IMG/VR virus record: IMGVR_UViG_3300037067_009225
Coordinates: 49,907 to 113,906 of that record
Direction: 5' to 3' (one strand)
Length of the DNA: 64,000 nt
Origin: a virus
Taxonomy: Duplodnaviria > Caudoviricetes
This document shows, piece by piece, positions 1 to 64,000 of the stretch. Below the pieces are notes generated by a model. It saw only the letters and a program-made list of their open reading frames with translations, did not search any database and was not told where the DNA came from. The translations under genes and the position numbers were made by a program. Numbering within the stretch: position 1 is the stretch's first letter; the number at the start of each line of letters is the position of its first letter.

Positions 1-341
1 TCACAAAAACTTATTTGATTTATATCAAAAGTGACAGCAGAAATTTGATTATCACTAAAATCTAAATATGTTATTTTATTATTTATATTTGGCATGTTGG
101 TTAATAAATTAGAACTCAAATCTAATAAATCTATATTCAATCTACTATCTGATAAATCTGGTGCTATTGTTATACTTGAACCACTCAATATCAACTCATC
201 AATGGTATCTACATCACCACTTATATTTATTATATAATCTTTATTTACTGAATATATTTTTGTTACAGTATAATAATCATTATTATTTAATGTTACACCT
301 GTATTACCACCATCACCCCATTTAATAATTATATTTGACAT
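1..341 (-). CDS. leucine-rich-repeat protein, 5' part only (runs off the window start); not in ORF track
   Basis: ATG at 341, frame open to position 1: MSNIIIKWGDGG...LLDLSSNLLTNMP...YLDFSDNQISAV (LxxLxLxxNxL-type repeats). Confidence 0.6.
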   Translation of the reverse strand, partial: MSNIIIKWGDGGNTGVTLNNNDYYTVTKIYSVNKDYIINISGDVDTIDELILSGSSITIAPDLSDSRLNIDLLDLSSNLLTNMPNINNKITYLDFSDNQISAVTFDINQISFC

Positions 342-343
342 GT

Positions 344-853
344 TTACTTTATTCTTATTTTTACTGTATTAAAAGATGCTTGTGATGTTACAAAATTTAA
401 ATTTAATATTTCTTGTTGATTAATTTTAACCATATAATTAAAATCTAAAATATCATCTATATCTAAATTATATCCAGCAACAGATGTGTTCCAATATAAT
501 TTATCACCTTGTTGTTCTTGTCCACTATCTCTTGCTGTTGTTCCACTATCACCAGAAAAATAACAATCATATGGTGATGTTTTACCACCAGCATTTAATT
601 CTAAACCATTTAAAAAAACCCTAACAAAAGATTCTGGAACATCATATATTTCATATATACAAGCTAAATCTCCATCAGTTGTTGTAGATAATGCTGGCAT
701 ATTTAAATTATTTTTAGATAATTCTAATTTAGTACCACCACTTAAATTAACATATTCAACTGTCGCAATAGATGATAAAGACTGTGATGTAGTTAAATTT
801 AATTTTTTTTGTGATATAGCTGAATTTTCTAATTGTTTTCCTTTTACTTTCAT
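344..853 (-). CDS. putative virion/fibre-associated protein, paralogue of 860..1300
   Basis: Shares MKVxGKQ, ATVxYVNL, DGDLAC, VRVxxNG, CYFS and GDxLYWN blocks with the upstream ORF; S/T/G-rich. Confidence 0.5.
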   Translation of the reverse strand: MKVKGKQLENSAISQKKLNLTTSQSLSSIATVEYVNLSGGTKLELSKNNLNMPALSTTTDGDLACIYEIYDVPESFVRVFLNGLELNAGGKTSPYDCYFSGDSGTTARDSGQEQQGDKLYWNTSVAGYNLDIDDILDFNYMVKINQQEILNLNFVTSQASFNTVKIRIK

Positions 854-859
854 TAATTA

Positions 860-1300
860 TTATTTATTTTTTAAATATATAAAATCAATTATATCACCAT
901 CAACTGAACTTAATTGATATCCAGATATACTACCATTCCAATATAAATAATCACCTATTGTTTCTTCTCCAATATCTTTTGCTGTTACACCATTATCATT
1001 AGAAAAATAACATGATTCACCATTACCAATAGTAACTTCAATACCATTTACGTAAACTCTAACAAGACTTTTTGGTATATCTAATATAGCAACACTACAA
1101 GCTAAATCACCATCTGATGATGTTGTAGATGCAGACATTGAAAGATTACTATTTGAATATGTTAAATTGTTACCACTACCATATAAATTTACATAATCAA
1201 CAGTAGCACCAGATAATGTATCTCCACTATTTGGTGTTGTTAAACTAACTTTTTCTTGTGTTATTGTACTTTCTAATATTTGTTTACCAGAAACTTTCAT
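860..1300 (-). CDS. putative virion/fibre-associated protein, paralogue of 344..853
   Basis: Same blocks as 344..853; TTTTTATATATAAA late-type motif upstream at ~1325-1340. Confidence 0.5.
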   Translation of the reverse strand: MKVSGKQILESTITQEKVSLTTPNSGDTLSGATVDYVNLYGSGNNLTYSNSNLSMSASTTSSDGDLACSVAILDIPKSLVRVYVNGIEVTIGNGESCYFSNDNGVTAKDIGEETIGDYLYWNGSISGYQLSSVDGDIIDFIYLKNK

Positions 1301-1362
1301 AAATAAAATCCAAAAATATTTTTATTTATATATAAAAAATTTGGATTTTAAATATAAAATAT

Positions 1363-1710
1363 TTAACTTTTATTAAGTAAGTTGTGAATTTTTATCTTTC
1401 TAAGAACATTATTTACCATATTTTTAAAATATGATATAGATTTATGATTTTTATTTTTAATTATTATATCTTTTGTTATTTCTTCAAATTCAATTAAATC
1501 TTCATTCTTTGCTCCATTTGGATATAATAATTTTATCTCTGTTGGTCTATCATTAACTGTAACCAATATAAATTCAATATTATATTTATCATTAACATTA
1601 TTTATATTTTTAAATTGTTCTTGGATGTGTGATACACTTTGTTCAACATAATATCTTCTTAATCCACTAACATTGTAATAAAAAGCTAATATAATAAGTT
1701 GCTTATCCAT
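1363..1710 (-). CDS. hypothetical protein with C-terminal RxxK motif
   Basis: Ends LRKIKIHNLLNKS. Confidence 0.6.
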   Translation of the reverse strand: MDKQLIILAFYYNVSGLRRYYVEQSVSHIQEQFKNINNVNDKYNIEFILVTVNDRPTEIKLLYPNGAKNEDLIEFEEITKDIIIKNKNHKSISYFKNMVNNVLRKIKIHNLLNKS

Positions 1711-1711
1711 T

Positions 1712-1912
1712 TTAAAAAAACTTCTTTAAAAATTTAATAAATTTACTATCTGTATTTCTTTTTAAAAGTTCAACAGTTTTTTCTAACATATTTATTGTCC
1801 TACCTTGCAATTCAACAGATTCTTTAAGTAATTTAATTCTTTCTTCTTTATATTCTATTATTTTTTCTAAATCTTTTATAATTTCATTATATTTTTTTAT
1901 CATGTTCTGCAT
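1712..1912 (-). CDS. small coiled-coil protein
   Basis: Heptad-like E/K/I/L pattern; tightly packed in the operon. Confidence 0.5.
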   Translation of the reverse strand: MQNMIKKYNEIIKDLEKIIEYKEERIKLLKESVELQGRTINMLEKTVELLKRNTDSKFIKFLKKFF

Positions 1913-1918
1913 ATTTTT

Positions 1919-2236
1919 CTAAATTATAAAATACAATATTTCTTGACATTTATGAAAAATTTCGACTGCCAATTTAGATTCCATTTCTAATTTTTTATCA
2001 TCAACATGTATAAAAACACCCCTTTCTTCTACTTCTACTACTTTAATTATTTTAATCCCAATTTTAAATGTATAAATTAATTCACTATCATAAGTTGATG
2101 GTTTTTTTTCAAGATTCATATCACTAAAAAATTTATTTTTTAAAGCATCTAATATAAAATTTCCTAATTTATCATCTCCTGAAATTTCTTTTTTATTTAA
2201 AGAAATGAAACTTTCAAACGTTTTAATGTCTTTCAT
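1919..2236 (-). CDS. hypothetical protein with N-terminal MKxIKxFExF motif (possible head internal protein)
   Basis: Starts MKDIKTFESFI; ends in a rare TAG. Confidence 0.55.
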   Translation of the reverse strand: MKDIKTFESFISLNKKEISGDDKLGNFILDALKNKFFSDMNLEKKPSTYDSELIYTFKIGIKIIKVVEVEERGVFIHVDDKKLEMESKLAVEIFHKCQEILYFII

Positions 2237-2289
2237 ATAATATATTTATTTTTTAACAAGTTGATATCAACAATGTTTTTTAATTTGTT

Positions 2290-2766
2290 TTAAAAATTTT
2301 TTCCTAATTTTTCATCATCTTGAACTTCTTGTTCTTCTTCTTTATCATCTTTCTTTGCTTTCTTAATCATTTCAGGTGTTACATCTTTTAATTCTACATC
2401 AAATTCAAGAAATAATTTTTTTGTTTCTTCATCTTCCCATTTATCTTTAAATTTCAATTCAACATCTTTCTTTCTTTTACTAAGAACACCTGATGTATAT
2501 TCATTATTTAACACATCTGTATAACTTATTTTATAATCTTGTTCAGTTACTTCAAATCTAACAGCAGTTGGCGTTTTTTGTTTTTTTAAAAAATCATCTA
2601 AACTTAAAAATTCAGAATCAACTTTATATTCTGGTTTCTTTGCCTTATCAAACATAGTATCTAAAATATTATCAATATCTTCTACTATATTTTGAAAATC
2701 AGTATTTTCTTTTTTAGATTCTAAAATTTTTTTAAATTCATCAAATCCTAATATATTGTTTCTCAT
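2290..2766 (-). CDS. acidic hypothetical protein with CTS-like N-terminus
   Basis: Starts MRNNILGFDEFKKILES; TTTTTAATATATAAAA upstream. Confidence 0.6.
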   Translation of the reverse strand: MRNNILGFDEFKKILESKKENTDFQNIVEDIDNILDTMFDKAKKPEYKVDSEFLSLDDFLKKQKTPTAVRFEVTEQDYKISYTDVLNNEYTSGVLSKRKKDVELKFKDKWEDEETKKLFLEFDVELKDVTPEMIKKAKKDDKEEEQEVQDDEKLGKNF

Positions 2767-2819
2767 TTTTAAAAAATATTTTTCTTTTTATATATTAAAA
2801 ATGAAAAACCCATTTTTAA

Positions 2820-3293
2820 TCAACCTAATATATTAAAATTATTATTATATAAAATTTTTATAATATCTGAACTATTTTCAAAATCTTCTTCTATTTTTAA
2901 TTTAGCATCAAATAACATATCATGATATAATATGTCATATTTTATTATTTCTACGTCTGGATTATCTTTATCAACAAATTTTATTTTATTAATATATTTA
3001 TTTTCTTTCACCTTAAACTCATATTTGAATGGTTCAAATATAACTTGTTCTTCTTTTATTGTTGTTTTTTTATTTTTATTTAATAGATTGGATTCTTTTT
3101 GCTCTATTTTAAATCTCGTTTCAAATGGAACTTTTGGATATATTTTAATTATTAAATTTATCGGTTTAAATTTTTCGGTTTTTAATATTTTATTTGTTTT
3201 TTTACAAATCCATTTATTAATAAAATTAAAATTCCTATCATCCTCTACCCAATAATTATGGACAATGTAATTGTTCAAATCTATCTTCATCAT
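2820..3293 (-). CDS. hypothetical protein
   Basis: 157-aa ORF co-oriented with neighbours. Confidence 0.55.
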   Translation of the reverse strand: MMKIDLNNYIVHNYWVEDDRNFNFINKWICKKTNKILKTEKFKPINLIIKIYPKVPFETRFKIEQKESNLLNKNKKTTIKEEQVIFEPFKYEFKVKENKYINKIKFVDKDNPDVEIIKYDILYHDMLFDAKLKIEEDFENSSDIIKILYNNNFNILG

Positions 3294-3295
3294 AT

Positions 3296-3586
3296 TTATC
3301 TTTTTTTAAACATTGTTAAAATTTTTTTAATTGTTTTAGTTAAAAAATTATTGTTTATTTCTTCAATTTTTATCTTTCTATTATGTTGTGTTATTAGTTT
3401 ATCTAATTCTTTAATGAATGTTTTATTATCATGTTTTATTATTTCTTCTTGTATCTTCGCATTTATATGAATATAAAAAAAACTTTTATAATAATAATTC
3501 TCCGATTTATCTAACCAATCAAGATTATTTATTTTATTAGTTACATTATAATATCTATTATTAAAAGTAGAAGACATATTATTCAA
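3296..3586 (-). CDS. hypothetical protein with near-terminal RxxK motif
   Basis: ...HNRKIKIEEI... Confidence 0.55.
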   Translation of the reverse strand: MNNMSSTFNNRYYNVTNKINNLDWLDKSENYYYKSFFYIHINAKIQEEIIKHDNKTFIKELDKLITQHNRKIKIEEINNNFLTKTIKKILTMFKKR

Positions 3587-3761
3587 TTATACTATTAATT
3601 TTTAAAATTCTATCATGTTTAAGTTTTCTTTTTTCTATCATTTCTACAAACTTTTCACTATTTAAATATATCATAATAGATTTTTCTTTTGTAGTAAAAT
3701 TTTTTTCAAAAAAATCTGTTAATTCTTGTATTTTTATATATTGATAATTCTTAATCTTCAT
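3579..3761 (-). CDS. hypothetical protein with C-terminal RxxK motif
   Basis: Ends DRILKINSIIE. Confidence 0.55.
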   Translation of the reverse strand: MKIKNYQYIKIQELTDFFEKNFTTKEKSIMIYLNSEKFVEMIEKRKLKHDRILKINSIIE

Positions 3762-3990
3762 TTCTAATAATTTTTTCTATCTTCTGCTTTCTTTCCCATT
3801 TTAGATATTCACTTTTTATTCTTTTAACGAAAATAGAATTCTCAATTCTTGAATCTATTTTATCTTTATTATTGGAATAAAAATCATAAAATTTTTCATT
3901 ACCATTTTTAGTTAACCAATCTTTATTAATGAAAAAATTTCTATAAATTTCAGTATCAACATTATTTACATGTTTTTTAAATTTCATCAT
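3751..3990 (-). CDS. hypothetical protein with C-terminal RxxK motif
   Basis: Ends ERKQKIEKIIRNED; TATATTTG box 18 nt upstream. Confidence 0.6.
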   Translation of the reverse strand: MMKFKKHVNNVDTEIYRNFFINKDWLTKNGNEKFYDFYSNNKDKIDSRIENSIFVKRIKSEYLKWERKQKIEKIIRNED

Positions 3991-4008
3991 ATTTTAATTT
4001 TTATAATA

Positions 4009-4016
4009 CAAATATA
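4009..4016 (-). promoter_or_regulatory. Bacteroidota-type -7 promoter box TAnnTTTG (TATATTTG)
   Basis: Same box recurs 15-45 nt upstream of genes at 5761, 8329, 20168, 22969, 24409, 45479 and 47393 (all minus strand); another copy at 55428 (plus strand). Confidence 0.6.
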
Positions 4017-4059
4017 ATAGTTTTTTTTGATATAATGTTATATTATGTAGATATTTTAA

Positions 4060-4314
4060 TTACAAAATATAACCTTTTAATTTTTCTAATTTAAATTTTC
4101 TCGATAATTTATGCGCCTTATCATACCACCTATTTATAAATTCAGTAGAAGTATTTTCAAACATAATATATTCAAGTAATGTTGCATATCTTGAAGAATG
4201 AAATATTTGATAAACTTCTTCCATAAATTTTACTTTATCATCAGATTTTATTTTATTTGATGTGTAAACTGAAATTATTTCATTATATTTTTTATATAAT
4301 TCGTTTTTATTCAT
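4060..4314 (-). CDS. hypothetical protein with C-terminal RxxK motif
   Basis: Ends SRKFKLEKLKGYIL. Confidence 0.55.
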   Translation of the reverse strand: MNKNELYKKYNEIISVYTSNKIKSDDKVKFMEEVYQIFHSSRYATLLEYIMFENTSTEFINRWYDKAHKLSRKFKLEKLKGYIL

Positions 4315-4365
4315 TTTACATTTTTTATTAAATATAATATTTTTTATAAAATAAAAAGAGGTTTT

Positions 4366-5745
4366 TTAACCTCTTTTCATTTTTCTTTCTGCTTGCCTAT
4401 CTTTATCTCTTTTCTTAGCAGCAGCTTTTCTTTCTTTCCATGAAACTGATTTACCAGTATCTTTTATATTAAGAATAGGTTTTATTCTATCTAAAATTAC
4501 TGCAGTAGGTTCAATAGCTTTTTCTATTATATCACTTCTTTTGTAAGCAAAAGGTGATTCATCAAGTGTTTCTTTACAAACAGATGTTGAATAAACACCT
4601 TTCATAGTTTCTTTAAACTTTTTCATATCAATAGAAACTTTTGCCTTTGATCTACTGAGCAATCTCCCCGAACCATGTGGGGCTGAAAAGTTCCAATCTG
4701 GATTAGATTTACCTTCACAAAGCAAAATACCATCTCGCATATTAAAAGGTATAATCATCTTTTCTCCTTTATATGATGGAATAGCACCTTTTCTTATAAT
4801 GAAATCATTAAAATCAATATAATTATGAATGGTATGAATTACTTCATCATAATCAGATATTTCAATTATGGTTTTAAAAATATCTAACATAGTCATTCTA
4901 TTCCATAAAGCATATTGTTGTGCAAATATCATATCAAACAAATAACCCATCATATTATCACCAGTTAAATATTCTTTATTAATACCAAGACTATATTTAT
5001 TTTTTAATTCTTCTAATTTTGATGGTATTAAATTCTTAGGAAAAGTATTCATTATAATTTCATCCCTTTCTTTATTATATTCATCGGATGCAACTACAAC
5101 CTTTCCTCTTGCCACATTAGTCCAATAATCAGCAATCTTTAAACCAAAATTTCTTGAACCTGAATGAATAGTAACCCAATATTTTTTGTAATTATCTGAT
5201 CTACCGACTTCTACAAAATGATTACCCGATCCAAGCGTACCAATGGCGTTCCAGAATTTATTGTCATCCATTTTTATTTGCTTCAACTTATTCTTTAACC
5301 ATTTTTCATCATAAGTTGGAACAACATAAGATGTACCAAATTTATCATTATATTTTTTTATGAAAATATCAGCAATTTTTTGAACTTCATCAAATGGTAT
5401 GTTTTTTAATCTTTTTCTTTCTTGTAAATTGAAACCCATAGGTATTCTTTCACGAATGAGTGTATCAACCTTTTCAAGATCAATTTTTACATCTTTTGAA
5501 AATGATGCTGATGCCATTCCACATCCAATATCTACGCCAATGTGCATCGGATTTAAATAAACTCCAAGTTCCATAGAAAATCCAATGCAAATCGAATTTC
5601 CTTGGTGGGTATCGGGCATTATTCTTACTTTCAAACCATTAGATGTAGAAGAATTTATTATATCATAAACCTGTTCAAAAACACCTTCTTCAACATCATC
5701 AATCATAATGACTGCATCTGTATATTTACCTTTTAATTCTATCAT
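4366..5745 (-). CDS. rtcB: RtcB-family 3'-phosphate RNA ligase
   Basis: MPDTH, GVDIGCG, GTLGSGNHFVE, IHSGSR, HNY, RKGA, SAPHGSGR and DESPFAYK motifs; likely start is the ATG at 5745 (TATTTTTG box at 5761-5768). Confidence 0.93.
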   Translation of the reverse strand: MIELKGKYTDAVIMIDDVEEGVFEQVYDIINSSTSNGLKVRIMPDTHQGNSICIGFSMELGVYLNPMHIGVDIGCGMASASFSKDVKIDLEKVDTLIRERIPMGFNLQERKRLKNIPFDEVQKIADIFIKKYNDKFGTSYVVPTYDEKWLKNKLKQIKMDDNKFWNAIGTLGSGNHFVEVGRSDNYKKYWVTIHSGSRNFGLKIADYWTNVARGKVVVASDEYNKERDEIIMNTFPKNLIPSKLEELKNKYSLGINKEYLTGDNMMGYLFDMIFAQQYALWNRMTMLDIFKTIIEISDYDEVIHTIHNYIDFNDFIIRKGAIPSYKGEKMIIPFNMRDGILLCEGKSNPDWNFSAPHGSGRLLSRSKAKVSIDMKKFKETMKGVYSTSVCKETLDESPFAYKRSDIIEKAIEPTAVILDRIKPILNIKDTGKSVSWKERKAAAKKRDKDRQAERKMKRG

Positions 5746-5848
5746 ATCATTAATTTTGTACAAAAATAAGAAAAAATATTTAATAATAAAATAAATTTGT
5801 ATAAACTTTTATAATATTTATGTATATAATTATAAAAGAAATAATTAT

Positions 5849-6637
5849 ATGGAAATTAATAAAGATGTATCATATATGATTGGTTTGTTCCAAACTGATG
5901 GTAGTATGTATGAAAATACAAGGAATAGGGGTAGATTTAGTTTAGAATTGGCTATTAGAGATAAAGATATAATATATAAATTGAAAGATATAATACCTTA
6001 TCACAGTGGAATTAAAATAAAAAGAAAATATTCCCATATTAATAACCATGAATATAATAATGAGTTTATTAGTTTAAAAATTTATAATATAACATTTAGA
6101 GATTTTTTAATTAAAAGTGGGGTTCCATATGGCAAAAAATCTAATATTATAAAACCTCCATTATATCTAAAAAATTTATCAATAAATGATTATATAAGAG
6201 GTTTATATGATGGTGATGGTTCTCTTGGTATAACAGCACAAAAGTTTCCATATGTTTCATTTACAACAAAAAGTGATGATATTGCTACATTTTTATGTGA
6301 AAACATAAGTAGAATAACCAGTAAATCTTTAAAAAATATCAAACGAAATAAAAGAGATGATATATATAATATTGTAATTACTAAAGAAGATGCTCAATAT
6401 TTTTGTAATGAAATTTATTATGATGGTTGTCTTTCTATGAATAGGAAAATTGAAAAATCAAATGAAGTTAAATCGTGGATAAGATCAAATGATATGATAC
6501 GTATTGAAAATAAAAAATATTGGACACCAAAAGAAGATGAATATATTTTATCACATACAATAGAAGAATCTATGAATTATTTAGATAGGACAGAAAAAAG
6601 TGTTAAAATTAGATTGTGGAGATTAAAAAATAAATAA
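5849..6637 (+). CDS. free-standing LAGLIDADG homing endonuclease
   Basis: Two LAGLIDADG-like helices, YMIGLFQTDGS and YIRGLYDGDGS; C-terminal WTxxED helix-turn-helix-like tail; antisense to neighbours. Confidence 0.85.
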   Translation: MEINKDVSYMIGLFQTDGSMYENTRNRGRFSLELAIRDKDIIYKLKDIIPYHSGIKIKRKYSHINNHEYNNEFISLKIYNITFRDFLIKSGVPYGKKSNIIKPPLYLKNLSINDYIRGLYDGDGSLGITAQKFPYVSFTTKSDDIATFLCENISRITSKSLKNIKRNKRDDIYNIVITKEDAQYFCNEIYYDGCLSMNRKIEKSNEVKSWIRSNDMIRIENKKYWTPKEDEYILSHTIEESMNYLDRTEKSVKIRLWRLKNK

Positions 6638-6688
6638 ATATTATGAAATATATTTTTTTATTAATCTAAATATCGGAATACGTTAAAT

Positions 6689-7483
6689 TTAATAATTCTT
6701 CCACAGCGTTTCAATTTTTATTTTCGGCTTCTTATCACCACTTACAGTATTTACTTCAAATTGTATTTTCTGGAAACCATTCTCAGTTAAAATATCATAC
6801 AATTCACAATCATAACCACTAATTAAAATCTTAGCTTTATTATTCAAACAAGCATTAACAAGTTCAACATGACTTTCATTATTCATATCAACTTTATAAC
6901 GTGTTGTTGTTCTTTTACTTTGATGATATGGTGGGTCAAGATATAAAAACACATTTTCTGTATTATATTTTTTTATAAGTTCTATACCATTTGTGTTCAT
7001 TACAATAACTTTTGATAATCTTTGATGTAATTCTGGTAATCTATCAATTGCACTTAAATAATCAGAAATTGATTTACTCATATTTCTTCTTATATAAGTA
7101 TTTACTGAATATCCACCTATACCATTATGTGACGTTCTATTAACATAGAAAAAATAAAATGCTCTATCCACAATTGATAAATTATCAGTTTTTAATAATT
7201 CCTTAAACTCTTCTCTTAAATCTTGGTTATAATATGCTAAATCGCATTTATCCTTAAAATTTTGAAACAATTCTTTATCGGATAACACTTTGTATAACGA
7301 ATAAACATTTTGTTCTAAATCGTTGTAAATTTCAACTGGTGCTATATTATTTTTTAACGCTATTGAAAATGAACCACCGAATGGTTCAATATATGTATCG
7401 TAAGTGTTATATTTTGGAAAATGTTTAACTATATCAGAAAACATATTTGATTTTCCACCAAAATATTTTATTGGACTAACCAT
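6689..7483 (-). CDS. D12-class N6-adenine DNA methyltransferase (Dam-like)
   Basis: YFGGK, YIEPFGGS, EIYND and YLDPPY motifs. Confidence 0.9.
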   Translation of the reverse strand: MVSPIKYFGGKSNMFSDIVKHFPKYNTYDTYIEPFGGSFSIALKNNIAPVEIYNDLEQNVYSLYKVLSDKELFQNFKDKCDLAYYNQDLREEFKELLKTDNLSIVDRAFYFFYVNRTSHNGIGGYSVNTYIRRNMSKSISDYLSAIDRLPELHQRLSKVIVMNTNGIELIKKYNTENVFLYLDPPYHQSKRTTTRYKVDMNNESHVELVNACLNNKAKILISGYDCELYDILTENGFQKIQFEVNTVSGDKKPKIKIETLWKNY

Positions 7484-7541
7484 TAATAAAATTTTTATTT
7501 TTTATAGTATAGAAAAGTATTTTAGTTTGAATTTTTTTCAT

Positions 7542-7573
7542 AAAAAAACCCACAATTTTTAGGTTGTGGGTTT
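7542..7573 (-). terminator. intrinsic terminator downstream of clpP
   Basis: AAACCCACAA/TTGTGGGTTT stem with a U-tract on the minus strand. Confidence 0.7.
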
Positions 7574-7597
7574 AACAATAACATGAAATTTAAATTA

Positions 7598-8284
7598 TTA
7601 AGAAATTTTTTCTTTTTTTCTTTCAACAATTTCATCAACAGCACCGTATTCCTTCGCTTCTTGTGCTGTCATCCAAAAATCTCTATCACCATCTTTTTCA
7701 ACTTTTTCAAATGGTTGACCAGTTTTATCTACAACAATATTATAAAGTTCTTTCTTCGAAAGATTAACTTCATTAGCTACGATTGTAATATCGCTTGCTT
7801 GACCTTCGACACCACTCATTGGCTGGTGTAAGAGAAATCTTGAATGTTTCAAAGCTGAACGGTAATCACCACAAATTGAAATAATAAAACCCATTGATGC
7901 AGCAAGTCCACAAACGAGTGTATTAACTTTATTTGGAATATAATTCATAGTATCAACGATACTAAGTCCTGAATACACCCCACCACCAGGAGAGTTAACA
8001 TACAGATTTACAGAGTTTTGATCTTTTGAAGCTAAAAATAACAACTGAGCATTAATGATATTGGCAACTGTATCATCAATTCCTGTTCCCAAAAATATAA
8101 TATTATCCATCATCAAACGAGAAAAAACATCCATTTGAGTCACATTCATTTGTCTTTCTTCCAGAATTGTGGGGGAAATGTAACTGGCGTGAATACTATT
8201 CATTTTATTCACATAAGAATCAATAGAACTACCACTAACTCCAAGATTACAAGTTGAAAATCTGTAAAAATCATTTCTTTTCAT
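7598..8284 (-). CDS. clpP: ATP-dependent Clp protease proteolytic subunit
   Basis: MDVFSRLMMDNIIFLG, YVNSPGG, GLAASMG (catalytic Ser), LHQP (His), DRDFWMTAQEAKEYG; Bacteroidota-like ILEERQMNVTQMDV N-terminus. Confidence 0.95.
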   Translation of the reverse strand: MKRNDFYRFSTCNLGVSGSSIDSYVNKMNSIHASYISPTILEERQMNVTQMDVFSRLMMDNIIFLGTGIDDTVANIINAQLLFLASKDQNSVNLYVNSPGGGVYSGLSIVDTMNYIPNKVNTLVCGLAASMGFIISICGDYRSALKHSRFLLHQPMSGVEGQASDITIVANEVNLSKKELYNIVVDKTGQPFEKVEKDGDRDFWMTAQEAKEYGAVDEIVERKKEKIS

Positions 8285-8328
8285 AGTTTAAATTTTTAAT
8301 TGTTTATAAAAAATATTATTTAGAGTTA

Positions 8329-8336
8329 CAAATATA
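8329..8336 (-). promoter_or_regulatory. TAnnTTTG -7 box upstream of clpP
   Basis: TATATTTG on the minus strand. Confidence 0.55.
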
Positions 8337-8380
8337 AAGGAAATAATTTAAATATCATAATTAAATATAAAAAATATTTT

Positions 8381-8677
8381 TTATTCATTAAATATATTAT
8401 TTAGTTTATTTTGTCTTAAAATTTTAGTAAAATTATTTTTTAGATGATATTCAATAATATTAACAATAGATGAATTATCCATTTTTAATTTTCCAACAAT
8501 ATTATCATAATCATTTTTTGTAAAATCAAAAGATAATTTAAATTTTTCTGATGTTTGTTTATTTTTTAATAATACATTAATGTGTGTTACTGACACACCA
8601 TAACTAATGAACCGATATTCATCAACACCAGTTTTTGCTTCATAATCTAATAATTCATAATCATTAAAACTGATCAT
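8381..8677 (-). CDS. hypothetical protein with C-terminal RxxK motif
   Basis: Ends LRQNKLNNIFNE. Confidence 0.6.
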   Translation of the reverse strand: MISFNDYELLDYEAKTGVDEYRFISYGVSVTHINVLLKNKQTSEKFKLSFDFTKNDYDNIVGKLKMDNSSIVNIIEYHLKNNFTKILRQNKLNNIFNE

Positions 8678-9063
8678 AATATTGATTTTATTTTCTTAAC
8701 TCTATAAAAATTTTTAATATCATTTTCGTCAGAACTATTAGGGTATTTCATTTTTAATAAAAGAACAGTAATTCTAATTAATAAATATATTGGCATTAAA
8801 AAAGGAAAAAATACTATTATTGTTTTAAAATTACTATTAAAATTAGCCTTATATAAACAAAAAAAAGAAATTATATACCACGAAGCCCAAAACAGTTGAA
8901 ATAATGATATAAATAAATCTTTTTCTCCATAAAAGAAAAGAATAATTATTGGAGAAAATGAAATAATAACAGATGATATTATTAAAGTTGGTAAAATTGC
9001 TGATAATTTTTTTTGAACTTTACCACCTATTTCAACAGTTTTTATTAAAAAAATATTTTTCAT
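8674..9063 (-). CDS. membrane protein with C-terminal RxxK motif, paralogue of 9517..9927
   Basis: Three hydrophobic segments; FFPFLMPIY...KYPNSSDE...NFYRVKKIKSIL. Confidence 0.6.
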   Translation of the reverse strand: MKNIFLIKTVEIGGKVQKKLSAILPTLIISSVIISFSPIIILFFYGEKDLFISLFQLFWASWYIISFFCLYKANFNSNFKTIIVFFPFLMPIYLLIRITVLLLKMKYPNSSDENDIKNFYRVKKIKSIL

Positions 9064-9533
9064 ATAATTGATATATTATTTATAATTTTTTGCATTTTTA
9101 GAAATCGTTTAATATTATTATCATATTTTATAAACATATTTGAGTTTAAATAATTAGAATATGTATAATAACCATAATAATGTTTATGAGGTAATTCAAC
9201 TTTTATTTTTAAATCTATATTTTGACTTTTTGTAAATGATTCAAAATCTTCAATGATATAAACCTCACCTATAATTAGTCTATTATCGCCATAATTATCA
9301 ACACATAAAACTTTATCACCAGCTTCAATATTTCTTCTATTTAATATTAATTTATTATTATATGTATTTTCATCAATATTTGTTTCATCTTCTTTAACAA
9401 AAACAGTTTTAGAATATTTTTTTGAATATCCTATTAAATATAAATTATCATTATTAATTTTTGAAACAATATATTTATTGTTTAAAACTAATTCTTTATA
9501 GTTATATATGTTATCTTTATATATGACTATCAT
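9060..9533 (-). CDS. hypothetical protein with C-terminal RxxK motif
   Basis: Likely ATG start at 9533; GDKVLCVDN beta-module; ends KRFLKMQKIINNISII. Confidence 0.55.
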   Translation of the reverse strand: MIVIYKDNIYNYKELVLNNKYIVSKINNDNLYLIGYSKKYSKTVFVKEDETNIDENTYNNKLILNRRNIEAGDKVLCVDNYGDNRLIIGEVYIIEDFESFTKSQNIDLKIKVELPHKHYYGYYTYSNYLNSNMFIKYDNNIKRFLKMQKIINNISII

Positions 9534-9927
9534 ATAATTTTTTAATTTTTTTAATTCTTTCAAAATTTTTTAAATACTCTTCATCGTCACTATTTGGATA
9601 TTTACTTTTTAAATATTTAACTAATAATTTTGTTGATACATATATAGGAAATAAAAATGGGAAAAAACACACTATAATTAAAAAATTATATTTAAAATGT
9701 CTTTTAAAACTATAAAGTATAAATATAGAAAGGTATACCCATAAATAAATAAATAAATAAAAATATTTAATTATATCATTATCAATTTGTATAATATTAT
9801 TCGGGGTGCTGAACAAAAAAATAACATAAATAACCATAAATATATAAATAAATTTACGATATTTATAAAATTTTCTTTCAACTTCACCACTAATATTCAA
9901 ATTTGGTATATTAAAAGGATCAAACAT
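9517..9927 (-). CDS. membrane protein with C-terminal RxxK motif, paralogue of 8674..9063
   Basis: Three hydrophobic segments; FFPFLFPIY...KYPNSDDE...NFERIKKIKKL. Confidence 0.6.
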   Translation of the reverse strand: MFDPFNIPNLNISGEVERKFYKYRKFIYIFMVIYVIFLFSTPNNIIQIDNDIIKYFYLFIYLWVYLSIFILYSFKRHFKYNFLIIVCFFPFLFPIYVSTKLLVKYLKSKYPNSDDEEYLKNFERIKKIKKLYDSHI

Positions 9928-10262
9928 TATAGTATATTTTTAATTTTTTTAATTCTAATATATTTATTATATTCTTCTTTTGAAAATATTTTATCACATT
10001 TTTTACATATATATGAATGATAAATTTTATCGTAATATATTTTATGATTAAAAATTTTACATCCTATGATTTTATTATATGGTTTTATAAAATTATCAAT
10101 AATGAAATAATATCTAACATCTTTATAAAAAAATATATTTTTCAATAAAGATAATACAGATATTAATTTAATTAAAGTCAAATTATTATAAAATAAAGAC
10201 AACTTATTATATGTTATTCTTGGATCACACCACCAATCATATATTGAAAAATTTTCTCTCAA
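9927..10262 (-). CDS. small Zn-finger protein (Cx4H...CxxC), tandem paralogue
   Basis: MRENFSIYDWW; CKIFNH...CKKC; ends YIRIKKIKNIL; TTG start overlaps the upstream TGA. Confidence 0.6.
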   Translation of the reverse strand: MRENFSIYDWWCDPRITYNKLSLFYNNLTLIKLISVLSLLKNIFFYKDVRYYFIIDNFIKPYNKIIGCKIFNHKIYYDKIYHSYICKKCDKIFSKEEYNKYIRIKKIKNIL

Positions 10263-10606
10263 AATAAACTTTTAATTTTTTTAATTCTAATATATTTATT
10301 ATAATTTTCTATTGTAATTTCTTTACCACATCTAAAACACTTATATGTGTAACTTATTTCATTAAATGTATATTTATGATTAAAAATTTTACATTTAAAA
10401 TTTAAAAAAGGTTGTTTAAAATTATCATATATAAATAATTCTCTTTCATAATTATATCTAATGACTTTTTTTAATAATTTTAAAACAGATGATAGTCTAA
10501 TAAAAAACACTTTTAATTTTATATTAGATTTATATTGTGTATGATCAATTGTATATAAGTATCTTGGGTGTTTCCACCAATTTAATATAGAAAAACTTTC
10601 TCTCAA
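10259..10606 (-). CDS. small Zn-finger protein, tandem paralogue
   Basis: MRESFSILNWW; CKIFNH...CFRC; ends YIRIKKIKSLF. Confidence 0.6.
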   Translation of the reverse strand: MRESFSILNWWKHPRYLYTIDHTQYKSNIKLKVFFIRLSSVLKLLKKVIRYNYERELFIYDNFKQPFLNFKCKIFNHKYTFNEISYTYKCFRCGKEITIENYNKYIRIKKIKSLF

Positions 10607-10944
10607 AATATACTTTTAATTTTTTTAATTCTAATGTAATTATTATAGGTTTCTCTTGATATTTCTTTATTACATCTAAAACATGTACACGTATTTGTAT
10701 CATCAAATATATATTCATGATGAGATAAATAACATCTTAATTTTTTAATAGGATAAATAAAATTATCTGTTATAAAATATTTTCTTTCATAATTACTTAT
10801 AATAACCTTTTTAAATAAATATAAAATTGATAATATTTTAATAAGATATTTATTTCGATATTTATATTTTCCTTCTTTTTTATTGAAATACATAATACAT
10901 TTTGGGTATCTCCACCAGTTTAATATAGAAAAACTTTCTCTCAT
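10603..10944 (-). CDS. small Zn-finger protein, tandem paralogue
   Basis: MRESFSILNWW; CYLSHH...CFRC; ends YIRIKKIKSIF. Confidence 0.6.
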   Translation of the reverse strand: MRESFSILNWWRYPKCIMYFNKKEGKYKYRNKYLIKILSILYLFKKVIISNYERKYFITDNFIYPIKKLRCYLSHHEYIFDDTNTCTCFRCNKEISRETYNNYIRIKKIKSIF

Positions 10945-11147
10945 AATATGTTTTTAATTTTTCTTTTTCTTATGTAAGATTTATATTCATCTTTTGTTAT
11001 TTTTTTATAACATTTGAAACATAAATAAAAAGGTTTTTCTAAATTTCCAACATTTTTATAATCATGTCCAAAAAAATAACATAAAATTTTATTAAGTTTT
11101 TTCCTTATTATAAAAATAATATTCAATCTGAAATTATTCATCATCAT
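10941..11147 (-). CDS. small Zn-finger protein (short paralogue)
   Basis: LCYFFGH...CFKC; ends YIRKRKIKNIL. Confidence 0.6.
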   Translation of the reverse strand: MMMNNFRLNIIFIIRKKLNKILCYFFGHDYKNVGNLEKPFYLCFKCYKKITKDEYKSYIRKRKIKNIL

Positions 11148-12096
11148 CTTCTGTCACATCATCTTCGGTTAAATAATGTATTAATGCTTCTCTCATGGTT
11201 TTTTTCCATTTATCTTTTGATATAAATAAAGTCATATTCATATCAATTGGATCATCTTGAAAAGATACATCTTGAAATGCATCAGCAGTTACAGCAAAGA
11301 AACCATTATCATCATATAAAATATTAGGTGCTTCACCAAGTTGTGTTAAACTCTCAATAATAAAATCAATAGGTAACATTTCTTTATTTTTAAGAATTAT
11401 ATTTCTAACTTCATTACCTAATGAATCTATTTCTTTTGGTTCTTCCATTTTATATTTATATGTATTTTCATCATATGATTCCTGATATAAATCATAAAAT
11501 TCTTTTCTTTTTTTAATTATAATATTTATTTCATTCATTACTAATGAAATATTATGAGCATCAATGAAATTAACTAAACCATCAAGTTCATTCCACATAT
11601 CTTTAAACCAATCTTTCTTTTTTAAGAAAAATCTGAATATTTGATATTCACTAACATACATATCATATTTATTTGAAGAAAGATTTTTATTTTTTTCTTG
11701 CAATGAAAATGTTATGTTAGCTAATCTATCACAAAGTTTAACAAAAATAGATTCATAAGTGGATGCAGTTTTAGGTAAAGTTTTAAGCATTTTTTCTTTT
11801 CTACTTTTACCAAATTCATCAGTAACATTAGCTACTATATCTGCAGATTTTAAACCAATTAATTTAACAACATCATTATATGAATGATGACCTTCTTCCA
11901 TTATATCATGAAACCATATGGCTTTTTCTACTTCTTCAATATTTTCTTTTTTAATATAGTGTTTATATTTTTCAAAAAAACTATGAACCATATTTAAATG
12001 TACAGAATAATCCATAGTTTCTGTTTCATTACCATAAACACTACCACATTCTTTGTGGATTTTAAATGCTAATAATCTTACTTCTTCTGTATTCAT
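11134..12096 (-). CDS. RelA/SpoT/MESH1-like HD-domain hydrolase with an extra C-terminal domain
   Basis: YSVHL, WFHDIMEE, VTDE and VKLCDRLAN match the HD_4 motif order. Confidence 0.7.
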   Translation of the reverse strand: MNTEEVRLLAFKIHKECGSVYGNETETMDYSVHLNMVHSFFEKYKHYIKKENIEEVEKAIWFHDIMEEGHHSYNDVVKLIGLKSADIVANVTDEFGKSRKEKMLKTLPKTASTYESIFVKLCDRLANITFSLQEKNKNLSSNKYDMYVSEYQIFRFFLKKKDWFKDMWNELDGLVNFIDAHNISLVMNEINIIIKKRKEFYDLYQESYDENTYKYKMEEPKEIDSLGNEVRNIILKNKEMLPIDFIIESLTQLGEAPNILYDDNGFFAVTADAFQDVSFQDDPIDMNMTLFISKDKWKKTMREALIHYLTEDDVTEDDDE

Positions 12097-12152
12097 ATAA
12101 TATTTTATTTAATATTTTAAATATAGCAAAAATATTTTAAAAACCAATAAAT

Positions 12153-12189
12153 AAAAGAAAAAACCACTAAATATTTAGTGGTAGTTCAT
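12153..12189 (-). terminator. intrinsic terminator hairpin (also resembles an IS200/IS605 right end)
   Basis: ACCACTAAA/TTTAGTGGT stem followed by a U-tract on the minus strand. Confidence 0.6.
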
Positions 12190-12419
12190 TATCTATATTT
12201 TTTAATTAATTTGAATATTTCTTTTAAGTCTGTAAAAACTAATTCTTGATTTTCTCTTATTGGATAAAAAGCTATGGTAAAACCATGTTCAGATTTAAAT
12301 TTTTCTGTAATTTTTTTATCATTAATATAATCAATATAAATCCAAGGAAAATTACTTGATAATTTTATATCTATATTGATTTTTTTTAATCTATTAACAA
12401 AAATATCTAATTTTTCCAT
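12189..12419 (-). CDS. hypothetical protein
   Basis: 76-aa ORF with NFPWIY motif, co-oriented with neighbours. Confidence 0.6.
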   Translation of the reverse strand: MEKLDIFVNRLKKINIDIKLSSNFPWIYIDYINDKKITEKFKSEHGFTIAFYPIRENQELVFTDLKEIFKLIKKYR

Positions 12420-12424
12420 AAATA

Positions 12425-13552
12425 TTATTTATTAAATTCATCTTTATCTGTACTTTTATACCAATTTGTAAAATATTTTTTATAAACTTCTTTCAAATCT
12501 TCTAATGTAATAGATTCAATATTATATTCTAAATTCCATTCATTTGGTGATATAAAATCTGACACATTACGATATCTATTTATTTCTCTTTTTTTAAATT
12601 TTGTTAAATACATATCTTTTATAAGATCAAAACGCTCTTTTGTTAAAAAAGTTTCTGGTTTATTTAAAAGATTATCAAGAGTTTCTTTAAACAAATTAAC
12701 ATTATTATTTGATGTTAATGATGATATATTAATAAAACCAGATGCATCACTTTTCTTATCAAGATAACAATGAACATAATAAACTAAACCACGTTTTTCT
12801 CTTAATTCAATATATAATGGGGATTTTAAACCAAGACCTAACATATCAGTTATAAAACTAACTGAAACAAAATCATTAGTAACAACATTTGATAAATATA
12901 TAATTGATGTTTTATCTTTAAATTCATTAGATTTTTGAAGTGTATAATCATTATCTTTTAAATAACGATATATTTTATTTAATTTTTCTGTTGGTTTTGA
13001 AAAATTAAGAACTTTTTCGTATTTAAAATCTTTTGATACATTTATAATCATAGTTGGATTTTTATATTGTATCTCAAAATAATCTAAACAATCTTGATAT
13101 GTTAATTTTTTCAAGTCACCTAATTCACCAATTGGGCCATATGTATTAAAAAGTTTTCTAAAAAGATTTTCACTATGACATTCTGTTTGTTCGTTGAATG
13201 AATTTTCATATTCTTCTATAACAATTTGTTTTTCATTTTTAAATTGTTCTTCTGTAACATTAAATTTACTCATTAAATCAACAACAACATCTCTATATTT
13301 AGAAAGTTTTTCTTCCAAACCTTGGAAATAAAAAACTACAACATCATCTGCTGTATAAGCGTTCCAATCTATACCATTCTGGTCAAATTCTTCTAATAAA
13401 TGATCAAAGTTCTTGCAGCAAAGATGTTCCATCAAATGGGAGATGCCCCTTATGCCAACTTTTTCATTTAAAACACTACCTTTATAAACTAAATAGAATC
13501 CAGATAATTCAGTTGGATTTTTTAAATTTAAAATTTTTTGATAATTATTCAT
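12425..13552 (-). CDS. M16-family (insulinase/MPP-like) zinc metallopeptidase
   Basis: Inverted zinc motif HLMEH, WNAYT, EKQIVIEE, ELREKRGLVY. Confidence 0.88.
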   Translation of the reverse strand: MNNYQKILNLKNPTELSGFYLVYKGSVLNEKVGIRGISHLMEHLCCKNFDHLLEEFDQNGIDWNAYTADDVVVFYFQGLEEKLSKYRDVVVDLMSKFNVTEEQFKNEKQIVIEEYENSFNEQTECHSENLFRKLFNTYGPIGELGDLKKLTYQDCLDYFEIQYKNPTMIINVSKDFKYEKVLNFSKPTEKLNKIYRYLKDNDYTLQKSNEFKDKTSIIYLSNVVTNDFVSVSFITDMLGLGLKSPLYIELREKRGLVYYVHCYLDKKSDASGFINISSLTSNNNVNLFKETLDNLLNKPETFLTKERFDLIKDMYLTKFKKREINRYRNVSDFISPNEWNLEYNIESITLEDLKEVYKKYFTNWYKSTDKDEFNK

Positions 13553-13599
13553 CTTTTTAATTATTTTTTGATATATATTATAAATATAGGTTATATATT

Positions 13600-14484
13600 A
13601 TGGAAAATCAAAAAAGTTTAATAATTTATTTTTCAATAGGTAATAATAGTGGTAAAAAATCAAGAGAATATTGGTTAAAAGAAAATAATTTTATTTTATA
13701 TTCAAAAATAATAAATTTTTGTTTAGAAAATAATTTAGATAATATATCATTTAAGCAAAAAATATATCATTTTGTTTATAATTTAAAAACAATACCAGTT
13801 TGTTTAACTTGCGGAAAAGAAGTTAAATATTTAAGATTTAAATCAGGTTATCAAAAACACTGTTGTGAATTTTGTGCTAATAACAGTAAAATAAGTAAAG
13901 AAAAATGGAAAAAATCTTATAATGAAAATAAACAAAACCATAATATTAAAAATAAAAGAGATGCTACGGTAATTAAAAAATATGGTGATGTTGAAACATA
14001 TCAAAAAATATTAAATGAAAAAAGAATTTCAAAAACATTAGAAAAATATAATTGTCAATATTATTTTCAAACTGATGAATTTAAAAAGAATAGGAAAAGT
14101 AAATTAAAAGAAAAATATAACGATGAAAATTATAATAATAAAGAAAAAACTAAAAACACAAGAATCAAAAATAAAACACAAATTAATGATGATGACATTG
14201 AATGTTATTTAAATTATAAAAAAATAGTCATTAAAACAACAATTAAAATTTATAAAAAATATAAAAACATTATCAACCCAAACAATTTAAAAAGAGGATT
14301 TAAATTTTACCATATAGATCATATATATTCAATAAAACAAGGTTTTATAAATAATATACCAATTGATATAATAACAAATCCAAACAATTTAAGAATGATT
14401 TGGTGGGAAGAAAATATTAAAAAACAAGATAGGTGTGATATAAAAATAGAAGAATTAGTAGAAAAAATAAATCATTCAAATTAA
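13600..14484 (+). CDS. putative free-standing HNH homing endonuclease
   Basis: CxxC...CCxxC Zn motif, KYG/KYN repeats, C-terminal HIDHIYSI...NPNNL...ENIKK; antisense to neighbours. Confidence 0.7.
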   Translation: MENQKSLIIYFSIGNNSGKKSREYWLKENNFILYSKIINFCLENNLDNISFKQKIYHFVYNLKTIPVCLTCGKEVKYLRFKSGYQKHCCEFCANNSKISKEKWKKSYNENKQNHNIKNKRDATVIKKYGDVETYQKILNEKRISKTLEKYNCQYYFQTDEFKKNRKSKLKEKYNDENYNNKEKTKNTRIKNKTQINDDDIECYLNYKKIVIKTTIKIYKKYKNIINPNNLKRGFKFYHIDHIYSIKQGFINNIPIDIITNPNNLRMIWWEENIKKQDRCDIKIEELVEKINHSN

Positions 14485-14766
14485 ATTTAATTTAACTTTT
14501 CTAATTTCTTTTAATTTTTCTGAATCATCCTTTTTATCCCACTCTATTAATTTAATAATAATAGTTGGAATTGTTATATTTAATGAATTTAAATAATCTT
14601 TAGATATTTCTTTTTTTAATTCAGTATCTTTATAAAAAGAAAGATTATAATCTACTAATATGTAAAATATTGGTAAATCTTTTATTTTAGTAAGAACTAA
14701 AAAAATTATAGTCCTTTCTGTTTTTGATTTATAATTTAAATTTACAATGGTAAATATATTATTCAT
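14476..14766 (-). CDS. hypothetical protein with C-terminal RxxK motif
   Basis: Ends EIRKVKLNLI. Confidence 0.55.
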   Translation of the reverse strand: MNNIFTIVNLNYKSKTERTIIFLVLTKIKDLPIFYILVDYNLSFYKDTELKKEISKDYLNSLNITIPTIIIKLIEWDKKDDSEKLKEIRKVKLNLI

Positions 14767-14772
14767 ATTTTT

Positions 14773-15045
14773 TCAATCTAAATCAATTGATTCTAAATAT
14801 TCATCTTCCGTAGCTTCTCTCCAAGTAACAATAAAAAATCTTTCTGTTTGATTATCAACATGAACAACATAGTGAAATGTGTAATATTTTCTATCGTTTG
14901 CTGGATAAATAGCATAATCAGTAAATATAATTATTCTTCCATCTTCTATATTATTATCACTTCTTATTTCAACACATCTTTCATGAATATTTAATGACAT
15001 TTGCATTATAATTTCAGATAAATCAGAATTTTCTAAATTGCTCAT
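14773..15045 (-). CDS. hypothetical protein
   Basis: 90-aa ORF; TTTTTAATATATAAAA motif upstream. Confidence 0.55.
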   Translation of the reverse strand: MSNLENSDLSEIIMQMSLNIHERCVEIRSDNNIEDGRIIIFTDYAIYPANDRKYYTFHYVVHVDNQTERFFIVTWREATEDEYLESIDLD

Positions 15046-15119
15046 ACATTTTTAATTATTTTTTATTTAAATTTATATTTTTTATATATTAAAAAAATAT
15101 GAGTTTAAATAAAAAATAA

Positions 15120-15710
15120 TTAATAAAAAATATTATCCATTTTTATTTTTCTTGTTTTTTTTGCCATATTTTTTAAATCTTGTTCATTTAAAAAATTAAT
15201 AGTTAAATTGATGTTATTATCTTTAAATATATTTTTTATTTCTAAACCATATTCATTATTATCTAATAAAATAATTTTTGTTTTTTTATATTTTTGTTCA
15301 TTATAAGAACAATATTGAAAAATAAAATTTCTAAAATGTTTATTATTTTCAAAAAAATATTTAATATCATCTATTATAATAATATTATATAATTTAGAAA
15401 TTATATTGTATTCACTAATATAACTTCTTTCATTTATTGTTGAACCATTTTTTAATTTAAAAAAATTTATTTTTTTATCATATTCTGGATAATTTTTTAT
15501 AATTAAATCAATAACATAAAGCCAACTTAGGTTACGTTTTGTAGTTGTGAAATATACACCATGATATGATTCATTATTTATACAACTTTCCATTAAAAAA
15601 TATTTCAATATAGTTGAAGAACCACAATTATTCGGTCGTATTAATAATATATTATCATTATTTTTTAATATATTAAGTGTATATTCAAAATGATTTTTAT
15701 AATCAATCAT
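15120..15710 (-). CDS. degenerate terminase-ATPase-like P-loop protein with C-terminal RxxK motif
   Basis: ILLIRPNNCGSSTIL (Walker A-like, no Lys), FKLKNGSTI, IIIIDDIKYF (Walker B-like); ends TRKIKMDNIFY. Confidence 0.5.
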   Translation of the reverse strand: MIDYKNHFEYTLNILKNNDNILLIRPNNCGSSTILKYFLMESCINNESYHGVYFTTTKRNLSWLYVIDLIIKNYPEYDKKINFFKLKNGSTINERSYISEYNIISKLYNIIIIDDIKYFFENNKHFRNFIFQYCSYNEQKYKKTKIILLDNNEYGLEIKNIFKDNNINLTINFLNEQDLKNMAKKTRKIKMDNIFY

Positions 15711-15711
15711 A

Positions 15712-16362
15712 TTATAGAATTTCTTGAATTTTTAATTGTCTAATATATTTTTTATAAATTGAGTCATTTAATAATTCTGTCGCATTATTTTCTAATAAAA
15801 AATTGTGTAATGTAATAAAATTATTCTGAATCATATATTTTTGAAAATAATCATTAAAAATACCTTTTATATTATTATCAAAAATATAATTTACATATTC
15901 TATTTTATTTATAGTTTTTTCATATTTAGTTTCACGAAAAATACTATAAGTATGATAATCATTAATATAAAATTTTCTAAAATTAAAATTTAATATGTTA
16001 TTATAATTTAAATCATATTCATCAACTAACTTATAATAAAAATCATTACTAATTTGAGTAATTTTAATTTCATCATTTATATAAATAAAAGCAAAACGTG
16101 TATCAAAAAATTTTAATGGATAATTATTTGTTTTTAAATTATAGATTTTTATTTTTTTATAGAGTCTTTGGTCAAAAGATAAATTATTAAAAAAATAATT
16201 ACCATTAAAATATAAACCATCTATACAAATTGAATGGTTTTCTGATATTTTTTCTATAACAGTATCAAATCTATAGTTATTTGTAAATATATAAGGATTG
16301 GGTAAAAAAATAATTTTATCACCTTTTTTTAATTCATAATATAATTCACTAAAAACGTTCAT
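15712..16362 (-). CDS. hypothetical protein with C-terminal RxxK motif; distant paralogue of 17613..18263
   Basis: LKKGDKIIFLPNPY start; ends YIRQLKIQEIL. Confidence 0.55.
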   Translation of the reverse strand: MNVFSELYYELKKGDKIIFLPNPYIFTNNYRFDTVIEKISENHSICIDGLYFNGNYFFNNLSFDQRLYKKIKIYNLKTNNYPLKFFDTRFAFIYINDEIKITQISNDFYYKLVDEYDLNYNNILNFNFRKFYINDYHTYSIFRETKYEKTINKIEYVNYIFDNNIKGIFNDYFQKYMIQNNFITLHNFLLENNATELLNDSIYKKYIRQLKIQEIL

Positions 16363-17006
16363 ATCACTTTAATAAATCTTAAAAATCTACGATACCATTT
16401 CATATCTTTTTTAAACATTTTTAAAAAATTTTTTATTTTTTCATCATGATTAAATGCAAAACTATATTCCATAAAGATTTTGTTTATATTAGCCCAAAAT
16501 GTATATTCTACTTCATCTTTTTCTGTATATTTCAAAGTTAATGTTGGTAATTTTTCTTTTCTTTTTGTTTTAAAAACTATACCATAATAAAGAGTGACAT
16601 TTTGTCTATTAGATTTAACATCAGTTTGAACAAAATATGGTTCTTTTGTATAATCTTTTATTATATTTTTCTTAGTTATATCAGGAACAAAGAAACCACT
16701 TTCTTCATAAACTTCACGAACAAAACATTCATAACCAGACTCATCATAATCGAGATATCCGCAAGGTAAATTCCAATAACCTTGAAAATCAGCAGCACCT
16801 TTACCTCTTTTACCAAGTAAAATATAATATTCACCTTTATGTTTTGTTATAACAACACCAGCAGTCGCAACTGATCTTGATATCCAATATTCTTTATCTT
16901 CTGACATAATACATTTATTATGTGTATTATTAAATATTATGTTTTCTATTTTTTCTTCAGAACCATCTAATTGTGAAATATTCACTTTAATTTGTTTTGT
17001 TATCAT
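16359..17006 (-). CDS. NUDIX hydrolase
   Basis: WNLPCGYLDYDESGYECFVREVYEESG Nudix box; AFNH. Confidence 0.9.
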   Translation of the reverse strand: MITKQIKVNISQLDGSEEKIENIIFNNTHNKCIMSEDKEYWISRSVATAGVVITKHKGEYYILLGKRGKGAADFQGYWNLPCGYLDYDESGYECFVREVYEESGFFVPDITKKNIIKDYTKEPYFVQTDVKSNRQNVTLYYGIVFKTKRKEKLPTLTLKYTEKDEVEYTFWANINKIFMEYSFAFNHDEKIKNFLKMFKKDMKWYRRFLRFIKVI

Positions 17007-17611
17007 ATGTTTCGTAATTTTTTTTCAAGTTTAATTTTTAAAGGAAAATATTTCTTTTTATAGTAATAATAATCATCTTCTTCTGTATCTTTAATTTCAT
17101 CCCAAATATAATTCATAGATGAATAATCAATAATTTTGTTATTTTCACAAATTTGAATAGCAAAATCTAAAATTCTTAATCCATGATATATTGATTTCAA
17201 ACCTCTATATTGATCACCTTCTTCAAAACGACTTTTTGCTCTTTTCCATGCAGTAAAAGATTCACCATAAGACCTATTTTTTATTATGTTTTTATTGAAT
17301 TTAAAATTTTTTAGATAATCAATTTTTTCTAATAATTTAAATTCATTTGGTACAAAAACACATTCCAATGGTTGAATTTCATGATTTTCTAAACGTTTTT
17401 TAAAAATATCAGGTGTTATGACATGAACATTCATTAAATCATGTTCAGGTTTTAATTCTGTATGTTCTTGCATTGTAGAAGCAACAACAATATAATCCCA
17501 ATCTGAATAATCTTCAAATGTTCCATATACTCTTGAACCAAAACAATAAATATTTTTTATTCGTAATGGGTGAATATTAGTTTTCTTAATTATATCGTCT
17601 ATTGTATACAT
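17003..17611 (-). CDS. Pol-beta-superfamily nucleotidyltransferase
   Basis: FGSRVYGT...SDWDYIVV (GS-DxD). Confidence 0.8.
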   Translation of the reverse strand: MYTIDDIIKKTNIHPLRIKNIYCFGSRVYGTFEDYSDWDYIVVASTMQEHTELKPEHDLMNVHVITPDIFKKRLENHEIQPLECVFVPNEFKLLEKIDYLKNFKFNKNIIKNRSYGESFTAWKRAKSRFEEGDQYRGLKSIYHGLRILDFAIQICENNKIIDYSSMNYIWDEIKDTEEDDYYYYKKKYFPLKIKLEKKLRNI

Positions 17612-17612
17612 A

Positions 17613-18263
17613 TTATTTGATAATTTCTTTTAATTTTTTAAAACGTATATATTGTTTCATTTCGTTTGTGTTTAATATGTCATTAAAATTATTTTTAATT
17701 GAATCTTTATATATTATATCCATATTATTAGCAACTAATATATTATTTATTCTATTCAAAAATAAAGATTCCAAATTTATTTCTTTAATTTTTTTTAAAT
17801 ATTCATCTATATTTAAAAATGGGAAATTATATAATTCTTCTGTAAAATATGATTTATCGTAATTTGGTAAAGGATGATTATTATAAGTTTCCATCATTTT
17901 AATTTTTATATGTAACTTATTAATTTTATCGCCATGTGTAAAACTTCTAATTATTTCAGAATATTTCAAATCAATTAAATTTTTAATTTTAACACCAAAT
18001 CTTGTTATACCAATTTCATCATTATTATAATCAAATGAATAAAATCTAGTTATGCTTTTATAGTGTTTTCTTAATAATTGTGATAAATTATCGTTATTTG
18101 TACTAATAATATATTTATTATTTATATAATATTCGTATGTTAATATAAATAATTCGTTAGAATTACGTAATATATTAGTGTTTTTATTATAAAAAAATGG
18201 ATTTGGTAAAATTAAAAATTCATCACCATCATTTAATTTATTATGTACACTATGATTATTCAT
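17613..18263 (-). CDS. hypothetical protein with C-terminal RxxK motif
   Basis: LNDGDEFLILPNPF start; ends YIRFKKLKEIIK. Confidence 0.55.
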   Translation of the reverse strand: MNNHSVHNKLNDGDEFLILPNPFFYNKNTNILRNSNELFILTYEYYINNKYIISTNNDNLSQLLRKHYKSITRFYSFDYNNDEIGITRFGVKIKNLIDLKYSEIIRSFTHGDKINKLHIKIKMMETYNNHPLPNYDKSYFTEELYNFPFLNIDEYLKKIKEINLESLFLNRINNILVANNMDIIYKDSIKNNFNDILNTNEMKQYIRFKKLKEIIK

Positions 18264-18540
18264 ATTTAAAATTTCCTGTTTCTAAATGTCTTATTATTTC
18301 TTTATTTACTTTTTCTGCTATTGTTAACATATCTTTTTTATCGGGAAATTCTTTTCTTAAAACATTCCATATTGTATCTTTAGTACCACCTATACTTCTA
18401 TAAAGTAAAGATTGATATTTAGATAATTCTTCACTTTCTGGTGTTATAGGAAGTCCTCTTTGTTCACGACATCTTGAACAATTACATTTATTTCCAAGAT
18501 AACCACTTATACAATATTCTGAAAATGTCATTTTTATCAT
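18256..18540 (-). CDS. hypothetical Cys-containing protein
   Basis: C...CNCSRC cluster. Confidence 0.55.
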   Translation of the reverse strand: MIKMTFSEYCISGYLGNKCNCSRCREQRGLPITPESEELSKYQSLLYRSIGGTKDTIWNVLRKEFPDKKDMLTIAEKVNKEIIRHLETGNFKYE

Positions 18541-18569
18541 CTTATTTTTATGTTTAATAAATATAGTAA

Positions 18570-18854
18570 TTATTTTTCATCTTTGAAAATTTTTTCAATT
18601 TTTTCTTTTCTTATTTGAGATATACCCTTAAATGTATAATTGAATGGATCATTTTGTCCACCAATAGTTCTTTTTGTTAATAAACTATCACAATTTTCAC
18701 AATATATTTCACAATCCCACGCTGAATGTGGCATTTCTCCATCATTAACAATTTTACCACATTCTTCACAACACCAAATAACATTTTTTAATGTTATTGC
18801 TGTATCCCACCTTTTTCTATTATCTAATTTTTTAAATTCTTCTGGTGTAATCAT
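18570..18854 (-). CDS. Zn-ribbon protein with C-terminal RxxK motif
   Basis: CEECG...CENCD; ends IRKEKIEKIFKDEK. Confidence 0.6.
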   Translation of the reverse strand: MITPEEFKKLDNRKRWDTAITLKNVIWCCEECGKIVNDGEMPHSAWDCEIYCENCDSLLTKRTIGGQNDPFNYTFKGISQIRKEKIEKIFKDEK

Positions 18855-19240
18855 ATATTTATTTTTTGTAATTTTATTTTTCTATAAAATAATTTAAATT
18901 TTTTATTTTGTTTAACTAAATTATTATATGTTGATATTTCTTTATAAAAATTTAAATTACAATTTTTTGATGATGTTGTTTTTATCCAATATTCAAAATT
19001 TTTAAATAAAACATAATTAGATATAATTTTATTATAATTAGTTACTTTTAAATCTAATCCATATTTTTCCCATTTTATTTTTACTATATCTCCTTTTTTA
19101 AAAACTGTATCATTAAAATTTCTAATATATAAACCTTTTAATATAAAATATAAACTATATTCATCTTCTTTAATAGTTTTTAAATATATATCAGACATAA
19201 TTATTTTTCTTAGAAAATTAAAGAACCCTTCGTATTCCAA
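18851..19240 (-). CDS. hypothetical protein with C-terminal RxxK motif (true start may be the ATG at 19198)
   Basis: Ends YRKIKLQKINI. Confidence 0.5.
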   Translation of the reverse strand: MEYEGFFNFLRKIIMSDIYLKTIKEDEYSLYFILKGLYIRNFNDTVFKKGDIVKIKWEKYGLDLKVTNYNKIISNYVLFKNFEYWIKTTSSKNCNLNFYKEISTYNNLVKQNKKFKLFYRKIKLQKINI

Positions 19241-20151
19241 TCGGAATACAATTTACAATTAGGTCTTAATATAAGATACTTATATGAATCAAGGTCTTCT
19301 CTCTTTGTTGCATCATCCATACAATTATCATCTACAACAACTGAAACATCATTTATTGAATATTTCATAGCTCCAAATGGTAAACGACCAAGAAAAACAC
19401 CATTTTTGACCACATAATTATTTAAATTATCAAAAAAATGTTCATTAATTGGGTGTTCAAGAATCCATTCATCTTGTGGTGTGTTACATTCTTTGGATGT
19501 ATACAATTTTCTAAATGTTATTTGGTCAGCATTTAATTTTTTTGCACGATCAAAAATTTGTTCAATAGAATATTTATTATAAACATCTGATATGTTTAAC
19601 GACAAACGCAAATTGAAATGAAAATCTTTTGTTTTTTTACACAATTCATCAATTTCAAAATAATGATTTTGTGGTAATGAAACTAACTTACTATTTTGTT
19701 TTGAATCAAAAATATCAAATAATGATAAAGAAATAGTGGAAACACCAATATCTTTGAAAAAAGCAAAATTTTCATAAAAGAAAATTTTATCAGAAGATTT
19801 ATTTTCTTTTGTGAATTTTAATAATAAATTACCTGCTGTCTGCAATTCAATCCATCTAAAACCAACACCCCTATTAATACCATCAAACCATCTCAAAAAT
19901 GGTTTATTTTGAATAGCTTCACCTGTTCCAGTTAATATAATAGTGTTAACACCATTATCTTTTGCAAATTGTAATCTTCTTATATATTCTTCTTCGGCTC
20001 TCAATGAAGATGAATGAAAGTGTGTAGTATCTTTTATTGCATCACCTATTCTATTTTCATAAGGAGATTCATGCATTCTTGATACACAACATGCACAATT
20101 ATTTAAACATGTACCTGTTGGTACGTGGATTGATAAGCTTTGTATTTTCAT
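19210..20151 (-). CDS. radical SAM protein
   Basis: CLNNCACC (CxxxCxxC), ILTGTGEA, ELQTAG; TATATTTG box at 20168-20175. Confidence 0.85.
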   Translation of the reverse strand: MKIQSLSIHVPTGTCLNNCACCVSRMHESPYENRIGDAIKDTTHFHSSSLRAEEEYIRRLQFAKDNGVNTIILTGTGEAIQNKPFLRWFDGINRGVGFRWIELQTAGNLLLKFTKENKSSDKIFFYENFAFFKDIGVSTISLSLFDIFDSKQNSKLVSLPQNHYFEIDELCKKTKDFHFNLRLSLNISDVYNKYSIEQIFDRAKKLNADQITFRKLYTSKECNTPQDEWILEHPINEHFFDNLNNYVVKNGVFLGRLPFGAMKYSINDVSVVVDDNCMDDATKREDLDSYKYLILRPNCKLYSDWNTKGSLIF

Positions 20152-20210
20152 ATTATTAAATTTTCTACAAATATAACAAAAAATTATTAAATAAAAACAT
20201 AATTATATAT

Positions 20211-20225
20211 TTTTAATATATAAAA
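20211..20225 (+). promoter_or_regulatory. putative phage late promoter TTTTAATATATAAAA
   Basis: Same TAATATATA core directly upstream of many structural, CTS-like and endonuclease genes (e.g. ~2790, 15085, 26363, 36840, 37332, 38793, 57177). Confidence 0.45.
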
Positions 20226-20227
20226 AT

Positions 20228-20551
20228 ATGAAAATAATTAAAACTTTTATTAAATATAATGAAAATGTTAGTGAGTATTCTAAACTATCAGATAGAATTT
20301 ATAAGTTTATAGATAAATATGCTGGTATTAAACCAGATTTTGATCCAGAATATGATGATGAAGATGATAAATTCACATCACCTGATGCTTCACAAATGAA
20401 ATATTGTGCTGATATGCTCAGTAAAGGTTTAAAACCAACACAATGTTGGAGTGAATGGGGTAGTGGTGGTTATAAACCATATATTTCAAAAGAAGGTAGA
20501 GAAGAACACGATTTTTTAGTAAAAGAAATTTATAAAATAATTAATTCTTAA
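20228..20551 (+). CDS. hypothetical protein with CTS-like N-terminus
   Basis: Starts MKIIKTFIKYNEN. Confidence 0.6.
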   Translation: MKIIKTFIKYNENVSEYSKLSDRIYKFIDKYAGIKPDFDPEYDDEDDKFTSPDASQMKYCADMLSKGLKPTQCWSEWGSGGYKPYISKEGREEHDFLVKEIYKIINS

Positions 20552-20628
20552 TCACATTATTCTTCAATAATTTAAACATTTGACCTATAATTTTTTGATA
20601 TATAAAAATAAATATTTTATATATCAAA

Positions 20629-21756
20629 ATGCCAAGAAAATTAACAAACGAAGAATTTATTGAAAAAGCTAAAAAAGTTCATGGTGATAAATATGATTAT
20701 AGTTTAGTTGATTATAAAAGAACTGATATAAAAGTTACAATAATTTGTCCAATACATGGTAAATTTGAACAAACACCAGAACTACATTTAAGTGGATTTA
20801 ATTGTAAAAAATGTAGTGGGAAAAATATTGGAGAAAAATTAAAATTATCAAACGAAGAATTTATTGAAAAAGCTAAAAAAGTTCATGGTGATAAATATGA
20901 TTATAGTTTAGTTGATTATATAAATTATAAAACACCAATTACTATAATTTGTAAAATACATGGTGAATTTAAACAAACACCCTCAAACCATTTACAAGGA
21001 TATTGTTGTAAAAAATGTTCAAATAATTATCAACCTTCTAATATAGAATTTATTGAAAAATTAAAAAAAGTACATGGCGATAAATATGATTATTCTTTAG
21101 TAGAATATAAAAATAACTGTACTGATATAAAAATAATTTGTAAAAAACATGGTGTTTTTTCACAAAACCCTATAGCACATAGAAATGGTAGTAAGTGTCC
21201 TCATTGTTCTCATAATAAGCATAAAACAACTGAAAGTTTTATTAAAGAAGCAATATCTATACATGGTGATAAATATGATTATTCATTAGTAAAATATAAA
21301 AATGTAAAAGATTATGTAAAGATAAAATGTATTAAACATAATTATATATTCAAACAAACACCAGATAACCATCTATCTGGTTGTGGTTGTCCAAAATATA
21401 AATTATCTAAAGGAGAAACAAAAATTATGAGATATCTTGAAAGTAAAAATATTTTATATGAATATCAAAAAAAATTCAAAGAATGTAAAAATATATTTGA
21501 ATTACCTTTTGATTTTTATCTTCCAGAATATAATTTATGTATAGAATTTGATGGAAAACATCATTTTATTAAAAATGAATCATGGGGTGGTGATGAATAT
21601 TTAAATAAAGTTAAAATAAGAGATAAAATAAAAGATGAATATTGTAAAAATATTAATAATATACATCTTTTAAGAATTAAATATGATGAAAATGTAGTTA
21701 AAAAATTAGATCAATTTTTTCAATCATTCTCATTACCTGCAGGTTTCTTATCATAG
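20629..21756 (+). CDS. putative homing endonuclease: four Zn-binding repeats plus a C-terminal Vsr/PD-(D/E)xK-like nuclease
   Basis: Four repeats of FIxxAxxxHGDKYDYSLVxY...CxxH...F.Q.P..H..G..CxxC, then FDFYLPEYNLCIEFDGKHH; overlaps the pncB 3' end convergently. Confidence 0.8.
   Translation: MPRKLTNEEFIEKAKKVHGDKYDYSLVDYKRTDIKVTIICPIHGKFEQTPELHLSGFNCKKCSGKNIGEKLKLSNEEFIEKAKKVHGDKYDYSLVDYINYKTPITIICKIHGEFKQTPSNHLQGYCCKKCSNNYQPSNIEFIEKLKKVHGDKYDYSLVEYKNNCTDIKIICKKHGVFSQNPIAHRNGSKCPHCSHNKHKTTESFIKEAISIHGDKYDYSLVKYKNVKDYVKIKCIKHNYIFKQTPDNHLSGCGCPKYKLSKGETKIMRYLESKNILYEYQKKFKECKNIFELPFDFYLPEYNLCIEFDGKHHFIKNESWGGDEYLNKVKIRDKIKDEYCKNINNIHLLRIKYDENVVKKLDQFFQSFSLPAGFLS
20645..20920 (+). repeat. perfect 72-bp direct repeat (20645-20716 and 20849-20920) inside the endonuclease gene
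   Basis: Identical CAAACGAAGAATTTATTGAAAAAGCT...GTTGATTATA in both copies. Confidence 0.85.
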
Positions 21757-22949
21757 GAAATTTCACCAATTTCTAAAATTCTTTTACACAATTCAATTTC
21801 AGATTTTTCACCTGTATGTTTACCTTTATTATCGCTCAATTTAACTGCTGGTTGCCAAATATTATTTACTTTAACATATGTAATTTTAATTACAATATTT
21901 AAAGGTTTTACATTTTGAAGATTATTACTAAGATTCGTACCAACACCAAATGCTGAATTAATACCTTTTTCATCACAATATTTTTTAATACTTATAGCAG
22001 AATTCATATCTAAACCATCACTAAAAATAATAGATTTACTTTTTGGATCAATTTTTAGTGAATTATAATGGTTTACTATTTTATCAACATACTCATATGG
22101 ATTTCCACTGTCATGTCTACATGAATCAAAAAGTTTACTATATTTCGCACCAAATGATTGTAAAAATATATCAGTTGTGTAACAGTCAGTTAAAGCAGTA
22201 CCAAGATTTCCTTGATAACTATTAACCCAATTATCAAGAGAAATTGTTGTTGCCATCTTATATCCATATAAAGCAGCATGACACATACTCCATTCGTGTG
22301 GGTGCGTTCCATGTGGATTTAAATTAAACATATGAGCAAAGTGTACATTACTTGTTCCAGTAAATGTGTTTTTATCATAAGAAAGAAAATCTTCTATAAC
22401 TTCTTTTTGGTTTTCATAAGAAAATCTTCTTCTTGTTCCAAATTCAGATACTTTTAAATTATTATCAATAATTAATTTTGCTTTATTCAAATTATTTGTT
22501 TGTCTAATTTTTCTATTATTTGAATCATCAAAATCATATGAATCTGTCATTTCAAAATATAATTCGGATATAATAGCCATCAACGGTGTTTCCCACAATA
22601 CTGATCTGTACCACTTTCCTTCTATAATAACTGATAAATCACCATTATTTAAATTTACAGTAACTTCATTTGGATTGAATGTATATCCTTCAAGAAAATC
22701 TAAAAACCAATCTGGTAAATAACTACCACATTTTTTCATTAAAAATTGTTTTTCTGATTTTGTTAAAGCTACATATGTTAAATTTTGAATTTCTTTTTCA
22801 AGATAATAATCAAATTTATCAGGAAATTTTACATTGTTTCTATTAATAAACTCATATTTAACATCTAAATTTGATAATTCCTTATTGCTGAGGATCGCAA
22901 ACATAGTTGTAAATTTATATAAATCTGTATCAAGAATGCTATTAATCAT
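21720..22949 (-). CDS. pncB: nicotinate phosphoribosyltransferase
   Basis: SILDTDLYKFT, EFGTRRRFS, GTSNV, GTHPHEW, RHDSG, FSDGL, FGVGTNL, VKLSDNKGK. Confidence 0.93.
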   Translation of the reverse strand: MINSILDTDLYKFTTMFAILSNKELSNLDVKYEFINRNNVKFPDKFDYYLEKEIQNLTYVALTKSEKQFLMKKCGSYLPDWFLDFLEGYTFNPNEVTVNLNNGDLSVIIEGKWYRSVLWETPLMAIISELYFEMTDSYDFDDSNNRKIRQTNNLNKAKLIIDNNLKVSEFGTRRRFSYENQKEVIEDFLSYDKNTFTGTSNVHFAHMFNLNPHGTHPHEWSMCHAALYGYKMATTISLDNWVNSYQGNLGTALTDCYTTDIFLQSFGAKYSKLFDSCRHDSGNPYEYVDKIVNHYNSLKIDPKSKSIIFSDGLDMNSAISIKKYCDEKGINSAFGVGTNLSNNLQNVKPLNIVIKITYVKVNNIWQPAVKLSDNKGKHTGEKSEIELCKRILEIGEISYDKKPAGNEND

Positions 22950-22987
22950 AGTTTTTATTTTTAATTTACAAATATAACAATTATTTT

Positions 22988-23545
22988 TTAAATAATACTC
23001 TTTATTTTATTTTTTCTTATTTCTTTTTTTAATTCTTCATTATTTAATGTTATTAAATCATATATTTCATTTAATCCTAAACTCAAAAATAATTTTAAAC
23101 AATTAACATCAGATTTTATAAACCTCTTTGGAGATTTAAATCTCATAATTTTTAATAACTTAAAATATGGTATTCTAATTTCTATATTAGGTGGTATATT
23201 ATTATTAGCATTAGAATAAAAATTTATATGTGATATAAAAATTATTATATAATAATTAACAACGTTTTTATAAATACTCAATTTAATATCACCTTTAACA
23301 TTTTTATTTTGTGATATAGAATTCACATCATAATATATTGTTTTAAATAAACTAAAAGAACAAAAAATAGATTTATTAAGAATGAAAAGAAAAAAGGCAT
23401 ATAAAAAAACTAAAATAAAATATTTATATTTATAATTATTTATAAAAGATATTGAAGATATTTTATTAAGAAAAACAACAACTAAAACATACAATAGTAT
23501 GTAAGATGAAATATATAGAGCGTTTTTTAATTTATAATTCTTCAT
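22988..23545 (-). CDS. membrane protein with C-terminal RxxK motif
   Basis: Two N-terminal hydrophobic segments; ends EIRKNKIKSII. Confidence 0.55.
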   Translation of the reverse strand: MKNYKLKNALYISSYILLYVLVVVFLNKISSISFINNYKYKYFILVFLYAFFLFILNKSIFCSFSLFKTIYYDVNSISQNKNVKGDIKLSIYKNVVNYYIIIFISHINFYSNANNNIPPNIEIRIPYFKLLKIMRFKSPKRFIKSDVNCLKLFLSLGLNEIYDLITLNNEELKKEIRKNKIKSII

Positions 23546-23987
23546 CTTGAAATATACTTTTTATTTTGCTACTTCTACTATAAATTTTAATATCACTTAA
23601 ATATTTTTTTGATAACATTTGTCCATATGAAACACTATTTAAATAAAAATATACATTTAATGCATCATTATCATTATAATCATAATAACCTTCAAAATGT
23701 TCCATTTGTTTTATATTTTTCAAATCAAATTTATGATTTGAAATAGTATTTCTATTAAAAGAATAAATAGCTGGCCCATCACTTCTATGATGTTTTCCAT
23801 TACAAAACCAAACAAATCTTGTTGAACCACCAATATAATATTCTTGAAAAGCTGGTTCTTTTAATGAATGTAATGTATAATCTTGTAATTTAAAAGATTT
23901 CCATTTAAATTCATCAGTAAAAATTATTTTACCAACTTCTTTAGTTACTATTACTATTTTTTCTAATTGACATTCTGGTTTAACCAT
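23532..23987 (-). CDS. HRxDGPA-motif protein with C-terminal RxxK motif
   Basis: NGKHHRSDGPAIY; ends SRSSKIKSIFQDEEL. Confidence 0.6.
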   Translation of the reverse strand: MVKPECQLEKIVIVTKEVGKIIFTDEFKWKSFKLQDYTLHSLKEPAFQEYYIGGSTRFVWFCNGKHHRSDGPAIYSFNRNTISNHKFDLKNIKQMEHFEGYYDYNDNDALNVYFYLNSVSYGQMLSKKYLSDIKIYSRSSKIKSIFQDEEL

Positions 23988-23988
23988 T

Positions 23989-24390
23989 TTATTTTAAAAT
24001 TTTTTCTATTTTTAATTTTCTAATATATTTTATTTTTAAAATATCAGCTATTTCTTTATGTCCTAATTCATTTGCAAAATCAGAAGCTGTTTCATTATTA
24101 TAAGTTTTTAAACTAACATCAGCACCATAATTTATCAATAAATCAATCATTTCTTTTTTTCCTTGAATTGCAGCCTATATTAAAGCAGTATGACCATCTC
24201 TATTTTGATTATTAATATCTGCACCGTTTTGAATTAAATATTTTACAATATCTATTTCACCTTTATATACCATGTGCATCAAAATTGAACTACCAGTATG
24301 TGATTTAATGTTAACATCTATACCAGAATTAATAATTTGTTTTACTATTTCTAAATTATTATCTCTAATATGATCAAATATTTCGTGCAT
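23989..24390 (-). pseudogene. ankyrin-repeat protein interrupted by one in-frame TAG at 24175-24177 (pseudogene, sequence error or readthrough)
   Basis: Frame continues past the stop: GHTALI*AAIQGKKEMIDLLINYGADVSLKTYNNETASDFANELGHKEIADILKIKYIRKLKIEKILK. Confidence 0.75.
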
Positions 24391-24467
24391 TTGTGTAAAA
24401 ATATACTACAAAGATAACACTTTTTTAAAAAATAAAAAATTAAACCTAATTAATTTTATATATAATT

Positions 24468-25838
24468 ATGAAACAATATGTTTTAAAATATAAAAACAAA
24501 AATATTTTTATGACAAAAATTATTAAAATGAATCTTTTAAAAGATAAAGAATCCCTTATCTATAAATTAAAAAACAAGGATTTACTTGTTTATGAGGATG
24601 TTCAAGGTAGTAAAATATTTGTTAATTGGGATGGTAAGAAATTTGATATCGTACCTAAAAGTTTAAAAAATGAACCTTTAAACTTTGTTGATTTATCAAT
24701 ACAAAAATATTACAGTGCAGCCTATATTTATTTTTATAGTTTACCCGACTATGTTTTAAATTTATTAAATCCTAATTGGTGGTTCTGTTTCGAATATTTT
24801 CCTGATAATCAACCTGCACATATTCAATATAATAGATTACCTAAAAATAACTTAATTTTAAGTTGTATTGTTAAAGGTTCTAAATATACATATAATATGG
24901 AAGAACTTGTAGAATATTCTAATTTATTTAATGTTGAAAGTTTACCGATTTTATTTAAAGGTAAATTAAGTCCTAAACAAATAGAAGTGTTAGTTTTATT
25001 TTTAAATACATCAGAATCTGATTTAACATATGTTTTTGGTGAAGCTAATTTTGCACATTTTTTTTATAAAATATTAAATCCACTTGAAAAAAATTCATTT
25101 TTAATGAAAGATGGTGAATATAATAAAAATTTAGAAAAAATAATTTTCAAAATTGATAATGACCATAGATATACATTTGAAATTCTAAATCCTTTTTATA
25201 AAAAAATGACACAAGAAAATAAAACAGAATATGTTGAAATGTATTCTTTAATTTTATTAAATTTCTTAGAATTTTGTCAAATAAATGGAATAGATAAATA
25301 TAAATTATCTAATATAACAAAAGATAAATTATATGTTGATTTAATGTGTAATTTATTTAATGATTATATTATTAATATGAAAAATGATTTAGATAGATGG
25401 GATATAGATATACCAACATTTTTTACAGAAGATAAATTTAAAATAAATATTGATTTATTAAATAACAAAAAAACTGTTAATAATGTGAAATCTAATCCTA
25501 AAATAGAATATATTTTTAAAATTATTTTAAATTCTTTTAATAAAACAAAGAAGAAACCTTTTGGTTTATTTACAGAACAAAGTTTAACTTTATTTAATAA
25601 TATGGTTATAAAAATTTCAACATATTTAGATAATTTATTAAAAATAAACACTGAATATAATTCACAAAAAATAGATTTATTAAATTTTAATGATTTCTTT
25701 AATATTAAATATAATGTTGATTCAACAGGTAGAATATATTTAGATGATGATAAATTAAAACCTGAAGAAGAAATAGCAACTACAAATAAAAAGAAGAAAA
25801 AAGTTGGTGAAGTATTACCAAAAAAATCAATGAAATAA
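24468..25838 (+). CDS. RNA-ligase (Rnl2)-like nucleotidyltransferase fold protein, apparently catalytically degenerate
   Basis: VYEDVQGSKI aligns with motif I (EKxDGS) but lacks the Lys; FCFEYF, LPILFKG and LEKIIFK follow in ligase motif order. Confidence 0.45.
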   Translation: MKQYVLKYKNKNIFMTKIIKMNLLKDKESLIYKLKNKDLLVYEDVQGSKIFVNWDGKKFDIVPKSLKNEPLNFVDLSIQKYYSAAYIYFYSLPDYVLNLLNPNWWFCFEYFPDNQPAHIQYNRLPKNNLILSCIVKGSKYTYNMEELVEYSNLFNVESLPILFKGKLSPKQIEVLVLFLNTSESDLTYVFGEANFAHFFYKILNPLEKNSFLMKDGEYNKNLEKIIFKIDNDHRYTFEILNPFYKKMTQENKTEYVEMYSLILLNFLEFCQINGIDKYKLSNITKDKLYVDLMCNLFNDYIINMKNDLDRWDIDIPTFFTEDKFKINIDLLNNKKTVNNVKSNPKIEYIFKIILNSFNKTKKKPFGLFTEQSLTLFNNMVIKISTYLDNLLKINTEYNSQKIDLLNFNDFFNIKYNVDSTGRIYLDDDKLKPEEEIATTNKKKKKVGEVLPKKSMK

Positions 25839-25872
25839 AAAAAAGGGTGTTTTTTTACACCCTTTCTTTTTT
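25839..25872. terminator. bidirectional intrinsic terminator between convergent genes
   Basis: AAAGGGTGT/ACACCCTTT stem flanked by A- and T-tracts. Confidence 0.75.
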
Positions 25873-25883
25873 ATATAATATTT

Positions 25884-26270
25884 TTAATCGTTTATTTCTG
25901 GTGCAACATATTTAATACTATTCATAATATTATCATTTAGTTTCTTCAAAGAAATAAAAGTATTAAACATTTCTATTCGTTTATTATGATAATATTTCAT
26001 CATTTCAAACCTTTTTGTTTGAAATTTCTTAAAATCAAATTTCATAACTTCATAATTTTTTGCTTCATATTTTAATGATTTTTCTAATAAAATCATATGT
26101 TTTTCTAATGATTCATAAGCATTTTTTACTATACTATTATCATTATTTGTTACATTAACAATTTTCTCATTTATATTTTTATCACCATTTGATGCTATTA
26201 ATAAATTAAAAGAACTAATTGTGATAATAATTACTAACATTGCGATAATTTTTTTAAATATTGTTTTCAT
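25884..26270 (-). CDS. predicted exported protein
   Basis: Signal-peptide-like MKTIFKKIIAMLVIIITISSFNLLIA; repeated S(L/I)KY.A motif. Confidence 0.55.
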   Translation of the reverse strand: MKTIFKKIIAMLVIIITISSFNLLIASNGDKNINEKIVNVTNNDNSIVKNAYESLEKHMILLEKSLKYEAKNYEVMKFDFKKFQTKRFEMMKYYHNKRIEMFNTFISLKKLNDNIMNSIKYVAPEIND

Positions 26271-26395
26271 ATTTTTATATTTATTATTTTTATTACATTA
26301 TCATATATCATGCCAAAAAAAAGTTAAAATCTTATTTGATGTGTGGTTTTATATTTTAATTTTTAATATATAATAAAAACTATTTTTTTATTTAA

Positions 26396-26983
26396 ATGGC
26401 TCAAAAAATAAAAATTAAACAATTAACATCAGGGTTAGAAACAAGTGGAAAAACATTATTAAGTGATGGTTCTGGTTTATTATCATTTGGTTATTCTCAA
26501 TCAGAAAAAGGTACAATATTTCCAATTAAACCTGTTAATGGTGATAAATTTTATTATTTAATTGATAACGAAGAATATATCTTTGATGGTGTTAGAGATA
26601 AATGGTTATCGTTAAAAAGAGAAACTATTATATTAGGTAGAAATAGTATAGCATTTAATGTATCAGCATATTTAGGTATTGCAGATAACGTACATTCAAG
26701 CACATCTGGTATTTTAATGAAATATAACGGTACAATATTATCAGCATCTATTGATAATAATAATAATATGAATTCTGATAGAATAATTGAAATTAGAGTT
26801 AATAATAGTTTATCTAATAAGGTTGTGTTAACAATTTTAAATGGTACTAAATCTATTAGTGTGAACAATGCTAATATAAATTTTGAAAGTGGTGATATAT
26901 TACATTCAATAGCATTAAATAATGATGTTGAACCATCATTAGAAAATATAAGTCTTATAATAGAAATAGCTAAAAGAAATTAA
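26396..26983 (+). CDS. putative virion/fibre-associated protein
   Basis: MAQKIKIKQL start, GTIFP..P..GD.FY motif, beta-rich; late-type motif upstream; precedes the fibre gene. Confidence 0.55.
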   Translation: MAQKIKIKQLTSGLETSGKTLLSDGSGLLSFGYSQSEKGTIFPIKPVNGDKFYYLIDNEEYIFDGVRDKWLSLKRETIILGRNSIAFNVSAYLGIADNVHSSTSGILMKYNGTILSASIDNNNNMNSDRIIEIRVNNSLSNKVVLTILNGTKSISVNNANINFESGDILHSIALNNDVEPSLENISLIIEIAKRN

Positions 26984-26988
26984 ATATT

Positions 26989-29900
26989 ATGATAAGAGAA
27001 GTATTTATAGTAAAGAATAACATAACAAGTGATGTAGAATTGAAAGATTTTGGTTATATTATACCATCTGGACAAACTGTTGAATTACAAGATTATAATA
27101 AAGCTGTTTTGTCTGATGAATTATATAATTATTTAAGTGGTAATACATTGATTAGAATTATAGATAACAACGAAGTTTCTTTTGAAAATTCATATGATGT
27201 TGTTACTAATAATTATTTTGAAGAATCATATAAAGAAATAAGTGTTGCTAAAAGTGGTGCAACATTCAATTCTATACAATCTGCTATTGATTCAATAAGT
27301 GGAGCAACAACAAATAACAGATATGTTATTAATGTTGGTGTTGGTGATTATATAGAAAACATAATATTAAAAGATTATGTTATAGTACAAGGTATATCAC
27401 AATCAACAGTTAGAATATATGGTAATTTAACAGTGCAAAGTGGTTCTACTGGATATTGTAAAATTAAAGATGTTCAATTTATAACATATGATGAATCAAC
27501 CGCAGTATTAAATACATCTGGTACAATTATTATTTCTGATGTTACATTAAATAGTATATGGAGTGGAACAACACAAAATAAATATGTTGTTGATTTACAA
27601 AAAGGAGATATTCAAATTATTGGTAAATCAACATTAATATTAACTGATTCTTATTTAGGCGTAGAAAATACTACAAATTTTATTTTTAATATAAATGGTA
27701 ATGATATTGTTAAAATGTTAGCTATTAATATTATATGTACAAAAAATGTATATAATGATAATAATTTAATTGGTAATGTTAATAACACAAACACAAATAG
27801 TGAAACTTGTGTAAAAATTAGAAACTCAACATTTCAAACTTTATTATATGGGTTAAATTCAAATAATATTATATATGATATTTTTCATAGTGGGGCATCT
27901 TGTATAACAGAAATATATAATACTGCTTTTGATACAGATATAATTAATGATGAAAATGCAACAATAAAATATATATCAGCTTATAATTCTTATTCGCAAG
28001 GATATGGTTCAACCATTAATATAATTTCAAGTAAAATATCTTGGTGTGATATTATTGATGATTCAGATATTTATATTGGTGCTTCTATTTCTGATATTGA
28101 TATAGTTAAAATTATTAATTGTACATATAATACATATAATGATACATTACCAACTATTTATACAAATGATGGTAATTCAGGTTTTACTTATTATTCTATA
28201 AATAATGGTGTTGGTACATATTACGTTAATGATAAATTAGTAACAAATAATATATTAATAGGTGGTATAAATTCTATTGTAATATCTAATGTATTAGATA
28301 TATTAAGTGGTTATAGTACATCATCATTAGTAACCGAAAATGGTATTAGAAATTTCTATCAAAATGGTGTTTCTGAAATTATATTTACAAACACTGGATG
28401 GACAAACACTACACAAACTGTAGAAAGTTTTTTAGAAGATTTAACAGAATATACAGAACAAACAAATGGTAGTGGTGTAAATGATCAATATAATTTATTA
28501 TTTGGTGCTGAAACAAGTACGGTAACTATTTCTGGTGGAACTGGTTATATAAATTATTTACATTTTCATAAAAAAATCACTTGGAATACAACACAAATTG
28601 TTGTTAGTGGTTATACTGATGATTTATATCATGTTTATATTGATTCTAATGTTAATATTAATATATCAAATACTGAACCAAATAAATATCAAAATATTTA
28701 TTTGGGTATGTTTTATTATTCTGGTGGCAAAATTGTAAATATTGTAGACATATCATTAAAATTAAATAATTCAATGAATTTAGCTTTAGATTCTATGACT
28801 AATTTAGGTATGTTTATTTATGATAATGGTGGAAATGTTCAAGCATTAACTGCTAATACATTACAAATTTATAGTTCACCTTGTAAAGCACAATTTGGTT
28901 TTACAAAATATGATTTATCATATATAGATAGTACAAATACAACAACATTTAAATTTGTTTTTACATATGAAACATCTAACATTGGGTTTCAAGTTGATTT
29001 TTATAGAATGTTTAATCCAACAAAATTAGGTGAAATTTATACTGATAGATATAATGATCAATATGGTGTTGCAGATGTTGAATTATCTGGTATTACAGCA
29101 ACTTTCACAACAAATAGTAATTTAGTAACATCTTCATCCGATTTAACATCATTATTAAATGATGATTATTATATTTATTTCGTTGATGATACATCATTAT
29201 ATATGACACCTATTTCATCAGTTACATGGAATGGTTCAACAACAACAATAACATTAGAAAGTGAATATTTAGGTTCTGGTGGTACAGGTAGTGTTTATTA
29301 TAATAGTTGTTTACCAAAAATACCAACTGATGAATATATTAAACATTTAATTATTAGACAAACTAATGATACACTTGTTCTTGTAATGTCACAATTAACT
29401 TTTAATACAGATTCAGAAGCTATTTCAGGGCCAATCCCTGAACCACCAACTTATTTAGAAAAATTTATTATTAAAATGGCATCTATTGTTACTAAACAAG
29501 GTGATACAACATTAGTAGGTAAAATATATGACATTAGACCATTACCATTTCTTTATAGTACACTTAGTGGTAGTGGCGGTGGTGTTTCTTCTCATAGTGC
29601 ATTATCAGATTTAGGTAATGATGACCACTTACAATATCTTAGAACAGATGGAACAAGAAATATAACAGATATTATTTCTTATAATAATAATAATAAAACA
29701 TTTTTAACTGATACTGATATTATCAGTAAAAAATATGTTGATGATGGATTAGATGAAAAATCTGATAGTGGACATACTCACACAATTATAAATAATAGTT
29801 TAATTATATCTGGTGATTTAACAGTATCTGGTACTACAACTTTTATAAATACCGAAGATTTAAATGTTTTTGATAATATGATCTATATTAATAGTGGTGA

Positions 29901-32900
29901 AACATTATCTGGTGTTACAAAAGGGTATGCTGGTATTGAAATTGATAGAGGCCAATTAACAAATTATAGATTTATTTTTGATGAAACTTCTGATACTTTT
30001 AAAGTTGGAGAAATTGGTGATTTACATTCAGTTGCCACAAGAGAAGATAACCCAACAGATGGTTATATTGCAGTTTGGAATAATTCTACATTTAGATTTG
30101 ATACATCTATTAATCCTGATATTTTTTCTTTAACTGGACATAATCATCAAATTAGTGATATTGAAAATTTACAAACAACACTTGATGGTAAATCTAATAC
30201 TGGTCACACACATACAGTATCATATATAACAGATATTGGCACATATTATTATGATAAAAATCAAACTAATACATTATTAAGTGGTTATACTTTAATTGGT
30301 CATACACATACAGTATCAAATATAACTGATATTAATACATATTATTATAACAAAACTAATATAAACAATTTATTATCTGGATATTCAGAAACTGGACATA
30401 CACACACAACAACAAGTATTACTGATTTATCATCATATAATAGTTTTACTGATTATTACACAAAAACTATTGTTGATACTTTATTAGCTGGAAAAGAAAA
30501 TACAGGTTCAACAACAAATTGGTCAAATATTATTTTTAGTGGATCAACTATTGCTGACATAGAAACAAGAAATTCATCTGATATATCATATGTATCTTCT
30601 GATTGGGGTACAACAAACGTTGATGATATGTTAACTAAAATTGGAAATTCATTAGAAAATTCACAAGGTTCGGGTAGAATTTATCCTGAAATTGTTTTGT
30701 TTGGAACTAATACTAATTTATTAGAAGTTAGTGGTGGTACTGGTATTATTGCATATGAAAATTTTTATTCTGCAATAACTTGGAATTATATATCTTTTGA
30801 TCTTAGTGGTTATACTGTTTCTGATACATATTATGTTTATGTTGATATTAATGGTACTGTTCAAATATCACAATCTATACCTAGTTGTCTAAATAATATA
30901 GTTCTTGGTAATTTTTATTGGAATTATTTTATTGGTGCTATACAACAATCTGCATATTTTATAGATAATTCAATGTCAAGAATGATGAATTGGTTTATAA
31001 AATTAGGTATGTTTATTTCAGATAATGGTGGAGCTATTCAATTATTAAATAGTGGAACAACAAAAATTATAAGTCCTACTTGTTATGTTGAATATGGATT
31101 ATTACAATTATATTTAACTGAAATTAGTACAAATGATGCTAGTTCTTTTAGATTCATGTTCAACTACATGTCTGATGATGAAGGTGTTAATCTTGATTTT
31201 TTTCAAGCATTAATGACAGATGGTAGTATTAACACAACATATTGGAATGATATAACAGAAAACACATATAATGTATTAACTGGTTATACTGTAACATTTA
31301 CATATAATAGTTCAATAGCTACTTGTAGTTCTAATTTATCTGGAATTTTAAGTGATGATTGTTATGTATATTTAGAAACTGATACTTACATTTATATGAA
31401 TAGAGTTACTGGTATAACTTGGACTGGTTCAGAAACACAAATAGAATTAATTATGCCATATCAGGGTACTGGTGGTAGTGGAACTTTAATTTATGATACA
31501 GCTTTAAAAACAATACCAAGTGGGAAATGGGTTAAAGGTCTTGTTCTTAGAACAATAGATGATAAATTAGCTTATATTTCACCACAATCATATTATGATA
31601 CTGAAGAAGAAGCTTTAAACTCTAATGTTCCATCATTAGAAGCACCATTAGATTCAACAACAATAAAAATGGCATATATTGTTTATAGTGGTGGTACAAC
31701 AAGTTTTGATAATAAAATATATGATATTAGACCTTTACCATTTCATTATAGATCAACTGGTGGTGGTAGTGGTGGCGGTGGTGTTGTAACATCACACACT
31801 TCTTTGTCTGATTTAGGTAATGATGATCACTTACAATATCTTAGAACAGATGGTACAAGAAATATAAGTGGTATACAAAAATATAGTAGTCATCTAACTT
31901 TTAGTAACGATACTGACATTGTTGATAAAAAATATATTGATGATAGTTTATTATTAAAAGCAAATTCAGCACATACACACATAACATCTAATATTACAGA
32001 TTTATCAACATATGATAGTTTTTCTAATTATTATCTTAAAACTGAAATAAATAATTTCTTTAGTGGTACTACAACAATAAGTGGTTATAATAAAACAAAT
32101 TGGGATACAGCTTATACTAATAATCATACACATTCTAACAAATCATATTTAGATGCTGTTGGTAATAATACTATTTATCATGTTGGAAATATTAACACAA
32201 GTGATTTTAATTTAACTACTGATAAATTAACTATACACACTGAAATAGGTGCATCAAGTATAATATCAGGTGGAAATAATGGAAATAATTCATTATGTTT
32301 AGATAGTACTGGTGGTACATTTGAAATTAATACATATTCATCTGACAATGTATATATTGCTACTGGTGGTGGTAATGTTGCTATTGGTAATCCAGTTTTT
32401 GATGTTTTAAACCCTGAAAGATTTCTTGTTAGAAGTTATACAGAAACAAAAAATATAATTAGTGCTTATGCTGATAGTGATGATTATATTCAATTAAATA
32501 TAAAAAACTTTTATACTGGTGAATATGCATCATCTGATTTAGTTGCAACTAATAATATAGGAACAGAAAGTGATATGTATGTTGATTTAGGTATAAATTC
32601 TTCAATATATAATGATACTGATTATTCTATAGTTGGTGGTAATGATTCATATTTAATTGCAAATGGTGGTAATTTAGCTATTGGTACTGCATCTACAGGA
32701 AAAACTCTTTTATTTTTCACTAATGGTACTACATATTCTGATGAAAAAATGAGAATAGATTCTGTTGGTCATGTTACAATTCAAAATGATTTAACTGTGA
32801 GTGGTATTACATTAATTGGCAATCAAACAACAACTGGTTCATTATTTATTTCGGGTGTTACTGGATTATATAATACACTTTATGTTGCTGGTGCATCAAC

Positions 32901-34242
32901 AATTAATAATAGTTTATCTGTTCTTAGTTTAAACGTAGACACAGATTCAATTATTAATGGATTATTAACAGTAAATGATGAAACAAACATAAATTCTAAT
33001 CTTTATGTAAGTGGTACTTTAATAGTAACAGGAAACACATCATTTTATTCACCTGTAAATATTAATAATACATTAACAACAGGATATTTATCTGTAACAG
33101 GAAATACTGTAATTGGTGGAACATTAAGAGTTAGTGGTTCTACTAATTTAGTTAGTACTCTTAATGTTTCTGGTGCAACAATAATATATAATTCTTTAAC
33201 TGCTAATAGTGCCAACATAATTGGAAATGTTGATATTGGTGGAAATTTACACACAACAGGTTCAACTTATTTATATAACACATTAGATATAAGTGGAAAT
33301 ACATCAATTTATAATAATTTAAATGTATCTGATGATTTAAAAATAACAGGTGATTCTTTTATTACTGGTTCTACACATTTGGGTAATGTTCAATCTGGAT
33401 TTACACAAGATAATTTAGATTTTACACCATCAGCAACACCATTAGCAACCACAAATACTACATATACATATATAACTGTTTATGGTATAGAAGCACCTGA
33501 TTTATCAAATATAACACAATGGACTGTTAATTGGGATTTATCATCTAATAGTCTTTATAATTTTTCTATAAACACTAATGATGGTGTACCTAATTGGTAT
33601 GTTGATTTATTAACATATTCTACTCAAACATTTAATCAATCTTATCCAAGTGTAATATTTAGTGGTGTTGGTATAACTAATTTGGATGGTGAATATTGGG
33701 TTAAAAAAGCATCAGGAAATATAATATTTATTTCTAAAACAGGAAATTTCACAATATATTTATCAACAACAAGTGTTTCATATGTTACTCCAACTTTTAT
33801 ATCAAATTTTATAGCAATGGATGCAACTAATAGAATAGTTGATACTGGTATAAAAGCTCATTTATATGGTTCTATATTTAAATATATTCAAGATTTAACA
33901 CAAACAACAACAACATCTCAAAACCCAACTTATCACACCAAATTATCATTAGCAACTGGTGTTATACCATCAGGTATTTATAAAATAACAGCAAGTTATG
34001 CTATGAATAAGAATGTTTCTAATTCTGATATGTTACAAAGGGTTCAAGTTGATGGTGTAAATCTTGGTGGTATTCATAATCATGAATTAAGTGATACAAC
34101 CACTTGGCTATATAATACAAGAGTTATGATGATAACATTTTCAACAACAACAACACATACTATAAATTTACAATTTTCGCAAGAAGCTGCTGGTACACTA
34201 AATATGAGAGATTGCACATTAGAAATAATTAGAGTTCAATAA
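26989..34242 (+). CDS. large tail fibre / receptor-binding protein (2417 aa)
   Basis: FNSIQSAID pectin-lyase-like entry, T/S/G/N-rich, multiple HxH motifs (GHTHT), internal ~460-aa duplication, beta-helix-like LxVxG repeats. Confidence 0.75.
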   Translation: MIREVFIVKNNITSDVELKDFGYIIPSGQTVELQDYNKAVLSDELYNYLSGNTLIRIIDNNEVSFENSYDVVTNNYFEESYKEISVAKSGATFNSIQSAIDSISGATTNNRYVINVGVGDYIENIILKDYVIVQGISQSTVRIYGNLTVQSGSTGYCKIKDVQFITYDESTAVLNTSGTIIISDVTLNSIWSGTTQNKYVVDLQKGDIQIIGKSTLILTDSYLGVENTTNFIFNINGNDIVKMLAINIICTKNVYNDNNLIGNVNNTNTNSETCVKIRNSTFQTLLYGLNSNNIIYDIFHSGASCITEIYNTAFDTDIINDENATIKYISAYNSYSQGYGSTINIISSKISWCDIIDDSDIYIGASISDIDIVKIINCTYNTYNDTLPTIYTNDGNSGFTYYSINNGVGTYYVNDKLVTNNILIGGINSIVISNVLDILSGYSTSSLVTENGIRNFYQNGVSEIIFTNTGWTNTTQTVESFLEDLTEYTEQTNGSGVNDQYNLLFGAETSTVTISGGTGYINYLHFHKKITWNTTQIVVSGYTDDLYHVYIDSNVNINISNTEPNKYQNIYLGMFYYSGGKIVNIVDISLKLNNSMNLALDSMTNLGMFIYDNGGNVQALTANTLQIYSSPCKAQFGFTKYDLSYIDSTNTTTFKFVFTYETSNIGFQVDFYRMFNPTKLGEIYTDRYNDQYGVADVELSGITATFTTNSNLVTSSSDLTSLLNDDYYIYFVDDTSLYMTPISSVTWNGSTTTITLESEYLGSGGTGSVYYNSCLPKIPTDEYIKHLIIRQTNDTLVLVMSQLTFNTDSEAISGPIPEPPTYLEKFIIKMASIVTKQGDTTLVGKIYDIRPLPFLYSTLSGSGGGVSSHSALSDLGNDDHLQYLRTDGTRNITDIISYNNNNKTFLTDTDIISKKYVDDGLDEKSDSGHTHTIINNSLIISGDLTVSGTTTFINTEDLNVFDNMIYINSGETLSGVTKGYAGIEIDRGQLTNYRFIFDETSDTFKVGEIGDLHSVATREDNPTDGYIAVWNNSTFRFDTSINPDIFSLTGHNHQISDIENLQTTLDGKSNTGHTHTVSYITDIGTYYYDKNQTNTLLSGYTLIGHTHTVSNITDINTYYYNKTNINNLLSGYSETGHTHTTTSITDLSSYNSFTDYYTKTIVDTLLAGKENTGSTTNWSNIIFSGSTIADIETRNSSDISYVSSDWGTTNVDDMLTKIGNSLENSQGSGRIYPEIVLFGTNTNLLEVSGGTGIIAYENFYSAITWNYISFDLSGYTVSDTYYVYVDINGTVQISQSIPSCLNNIVLGNFYWNYFIGAIQQSAYFIDNSMSRMMNWFIKLGMFISDNGGAIQLLNSGTTKIISPTCYVEYGLLQLYLTEISTNDASSFRFMFNYMSDDEGVNLDFFQALMTDGSINTTYWNDITENTYNVLTGYTVTFTYNSSIATCSSNLSGILSDDCYVYLETDTYIYMNRVTGITWTGSETQIELIMPYQGTGGSGTLIYDTALKTIPSGKWVKGLVLRTIDDKLAYISPQSYYDTEEEALNSNVPSLEAPLDSTTIKMAYIVYSGGTTSFDNKIYDIRPLPFHYRSTGGGSGGGGVVTSHTSLSDLGNDDHLQYLRTDGTRNISGIQKYSSHLTFSNDTDIVDKKYIDDSLLLKANSAHTHITSNITDLSTYDSFSNYYLKTEINNFFSGTTTISGYNKTNWDTAYTNNHTHSNKSYLDAVGNNTIYHVGNINTSDFNLTTDKLTIHTEIGASSIISGGNNGNNSLCLDSTGGTFEINTYSSDNVYIATGGGNVAIGNPVFDVLNPERFLVRSYTETKNIISAYADSDDYIQLNIKNFYTGEYASSDLVATNNIGTESDMYVDLGINSSIYNDTDYSIVGGNDSYLIANGGNLAIGTASTGKTLLFFTNGTTYSDEKMRIDSVGHVTIQNDLTVSGITLIGNQTTTGSLFISGVTGLYNTLYVAGASTINNSLSVLSLNVDTDSIINGLLTVNDETNINSNLYVSGTLIVTGNTSFYSPVNINNTLTTGYLSVTGNTVIGGTLRVSGSTNLVSTLNVSGATIIYNSLTANSANIIGNVDIGGNLHTTGSTYLYNTLDISGNTSIYNNLNVSDDLKITGDSFITGSTHLGNVQSGFTQDNLDFTPSATPLATTNTTYTYITVYGIEAPDLSNITQWTVNWDLSSNSLYNFSINTNDGVPNWYVDLLTYSTQTFNQSYPSVIFSGVGITNLDGEYWVKKASGNIIFISKTGNFTIYLSTTSVSYVTPTFISNFIAMDATNRIVDTGIKAHLYGSIFKYIQDLTQTTTTSQNPTYHTKLSLATGVIPSGIYKITASYAMNKNVSNSDMLQRVQVDGVNLGGIHNHELSDTTTWLYNTRVMMITFSTTTTHTINLQFSQEAAGTLNMRDCTLEIIRVQ
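29608..31867 (+). repeat. near-identical 58-bp repeat (29608-29665 and 31810-31867) within duplicated fibre modules
   Basis: Both encode DLGNDDHLQYLRTDGTRNI; two synonymous mismatches. Confidence 0.85.
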
Positions 34243-34261
34243 ATAAAATAAAAAATGAAAA

Positions 34262-35005
34262 ATGAAAAAATATTTATTAGCATATCAAATAATTAAACAA
34301 GTAGAAGATCAAACAATTAAACAAACTGTTGGTGTTGATTTAGAAAATTGGGATGAAAAAGATTTAAATAATAATGTATCATTTCAATTAATTTATAGTG
34401 GTCAAACAATACCAGAAAATTATATTAATATTAGTTCAATTAAAAATTGGCATTTATATGGTGCTAATGTATCTAATGATTATTTAGTTTATAAAAATGC
34501 AATAAAAGATATAGTTGAGAAAAATGGTTGGTTAAATTTATCTAACGAAGAAAAAGATTTAGCTATACAATATTATTCTTATACTAATCCAACAGAAGCT
34601 GTTATCTATTTAATGACAGTAAAAGGATATAATCAACAACAAGCTCAATATTTTTTATTAGAACAATGGCATAAACACCACGCTAATTTAATTGTTGCAT
34701 GTAAACAAAGATGGTATTATGCTAAACTTGTTGTTCCTATGTTTTTATCTTTTACCGATTCAGAAGATTTATTAAATACAGTTGAACCTTTAATTTTTGC
34801 ATATGTAGATATGGGTAGATTAGGTATAAATTATGGTGATAAAAAAGATGGTATAATGGATTATATTGAATCTACAAATATGTTTTTTGAACAAGGTTTA
34901 AAAGAAAATAATTATACACTTTTAATGGGAACATGGGATATATTTATTGAAAATATGAAGAATGTTTTTATCGAAGGAATATATAATAAATATGATAATG
35001 TTTAA
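34262..35005 (+). CDS. hypothetical protein (possible fibre chaperone/accessory)
   Basis: Directly downstream of the fibre gene. Confidence 0.5.
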   Translation: MKKYLLAYQIIKQVEDQTIKQTVGVDLENWDEKDLNNNVSFQLIYSGQTIPENYINISSIKNWHLYGANVSNDYLVYKNAIKDIVEKNGWLNLSNEEKDLAIQYYSYTNPTEAVIYLMTVKGYNQQQAQYFLLEQWHKHHANLIVACKQRWYYAKLVVPMFLSFTDSEDLLNTVEPLIFAYVDMGRLGINYGDKKDGIMDYIESTNMFFEQGLKENNYTLLMGTWDIFIENMKNVFIEGIYNKYDNV

Positions 35006-35022
35006 AAATTAATAAATAAAAT

Positions 35023-35286
35023 ATGACTAAAATTAGAAGTAATTTTTTAGAAATAATATTAAAAGAAATTTTTACTGGTAAAATAATATATAATGATAAC
35101 GGTGAAAAAATTATAATTTCTGATATTAATTATCAACCAATATTACAAGAAGTATATATAAAAGATGAAAATAATAACGGTTATAAACTTTCTTTAAATT
35201 TAAATTACGAATTTGATTTAAATTTAAATAATTTAGAAAGAATTAAACCAAATAAAGGGAAAATTAAAAGTAAAAATAAAATATGA
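35023..35286 (+). CDS. hypothetical protein
   Basis: 87-aa ORF with ATGA overlap to the next gene. Confidence 0.55.
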   Translation: MTKIRSNFLEIILKEIFTGKIIYNDNGEKIIISDINYQPILQEVYIKDENNNGYKLSLNLNYEFDLNLNNLERIKPNKGKIKSKNKI

Positions 35287-35984
35287 AATTTCTATTACCA
35301 ATAAATGAATTTGTTAAAAATGAAAAATTTACATTTTATTTAATTAATAAAATGGTAGAAGATATTAAATTAAAATTTAATATGGAAGATGAAGATATTT
35401 ATATAGAAAGAAATAGAAATACTAAACATGAAATTACTTTTATAAATATTTATATTGAAGATATATTAGAAAAAGATATAAAAAATATAGATATTTTTTT
35501 AAATAAATATATTAAAATATTTGAAAAAAATGAATTATTATTAACATATAGAAAAAAAAGAGTTGAATTTTTAAAAAAAGTTAGATATAAATATGATATA
35601 TTGATAAAAAGCGATAAATTACAAAGAATAAAACCACCAAAATATGTTTATCACTCAACCAAAGAAAAAAATATTGATGATATATTATTAAATGGTTTAA
35701 TACCAAAATCTGGTAATCAATGGAATATTGAGTTAGAATATAAACCTGCAATATTTGCAACAAGAAATATAAATCATACATGGAAACATTTTGGAAATAA
35801 TGTTTTATTACAAATAGATACAGAAAATTTAGATAATAAATGGTATATTGATTTAAATTTAAATGATTATAATTATCCTAATGATCCAGATAAAGATTTT
35901 ATAATGACTTATGAACCTATACCTAAAGAAAATATTAGATTACTATCTAATGAAGAAAAAGAAGAAATAAAAAAAGCCAGATAA
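35283..35984 (+). CDS. ADP-ribosyltransferase-fold (Tpt1/KptA-like) protein with CTS-like N-terminus
   Basis: YVYHST...ILLNGLIP...PAIFAT...VLLQID...FIMTYEPIPKENI; starts MKFLLPINEFVKNE. Confidence 0.6.
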   Translation: MKFLLPINEFVKNEKFTFYLINKMVEDIKLKFNMEDEDIYIERNRNTKHEITFINIYIEDILEKDIKNIDIFLNKYIKIFEKNELLLTYRKKRVEFLKKVRYKYDILIKSDKLQRIKPPKYVYHSTKEKNIDDILLNGLIPKSGNQWNIELEYKPAIFATRNINHTWKHFGNNVLLQIDTENLDNKWYIDLNLNDYNYPNDPDKDFIMTYEPIPKENIRLLSNEEKEEIKKAR

Positions 35985-36000
35985 ATTATCTGGCTTTTTT
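35970..36000. terminator. bidirectional intrinsic terminator
   Basis: AAAAAGCCAGATAA/TTATCTGGCTTTTT palindrome between convergent genes. Confidence 0.8.
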
Positions 36001-36002
36001 AA

Positions 36003-36290
36003 TTATTTTTGTTCAGGTTGTTCAGGTACTACTTCTACTTCTGGTACATTATCTGAATCAACCATTGGAACATCACCAGGATCAACCATAACATCATCCA
36101 AATCAATATCAACATTAATATCATTAGCATCAACGATATTTTCTTGTGTAGCTTTAGGCATGTTTTCTTTTAACATTTTTTGAAATGCTTCAATTCTCTT
36201 TTTTTCAAAAGCTTTTTTAGCATGTTCTACCATCATACTGTAATGTTGTGCTTTTCTCTTTCTTTTTGGGTCTTTTCTACTTTTAGCCAT
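36003..36290 (-). CDS. hypothetical protein (basic N-terminus, acidic tail)
   Basis: MAKSRKDPKRKRK... with a D/E/P/V-rich tail. Confidence 0.6.
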   Translation of the reverse strand: MAKSRKDPKRKRKAQHYSMMVEHAKKAFEKKRIEAFQKMLKENMPKATQENIVDANDINVDIDLDDVMVDPGDVPMVDSDNVPEVEVVPEQPEQK

Positions 36291-36325
36291 AATTTATTTA
36301 TTTATTTTATTTTTAATATTTATTT

Positions 36326-36499
36326 TTAACCAAGATAACACTTTACTACTATACCTTTTTTTATTTCAAAATTTAATCTATCACTTCTTAAATCACAAGT
36401 TGTTGCAAATGAAACACCATCTTTTTTAACAATTCTATAATCATCTGCTATAAGAATTGCATCTTCTATTTTCATATTAATGTATTCTTCACAATTCAT
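36326..36499 (-). CDS. 57-aa serine-protease-inhibitor-like protein (potato inhibitor I / I78 pattern); not in ORF track
   Basis: MNCEEYINMKIEDAILIADDYRIVKKDGVSFATTCDLRSDRLNFEIKKGIVVKCYLG: TxDxRxDR reactive-loop motif and terminal Gly. Confidence 0.65.
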   Translation of the reverse strand: MNCEEYINMKIEDAILIADDYRIVKKDGVSFATTCDLRSDRLNFEIKKGIVVKCYLG

Positions 36500-36541
36500 T
36501 TAAAAGATTTTTATTTTTATATACTAAAAAATATAATTTGT

Positions 36542-36820
36542 TTAATTTATTTTATATTTTTTTAATAATCCTTGTTTATCAGGTATATTTTTTTCTATAA
36601 ACTTAATCAATAAAAATAGATTTTCATATTCATATATATCATTCAAATTAAAATCTTTTAAAAAATCTTGATCTATAACAATTCTAAAATTATCTTTATT
36701 ATCAAACCAATATATTAATTCATAAATCTTATTTTTTATTTTTAAAGAAAATAAAATTGCAACACCACCTTTAATTTCACCCATTAAATCTATAACAGAA
36801 ATTGAAACAGCTTGACTCAT
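36542..36820 (-). CDS. hypothetical protein
   Basis: 92-aa ORF divergent from the gp25-like gene. Confidence 0.55.
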   Translation of the reverse strand: MSQAVSISVIDLMGEIKGGVAILFSLKIKNKIYELIYWFDNKDNFRIVIDQDFLKDFNLNDIYEYENLFLLIKFIEKNIPDKQGLLKKYKIN

Positions 36821-36877
36821 TAATTGGATTTTTATTTTTTAATATATATTAATAAAATGAGGACTAATTAAAAAAAT

Positions 36878-37249
36878 ATGGCAATAAAAGATTATAAAGA
36901 AATTAATATTAGATATCAAGGACATCCAAAATTTTTATCTACTAAAGTTATAGAAGATAATATCATTGAAGTTATTATACAAAAATTAGAAATGATATTA
37001 TTCACAAGAAAAGGTTCTGTTATTGGTGATTCAGATTTTGGTTGTGATATAGAATTTTATTTGTGGCAAACAAGAGTTCCAGCTAATATTATAAAAAAGA
37101 ATATTCAAGACCAAATAATAAAATATATTCCAGAATTAACAAGTATGGAATATACTATAACAATAGATTTATATAACGGTACACTTAGAGATATAATGTA
37201 TGTAAATGTGATAATTAAAGATTTTAGTGTTAATTTCATTTTTCAGTAA
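36878..37249 (+). CDS. gp25-like baseplate wedge / sheath initiator
   Basis: ILFTRKGSVIGDSDFGCDIEFYLW...QIIKYIPE matches the GPW/gp25 pattern. Confidence 0.75.
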   Translation: MAIKDYKEINIRYQGHPKFLSTKVIEDNIIEVIIQKLEMILFTRKGSVIGDSDFGCDIEFYLWQTRVPANIIKKNIQDQIIKYIPELTSMEYTITIDLYNGTLRDIMYVNVIIKDFSVNFIFQ

Positions 37250-37362
37250 TTTTATATTAATTCTACAATTTTAATAATTTTTTTATATTATTAATAATCA
37301 ATTTTTTATGAAAAAATAGACTTTAAATATTTAATATATAGTAATAAAAATAAAATTTTTTT

Positions 37363-37884
37363 ATGAATTTTGGTACTAAAAAGAAAGAAGAAGATATTAC
37401 AAAAATATTTACATCAGATATTATTGAAAATATCATAGATAGAGAAAATAAAGGTTTTCAAATAAAAAGAATAGAAAAAATTTGGTTTAAAAATCTTAGT
37501 GGTATAAGAGCTCCATATCTTAAATTTTCTATGACTAAAGAAGAAATTGCTGAATATACAAAATGTAAATTAAGTGTTCATTATTTTGCTGAAAAATACT
37601 GTCATATTAAAAGAGAAGATGGTTCTATTGGGCCAATGAAGCTTCGTGAATATCAAAAGGATATTATTGATTTATATACTAAGAATAGCAGAGCTATTCT
37701 AATGGCGAGTAGACAAAGTGGTAAGTGTGTGACTTTCAATACTTTAATAGAAATAAATTTAGATGGTCAATATTTAAAAACAACAATTGGTGAATTTTAT
37801 TACGAAATACTTTCTCAATTTAGAAAATTAACAAAATTGGAAAAAATTAAACTTTTTTTATATAAAATTTTATCAAAAATATAA
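37363..37884 (+). CDS. terL: terminase large subunit N-terminal fragment fused to the split-intein N-part
   Basis: YFAEKYCHI, LREYQ (Q motif), MASRQSGK (Walker A truncated before Thr), then CVTFNT intein block A. Confidence 0.88.
   Translation: MNFGTKKKEEDITKIFTSDIIENIIDRENKGFQIKRIEKIWFKNLSGIRAPYLKFSMTKEEIAEYTKCKLSVHYFAEKYCHIKREDGSIGPMKLREYQKDIIDLYTKNSRAILMASRQSGKCVTFNTLIEINLDGQYLKTTIGEFYYEILSQFRKLTKLEKIKLFLYKILSKI
37726..37884 (+). other. split intein N-fragment (52 aa)
   Basis: Begins with Cys1 directly after Walker A GK: CVTFNTLIEI...TIGEFY; ends at a stop codon. Confidence 0.85.
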
Positions 37885-37885
37885 A

Positions 37886-38776
37886 TCATGTTATTTTTGG
37901 ATAAAATATATCTAACCATTTATTTTTTAATGCAGATGCATATGCACTTCCAGATTTATTTTTAAATTCACTTCTACTATTATATTTAGTGGACTCATTT
38001 TTACAATTTTTAAATGTCCATTTAATATTGTTACCACCCACACTTCCTGTTTTTGCGATATTTATCATTATATAATTTCTTTCTTTAAATTTATTTAAAT
38101 ATATTTCTTCATACTTAATAGCATCATCTAAATTTATATATTGTGTTAATTTAAAAAAACGTGGTTTTAATTTAGTTTTTTTAATATATTTAAAAACCGA
38201 AGATTTATAACTTGTTAAGTGTTGATTAATTCTTTGTTCAAAATTATATGTTAAACCAACATAAGCGTGTTTATCATGAAATATAACAACATAGACCATT
38301 CTACGCATTTTATTTCCCACAATTGGCATATGTGAACATATTTCATTTAACCAATTATTTCTATATGCTGAATTATATGCACTATTTGATAATATATAAA
38401 ATTCACTTTTTGTTTTATACTTTAAAGCTTCTTTTTTACAATTTTCAAAAGTCCAATCATTATTTAATATCATATGTGAACATATATCATTTATCCAGTT
38501 ATTTTTTAATGATATTGCATATGAACTTTTTGAGTTTTTCTTAAATTCATTTTTAGTATTATATTTTAATGCTTCTTCTTGACATCTTTCTTTTGTCCAA
38601 AATCCATTATGATGTCTTTTAATTATCATATGTGAACAAATTTGAGATAACCAATTGTTTATTAAAGCTTTTTTATATGCACTACGTGAATTATTTTTAA
38701 AATCTATTTTTGTGTTATAATTTAACGCTTCTTGTTGACATTTATCAAAAGTCCAATAATTATTTGGTTTTTTCAT
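37886..38776 (-). CDS. GIY-YIG homing endonuclease inserted antisense between the terL halves
   Basis: MVYVV...AYVGLTYNFEQRINQH; repeated WTxxxCxxEAxxYxxK..F...SAY...NNW...ICSHM modules. Confidence 0.8.
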   Translation of the reverse strand: MKKPNNYWTFDKCQQEALNYNTKIDFKNNSRSAYKKALINNWLSQICSHMIIKRHHNGFWTKERCQEEALKYNTKNEFKKNSKSSYAISLKNNWINDICSHMILNNDWTFENCKKEALKYKTKSEFYILSNSAYNSAYRNNWLNEICSHMPIVGNKMRRMVYVVIFHDKHAYVGLTYNFEQRINQHLTSYKSSVFKYIKKTKLKPRFFKLTQYINLDDAIKYEEIYLNKFKERNYIMINIAKTGSVGGNNIKWTFKNCKNESTKYNSRSEFKNKSGSAYASALKNKWLDIFYPKIT

Positions 38777-38790
38777 ATTTAGACTATTTA

Positions 38791-38810
38791 TTTTTAATAT
38801 ATATTAAAAA
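38791..38810. promoter_or_regulatory. perfect palindrome giving a late-type promoter motif on both strands
   Basis: TTTTTAATATATATTAAAAA is its own reverse complement and is centred between the starts at 38776(-) and 38826(+). Confidence 0.55.
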
Positions 38811-38825
38811 AATAAGGTTCTAAAA

Positions 38826-39275
38826 ATGAGTTTATTAAAAAAAATAATATTATTTTTAATTGAATTAATAGAAAAATTTGAATATAGAAATCAAAAAAAT
38901 TTATATAATCAAGAAACTGAATTAAATAAAATATTAAATATATTACCCATATCTGATATCACAATTAAAACAGATTATGGATATGTACCTATATCAGAAA
39001 TAAATTTAACTAAACCATATCAAATTTATAAAGTAGAATTAGAAAATGGAGATTTATTAGAATGTGCAGATACACACATTATTTTCACAAAAAATCATGA
39101 GGCAAAATTTGTAAAAGATTTGACTCTTAATGATTATGTTTTATGTAAAGAAAATTTTATTGATGGTATAAAAGTTAAGAACATTAAAAAAATTAATCAT
39201 AAAGTATCTATGTTTGATTTAACTATAAACACACCTGAAATGAGTTATTATTCAAATAATATACTTTCTCATAAC
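38826..39275 (+). other. split intein C-fragment (150 aa)
   Basis: Contains block B (LECADTHIIF), block F (MFDLTI) and block G (YYSNNILSHN); Thr+1 at 39276. Confidence 0.85.
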
Positions 39276-41129
39276 ACAGTTTCGGCTGCTATTGTTATAT
39301 TACATTTTTGTCTTTTTAATGACGATAAGAACGTAATGGTTGTAGCTAACAAAGGAACAACTGTTATTGAAATTGTTGAAAAAATAAAAAGTATTTATAA
39401 ATTATTACCATTTTTCTTAAAAAAGGGTGTTATAAACTGGAATCAAAAAGCTATTACTTTTGATAATGGTTGTTCAATAAAAACAGAAAAAAGAACTAAA
39501 GAACCAGCAATCGGTTTTACGATTGACATGCTTTACCTTGATGAGTTTGCAAAAATTCCTAATAATATAATTAGACCATATTATACTTCTGTTGTTCCTG
39601 TTGTTTCTTCTATTAAAAATTCAAAAATTATTATTACATCAACACCTGATGGCTATAATTTATTTCACGAATTATTAACTAATGCAGAAAGACCTAAAGG
39701 TGATCCATTGAAGAATCCTTATAAAGCAATGAGAGTTTATTGGTGGCAAATACCTGGGCGTAGAGATACAAAGATATATTTTAATGAACAAAAACTTAAA
39801 AAATATAATGTTACAAAAAATGATATTTTAAAATATTTTAAAGATGCACAAGGATATGAAATTTATAAAGCACAAGAAGATGAAGAAGTTGTATATAAAA
39901 TAAAATTTGATTCAGATTTAGATAAAACAACAATAAATTTCATTAGACAAATTAGGTATAATAATATACCTTTACCTGAATTATGTTTAATAACTAATTG
40001 GCAAGAACAAGAAACCAAACTTATTGGTGGTGAAGACGCATTCAAACAAGAATATGATTTACAATTTATAGCTGGTAATAAACTCTTATTTGATAATGTA
40101 GCTTTAGAAAAGATTAAAATGGGTGAAGAAGTTTTTGATTATCAAGAAATTGATATTATAACAAAAAATTTTAAATTACCTTATACTGATTTACAATTTA
40201 TTCAAAATAGACCAGATTTATTTGATATAAATAAAGTAAAAGATTATACAATTTTATATGGTATAGATTTGAGTGAAGGTTTAAGTCAAGACCATTCAAT
40301 TATAAATATTTTTAGATTATTACCAAAAGAAAAAGAGGTTATTGAAAAAAATAAACATAAATTTACAGATATTTATGATTATTTTAAATTAGAACAAATC
40401 GGTATATTTAGAAATAATATTTATTCTTTAAATGAAGTTGCATTTTTATTTTATTTGATAGCTTTTGAATTTTTTGATCCTGAAAAATCAAAAGCGGTTT
40501 TAGAATTAAACACATATGGTGGTGAGTTTTTAGCACATTTACCAAACGTATTAAACCAAATAAATAATTATTCAAATTCTATATTTTTTAGATTTATACA
40601 TAAAATTGGAGATAGTATTAAAAAGATAGGTTTAAAAATAACTGGTGGTAACGATGGAAAAAAATTATTGGTAAAAGATTATCAAACTGCAGTTAAAAAA
40701 GGTAGTATAATAATTCATAATGATGTCAATATTAAAGAATTATTTGTTTTTACTAAAAAAGAAACACCTAATGGTAGTGTTACATATCAAAGCGAAAGTG
40801 GTCATGATGATTGTGTTATGTCTGTAATAAACTTATCAGCATGTTTAAATACAACACAATATAAAGATATTATTGATACTTATATGCAACATTATTTAGA
40901 CGTAGAAACAAGAAGTTTAATAGAATCTTATATAAATGTATATAATGAAGGTTTAAGTACACCAAATATTGAATCTTTTTCAAGTGGATATAAAAGAGTA
41001 TATGGAAATAATAACCAGACATCAGGTTATCCTATAAGAAAACCTAATCCTTTTGGTGGTAATAGATTTCCAAATCAAAATGGTGGTATGTTTAAACCAC
41101 CTATTAAAAAATCACCTTTTGGTAATTAA
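38826..41129 (+). CDS. terL: split-intein C-part fused to the terminase large subunit C-terminal fragment
   Basis: Intein ends ILSHN|TVSAA; then FDNGCSI, MLYLDEFA (Walker B), ITSTPDG, FKQEY, GIDLSEG and HDDCVMS nuclease motifs. Confidence 0.9.
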   Translation: MSLLKKIILFLIELIEKFEYRNQKNLYNQETELNKILNILPISDITIKTDYGYVPISEINLTKPYQIYKVELENGDLLECADTHIIFTKNHEAKFVKDLTLNDYVLCKENFIDGIKVKNIKKINHKVSMFDLTINTPEMSYYSNNILSHNTVSAAIVILHFCLFNDDKNVMVVANKGTTVIEIVEKIKSIYKLLPFFLKKGVINWNQKAITFDNGCSIKTEKRTKEPAIGFTIDMLYLDEFAKIPNNIIRPYYTSVVPVVSSIKNSKIIITSTPDGYNLFHELLTNAERPKGDPLKNPYKAMRVYWWQIPGRRDTKIYFNEQKLKKYNVTKNDILKYFKDAQGYEIYKAQEDEEVVYKIKFDSDLDKTTINFIRQIRYNNIPLPELCLITNWQEQETKLIGGEDAFKQEYDLQFIAGNKLLFDNVALEKIKMGEEVFDYQEIDIITKNFKLPYTDLQFIQNRPDLFDINKVKDYTILYGIDLSEGLSQDHSIINIFRLLPKEKEVIEKNKHKFTDIYDYFKLEQIGIFRNNIYSLNEVAFLFYLIAFEFFDPEKSKAVLELNTYGGEFLAHLPNVLNQINNYSNSIFFRFIHKIGDSIKKIGLKITGGNDGKKLLVKDYQTAVKKGSIIIHNDVNIKELFVFTKKETPNGSVTYQSESGHDDCVMSVINLSACLNTTQYKDIIDTYMQHYLDVETRSLIESYINVYNEGLSTPNIESFSSGYKRVYGNNNQTSGYPIRKPNPFGGNRFPNQNGGMFKPPIKKSPFGN

Positions 41130-42011
41130 TTTTGCTAATAATTTATAAATATCATTTTTTGTTTCATGCCATAAATCTTCATTGATACGAATAAATGTAC
41201 ATTTATATTTATTTTCAATATATTTTTGTCTTTCTAAATCTTTAGAAATTTTATTTTTATGATATTTTTCATCATATTCAATTATTATATTATGAGATTC
41301 GATATAACCATCAACAAAATATCTTTCAAATTTCTTTTCTCCACCATTTAAAGCATGTTGAATGTTAACATTAAAATGTTTGGATATTTCGTTAAATATA
41401 TCAATAGATTTAATATTAAAATTAGGAACTATATGAAAAAAAGCTTCGCCTTTATTTTTTATACATGTTTCAATTGCTTTATTTAAAATATTAATATTTT
41501 GTAATGGATATTTACAACCATTATTTTTTAAGCAAGTTTGTTCTCTTTTATATATAACTTCTTTATCTTGTAATGCATATTCTACATTCCTTCTTTTAAG
41601 ATTCGTTTTTTTCATTTTTTCTTTTACTATTTCACATTGCGCTGGATATTCAACATTATAATTATTTAAACTTGTTTGTATCTTTTTTTCTTTAATAAAA
41701 TCTAATTTAGAAACATTTGTTGTGTTGTATTTTTCTAAAATAGTATTATCTCTTTTTATTTTACAACAATCTTTACAATAATATTTTTCTGTTAATTCAT
41801 TAGTAAATAAATAATAATCTTTAAAAACAACATATTTTTCTTTATGACATTCATCACATTTACATTTTATTTTAATATGAGAACCTTTACTAATATGTTT
41901 TACGTTTATTTCAAAAAAATTATTATATTTAGTAAAAATATAACCTAAATTTTCATAATGTTTTCTATTATTTACATGCCATCTTATTAAAATTTTATTA
42001 TCAACTATCAT
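41112..42011 (-). CDS. putative homing endonuclease (Vsr/DUF559-like C-terminus)
   Basis: CKCDEC...CKDCC Zn motif, KYN/NYN repeats, HALNGGEK, FVDGYIESHNIIIEYDEKYH; overlaps the terL 3' end convergently. Confidence 0.72.
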   Translation of the reverse strand: MIVDNKILIRWHVNNRKHYENLGYIFTKYNNFFEINVKHISKGSHIKIKCKCDECHKEKYVVFKDYYLFTNELTEKYYCKDCCKIKRDNTILEKYNTTNVSKLDFIKEKKIQTSLNNYNVEYPAQCEIVKEKMKKTNLKRRNVEYALQDKEVIYKREQTCLKNNGCKYPLQNINILNKAIETCIKNKGEAFFHIVPNFNIKSIDIFNEISKHFNVNIQHALNGGEKKFERYFVDGYIESHNIIIEYDEKYHKNKISKDLERQKYIENKYKCTFIRINEDLWHETKNDIYKLLAKLITKR

Positions 42012-42087
42012 TTTTACTTTTTTATATTTAAAAAAATAAACTTTGTTGATTTTTTGTTATATAATTAATTAAACAAAAAATATATTT

Positions 42088-42909
42088 ATGTCTACTAAAA
42101 GAGAACTTAAAAAATTAGATTTTTCTTTTTCTAAAGAACAATTACAAAAATTTATTGATAAATTATCAGATTTATCAGCCATTGATGATTATATTGTATT
42201 TAAAATAGATAAGAAAAACTTTTTAATATATACGGTGGCATCTGATCCAAGTGATAAAAATAATAGAACCATATTAGCTTTTAAAAGTTATACATTTGAT
42301 TTATCTGAAATAATTAATATTAAAAATGATTTGGATGAACAAATAGTTTATATTTTAAAAGATACTAAAAAAACATTAAGAAATATTAGAAATTTTATAG
42401 AATTTGATGAGATTATTACATGTAGTATAACATATGATTCTATTAATGATATAAATTTTGGTGATTGTTTTAAATTAAAAAATAGTAAATTAAGATTAAA
42501 TTTTCAAGGTGGATCACCAAGAGATTCTAACATAAAAATAAGCACTAATGCTATAAAAGAAAAATCTACACCAGAATTAATGTTGTTTGATTTTAATATA
42601 ACTAAAGAAGATTTTGATAAAGCTAAAAAATTAGCATTAATTGAAGTAGAAAATGATGTTATATACTTTGTTGTACATGATAAAGAATTAAGTATTGCAG
42701 AAAATCGTTGGGCCTTAAAATTATGTGATTTTACATATAAAGATAAAAGTGATGTAGATTTAGATATAAATATTTGTATACCTAAAAGATTTTTCAAAAC
42801 AGCAACTTGTGATGATAAAGGTTTAAATGTAAAAATATTTCAAACTCACATAATAATGGATAATGAAAAATCAAGCTTAATGATATCAAGACAAATATCA
42901 TTAAATTAA
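42088..42909 (+). CDS. putative DNA polymerase sliding clamp (gp45/PCNA-like)
   Basis: 273 aa with two repeated helix/beta-strand modules of clamp-like periodicity; no diagnostic motif. Confidence 0.4.
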   Translation: MSTKRELKKLDFSFSKEQLQKFIDKLSDLSAIDDYIVFKIDKKNFLIYTVASDPSDKNNRTILAFKSYTFDLSEIINIKNDLDEQIVYILKDTKKTLRNIRNFIEFDEIITCSITYDSINDINFGDCFKLKNSKLRLNFQGGSPRDSNIKISTNAIKEKSTPELMLFDFNITKEDFDKAKKLALIEVENDVIYFVVHDKELSIAENRWALKLCDFTYKDKSDVDLDINICIPKRFFKTATCDDKGLNVKIFQTHIIMDNEKSSLMISRQISLN

Positions 42910-42929
42910 AAAAAAAATAAAATAAAAAT

Positions 42930-43577
42930 ATGAAAAAAATAATAGAATTAATTAATAGTGAACATATTCATTTTAGAGATGAAAATATTATAGTTGATGA
43001 AAACGATAAAGAAATAATAAAAGATAAAATATCTTTACCATTAAGAAGTTTTGATGTTCAAAATATTGAAAAATCTGGTTTAATTTTAGATATAACATTA
43101 CAAAATATGTTTTATGGTGAAATAAAAACAAAAATATATAATATAGTATTAAAACATATTTTCAATTCTAATAATATTAAAAAAATTGATGGTTCTTTGT
43201 CATATAAAAGCGATTCAGAATTATATAAATTATTAAACAACAATAACGATTATACATTAGTTTCTAACGTTCAAGTAGGAACAGTTATTAGTGATATGTC
43301 TATTTATAATTATATTAATATTAAAAATATAACCACAAATGGTCATATGTATGAATATGGTAATATTTATGATAATGCTATTTGTATTGATCCTTATATG
43401 AGATGGGATGATAATAGAATGGCTATGGTGTTTAATAAATTTTTTAATTTTAAAATTGATTCTTTAGTAGATTTAAAATATATTGATACATTTACACCTG
43501 CACTTGATGCTGATATATATATCAAATTTAATGATGTTATTGTAGATTTATATCAAGTAGAAAATATACAAATTTAA
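42930..43577 (+). CDS. divergent major-capsid-protein-like (gp23 P-domain) fragment
   Basis: TLVSNVQVGTVISD...MYEYGNIYDNAICIDPYMRWDDNRM recalls the gp23 NFII...V...GxLxGxxVYxDxY segment. Confidence 0.4.
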   Translation: MKKIIELINSEHIHFRDENIIVDENDKEIIKDKISLPLRSFDVQNIEKSGLILDITLQNMFYGEIKTKIYNIVLKHIFNSNNIKKIDGSLSYKSDSELYKLLNNNNDYTLVSNVQVGTVISDMSIYNYINIKNITTNGHMYEYGNIYDNAICIDPYMRWDDNRMAMVFNKFFNFKIDSLVDLKYIDTFTPALDADIYIKFNDVIVDLYQVENIQI

Positions 43578-43583
43578 ATAAAA

Positions 43584-44027
43584 ATGAGAAATTGGGATAA
43601 AAAATATTTTGAATTAGCTGAATATATTTCTACTTGGAGTAAAGATAGAAGTACGAAAATTGGTGCTATTATTGTAAAAAACAATGATGTAATTTCTACA
43701 GGTTTTAATGGATTTCCAATAGGTGCAAATGATGATGTAGAAGAAAGACATCAAAGACCATTAAAATATTCTTGGACAGAGCATTCTGAAAGGAATGCTA
43801 TATATAGTGCTGCTAAACATGGAAAATCTACAAACGGTTGTACTATATATGTTAAATGGTTTCCTTGTGCTGATTGTGCAAGAGCTATAATACAATCTGG
43901 AATAATAAGATTAGTTTGTAACAGACCTGATTTTAATCATGAACGTTGGGGTGAAAGTTTTAAAATTGCACATGAAATGTTAACAGAATGTAATATTAAA
44001 ATAGATTACATAGAAGATTTAATTTAA
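43584..44027 (+). CDS. dCMP deaminase
   Basis: SKDRSTKIGAII, TGFNG, HSERNAI, PCADC zinc motifs. Confidence 0.92.
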   Translation: MRNWDKKYFELAEYISTWSKDRSTKIGAIIVKNNDVISTGFNGFPIGANDDVEERHQRPLKYSWTEHSERNAIYSAAKHGKSTNGCTIYVKWFPCADCARAIIQSGIIRLVCNRPDFNHERWGESFKIAHEMLTECNIKIDYIEDLI

Positions 44028-44045
44028 AAAACAAAATATAAAATT

Positions 44046-44327
44046 ATGGAAAAACCTGAAGTGTTTATTTGTGAATGTTATAATACAGAACATCAAATCA
44101 TAGTTAATTATGATGAAGAAGATAATATAACATTTTTTACTATTCATTTAACAACATGGAGAAATCCATTTAAAAGATTATGGAAAGCTATAAAATATGT
44201 TTTTGGCTATAAATGCAGATATGGACATTTTGATGAGTTTATTTTAAATCCAAAAGATGTTAAAAGATTAAAAGAACATCTGAATAAATTGGATGAAACT
44301 AAACCATATAGAGAAGATTATAAATAA
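44046..44327 (+). CDS. hypothetical protein
   Basis: CxC..EH motif; RLWKAIKYVFG. Confidence 0.6.
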   Translation: MEKPEVFICECYNTEHQIIVNYDEEDNITFFTIHLTTWRNPFKRLWKAIKYVFGYKCRYGHFDEFILNPKDVKRLKEHLNKLDETKPYREDYK

Positions 44328-44349
44328 CCCACAAAATTGTGGGTTTTTT
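44326..44349 (+). terminator. intrinsic terminator
   Basis: AACCCACAA/TTGTGGGTT stem plus T-tract. Confidence 0.75.
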
Positions 44350-44402
44350 GTTTAAAAATTAAAATAAAAATTTTATATATAATAAAAAATAAAAATTTTA
44401 AT

Positions 44403-44996
44403 ATGAAACACATTAAATCTTTTGATAAATTATACGAATCTCTTATAGAAGATAAAGCTAAAGAGTATACTGATGAAAATTGTATATTAATTGGTTCTAA
44501 TCAATCTACTTGGTCTTGGGAATATGATATTGATAATGTATATGCTTTTTTATTTATGAATAAAGAAAATGGTGATTTAACATTAAAATTTTTAAAAGAA
44601 CATATTAAAACTGGTATTGGTGCTGGCACAAGAAAAAATATTATTGAAATAGCTTCTGTTGGTACTATTACAAAACCAGCTAAAGCTGAAATAATTTCTT
44701 TATTAAAAAAACATGGTCATGAGAAATCAAGAGCAGGTTATAACTTTAAAAGAGATGGTTGGTCATTATTTGGTTCAGATGAAGGAAATTTAACTTTAAA
44801 TGAAATATTAACTAATGAAAAAGTTTTAAGAATTGCTAAAATTAAGAGTATACTTAATGACGATGAAACAATAGAAGAAAAACCTACATCTAAATATAAT
44901 CCAGAAAGAAACGCTAAATTATCAGCAATTCACAAGAAATTATACATGTTAAGTGATGATGAAATAGATATTTTATATAATAAAATTAATAGATAA
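44403..44996 (+). CDS. hypothetical protein with CTS-like N-terminus (likely start 44403)
   Basis: MKHIKSFDKLYES after a TTTTATATATAAT motif; internal LRIAKIKSIL. Confidence 0.6.
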   Translation: MKHIKSFDKLYESLIEDKAKEYTDENCILIGSNQSTWSWEYDIDNVYAFLFMNKENGDLTLKFLKEHIKTGIGAGTRKNIIEIASVGTITKPAKAEIISLLKKHGHEKSRAGYNFKRDGWSLFGSDEGNLTLNEILTNEKVLRIAKIKSILNDDETIEEKPTSKYNPERNAKLSAIHKKLYMLSDDEIDILYNKINR

Positions 44997-44999
44997 AAG

Positions 45000-45028
45000 A
45001 AAAGGGAAATTTTTTAATTTCCCTTTTT
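45000..45028. terminator. bidirectional intrinsic terminator
   Basis: AAAAGGGAAATT/AATTTCCCTTTT between convergent genes. Confidence 0.75.
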
Positions 45029-45455
45029 ATTTTTTATAAAGTTGGTTTTTTAATTCATTAAAGCAAACATTACCCCAATATTTTTCAAATCTACAAGATT
45101 TTAATTCATGTGGATGATAAAAACTAATATATTCTTCATCAAAACCTTTTTTTCTCATATCTTTTAAAATTTTAACAAATTCTTTATTATTTAAAAGATA
45201 ATGTTTATATTCATGTGCAACAACTTCACATAAATTTTTATAACTATTTATATTTTCTAAAAAAACACTAATAAAATTTTTTTTATAATCATAACAACCA
45301 TACAATCCATTTTTACCATAAGATAAACCTTTTGAGTTGCATACTCTCAATTTAGGCATTTTTTTAACAAATTCAGATTTACCGAATTTGTTAATACACC
45401 ATTCTAAAATAATCTCAACCTTTTCTCTACTAATATTTTTTTCTACCAGATTCAT
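45027..45455 (-). CDS. HExxH zinc metallopeptidase-like protein
   Basis: LYGCY...VVAHEYKHYL...HPHE; TAAATTTG box at 45479-45486. Confidence 0.6.
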   Translation of the reverse strand: MNLVEKNISREKVEIILEWCINKFGKSEFVKKMPKLRVCNSKGLSYGKNGLYGCYDYKKNFISVFLENINSYKNLCEVVAHEYKHYLLNNKEFVKILKDMRKKGFDEEYISFYHPHELKSCRFEKYWGNVCFNELKNQLYKK

Positions 45456-45565
45456 TTTTGATTATTTTAATTATTATACAAATTTAAAGAAAAATATTAA
45501 GAAAAAAAAATATTTTTAAATAAATTTAGATATTTATGAATAAATAATGATTATTTATTCACATT

Positions 45566-46516
45566 TTACTGTTTATTTATGTTTAAAATATTATTAAATT
45601 CCTTTAATAATTCTGAATTATCGTTTATTTTAGATAAAATTAACTCATCTACATCAAAAAAATCACTTATTCTATCATCTTCAGGCTCTTTTACATCTTC
45701 TTCACAAATCAAAGATTGGATGTTATAATTAGATATTTTTATTTTAAATTCCATATTATCCATTAAATCTTTATTAACTACCATATCTACAACATTATTT
45801 TGAAAATATGTTTCATCAAAATTTTTTAATTCTTCTATATTATTAATATGTAATGTTACAAATTTGAAATTTGTTTTGTTTAAAATGAATTTATCATTAT
45901 TACTATTAATATCCAATACAAAAAAACCTTTATTTTTAGTGTTTGGTTCAATTTGATATGGTGTGCCAACTGAAACAATATTATTTTCTACATAATTATC
46001 TTTTGAATATCCAGAATATATTTTTTTATATTTTAATAAATAGTTTTTATCAATATTACTCATATTATTAGATGTGAATATATAATCTATATTTTCATGT
46101 TTATTTAAAATATTAATAATATTTTTATCATATGAAAATAGTAATATATTATCATTTATTGACATTGTATCATTTACAATAAAAATATTCTTATAATTTT
46201 TAAATATTGTTAATGTATTTATATCGTTATTTGATGTGTATCTATCATGTTCACCAATTAAGAAATAAACTGGCAATATATTTGAAATTTTTTCAAAAAT
46301 AGTTTGAACAGAATTAATAGCTTTTACATTTAACTGTTGTTTACTAACAAACAGATTTCCTAAATGAATAAAATAATCGTCTTTTTTAGCGTATTTTTGA
46401 AGAAAAGGTATTAATTCATCATTGAAGAATTTTTCACTTTCTTCTAAAAAACGATTAAATCCGACATAATTTTTGTAGCCAAAAAGTGTATTTGATATAG
46501 AAAAAATTTTAGACAT
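45566..46516 (-). CDS. Mre11/SbcD/gp47-like metallophosphoesterase with degenerate metal ligands
   Basis: ISNTLFG (cf. SDxH), HLGNLF (GD), LIGEHD (GNHD), YSGYS (GHxH), VGTPYQ, KGFFVLD. Confidence 0.7.
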   Translation of the reverse strand: MSKIFSISNTLFGYKNYVGFNRFLEESEKFFNDELIPFLQKYAKKDDYFIHLGNLFVSKQQLNVKAINSVQTIFEKISNILPVYFLIGEHDRYTSNNDINTLTIFKNYKNIFIVNDTMSINDNILLFSYDKNIINILNKHENIDYIFTSNNMSNIDKNYLLKYKKIYSGYSKDNYVENNIVSVGTPYQIEPNTKNKGFFVLDINSNNDKFILNKTNFKFVTLHINNIEELKNFDETYFQNNVVDMVVNKDLMDNMEFKIKISNYNIQSLICEEDVKEPEDDRISDFFDVDELILSKINDNSELLKEFNNILNINKQ

Positions 46517-46546
46517 ACATATTATATATCTAAAATATTATAAAGT

Positions 46547-47377
46547 TTATTCTATTAAATTTTTTATTTTAATTAACCTTTCATCTTTAATAGATTCCAG
46601 CTTAAACTTTTCATCATAAATAAGAGATATTAAATCTTCTTTACTTATTCTCATATGAGAACCTTCTGGAATATTATTATACATGTAATATTCTATATAA
46701 ATACTATCATTTATTATCTTTTTGATAGTAAATTTATGAATTTTATTTCTTTTATGTAATGTTTTTTTTGCTGTTAATAGAATATCTCTAATATAAGTTA
46801 CTCCAACATATATACTTTTATCTAATATTTCAAATTCAATACTTTTATGTACTGATTTAATTTTATTTTTAATTTTTGAAACTTCACTTTCTAATTGATA
46901 TTTTTCTTTTTGTGTTGTATAATATACTTTATAAAACTTTAATAAATTTTTATAAAAAATAGATTTATTCTTTATATCTTCACCTATATTTCCAAGTAAA
47001 ATTATGGCATTCAATTTATGGTTATCATCAACATCGAAATCATATTTTATATAATTAATCACAAAATTTATATCATTTTCTTTTTTTCTTTCGTCACCAT
47101 AAATATAATTATACGAAAAATTGAATTGTGCAAAATTAGTATTATAGTAATATAAAGTTATAGTATCAAATTCCAATTTAATTTCAAAATTGAAATCTTT
47201 TGAACATTTTTTATTCAGAATCGTTTTCAATTTAATAATATTCTTTAAACATAAATTATTAAATTTATCAGATATATTACGATATTTAATCTCCTTTTTG
47301 TTTAATTCCTTATTAAACTTATCTAACTCATTATTAAGTTCATTAATATTATATCCAGTATAAGTATCTAACACCAT
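46547..47377 (-). CDS. coiled-coil hypothetical protein with C-terminal RxxK motif
   Basis: Likely ATG at 47377 after TATCTTTG (47393-47400); ends ERLIKIKNLIE. Confidence 0.55.
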   Translation of the reverse strand: MVLDTYTGYNINELNNELDKFNKELNKKEIKYRNISDKFNNLCLKNIIKLKTILNKKCSKDFNFEIKLEFDTITLYYYNTNFAQFNFSYNYIYGDERKKENDINFVINYIKYDFDVDDNHKLNAIILLGNIGEDIKNKSIFYKNLLKFYKVYYTTQKEKYQLESEVSKIKNKIKSVHKSIEFEILDKSIYVGVTYIRDILLTAKKTLHKRNKIHKFTIKKIINDSIYIEYYMYNNIPEGSHMRISKEDLISLIYDEKFKLESIKDERLIKIKNLIE

Positions 47378-47425
47378 AAATATAATTTTGAACAAAGATA
47401 CAAAATTGCTAATAAATAAAAAAAT

Positions 47426-47453
47426 AAAAAGGGTACTTTTTCAAGTACCCTTT
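47426..47453 (-). terminator. intrinsic terminator downstream of nrdJ
   Basis: AAAGGGTACTT/AAGTACCCTTT stem with a U-tract on the minus strand. Confidence 0.75.
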
Positions 47454-47460
47454 CAGTATA

Positions 47461-50400
47461 TTAGGAGCATTTACTATGTCCACAACTCATGCAAGTCAAA
47501 CACCCTTCTTTATATTCTAAATGTTCACTACCACATTCAGGACATTTACCTTTACCTTTAACACCATCTTTAATATATCTTTTAACAACTCTTGCTACAC
47601 CATTTTTCCAAGTATTTAAGTTATCATCATTAAGATTTAAAGATTCTATTAATTGATGTACATACACAAGTGGCATACCATGCCTCATATTACCAGAAAT
47701 CATTTTAGCTAAATTCCAATATTGAGGATCAAATTTTTGAGAAATACCAATAAATATTTGTTTTTCACCATTTTCGTCAGTATATTCTAAATCATATCTA
47801 CTTGTACCATCTTCATTTCTATTCTTAACAATTTCACATTCTTTAATTGTTGATGATAGTTTTCCAAGACCATTAACCAATTTACCAGTGAATAATTCAT
47901 AAGGTCTACCATCTAATAAACCAACAACAGCAATCCATTTTTCTAAATTATTTTGAAATCTAATGATATCACCTTTTAATCTTTTTGGTCTTTTTGGTGC
48001 ATTAGTATCCCTAAAATGTTCATTTTTTTCTTGTTCCTTTTTTTCTTTATCTGATATAAGAACACCATCTCTTGAACCATCACGATAAACAGTAATACCT
48101 TTTAAACCTTGTTTCCACGCTTCTACATATATTTCACTAACTTTACTTTCTGAAACATCTGTTGGTAAATTGATGGTACTTGATATTGAATGTGTTACAT
48201 ATTTCTGTATAATAGATTGAATTTTTATTCTATTAATCCAATTTATTTCATTAGCAGTAGAACCAAAATATGGGTTTTCTTTTAAATATTGTTCACTATT
48301 ATAATCAATATTATTAATATCCATCCACATTTTTATTTTTGGGTGAAAAATATTATATTCTGACCAAGAATCTCCCATTTCATCAACAAAATCTATTTTT
48401 ATGTTTTTTTCATTTGGATTAACTTTTTTTCTTCTTTTATATGACATTGTGTATAATGGTTCTATACCAGATGTTGATTGTGTTAAAATACTTAACGAAC
48501 CTGTAGGTGCAACAGTACTTATTGATATATTTCTTCTACCATGTTTCATCATTCTACTGTATAAAACAGGGAATTCATTTTCAATCATTTTAATAAAATC
48601 TGATTTATTCTCATACAATGGATCAAAATCTTTAAATTTACCTCTTTGAATAGCCATATCAACAGAACTATCAAATTCTGCTAACATTTTTGTTTTACTA
48701 ATTTCATTTATAATATCTATAGCATTTTCTGAATCATATTTAAATCCAAGTGCAGCAATAGTATCACCAAGAGCAGTAAAACCTAAACCTGTTCTTCTAC
48801 CATTTTTTCCATTTTCATATAAATCTTTCCATGTTTTTAATTCAACAGCTTTAATAAAATCAGGTTCATTATCAGATTCTACTTTTTTAATAATATTATC
48901 TACAGCAGTTAATTCTAAATCAACTAAATCATCCATCAATCTTTGTGCTTCATATGTAATTTCATATAATTTATTAAAATTAAATTTTGCATTTGAAGTA
49001 AATGGATTATCAACACAACTAAAATAATTAACAACCATTAATCTACAACTATCATTATTCATTGCAATTTCTGAACATGGGTTGGTTGATATATTTTCCC
49101 AATTTGGATAAATAGATGATGTCGAATATTTATGTTGTCTATCTTTAAAAATTATACCAGGTTCTGCACAAGAATGAGCAGATTTAATAATTTCATTCCA
49201 TAAATATTCAGCATCTATTTCTTTTGTAAATTTAGCATTTTCAATTGATGAATCAACAGGAAATCTTAAAACATATTTTTCTTTTTTCAAAACAGCTTTC
49301 ATAAATTCATCTCTTATTTGTATTGATATATTTGCTCCAGTTATTTTCTTTAAATCTCTTTTTATTTTAATAAAATCTAATACATCTGGATGATTGACAT
49401 CAATTGATATCATAAGAGCTCCTCGTCTTGAATTCTGCGCTACTTCACGTGTCGTGTTTGAATATCTCTCCATAAAAGATACCGCACCTGTTGTAGACAA
49501 TGCAGAATTATTAACAAAAGAATTATTTGGTCTAAGTGTTGATATATCTATTCCTACACCACAATTATGAACATTAATTAAACCAAAATTTCCAGAATAA
49601 AAATTATTTACTTTATCAACTTCAATATCATAATATTGTGTTGTTTCAAAATCTTTTTCTATATTAGTAATATATAATCTTTGTTTTATTTCATCATATT
49701 TATTTAATTCTATAATATCATTATTATATAGTGTTTCATAACCTGATAATGCTAATTTTTTATCTTTTTTTAAAATTTTAATTACAGCAGATAATTTATT
49801 ATTTTTATTATTTTTAACATTATAATCACTTATAATATTATCTTTTTCAGATTCTGATAAAAATATTTTTTTAGAATGATATTTATTAACATAATTTTCT
49901 AATTTTGTTTTTTTATTTGTATGCACTAAATATTTACATATATTTTTGACAAATAATTCATCATAGTGAATTAATAATACATGAACACCATGTTCATTTA
50001 ATCTTTTCACATTCTTTTTAAAATTATAATTATAATATAATCCTATTGATGATATATAAGAAGATATTTCATCTATTAAATTTTTATTTGCTAATGATAA
50101 TTCAATTGTTCCACCATCTTTTACATAACCATCAGCATCAATTATTCCAGCTAAAAATGGAATCCAAGTGTTATTTTTTTTAATATAAGATGGAACAAAT
50201 GAACTATATGTTTTATTTCCTATTTGATTATCAAAATATTTTATAATAATATCAGAATTAATATTATTATTTGATGAATATTCCCAAACATCAGATTTGT
50301 AATATTTTCTTGTTGATAATTTAACATCACTATTATCATTATTAATATTTAATAAAGAACGATGAATTCTTTTATAATTTTTTATACACTCTTTATTATC

Positions 50401-51309
50401 ACCTAAAATTCTAAATCTAACTTTTTTATATTTATAAATTTTTTTACCATAATTTTTATTATATTTAATATTAACATAACCACTATTACCATCTCCTAAA
50501 TGATGACCAATAAACCAAGATATATCATTTTCAAATGATTCTTCAGAAAAATCATTATTGTATGATAATGATGGTTTAATAACAATATCATTTATTTTTA
50601 AATCTTTTACATCAACATATTTATATCCATTATTATTAAATGTTAAAATTGGGTGTTTTTTTGATGTTTTTAATTTTGAACCATTAGATAATGTAATTAT
50701 AACTCTATCATTTTCTTCAACATTTGTATTAAATTTATCTATAATTAAATTATATTCATCATTATTAGTATTAATATTTTTTGATAATATATAATCTCCA
50801 ACATTAACATCTTTAATTTTAATTAATCCTTTATTTTTAATTTTAACATAACTATTTTCACTTACACATCTTCTTTTAAATAATTGTGTTAATTGTTGAT
50901 CTGTATATGTAATTCCACCATAACTATCATAAATTTTAGGTAAAACTATACAATTAGATAAAGAACCAATCATTGTTGGATTACCTAAAACACTCATAAC
51001 AGAACCTTGTGGTGATATATATTTAAAATCTTTAAAATAGTTAAATATTTTTTCTTCTGTTAATGGTGTTCTTTTTTTACCATAATCACTCAATTCATCA
51101 TTATATGTATTTTCATATTCACTTTCTGCATTATAAAACTTATTAGTAAGTCTATGATGCATATCATTTGGTGTTAATTCGTAATAATTATTATTTGAAT
51201 CTTTAATGCAATATTTATTAATCCAAACATCTGTTGCAAGAACATCACCATTAAAATACTTTAATGTTTCATTAAAAACTTCTTCTCTTGTGTATACTTT
51301 TAATTCCAT
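47461..51309 (-). CDS. nrdJ: class II (B12-dependent) ribonucleotide reductase containing an intein
   Basis: SLSNC, STNPCSEI, TVAPTGS, SGIEP, KGITVYRDG and C-terminal CPEC...CMSC; 847 aa after splicing. Confidence 0.9.
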   Translation of the reverse strand: MELKVYTREEVFNETLKYFNGDVLATDVWINKYCIKDSNNNYYELTPNDMHHRLTNKFYNAESEYENTYNDELSDYGKKRTPLTEEKIFNYFKDFKYISPQGSVMSVLGNPTMIGSLSNCIVLPKIYDSYGGITYTDQQLTQLFKRRCVSENSYVKIKNKGLIKIKDVNVGDYILSKNINTNNDEYNLIIDKFNTNVEENDRVIITLSNGSKLKTSKKHPILTFNNNGYKYVDVKDLKINDIVIKPSLSYNNDFSEESFENDISWFIGHHLGDGNSGYVNIKYNKNYGKKIYKYKKVRFRILGDNKECIKNYKRIHRSLLNINNDNSDVKLSTRKYYKSDVWEYSSNNNINSDIIIKYFDNQIGNKTYSSFVPSYIKKNNTWIPFLAGIIDADGYVKDGGTIELSLANKNLIDEISSYISSIGLYYNYNFKKNVKRLNEHGVHVLLIHYDELFVKNICKYLVHTNKKTKLENYVNKYHSKKIFLSESEKDNIISDYNVKNNKNNKLSAVIKILKKDKKLALSGYETLYNNDIIELNKYDEIKQRLYITNIEKDFETTQYYDIEVDKVNNFYSGNFGLINVHNCGVGIDISTLRPNNSFVNNSALSTTGAVSFMERYSNTTREVAQNSRRGALMISIDVNHPDVLDFIKIKRDLKKITGANISIQIRDEFMKAVLKKEKYVLRFPVDSSIENAKFTKEIDAEYLWNEIIKSAHSCAEPGIIFKDRQHKYSTSSIYPNWENISTNPCSEIAMNNDSCRLMVVNYFSCVDNPFTSNAKFNFNKLYEITYEAQRLMDDLVDLELTAVDNIIKKVESDNEPDFIKAVELKTWKDLYENGKNGRRTGLGFTALGDTIAALGFKYDSENAIDIINEISKTKMLAEFDSSVDMAIQRGKFKDFDPLYENKSDFIKMIENEFPVLYSRMMKHGRRNISISTVAPTGSLSILTQSTSGIEPLYTMSYKRRKKVNPNEKNIKIDFVDEMGDSWSEYNIFHPKIKMWMDINNIDYNSEQYLKENPYFGSTANEINWINRIKIQSIIQKYVTHSISSTINLPTDVSESKVSEIYVEAWKQGLKGITVYRDGSRDGVLISDKEKKEQEKNEHFRDTNAPKRPKRLKGDIIRFQNNLEKWIAVVGLLDGRPYELFTGKLVNGLGKLSSTIKECEIVKNRNEDGTSRYDLEYTDENGEKQIFIGISQKFDPQYWNLAKMISGNMRHGMPLVYVHQLIESLNLNDDNLNTWKNGVARVVKRYIKDGVKGKGKCPECGSEHLEYKEGCLTCMSCGHSKCS
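49564..50868 (-). mobile_element. contiguous intein with LAGLIDADG endonuclease (435 aa) in nrdJ
   Basis: FKRR|CVSENS ... TSKKHP (block B) ... FIGHHLGDG, FLAGIIDADG ... YYDIEV ... NVHN|CGVG. Confidence 0.9.
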
Positions 51310-51393
51310 TTTATATAACTTTATTTTTTTTTATTATTTTTATTTAATCTTTGTATTATATCATATGTTGTTATTTTACTATAATTCATATTT

Positions 51394-52041
51394 TTAAATA
51401 AAATTTATATTATCTAAATCTCTTAAATAACCTTTTTGTTTTAATTCTTTAATTATAACAGTTGCTTGTTTTTTATCTAACAATTTAAACATATTAAAGA
51501 TGTTATCGGTGAAATAATAAGCTAATTCTACAAACAATTCTGAATTTGTATATTTTAATCTCAATTTACTTAATAATAAAATATAATATTCATTAAATGA
51601 TTGTTTATTTGGTTTTCTTCTATTTGAATTGAAGTCTATATCAGTACAAGTTGATAATACTTCAAAAACATCAATAGATAATTGTTTTTGATTAACATAT
51701 TCTTCATTATTTTTTGATTCAAACTCAAAAATACTACCACTTTCTAACTTATAATTATTTGTTGAACTATGATTAGTGTCAACATTTTCTTCAATGTTTT
51801 TATTATCTTTATCAATTTTACCTTTAAATATAACATCTCTTTTTAAAGAATGTTTTCCTTCTCTTTTATGTTTATTAACATGAAATTGATATAATAAATT
51901 AAAATCTTCTTTAATATTTTCAATTTCTGGTACATCAAATTCATCATCTATAAAAGATTCATTTAATTCTTCATTTAAAATAAAATTTTCATCATCATTT
52001 ATAATATCATTTTCTAAATTATTATTATCTTTATTTATCAT
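51394..52041 (-). CDS. hypothetical protein with acidic N-terminus
   Basis: 215-aa ORF between the helicase and nrdJ. Confidence 0.6.
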   Translation of the reverse strand: MINKDNNNLENDIINDDENFILNEELNESFIDDEFDVPEIENIKEDFNLLYQFHVNKHKREGKHSLKRDVIFKGKIDKDNKNIEENVDTNHSSTNNYKLESGSIFEFESKNNEEYVNQKQLSIDVFEVLSTCTDIDFNSNRRKPNKQSFNEYYILLLSKLRLKYTNSELFVELAYYFTDNIFNMFKLLDKKQATVIIKELKQKGYLRDLDNINFI

Positions 52042-52060
52042 AAAATAACATTATTATTTT

Positions 52061-53398
52061 TTATATTGAAACAATATGGTCATTTTCCATTGTTAAACTT
52101 TCTGGTTTAAAATTAAATGTAATTTGATCATCTTTACATTCACCATCTCTTAATTTCAAATTTTTAAGTCTATATAAATTTTGTTTTTTCATATCTGGTG
52201 TTCTTATAATACCCCAAACCGTATCTGCAGTTTCTACAATTGCTTTTGATTCAGGTACACTATCCATTTTAATATCCGATGCCCCCCAAACTGTTCTATC
52301 TGTTTGTGTTGCTGTTATAATAGCACAATTATGTTTATCACCTAAATATCTTAATCCTTCTGCTAAATGTTTTCCTTTTTGATATAAATTACTTCTAATT
52401 TCTAATCCTTTTTCAATAGACATAATATTTAAATAATCAATTAAAACCATATCAATTTTAAAGTTTTTTCTATCTCTTATTTTTGTTAAATAGTTATCTA
52501 AATCTGTTATTGTACAATCACTGGTATTAAATTTTTTAATCCACAATTCACCAGCTTTATTATTAAATAAATCATTTGTACCTGCTGATGATTTAAATGC
52601 ATTAATTTTATTTTGTATATATTGTGTGTCTTGACTTTTTTCTTCATATAAACTTGGTGGAATATTTAGTAACATTGAACCCATACGTTTAACACATTTA
52701 TAGCTTGCCATTTCTAATGTTATTAAAACAACATTAAACCCTGCTTTAACAGCATTTGAACCAATATTATGTAACCACATAGATTTACCAATATTAGTTT
52801 CTCCCATTATTACATTTAATGTTGATAAATCCCAACCACCACCTAATAGTCTATCCATAGAACTCCAACCACTAGGTATTTTATTTAATTTAACATTTTG
52901 TTTATGTGATTCTGGATCATAAAAATTTGATCCTAAATCATCATCATCATCATCTACCATCATAATTGTAGAAAACAAATCTTTAAGTGTAGAAGCCATT
53001 GAAACAACATTTTCATAATTAACATCTTCCATATCTCTTAACATTTCAACACCACTCAATACTCTATTTTTAGCAGTATTACTAAGTTTCCATGCTTTAA
53101 ATCTTGGTTCTAACCAACTTTCTTCAACATCAGATGTATTATCTTTTAAAATAGACATTAAAATATTTTTGTTTATTTTACCTTCTGTATCTTGAAGTTT
53201 AACCATATTATAAACTTGGTTTGGTGATGGTATAATTTTCTTAACACTTCTTAGATATTCTTCTCTAATAATTTCATAAACAAATCTTATTTCATCTTTT
53301 TTGAAGAAACCTGATTCTACTTTAGAAAACTGTTCTGGATGATTCATTATCCAAGAAAAATATAACAATTCGGTATTTGCATTAACTATTTCTGCCAT
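52061..53398 (-). CDS. replicative DnaB-like helicase (T4 gp41-like)
   Basis: IPSGW, MGETNIGKS (Walker A), ITLEM, LIDYL, TATQT, ESKA, KLRDG. Confidence 0.9.
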   Translation of the reverse strand: MAEIVNANTELLYFSWIMNHPEQFSKVESGFFKKDEIRFVYEIIREEYLRSVKKIIPSPNQVYNMVKLQDTEGKINKNILMSILKDNTSDVEESWLEPRFKAWKLSNTAKNRVLSGVEMLRDMEDVNYENVVSMASTLKDLFSTIMMVDDDDDDLGSNFYDPESHKQNVKLNKIPSGWSSMDRLLGGGWDLSTLNVIMGETNIGKSMWLHNIGSNAVKAGFNVVLITLEMASYKCVKRMGSMLLNIPPSLYEEKSQDTQYIQNKINAFKSSAGTNDLFNNKAGELWIKKFNTSDCTITDLDNYLTKIRDRKNFKIDMVLIDYLNIMSIEKGLEIRSNLYQKGKHLAEGLRYLGDKHNCAIITATQTDRTVWGASDIKMDSVPESKAIVETADTVWGIIRTPDMKKQNLYRLKNLKLRDGECKDDQITFNFKPESLTMENDHIVSI

Positions 53399-53439
53399 AA
53401 AATTATTTATTTTTAAAAAAATTAAATATATTATATTAA

Positions 53440-53479
53440 AAATGTTACTGATAGTTTATAAAAAATATCAGTAACATTT
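53440..53479. terminator. hairpin between the recombinase and helicase genes (terminator or processing site)
   Basis: AAATGTTACTGATA/TATCAGTAACATTT 14-bp stem. Confidence 0.5.
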
Positions 53480-53495
53480 ATTATTTTTTAATTAT

Positions 53496-54734
53496 TTATT
53501 CATCAAATATATTATCTTTATCAATATCAAAATTATTTTCTGATTCATCATCACCAGTATCTTCAAATTTTGAATATTTATCATCAAGTTCTGATTGAAT
53601 TTGTTGAATTTCTTCATATGAAGAATATTTGAAATAATCATAAATAATAGGTTCTAATGCATTTCTAACATCTTCGTTAAAAACAGTACCATTATATAAT
53701 TGTTTATCATATAATGTTTTATCAAGATGACGAACATACCATTTTGATTTTTGTCCACCAGCTTCAAAAACCATATTACCACTCTTATCTTTAACCATCT
53801 TACCTCTTGCTATACCAACTTTCTCAAAATTTTCTGGTGTACACCAAAAATCAAGACCTGAGTATGGATTAGTACCTTCTGAATGATCAATATTAAATTT
53901 AATTTTTTTAGGTTTAGCCATACGATTTTTTCTTGCTTTAGCTGTAACAACAACCCCACTTGAACCTAAATCTAAATCATCTTCTTGACCTGTTTTCAAT
54001 TTTGCTATTGTTAAATAAACAATAATAGATGCTGCATATTCTGCACCCTTACCACCATTCATAACAGCTTGTGGAAACAAATCTTGTGTCATATAAATAT
54101 GATTAGTCATAACAAGAGGAATATTTAAATAACCTAAATCTGAACTAACAATTCTAAATAAAGATTTCAAAACTTTAGCTCTGGTCATATCTTGTTTATT
54201 ATTACCTTCAATAGCATCTGTTATTTCTTTTGTTGATGCTAAGTTTCCAATACTATCAAGAAAAATTATTGTTTTTGGAATTTCATTTCCTTCGTCTTTT
54301 TCTTTTCTTAAAGAATCAATAATTTGAGCTAATGTCATTTTTATAGCTTCTACATTTCTTGATGATAATAACATAAATTTTTCTTTAGATATATCAATAC
54401 CAAAAGATTTAAATGTTTCATTAGTTGCTGAAAATTCAGTATCAATATAAATTACCGAATAACCTAATTTTTGTGCGTTTCTAGCAAGATTATAACAGAT
54501 ATAAGACTTACCAGTTCCAGGATCACCAGCAAAAATAGTAATTCTATTTTTTGGAATTCCACCTTTTGTAATTGATTTTGCTAATAAAGCATCCATAACA
54601 TATACACCAGTACTAATGTATGATTCATCATCTCTTTCTTTTTCAACTGTAATAGCGGTTTTTTTAGATATATTTTCTACAAGATTTTGTAAATCTCCGA
54701 AAGAAAAACCTTTTGTTGCAACTTTTTTTGCCAT
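53496..54734 (-). CDS. uvsX: RecA/UvsX-like recombinase
   Basis: ISTG, GGIP, AGDPGTGKS, YIDTE, FLDSIG, TNHIY, GGKG..YAAS, KNR. Confidence 0.88.
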   Translation of the reverse strand: MAKKVATKGFSFGDLQNLVENISKKTAITVEKERDDESYISTGVYVMDALLAKSITKGGIPKNRITIFAGDPGTGKSYICYNLARNAQKLGYSVIYIDTEFSATNETFKSFGIDISKEKFMLLSSRNVEAIKMTLAQIIDSLRKEKDEGNEIPKTIIFLDSIGNLASTKEITDAIEGNNKQDMTRAKVLKSLFRIVSSDLGYLNIPLVMTNHIYMTQDLFPQAVMNGGKGAEYAASIIVYLTIAKLKTGQEDDLDLGSSGVVVTAKARKNRMAKPKKIKFNIDHSEGTNPYSGLDFWCTPENFEKVGIARGKMVKDKSGNMVFEAGGQKSKWYVRHLDKTLYDKQLYNGTVFNEDVRNALEPIIYDYFKYSSYEEIQQIQSELDDKYSKFEDTGDDESENNFDIDKDNIFDE

Positions 54735-55004
54735 ATATAATTAATTATTTTTTAAATGTATAAAAATGCCAATATACACTTTCATTTGCCTTATGTATTA
54801 CTTTTTTAATAAAAAGTTGTTATTTATCAATAAAAAAATTAAATAATATTTAAAAATAATTTTCATAAAAATAATGTGTGAATGATATATATTAAACTCT
54901 TTTTTAACTTTTATAAATTATCAAGTAGTTACAAAAAAATATTTTTATTTTTATTTTGACCCAACAATTATAAATATATAATTTAAAAAATATCAATAAA
55001 TAAT

Positions 55005-55403
55005 ATGAATTTATATTTAGTGTTTTGTAAAAACAAGAAAAAGTTTGATAAATATGTTAAAATAAATAGAATTAGAAATAAAGTTATTATAGATATAAGA
55101 GAAATTTTAGAAGAAGAAGATATTGATTATAATGAATATAAAGATTATTTTAATGTTATAATTTACACAAAAATTCTTCATGCTTTTCAGAAGGGTAAAG
55201 ACATTTATTATATTCCAAATTTTGATAATGATAATATTGATATTAGAGAAATATTTAAATTAAATAAACTAATACCAAACGTAAAAATAAATTATAATGT
55301 TTTATTTTTTAGAGATGAATTTATTAACGATGAATACATTGAAAAATCTATAATTAATAATGTTGATAATTTTACAACATCCCAAATAATAAAAGATTAT
55401 TAA
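55005..55403 (+). CDS. hypothetical protein (possibly a degenerate P-loop kinase fold)
   Basis: Beta-alpha pattern resembling PNK/AAA_33 (…HAFQKGKDIYY…) but no Walker A. Confidence 0.5.
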   Translation: MNLYLVFCKNKKKFDKYVKINRIRNKVIIDIREILEEEDIDYNEYKDYFNVIIYTKILHAFQKGKDIYYIPNFDNDNIDIREIFKLNKLIPNVKINYNVLFFRDEFINDEYIEKSIINNVDNFTTSQIIKDY

Positions 55404-55449
55404 ATTGTTAAAATAATTATTTTTTAATATCTTTGTATTATGGATAATT

Positions 55450-55620
55450 TTGATAAAGATATTATTAAAATGAACTATTGCTAAACTAAAGATTTAGCAG
55501 TTTCAGTTAAAAAATTTAACTGATATTTAAACGCTTCAAAGTTTGTGCTGTTTAACAACGTTAGTAGTTAAACAGTCTTATTTTTACTCCACGCTTGTAA
55601 TCTGTTGTTCCAACAGATAT
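55450..55620 (-). ncRNA. predicted TnpB omega/reRNA scaffold plus guide
   Basis: Stacked hairpins (CTGTTTAAC/GTTAAACAG, TCAGTTAAA/TTTAACTGA, right-end hairpin) from the tnpB 3' end to the right end; 5' boundary approximate. Confidence 0.55.
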
Positions 55621-56844
55621 TTATCTAATCTTAAACCTTCGTTTAAAATATTTTTAGCAGCATTTATATCTCTATCGAGCTTAGTATTACAACTTGGACA
55701 AATCCATTCTCTATCATTTAAAGATATATTTTGTTTAATCCAACCACAACAAGAACACATCTTTGTTGAAGGAAACCATCTACCAATAGAAACAATTTGT
55801 TTATCATTCCACGTAGCTTTATATTTTAACGTAGTTATGAATAAAGACCAACTAACATCTGATATTGATTTAGCTAATTTATGGTTTCTAAGCATTCCAG
55901 ACACATTTAAATCCTCTATATATATTTTATCATATTCATATATCAAATCTTTAGTTATTTTATGTATAAAATTACTTCTTACATTAGTTATTTTTTCATG
56001 TATTTTACACACTTTAATCCTTTGTCTTTCATAATGATTAGAACCTTTAACTTTTCTTGATAAATGTTGTTGATTTAATTTTAATTCTCTTTCATATTGT
56101 TTTATAATCTTCTGATTTTTGATTTTCAAACCATTAGATAACACTAAGAAATCTTTTAAACCTAAATCAACGCCTATTGATTTGTTTGTCTTTTTAACTG
56201 GTGTATATTCCTTTTCAACAAGTATTGAAACAAAATATTTTCCAGTTGATGTTCTTGATATTGTACATTTTTTAATCAAACCTTCCACTGTTCTGTGTCC
56301 ATCCATTTTTATACCTTCGGTAAATTTTGGAATTATCAGATTATTGGATTTTACTGATACATTTTGTGGTATCGTAAATGAATTTTTTGATTTTTTCTGT
56401 TTAAATTTTGGAAATTCAGCTATTCTTTTAAAAAATCTATCATATGATTGCTCTAAACATTTTAATGAATATTGAAGAGTTTGAGAATTTATTTCTTTTA
56501 ACCATTCTTTTCCTTCTTCTTTCTTTAATTGTGTTAATATAGAAGATTGTGTAACATAATTAATTGATTTTTTATTTGATAAATAATATTCTTTTCTTTG
56601 ATTTAAAAAATAATTATATACATATCTAACAGAACCAAAATATCTATTTAATATTTCTTTCTGATTATTATCAGGATATAATCTTAATTTATATGTATAT
56701 TTAATCAACAATTATTCAAAAAATCATTTTTTGTATAAAAGTATATATTAAATATTTTAAGTCAAAATTTATCTTTATTCAATATTTTTAATTATTTTTG
56801 TATATCATCCACGAATCTAAAGATTTCGTGGTTTTGTTTATTTT
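55470..56844 (-). mobile_element. non-autonomous IS200/IS605-family (IS1341-like, tnpB-only) element
   Basis: Left-end hairpin CCACGAAATCTTTAGATTCGTGG (56831-56809); right-end hairpin CTGCTAAATCTTTAGTTTAGCA ending TAGTTCAT at 55470; TTTAT target 5' of the left end; no tnpA. Confidence 0.8.
55584..56711 (-). CDS. tnpB: RNA-guided endonuclease TnpB
   Basis: YKLRLYP HTH, GVDLGLK (RuvC-I), IEDLNV (RuvC-II), CSCCG...CPSC Zn finger, DRDINAAKNI (RuvC-III). Confidence 0.95.
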   Translation of the reverse strand: MLIKYTYKLRLYPDNNQKEILNRYFGSVRYVYNYFLNQRKEYYLSNKKSINYVTQSSILTQLKKEEGKEWLKEINSQTLQYSLKCLEQSYDRFFKRIAEFPKFKQKKSKNSFTIPQNVSVKSNNLIIPKFTEGIKMDGHRTVEGLIKKCTISRTSTGKYFVSILVEKEYTPVKKTNKSIGVDLGLKDFLVLSNGLKIKNQKIIKQYERELKLNQQHLSRKVKGSNHYERQRIKVCKIHEKITNVRSNFIHKITKDLIYEYDKIYIEDLNVSGMLRNHKLAKSISDVSWSLFITTLKYKATWNDKQIVSIGRWFPSTKMCSCCGWIKQNISLNDREWICPSCNTKLDRDINAAKNILNEGLRLDKYLLEQQITSVE

Positions 56845-56859
56845 ATAAAAAAGGCTCGA

Positions 56860-57165
56860 ATGAAGCCAGAAGAAAAATATTTATATGAATTATTTTATTC
56901 TCTTAAAGAACATATTCCAGAAAAACAACCATATAGACCAATATACCCTGTTCTTTACTATTATAGTAAAAATAATAAAGTTTATATTAAATTTAATATT
57001 TTTGATAAAAAGTTTTATTATGATCTTGATTTATTGAGTGCATTAATTGAAAAATATAATATTAATTTGTTTGAAGTTGATAATATTATAAAAAATACTA
57101 TTAAAAAATATAATTTTTTCTTAGATTTTGAAGATTTTGATGAGTATCAATATTCTCAATTTTAA
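56860..57165 (+). CDS. hypothetical protein whose 5' region is interrupted by the TnpB element
   Basis: Removing the element joins the ATG at 55440 in frame: MDNFDKDIIK|IKKARMKPEEKYL... Confidence 0.6.
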   Translation: MKPEEKYLYELFYSLKEHIPEKQPYRPIYPVLYYYSKNNKVYIKFNIFDKKFYYDLDLLSALIEKYNINLFEVDNIIKNTIKKYNFFLDFEDFDEYQYSQF

Positions 57166-57190
57166 TAATTTTTTAATAATATATACTTAA

Positions 57191-57610
57191 ATGAAAACTA
57201 GATTTAATAATTTTTTAAATGAACAAAAATCACAAAGTTTTATTCTATCTGAAATAGAAGATTATGGTTCTTTTGAGGGTGTTGTACATTCAGATATTGA
57301 TAGAATAAAAAATTGGTTTATATCAAGAAAAATTGATTTTAATTTTTATAATTCTTATATTAAAATACCAATAGCTTTTTTAAATAATATTAATGTTGAT
57401 GAAGAATATAGAGGAAGTGGATATGGTAATGAATTATATTCATTATTTGAAGAACAATGTTACGAACATGATGTTAAATGTATATTTTTAGAATGTGATA
57501 TAACAGAAAACCAAAATGAAGGATTTTCATTATTAAAATGGTATGAAAGTTTTGACTTTAAAGTTATTGGTAATAATAATGGAAATCCTATAATGTATAA
57601 AGAATTATAA
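57191..57610 (+). CDS. GNAT-family acetyltransferase with CTS-like N-terminus
   Basis: LNNINVDEEYRGSGYG acetyl-CoA motif, LKWYESFDF; starts MKTRFNNFLNE. Confidence 0.8.
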   Translation: MKTRFNNFLNEQKSQSFILSEIEDYGSFEGVVHSDIDRIKNWFISRKIDFNFYNSYIKIPIAFLNNINVDEEYRGSGYGNELYSLFEEQCYEHDVKCIFLECDITENQNEGFSLLKWYESFDFKVIGNNNGNPIMYKEL

Positions 57611-59356
57611 TTATGCTATTGAAATACCCATCCAAGATGGATCAGATTTTCCAACAACAGCATATACATCATTTTTTGGAACTTTTCTATATACCCAAGG
57701 TTGATATTCCCAATGCCACGTTTCAGATGCGACAGTTCTAACAAAACCAAATTTTATAGCATTTTTAACTAACCAATTATATGATTTAGATTTTCCATTA
57801 TTAGTAGAAAAATCAAAAGCAGTACCACGATGATGCATCGAATATCCAGGTTTTCCAGTTAATGGTGAATATAAATCGGTAGCACCACTAACTATAATAG
57901 CTTCTGTATAATTTGGTTTTTTTGCATTTTTTTTTCTTAACCTATATTGAATATCGTATTCTCTATATCCTTCATTTAATTTTAAAACAACACCATCTTT
58001 TTTAGCAGCTTCTATCATAGATTTTAATGGTTTATAATATTTTTTAACAACTTTTTTACCTTGTTCTAAAACATATGGTTCATCTCCAATTTTTTTACCA
58101 TTTATATAAATTGGTACTGTATCATAAATAATATTTCCATTATCATCTTTTTCAACTCCACCGTTATTTGTTTTTTTAGGAATACTTGATGGTACAGTAA
58201 CATCTCCAACATAATCGTTTTCTTCTTTATTTCCAACAACAGATGATGTTAAATATGTTCCATAATTTTCATCTTCTATTATATATACTGCATCATATTC
58301 ACTATTTTGATTTGAAGTGTTTTCATATATAGAATTAATAGAATCATCACTTTTAGTTTTTTGTTCTTCCATTAATGTTTCATAATCACTTGGATATTCT
58401 TCACCATTTTCATTAATCATTTGTATATCTGGTTTTTCTGGTGCATCATAAGTATCTTCGTGATAATCATATTCTTCTGTATTTAATAAATTTGATGGTT
58501 GTGCATTATTTAAATTTTCTTGTTCAATTTCGTTTTTTTCTATAATTTTTTGTTTAATATCTTCATTTATAATATTAGAATTTTCTGTATTTGTAACACC
58601 TTTTTGAAATGGGTCTTGATTATTAATTTTCATTTCACTATCATTAGTAACAGCTTCTGTTTCAATATCTCTTTTAACTTTTTCTATTTTATTATTATCT
58701 GGTAATTTTACATGTTTAGATAAAAAATTATTTCTTAATATTCTATATTCAATAATTAAAGCATCAATTTCAGGTCTTAAAATTGGAGCACTCATATTTC
58801 CAATTAAACTTGTAGGTATTGATAATTTATCTATAAATTTATCAAACCAATCAAAAAAATTAGTACCTAAGACAGCATCTTGATCTGAATCTCTTGAACC
58901 TAAATTTAATGTTGCTGTATTATCTTTTAATCTTAAATTTATATTTTCTTCATCAATATGAATTTGATTATAATAATAATCTAATCTATATCCATTTTTA
59001 TCAACAAAATTTTGTGTTTTATGGTCATAAACAAAAGATTGAAAATCAACATAATCTTTATCATTTAAAGAATCTAATTTTTTTTGAAGATTAATATTAT
59101 AATTTTCAGAATAACGATATACTGGCATGTATATATTACCATTATCAAAAACAACACTAACAATTTTACCAATAGAAGGTACAGTAAACGTTTTACCATC
59201 TAAACTTTTTAAAGGAGAAGCATAAGGTATATGTTCAAGTGGTATATTATTATAAATACCTTGAACTCTAACCTTAATTCTACCCATTCTAAATGGATCA
59301 ATATTATCTTCAACAACACCAACGTATATTTTATCTATAATATCTTTAAGTTTCAT
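57611..59356 (-). CDS. gp5-like baseplate hub/spike with C-terminal M15 (VanY-like) peptidoglycan peptidase
   Basis: YVGVVEDNIDPFRMGRIKVRV (gp5 OB-fold); GYRE...Q, SMHHRGTAFD and ETWHWEY (M15 zinc motifs). Confidence 0.82.
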   Translation of the reverse strand: MKLKDIIDKIYVGVVEDNIDPFRMGRIKVRVQGIYNNIPLEHIPYASPLKSLDGKTFTVPSIGKIVSVVFDNGNIYMPVYRYSENYNINLQKKLDSLNDKDYVDFQSFVYDHKTQNFVDKNGYRLDYYYNQIHIDEENINLRLKDNTATLNLGSRDSDQDAVLGTNFFDWFDKFIDKLSIPTSLIGNMSAPILRPEIDALIIEYRILRNNFLSKHVKLPDNNKIEKVKRDIETEAVTNDSEMKINNQDPFQKGVTNTENSNIINEDIKQKIIEKNEIEQENLNNAQPSNLLNTEEYDYHEDTYDAPEKPDIQMINENGEEYPSDYETLMEEQKTKSDDSINSIYENTSNQNSEYDAVYIIEDENYGTYLTSSVVGNKEENDYVGDVTVPSSIPKKTNNGGVEKDDNGNIIYDTVPIYINGKKIGDEPYVLEQGKKVVKKYYKPLKSMIEAAKKDGVVLKLNEGYREYDIQYRLRKKNAKKPNYTEAIIVSGATDLYSPLTGKPGYSMHHRGTAFDFSTNNGKSKSYNWLVKNAIKFGFVRTVASETWHWEYQPWVYRKVPKNDVYAVVGKSDPSWMGISIA

Positions 59357-59358
59357 TA

Positions 59359-60957
59359 TTAAATTTTAAGTTTTTTATCAAAATTTAAAATATATTCTGT
59401 AATAGCTAATTTACCTTCTGTTATTAATTCTTTTCTTGTGTGTTCTAAATCATTTATGATATCTCTTTTCATTTTTTGCAATATAGATTGAGAAACATGT
59501 GAATCACCATCATAAACATTACCTAAATCATTAATATTTCTTAATGATGTAGCTTTATCAACTTGTGATATAAATCTATTTATGAGGTCATTTCTTTTTT
59601 CTTTTAAATTTCTAACAATAGTATCTTTTATTTGTTTAGTTAATTCCATAGCTCCTTTTTTTATTGACCTTTTTGCATCATCAACAATATCACCAACATT
59701 TAATAATCTTAATGAATTTCTATGATCAATTGTACTTGTTGAAAATTCTTTATTTTCAGGTGTATATTTATATATATTTTTTTCATTCCATTTATCTAAA
59801 TCATTATCAGATTTTCTATTTTGATTATATAAATCATCGTTACTTTGATTTTGATTATTATATAAACCTGATTCTTTATTATATATTGAAAACCCCTTGT
59901 CTATTAATATTGGTTCAATTCTTTTTGATACTGATTTGAATATAACATCAAAAGATAATGTTGCTGGTGTTGATAGAGAATTTGCGTTAAAACCACCAAT
60001 AGTAAGTTCATCTTCACTATTTTTACTTTCAAAAAAATTCATATTACAATCATGTAAAACATATATAATTGTAGATTTTCTTTTATCTAATATATGTGGT
60101 ATATTACTTACAGAAACACCATCATTTTGTCTATAATCTGGATTTGGTATTCTAAATGTTCTAATTTCACTTATTTTAATATGCATATCAAATCTCAATA
60201 AATGTTCAGGTATCATATATCTATTAGATTTATATGAATATATTAAATTATTATATAATTCTGATAAATATTGCATAGTCATAGAAACATCTTCATTTAA
60301 TGTTATTGTAATTTTATCTTCTGGATAATTTATTAATTTTTTATTAAATAAATTTGTTCCTTTAATTGATGTTATATAATAATTTTTATTTTTAATAACA
60401 ACATTATTATATGATGATAAACCATTAAAAATATTAAAAAATCTATCTCTAAATTCATAAAATAAATCTAATCTTGATCCAATTTCATAAATATCAGAAT
60501 ATCTATTTAAAAATTTAATAACTTTATTCTGTGCATCTGCTGGATAAAATGGCGAACTTTCATTTGAATCATCAATATATATTTCAAAACCTAAATAAGT
60601 TGGGTCTTCAAAATTAAATTGTGATACAGAGTTTGAATCAAGACCATATTTAAAATTATCCATATCATATTCAGATGTATTCTGAAATCTTGTAGTATTA
60701 TATGTATTTTCTCCAATTTCTCTTGTTTCTACTGGTAAATTTAATTCAACAAATTTTTCTTCATTTTTATTTACTTTTTCATAACCTTTTATATAACCAG
60801 TATCATTAGAACTTTTTGGTACAGGTCTTCCATCAGAATATTTAACATTCGGTGTACCAAAATTTACTTGTTGTGTTATAATTTTATTTTTCGCTTTTAA
60901 AGAAGCAGTATTATATTTTGGTAAATTTGAAGTAATTATACTATTTGAACCTGCCAT
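59359..60957 (-). CDS. putative tail/baseplate structural protein
   Basis: Lies in the baseplate cluster; FEDPTYLGF, ITLNED, LLRFDMHI, tube-like beta pattern. Confidence 0.45.
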   Translation of the reverse strand: MAGSNSIITSNLPKYNTASLKAKNKIITQQVNFGTPNVKYSDGRPVPKSSNDTGYIKGYEKVNKNEEKFVELNLPVETREIGENTYNTTRFQNTSEYDMDNFKYGLDSNSVSQFNFEDPTYLGFEIYIDDSNESSPFYPADAQNKVIKFLNRYSDIYEIGSRLDLFYEFRDRFFNIFNGLSSYNNVVIKNKNYYITSIKGTNLFNKKLINYPEDKITITLNEDVSMTMQYLSELYNNLIYSYKSNRYMIPEHLLRFDMHIKISEIRTFRIPNPDYRQNDGVSVSNIPHILDKRKSTIIYVLHDCNMNFFESKNSEDELTIGGFNANSLSTPATLSFDVIFKSVSKRIEPILIDKGFSIYNKESGLYNNQNQSNDDLYNQNRKSDNDLDKWNEKNIYKYTPENKEFSTSTIDHRNSLRLLNVGDIVDDAKRSIKKGAMELTKQIKDTIVRNLKEKRNDLINRFISQVDKATSLRNINDLGNVYDGDSHVSQSILQKMKRDIINDLEHTRKELITEGKLAITEYILNFDKKLKI

Positions 60958-60976
60958 TTTTCATTTATTTATTTTT

Positions 60977-62350
60977 TTATAATTCACTAACACTCAATTC
61001 TCTACGAGATAAATTAATTTCTTGTTCCCACCCATTATCTGGATTAAATCTAAAGTTAATACCTGTTATCATCCAATCACCACTTAATCTTTTATTTAAT
61101 TTATCTTCATATATATTTTTACCTGCTAATTCATTTATATCACCTTTTGATGTATATCTAACTTTACTATCCATTTCTTGCATTTTATATAATTTAACAT
61201 TTATCATTTGAAATCTATATAAATTAAAATTTAAAACAGGTAAAATAACTTTCATCCTAACTTTTTGAAAATATTTAACATTTCTTAAATTTTGAAAAAC
61301 TGCATAATGATAATTATTATGAATATTATCAGTATCTATTGTACCAAAATAAACATGTGAACCACCAAAATTATATAAATTTTCTGTTGAATCATCACTA
61401 TTAGATTTTAAAACAACATTATTATCATTTTCTGTTGATATTGTATCAAGCATATAAATACTCATTTCTTTTTCAATTTTTTTATAATATGTTATTTCGC
61501 CAAAATAACCAATTTCTAAATTAACATTTGTTGATTCATTTAATAAATTATATTTTGATATATAATTATTAGAGCCATATGCGTCTGGATGATTAGTTAA
61601 AAATAAAACTTGTAAATTTTCTTCATTATTATTTATAATAAAGGTATTGTTAGATAATCCTTTTAAATTTGTAGAATCACCAAATTGAGTTTCAATATCT
61701 ATATAATTTAAATTATAATAAAAATCTACATAAGATAACATAAAAGAATCATCAGATTTATAAGATGCTAATGTTATATCTTCAATAAAATCTATTTTAG
61801 TATCTGCTGGATTTATCCAAGTTTGTTGATCATTAGTATTTTCTATATTAGTTGCAAAACCTAAACCCAATTCTTGTGCTAAATTTTTTAAAACATCTAA
61901 ACTTGTACCTTTATAACTACCAAAAATTGTAAAATATAAAGAACTAACATCTAAAATTCCTTTTAAATTATACACAACATCTTCACTATTAACTTCATTT
62001 TTAATTGGATTAAATTCAACTATTTTAAAATCCATTCTAATTGGTAATAAATTTTCAGATGGTGATTTTATAAAAATACTAATTTTATTATCATCTAAAG
62101 GGAACATAGAATCTATCATTTTATTACTCATATCTCTAAATTTCATCTCTAATCTTGGTAAAAATAAATCATTATATAATTTAAAATCTATAAAATATTT
62201 ATATTCTAATATAAGACCATTGAATATCACAAATGGATATTGACCTATTTTATCAATATAATCTTGTGCATATTTATCTTGAACATCATCATTATATTTA
62301 ATGATAATTTCCTTTAATGTTATAGATGGTGTTATTATTTTATTAATCAT
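60977..62350 (-). CDS. putative baseplate hub protein (gp27-like)
   Basis: Baseplate cluster context; C-terminal LSGDWMITGI...QEINLSRRE as in hub proteins. Confidence 0.55.
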   Translation of the reverse strand: MINKIITPSITLKEIIIKYNDDVQDKYAQDYIDKIGQYPFVIFNGLILEYKYFIDFKLYNDLFLPRLEMKFRDMSNKMIDSMFPLDDNKISIFIKSPSENLLPIRMDFKIVEFNPIKNEVNSEDVVYNLKGILDVSSLYFTIFGSYKGTSLDVLKNLAQELGLGFATNIENTNDQQTWINPADTKIDFIEDITLASYKSDDSFMLSYVDFYYNLNYIDIETQFGDSTNLKGLSNNTFIINNNEENLQVLFLTNHPDAYGSNNYISKYNLLNESTNVNLEIGYFGEITYYKKIEKEMSIYMLDTISTENDNNVVLKSNSDDSTENLYNFGGSHVYFGTIDTDNIHNNYHYAVFQNLRNVKYFQKVRMKVILPVLNFNLYRFQMINVKLYKMQEMDSKVRYTSKGDINELAGKNIYEDKLNKRLSGDWMITGINFRFNPDNGWEQEINLSRRELSVSEL

Positions 62351-62352
62351 AT

Positions 62353-62832
62353 TTATCCTATTTTATTAGTTATCGTGACTGTTTTATTTTCTTTATTCCA
62401 AAAGATTTGTTTATTTTTTTTATCTTTAACAATAGGAGAAACAACATCACTTTTTCTATTTTCATCTTTTCTTGTATTTTTAGCGTTATTAATATTTAAA
62501 ATATCAACACCTTCTTTATTATCTTCTTCATCATTATATAATGAATATAATTCTTCAATTGGAATATATAATATACTATCACCAGCTTTTATTGAAAAAG
62601 GATTAATTATATTATTAATTTTTAATAATTCATCTACATATTTATTATCACCATACAATTCTTCTGAAATTCTATCCATTCTTCCTTCATATTCTAAAGG
62701 AACAATATAAGAATACTTTTGAACTGTTAACATATTTTTATCTGTTAAAACAGATTTAAATAAATCATATGTGAAACCTTGACTAAATTCTTGTCTTGAT
62801 AATATTTTATCTTTAAATGAATATATTTCCAT
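62353..62832 (-). CDS. LysM/gp53-like baseplate wedge protein
   Basis: EGRMDRISEELYG...ELLKINNIINPFSIKAGDSILYIP. Confidence 0.7.
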   Translation of the reverse strand: MEIYSFKDKILSRQEFSQGFTYDLFKSVLTDKNMLTVQKYSYIVPLEYEGRMDRISEELYGDNKYVDELLKINNIINPFSIKAGDSILYIPIEELYSLYNDEEDNKEGVDILNINNAKNTRKDENRKSDVVSPIVKDKKNKQIFWNKENKTVTITNKIG

Positions 62833-62839
62833 TTTTTAA

Positions 62840-64000
62840 TTATTGTGTTTTTGAATTGTTTGTCGTTGTATTTGGTTGTTTTTGAACAGTAGATGGTTTA
62901 TTTTTTGAATAAATTCTTTGATATCCATTGTTAAATAAACTTTGTATTTCTTGTTTACCTAAATTTCTTCCAAATCTGAGATTAATCTTTGCTGTGATTT
63001 GTAATGGCATATCATTAAAACCCATTTCCCCCTTACCTGTAACTTGAATTTTTTCTACAACCATATTACCTGCTGATATTATAGGCGACCAAGGATTTCC
63101 TATTGTCACATGCCAAGGTGTACTTGGTTGACCTGTCATAGCTGCAATAGAACCACGTAAAGGCCATCTATGTTTAGCAAAAGTTGAAGCTAATACTGAA
63201 CGTAAAAAATCGCCAATAGTTGATGAATCATCTAAAAATTTAAAATCATTATTCAATTTATCTAATGCATCATTAGCTTTTAATTTGTTGTTTTTATCCG
63301 TATTTTCAATTTTTCTATTTTCAATACTGTTTATTCCACCTTTTTGTGCTTTAAGTGATGATATTGTTTCTTGATTATCTTTATATTTTTTCTTGGATGC
63401 ATTATCTTTAAAATTAATTTTTTGACCATCTTTATTAATACTTTTACTACCATTAGGATCAATTAAATTAATATTTTCTTGTTCCAATCTACTAATTTCT
63501 TCATCAATATCTTCGCCATTATTTTCATTACCACCAGTTGTATTTGATTCATTTTTTTCTTCACCAAATAATTGATTAATAGTTTCTCCAACTGCTGATA
63601 TATATTTTTCAACAATCTCTTTAATAACTTCAGCCCAAGCTGTTAAATTATTACCTTTACCACTTACTGCATTACTTAATTTGTTTAATATTTCAGAATT
63701 ACCATTAAATATAAATCTTGTATTTGATGTACCCATATCAGTTAAATTTCTTATAATATCAAGCATTGCTGTAGCTGGATCAAAATCACCTATAAATTTT
63801 TGTTCATATATAGTTTCAAAAGATATATCCATACTAGATTTCAATGTTTGTTGTGTATAATCTCTTGTTGCTGCTTCACGTAATAAATTTGGATCACCAA
63901 ATGGTATATCATAAGCGTTTCCAGTATCAGTTAATCCCATATTTGAAAGAAATTGAAACAATAAACCTTGTGTCCAACCTGGGTGTGGAATAACTTTATC
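62840..64000 (-). CDS. putative tail tube initiator/baseplate protein, 5'-truncated by the window end
   Basis: Frame open to 64000 (DKVIPHPGWTQGLLFQF...); PWHVTIGNP, FNDMP...INL motifs. Confidence 0.5.
   Translation of the reverse strand, partial: DKVIPHPGWTQGLLFQFLSNMGLTDTGNAYDIPFGDPNLLREAATRDYTQQTLKSSMDISFETIYEQKFIGDFDPATAMLDIIRNLTDMGTSNTRFIFNGNSEILNKLSNAVSGKGNNLTAWAEVIKEIVEKYISAVGETINQLFGEEKNESNTTGGNENNGEDIDEEISRLEQENINLIDPNGSKSINKDGQKINFKDNASKKKYKDNQETISSLKAQKGGINSIENRKIENTDKNNKLKANDALDKLNNDFKFLDDSSTIGDFLRSVLASTFAKHRWPLRGSIAAMTGQPSTPWHVTIGNPWSPIISAGNMVVEKIQVTGKGEMGFNDMPLQITAKINLRFGRNLGKQEIQSLFNNGYQRIYSKNKPSTVQKQPNTTTNNSKTQ

Follow-up and report, generated by a model that had tools for sequence, protein, structure and literature searches.

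Why do dozens of otherwise unrelated proteins of one phage end in nearly the same residues? The question is raised by a stretch of 64,000 nt (the window) from a 113,906-bp contig, which represents about 16% of a huge phage genome and has 174 ORFs. In the window, 23 ORFs had been proposed to carry the motif R-x-x-K-[ILM]-x-x-[IL] at or near the C-terminus. All 23 bear it, followed by 0-7 residues in 22 cases and by 19 in one. They are listed below in window coordinates, where trailing residues are those after the motif.

1363..1710, minus strand, carrier of 115 aa, 4 trailing residues
3296..3586, minus strand, carrier of 96 aa, the outlier, motif 19 residues from the end
3579..3761, minus strand, carrier of 60 aa, 2 trailing residues
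3751..3990, minus strand, carrier of 79 aa, 5 trailing residues
4060..4314, minus strand, carrier of 84 aa, 5 trailing residues
8381..8677, minus strand, carrier of 98 aa, 3 trailing residues
8674..9063, minus strand, multi-span membrane protein of 129 aa, 1 trailing residue
9060..9563, minus strand, carrier of at most 167 aa (start uncertain), Arg written CGA, 7 trailing residues
9517..9927, minus strand, membrane protein of 136 aa, paralogue of 8674-9063, 5 trailing residues
9927..10262, minus strand, carrier of 111 aa, Zn-ribbon paralogue family, 1 trailing residue
10259..10606, minus strand, carrier of 115 aa, Zn-ribbon family, motif within a predicted C-terminal helix (residues 99-114)
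10603..10944, minus strand, carrier of 113 aa, Zn-ribbon family, 1 trailing residue
10941..11147, minus strand, carrier of 68 aa, short member of the Zn-ribbon family, 1 trailing residue
14476..14766, minus strand, carrier of 96 aa, motif reaches the stop codon (0 trailing residues)
15120..15710, minus strand, carrier of 196 aa, no Pfam family, 2 trailing residues
15712..16362, minus strand, carrier of 216 aa, paralogue of 17613-18263, 1 trailing residue
17613..18263, minus strand, carrier of 216 aa, Arg written CGT, 2 trailing residues
18570..18854, minus strand, Cys-rich carrier of 94 aa, 5 trailing residues
18851..19240, minus strand, carrier of 129 aa, 2 trailing residues
22988..23545, minus strand, membrane protein of 185 aa, 1 trailing residue
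23532..23987, minus strand, carrier of 151 aa, 6 trailing residues
23989..24390, minus strand, ankyrin-repeat carrier in two in-frame pieces with a single TAG (24175-24177) between them, the downstream piece tagged, 2 trailing residues
46547..47395, minus strand, carrier of 282 aa, isolated in the late/structural region, Arg written AGG, 2 trailing residues

The ORF at 8381..8677 closes a nine-gene unit, in which eight genes are tagged, just upstream of the ClpP gene. Many tagged genes overlap the start codon of the next gene. The CGA, CGT, and AGG codons of the three carriers marked above are as originally claimed.

Enrichment and rigidity of the motif

Over the whole contig the motif lies 10 or fewer residues from the stop codon in 41 of the 174 ORFs, about one quarter of the genes. 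Per-protein shuffling yields 0.28 ± 0.55 motif-bearing ORFs, with a maximum of 3 in 500 shuffles. Internal matches number 11 in about 33,000 positions, which gives a C-terminal enrichment per position of about 64-fold. The C-terminal excess on which the original prediction hinged is clearly present. An unbiased scan of gapped words in a reduced alphabet also returns this motif as the top C-terminal word (p ~1e-45).

Position 1 is R in 41 tails and K in one, although K makes up 11.0% of all residues and R only 2.8%. Position 4 is K in 41 and R in none. At the hydrophobic positions, residues other than I, L, or M occur twice at position 5, and one other than I or L occurs once at position 8. The codons behind these residues vary: position 5 is written with TTA (13), ATA (13), ATT (12), ATG (3), CTA (2), and ATC (1), and the conserved Arg with four different codons. 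This variation, together with the R:K ratio, indicates selection on the protein rather than on a DNA repeat, as had been suggested. The distance to the stop codon is looser. Position 8 is followed by 0 to 10 residues with a mode of 2, and by 1-3 residues in 233 of 350 tails.

In a genome of 22% GC with such frequent overlaps between tagged genes and the next start codon, an artefact may be suspected, arising from K/I/N-rich composition, from a DNA or RNA signal that coincides with the ends of genes, or from a single paralogous family. We regard its probability as negligible. Chance is excluded by the shuffles and the internal positions, and a DNA signal by the synonymous variation and by the presence of the motif on genes with no gene after them. 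A single family is excluded by the 37 body families described next. As for composition, the tag is found at 29-32% GC and is missing at 24% GC.

Carrier proteins and their gene units

The carriers of the contig belong to 37 unrelated body families, which bears out the claim that one tail is shared by different bodies. They are mostly small proteins without known function and turn over fast as a set. The ankyrin protein is the only one with a named domain. Pfam families are found in 0 of 20 large carriers but in 28 of 40 non-carriers (Fisher p 1e-7), consistent with the earlier observation that recognisable enzymes and virion proteins lack the tail. Since multi-span membrane proteins are among the carriers, the tail must be read in the cytoplasm.

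The word TAnnTTTG heads nine of the 18 units with tagged genes and seven of the 57 units without (p 0.0017), so that the proposed tie between tagged genes and this word holds. TAnnTTTG is probably the Bacteroidetes-type host promoter box, and the tagged genes are probably early, the one basis for the latter being this promoter-like word before half of the tagged units. The carriers had also been said to lie all on the minus strand. This is true inside the window, but the contig's left part has 12 on the plus strand.

Predicted shape of the tail

The conserved region extends to about 14 residues, [K/I]-x-x-[I/L]-R-x-x-K-[I/L]-x-x-[I/L]-[L/I/F/G], and usually ends 1-3 residues before the stop codon. 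Acidic residues often follow it. On a helical wheel all conserved residues fall on one face, where the hydrophobic stripe has the invariant Arg at its centre. In the fold predicted for one carrier (10259..10606) the tail is helical, at low confidence (pLDDT 61). The tail is predicted, in agreement with the original proposal of a basic amphipathic helix, to be a C-terminal amphipathic helix that serves as a short linear motif at the protein level.

Distribution and variants among related phages

A survey of related phages, which the original prediction called for, finds hundreds of tagged genes and a clade-wide tag. It is present on 112 of 990 ORFs in LR745206, 45 of 443 in LR756502, and 33 of 421 in LR756504, and on 153 of 1,902 ORFs in 74 IMG/VR loci, which were fetched through the protein family DUF2201. 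Scans of the AT-rich LR756500, PTm1, and PAU genomes found no tag. Tagged genomes have 5-11% of their ORFs tagged at 26-31% GC and a relative at 24% GC is tagless, so composition is no explanation. We found no description of such a shared phage tail in the literature.

Orthologues tend to agree in having the tag. Among the orthologue pairs, 11 are tagged in both members, 8 in one only, 4 in the other only, and 135 in neither (p 3e-9), and most of the 8 involve relaxed forms of the tag. Two more orthologue sets retain the tag at about 30% identity. There are two variants of the tag, distinguished at position 2 and each uniform within its genome: D, E, or N occupies this position in 1 of 41 tails of this phage but in 92 of 112 of LR745206 and 10 of 10 of L216, a contrast that could owe a little to base composition. 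In the sister lineage LR756501, about 38 proteins end instead in D-P-Y-G-E-E-x-W, which is acidic and non-amphipathic. A single body family can have different tails in different lineages. Distant members of a nucleotidyltransferase-like family end in an acidic -P-F tail like the SSB tip.

What may read the tail

Taken at the sequence level, these features suggest that the tail is probably a docking tag with one common reader. The original idea of a common docking signal is supported in so far as it concerns protein-level selection, unrelated bodies, a one-faced helix, conservation among orthologues, and concerted shifts; the readers proposed with it are not. We infer one cytoplasmic partner that would recognise the carriers as a class and co-evolve with the tail. 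The carriers may then share a post-translational fate, for example if an ATP-dependent machine removed them at a given time or remodelled them. That the outcome is turnover is a tentative guess. Candidate machines would be a host protease or a phage pair related to CobS/CobT:

contig 40824-42098, MoxR AAA+ ATPase
contig 38991-40703, zincin-plus-vWA protein (DUF2201) with intact HExxH and MIDAS motifs

This pair may capture the tail and remodel or clip the carrier, a reading that we consider doubtful. vWA domains bind peptides at their MIDAS sites (PMC7159879). In this phage both motifs are intact. The pair occurs in all tag-bearing genomes that were found through TerL, namely this phage and LR756501-504, and not in the tagless PTm1 and PAU; in the IMG/VR set co-presence is given by construction. 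Of 13 tag-positive genomes, 12 have a MoxR, at 57-64% identity. That of LR756501, which uses the other tail, is much more divergent, although by TerL and most core genes this phage is the closest; the pair occurs there too, but the other tail is not adjacent to it. Tagged arrays extend up to DUF2201 in this phage, L173, LR745206, and LR756502. In the larger locus sample this neighbourhood support is lost, since rank -1 beside DUF2201 is tagged in only 2 of 59 cases (60 dereplicated loci) and the gene after MoxR in 2 of 32 loci, the expectation being 1.8. The ligand of a MIDAS site is, moreover, usually acidic, and the tail is basic. That the phage's own ClpP or M16 protease reads the tail as a degron or processing signal, as originally offered, is very improbable. 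A strong ClpP match did separate four of four tag-positive from none of four tag-negative genomes among the first eight, and the unfoldases of the tag-positive LR745206 and LR756504 have the ClpP-docking V-G-F loop, while that of the tag-negative LR756501 is ClpB-like and lacks it. The signal of MuA type that ClpX recognises is basic and then hydrophobic near the C-terminus, and the tail is loosely alike. Its conservation is that of a helix face, and its distance from the last residue varies. No match to ClpP (PF00574) is found in five tag-positive genomes of 91-100% completeness (G003, G004, G011, G013, and G017), which refutes phage ClpP as a required reader, and 33 loci around ClpP homologues show no tags. 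M16 has two copies in the tag-negative LR756501 and none in the tag-positive G017. By genome comparison, M16 and a nucleotidyltransferase each fail as a necessary partner of the tag. A host protease is still a candidate reader.

Some readings do without such a machine. If the tails bound each other, early proteins would gather in mixed bundles or a condensate with no separate reader. Identical one-faced helices would allow this, since the acidic residues that often trail them might bind R and K on a partner helix, and self-recognition would also give concerted variation within a genome; yet helices this short (about 14 residues) and with a charge in the core oligomerise weakly, and we hold this to be unlikely. 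Slightly less credit still is due to a generic membrane-targeting helix of the MinD/FtsA kind that takes carriers to the inner membrane. The tail has the right position, length, basic amphipathic character, and predicted helicity, but helices of that kind tolerate exchange of K and R, while here R:K is 41:1 at position 1 (background 1:4) and K:R is 41:0 at position 4. The invariant Arg is also central in the hydrophobic stripe, and several of the carriers are integral membrane proteins in any case. From lineage to lineage position 2 changes in a concerted way, and the sister lineage has an acidic, non-amphipathic tail in its place. Loading into the capsid for injection, or export, is close to another original suggestion, a packaging or export signal. 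Huge phages package many proteins, and short terminal loading peptides have precedents in encapsulin cargo peptides and the T4 capsid-targeting sequence. The latter is N-terminal, however, and the tagged units start with the host-type TAnnTTTG box rather than a late-type word; with multi-span membrane proteins among the carriers and no virion or enzyme family tagged, this is highly improbable.

Returning to a docking tag with a common reader, it is conceivable, though we would not rate it at even chances, that huge phages of Bacteroidetes use a proteome-wide address code. In such a code 5-25% of the proteins, a fast-evolving early accessory set, would be placed under one lineage-specific C-terminal tag, either the R-x-x-K helix in its two variants or D-P-Y-G-E-E-x-W in the sister lineage. 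A single co-evolving reader of phage or host would act on the whole class, perhaps removing early proteins or moving them elsewhere at a given time, and tag and reader could be exchanged together.

Significance and comparison with known systems

Most genes of huge phages are without known function, and a label shared by hundreds of them would define a functional class without homology. The tag peptide would also be a direct handle with which to isolate its reader. The concerted variants and the full tail swap in the sister lineage make a co-evolving partner findable by comparative genomics, given enough complete genomes. If the reader controls stability or location, phage infection would have a level of control in time or space that has so far not been described, and the tag would be portable for work in Bacteroidetes.

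Several known systems are partly alike. MoxR AAA+/vWA systems have dedicated clients (NorQ-NorD, CbbQ-CbbO, and the viral cobST-like systems) and this phage encodes a pair with intact motifs; we know of no client tag of this kind in them. Poxvirus ankyrin/PRANC proteins (F-box-like) and SOCS/BC-box proteins combine variable bodies with a common C-terminal helix that docks into one machine, a likeness that would fit carriers with ankyrin and Zn-ribbon bodies as adaptors. These are eukaryotic ubiquitin-ligase systems, and no sequence relation to the phage tag was found. The C-terminal signals of type IV secretion effectors (Dot/Icm, VirB/D4) resemble the tag in that one loosely defined signal is shared by hundreds of unrelated, fast-evolving proteins. 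Their reader is a secretion coupling complex, nothing of that sort is evident here, and they are much less rigid than the phage motif.

Degrons and adaptor tails of AAA+ proteases (the ssrA tag, the MuA-type ClpX signal, and the SspB tail) are terminal peptides that give unrelated proteins a common fate, as the tag may do. In the phage tag it is the helix face that is conserved, the distance to the last residue varies, and phage ClpP is not required. With encapsulin cargo-loading peptides the tag would share the docking of unrelated proteins onto one partner by a short C-terminal peptide. Those peptides serve assembly, have a motif of the Gly-Ser-Leu type, and occur on a few cargo genes beside that of the shell, while the phage tag is on 5-25% of a phage's genes, many of them in host-promoter units and some encoding membrane proteins. 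Another comparison is with hub-docking tails (the SSB C-terminal tip, the acidic tails of T7 gp2.5 and gp4, T4 clamp-binding tails, and PIP boxes), in which many proteins use one peptide to reach one co-evolving hub. A tail like the SSB tip (an acidic run, a hydrophobic residue, and Pro-Phe) is not found in this contig. Hub-docking tails belong to a handful of DNA-handling enzymes, whereas the phage tag is basic and helical and is found on dozens to hundreds of proteins without annotated function.

Protein-level conservation of the tag

Each of the 23 ORFs listed in the original prediction carries R-x-x-K-[ILM]-x-x-[IL] near its C-terminus. In the whole contig, the motif is found within 10 residues of the stop in 41 of 174 ORFs. 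Per-protein shuffles of the same ORFs give 0.28 (maximum 3 in 500 shuffles), and there are 11 internal matches per about 33,000 positions, so that the proposed excess over both shuffled sequences and internal positions holds. The R-x-x-K motif is also the top-ranked C-terminal word in an unbiased gapped-word scan. Position 1 (counting from Arg) is Arg in 41 tagged ORFs (carriers) and Lys in one, while Lys is four times commoner than Arg in the proteome. Position 4 is Lys in 41 and never Arg. Conserved positions are encoded by several codons that differ in the first base, and variable positions are free to differ. What is constrained is therefore the protein, as had been proposed, rather than a DNA repeat, a promoter, or a ribosome site.

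Beyond the core, weak conservation can be traced from position -4 to +9; the 0-8 residues after it are often acidic. Plotted as a helical wheel, the tag has its conserved residues on one 180-degree face, with the Arg central in the hydrophobic stripe. The predicted fold of one carrier family, although of low confidence (pLDDT 61), has the tag within a terminal helix. The tag is a rigid, one-faced, C-terminal helical element selected at the protein level. Once tails were removed, the bodies of 44 carriers (three of which have the motif 12-19 residues short of the end) fell into 37 unrelated families, in agreement with the view that the bodies differ completely. The claim that all carriers lie on the minus strand is true within the window, but 12 carriers outside it are on the plus strand.

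Source phage and distribution of the tag

The window covers positions 49907-113906 of a single contig of 113,906 bp (22% GC) from a tailed phage. Among its gene products are a T4-type large terminase, tail and baseplate proteins, DnaB, an intein-containing ribonucleotide reductase, and RtcB, as well as ClpP, an M16 peptidase, a Dam methylase, and NAD-salvage enzymes. The contig is about 16% complete (CheckV), and no terminal repeat was found in its 113,906 bp. The nearest terminases are those of the 630-735 kb 'huge phages' LR756501-504 and LR745206, which belong to the Mahaphage clade with hosts predicted to be Bacteroidetes (Al-Shayeb et al., PMC7162821). Other features observed in these sequences are as follows.

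Window 47461-51309 (-): ribonucleotide reductase large subunit, with an inserted intein that carries a LAGLIDADG homing endonuclease
L005:13685-17377 (-), a locus of this contig: SbcD-like phosphoesterase and SbcC/Rad50-like ATPase fused in a 1,230-aa protein; counterpart in LR756501 at 41% identity
L166 (IMGVR_UViG_3300014204_012379, 13,208 bp): perfect self-mirror about position 6,600, with all genes repeated in inverted order, probably a hairpin artefact of assembly or amplification

The tag is clade-wide among huge phages, and base composition does not explain its distribution. A 21-column profile of the tail, run in six frames against whole records, let through too few candidates to add to the counts below.

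Tagged ORFs in this contig and in other phage sequences
This contig: GC 22%; 41/174
LR745206: GC 29%; 112/990 (1.5 expected)
LR756502 (sample): GC 31%; 45/443
LR756504 (sample): GC 26%; 33/421
G001 (83-kb IMG/VR contig): GC 27.5%; 6/118
74 IMG/VR loci around DUF2201 homologues: GC 22-39%; 153/1,902, with at least one tag in 54 loci
LR756501: GC 32%; 1/1067
LR756500 (sample): GC 24%; 1/409
Tenacibaculum phage PTm1: GC 30%; 1/324
Sphingomonas phage PAU: GC 31%; 0/303

Variants and alternative tails

The tag is conserved in orthologues, is concerted within genomes, and has been replaced by another tail in the sister lineage LR756501. Among orthologue pairs of LR745206 and LR756502, both members are tagged in 11, one only in 8, the other only in 4, and neither in 135 (p 3e-9 for the association). 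Most of the 8 one-sided pairs involve a relaxed tag, changed at position 4 or 8. In two more orthologue sets, the tag is kept at about 30% body identity. Almost no homologues of this contig's carriers are detectable in LR745206, indicating that the tail outlasts its bodies.

When 350 distinct tails are pooled, two variants can be told apart at position 2; two-thirds of these tails have 1-3 residues after position 8. The first variant all but excludes Asp, Glu, and Asn from position 2 (1/41 in this phage, against about 9 predicted from composition); it is that of this phage, LR756504, and the nearest relatives in IMG/VR. The second almost always has one of these three residues there (92/112 in LR745206; 10/10 in the locus L216) and belongs to LR745206, LR756502, and about fifteen further loci. 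Carriers of one genome all share its variant, a pattern that would be expected under one co-evolving reader, i.e., a common partner of the tag.

Judged by its terminase and most core genes, LR756501 is the nearest relative, yet it lacks the R-x-x-K tag. Its 735-kb genome instead has about 38 unrelated ORFs with a nearly invariant end, [K/R]-[I/V]-[F/Y]-S-x-x-D-P-Y-G-E-E-x-W plus 0-3 residues, e.g., at LR756501.1 145582-146127, 499642-503452, 552409-555773, and 697593-698165 (loci L043-L044, L060-L064, and L071). This tail, found in no other genome examined, is apparently another C-terminal tag, unrelated to the first.

Different tails are also found on one body. In three lineages, one being this phage, the AAA+ ATPase gene MoxR is followed by a member of a nucleotidyltransferase-like family that has no Pfam model.

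L007:8532-9104 (contig 42532-43104): post-MoxR gene of this phage
L172:13312-13908: post-MoxR gene of a second lineage
L173:14043-14597: post-MoxR gene of a third lineage

A word-indexed homologue search with this MoxR-adjacent family returned the self match only; a library of 1.8 billion proteins holds 242 representatives. The nearest relatives have R-x-x-K-like tails. Among the best 150 of the 242, 23 have an acidic, SSB-tip-like tail with Pro-Phe at its end, and four have a third type, giving at least three tail types on one body. Together with the tail swap in LR756501, this implies that tails are modular and lineage-specific.

Candidate readers

The phage ClpP and M16 proteases had been proposed as possible readers. 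In the first eight genomes, ClpP is present in 4/4 tag-positive and 0/4 tag-negative genomes, and V-G-F docking loops are present in the unfoldases of LR745206 and LR756504 but not of LR756501. This match was undone by 28 further contigs, which include five tag-positive genomes of 91-100% completeness without ClpP, and by loci around ClpP homologues elsewhere, which have no tags. ClpP is thus not required. M16 is rejected on co-occurrence as a necessary partner, as is the nucleotidyltransferase at window 17003-17611. The Hsp100-type unfoldases themselves differ in kind between huge phages.

Hsp100-type unfoldases
LR745206, L027:17224-19329: ClpC/E-like; V-G-F ClpP-docking loop, UVR motif, acidic N-terminus, no Clp_N domain
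LR756501, L053:3511-5745: ClpB-like; Clp_N present, docking loop absent; phage without ClpP
LR756504, L089:17587-18744: ClpX-like, 385 aa, no zinc-binding domain

Another candidate is the CobS/CobT-like pair of MoxR (contig 40824-42098) and the zincin-plus-vWA protein DUF2201 (contig 38991-40703), whose HExxH and MIDAS motifs are intact. The pair of this phage lies inside a tagged array, and tagged arrays also reach DUF2201 in L173, LR745206, and LR756502. Five of 11 lineages have a tag on the gene after MoxR, and the neighbourhood signal has p 0.004. Neither this nor the abutting of arrays on DUF2201 was reproduced in 60 dereplicated loci, where the gene after MoxR is tagged in 2/32 (1.8 expected) and no tag peak is found beside DUF2201 (about 11% tagged upstream vs about 5% downstream). 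The tagged gene after MoxR in this phage and that in the locus L164 are not homologous to each other. Of 13 tag-positive genomes, 12 have MoxR (57-64% identity); the LR756501 copy is unusually divergent. The remaining link is a weak co-variation.

Nature and transcription of the carriers

The tag sits on unrelated proteins without known function, many of them in host-promoter units. A Pfam match is found for 0/20 of the largest carriers (10 each from this phage and LR745206) vs 28/40 non-carriers, which bears out the observation that recognisable enzymes and virion proteins lack the tag. The sole carrier with a named domain is an ankyrin protein. One in-frame TAG at window 24175-24177 (-) breaks its repeat and leaves a 71-aa and a 53-aa piece. 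TAG serves as the stop in only 10/174 ORFs, and this one could reflect read-through, local TAG recoding, or a fresh pseudogene. Several carriers are multi-span membrane proteins, implying that the tail is read in the cytoplasm.

The word TAnnTTTG, the Bacteroidetes housekeeping -7 box, is found within 90 nt upstream of 9/18 transcription units with tagged genes vs 7/57 without (p 0.0017), as anticipated from its association with tagged clusters. The late-type word TAATATATA has the opposite trend. The enrichment of this promoter-like word suggests that carriers are probably early genes transcribed by the host.

LR745206 and LR756501 are both enriched in an N-terminal word in which Met-Lys precedes hydrophobic and aromatic residues at a spacing of three; more than 100 ORFs carry it in each genome. 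It is found on about 15-25 ORFs of this contig (e.g., L005:9794-11418), and four paralogues have both this word and the C-terminal tag.

Relation to known motifs

We infer that one common reader, co-evolving with the tag, would recognise it on all carriers. Its action may conceivably lead to a common handling of these proteins, e.g., timed removal or remodelling. No description of the tag was found in the literature searched. A sigma-70-type factor of 285 aa (L006:9809-10666; contig 26809-27666, +) has the full motif in its region 4.2 helix, 15 residues from the end. Kinship with region 4.2 was rejected and the match is treated as chance, as conservation in the carriers stops at position -4. 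Resemblance to PIP-box and SAP/HeH motifs was likewise rejected, since their spacing does not match that of R-x-x-K-[ILM]-x-x-[IL].
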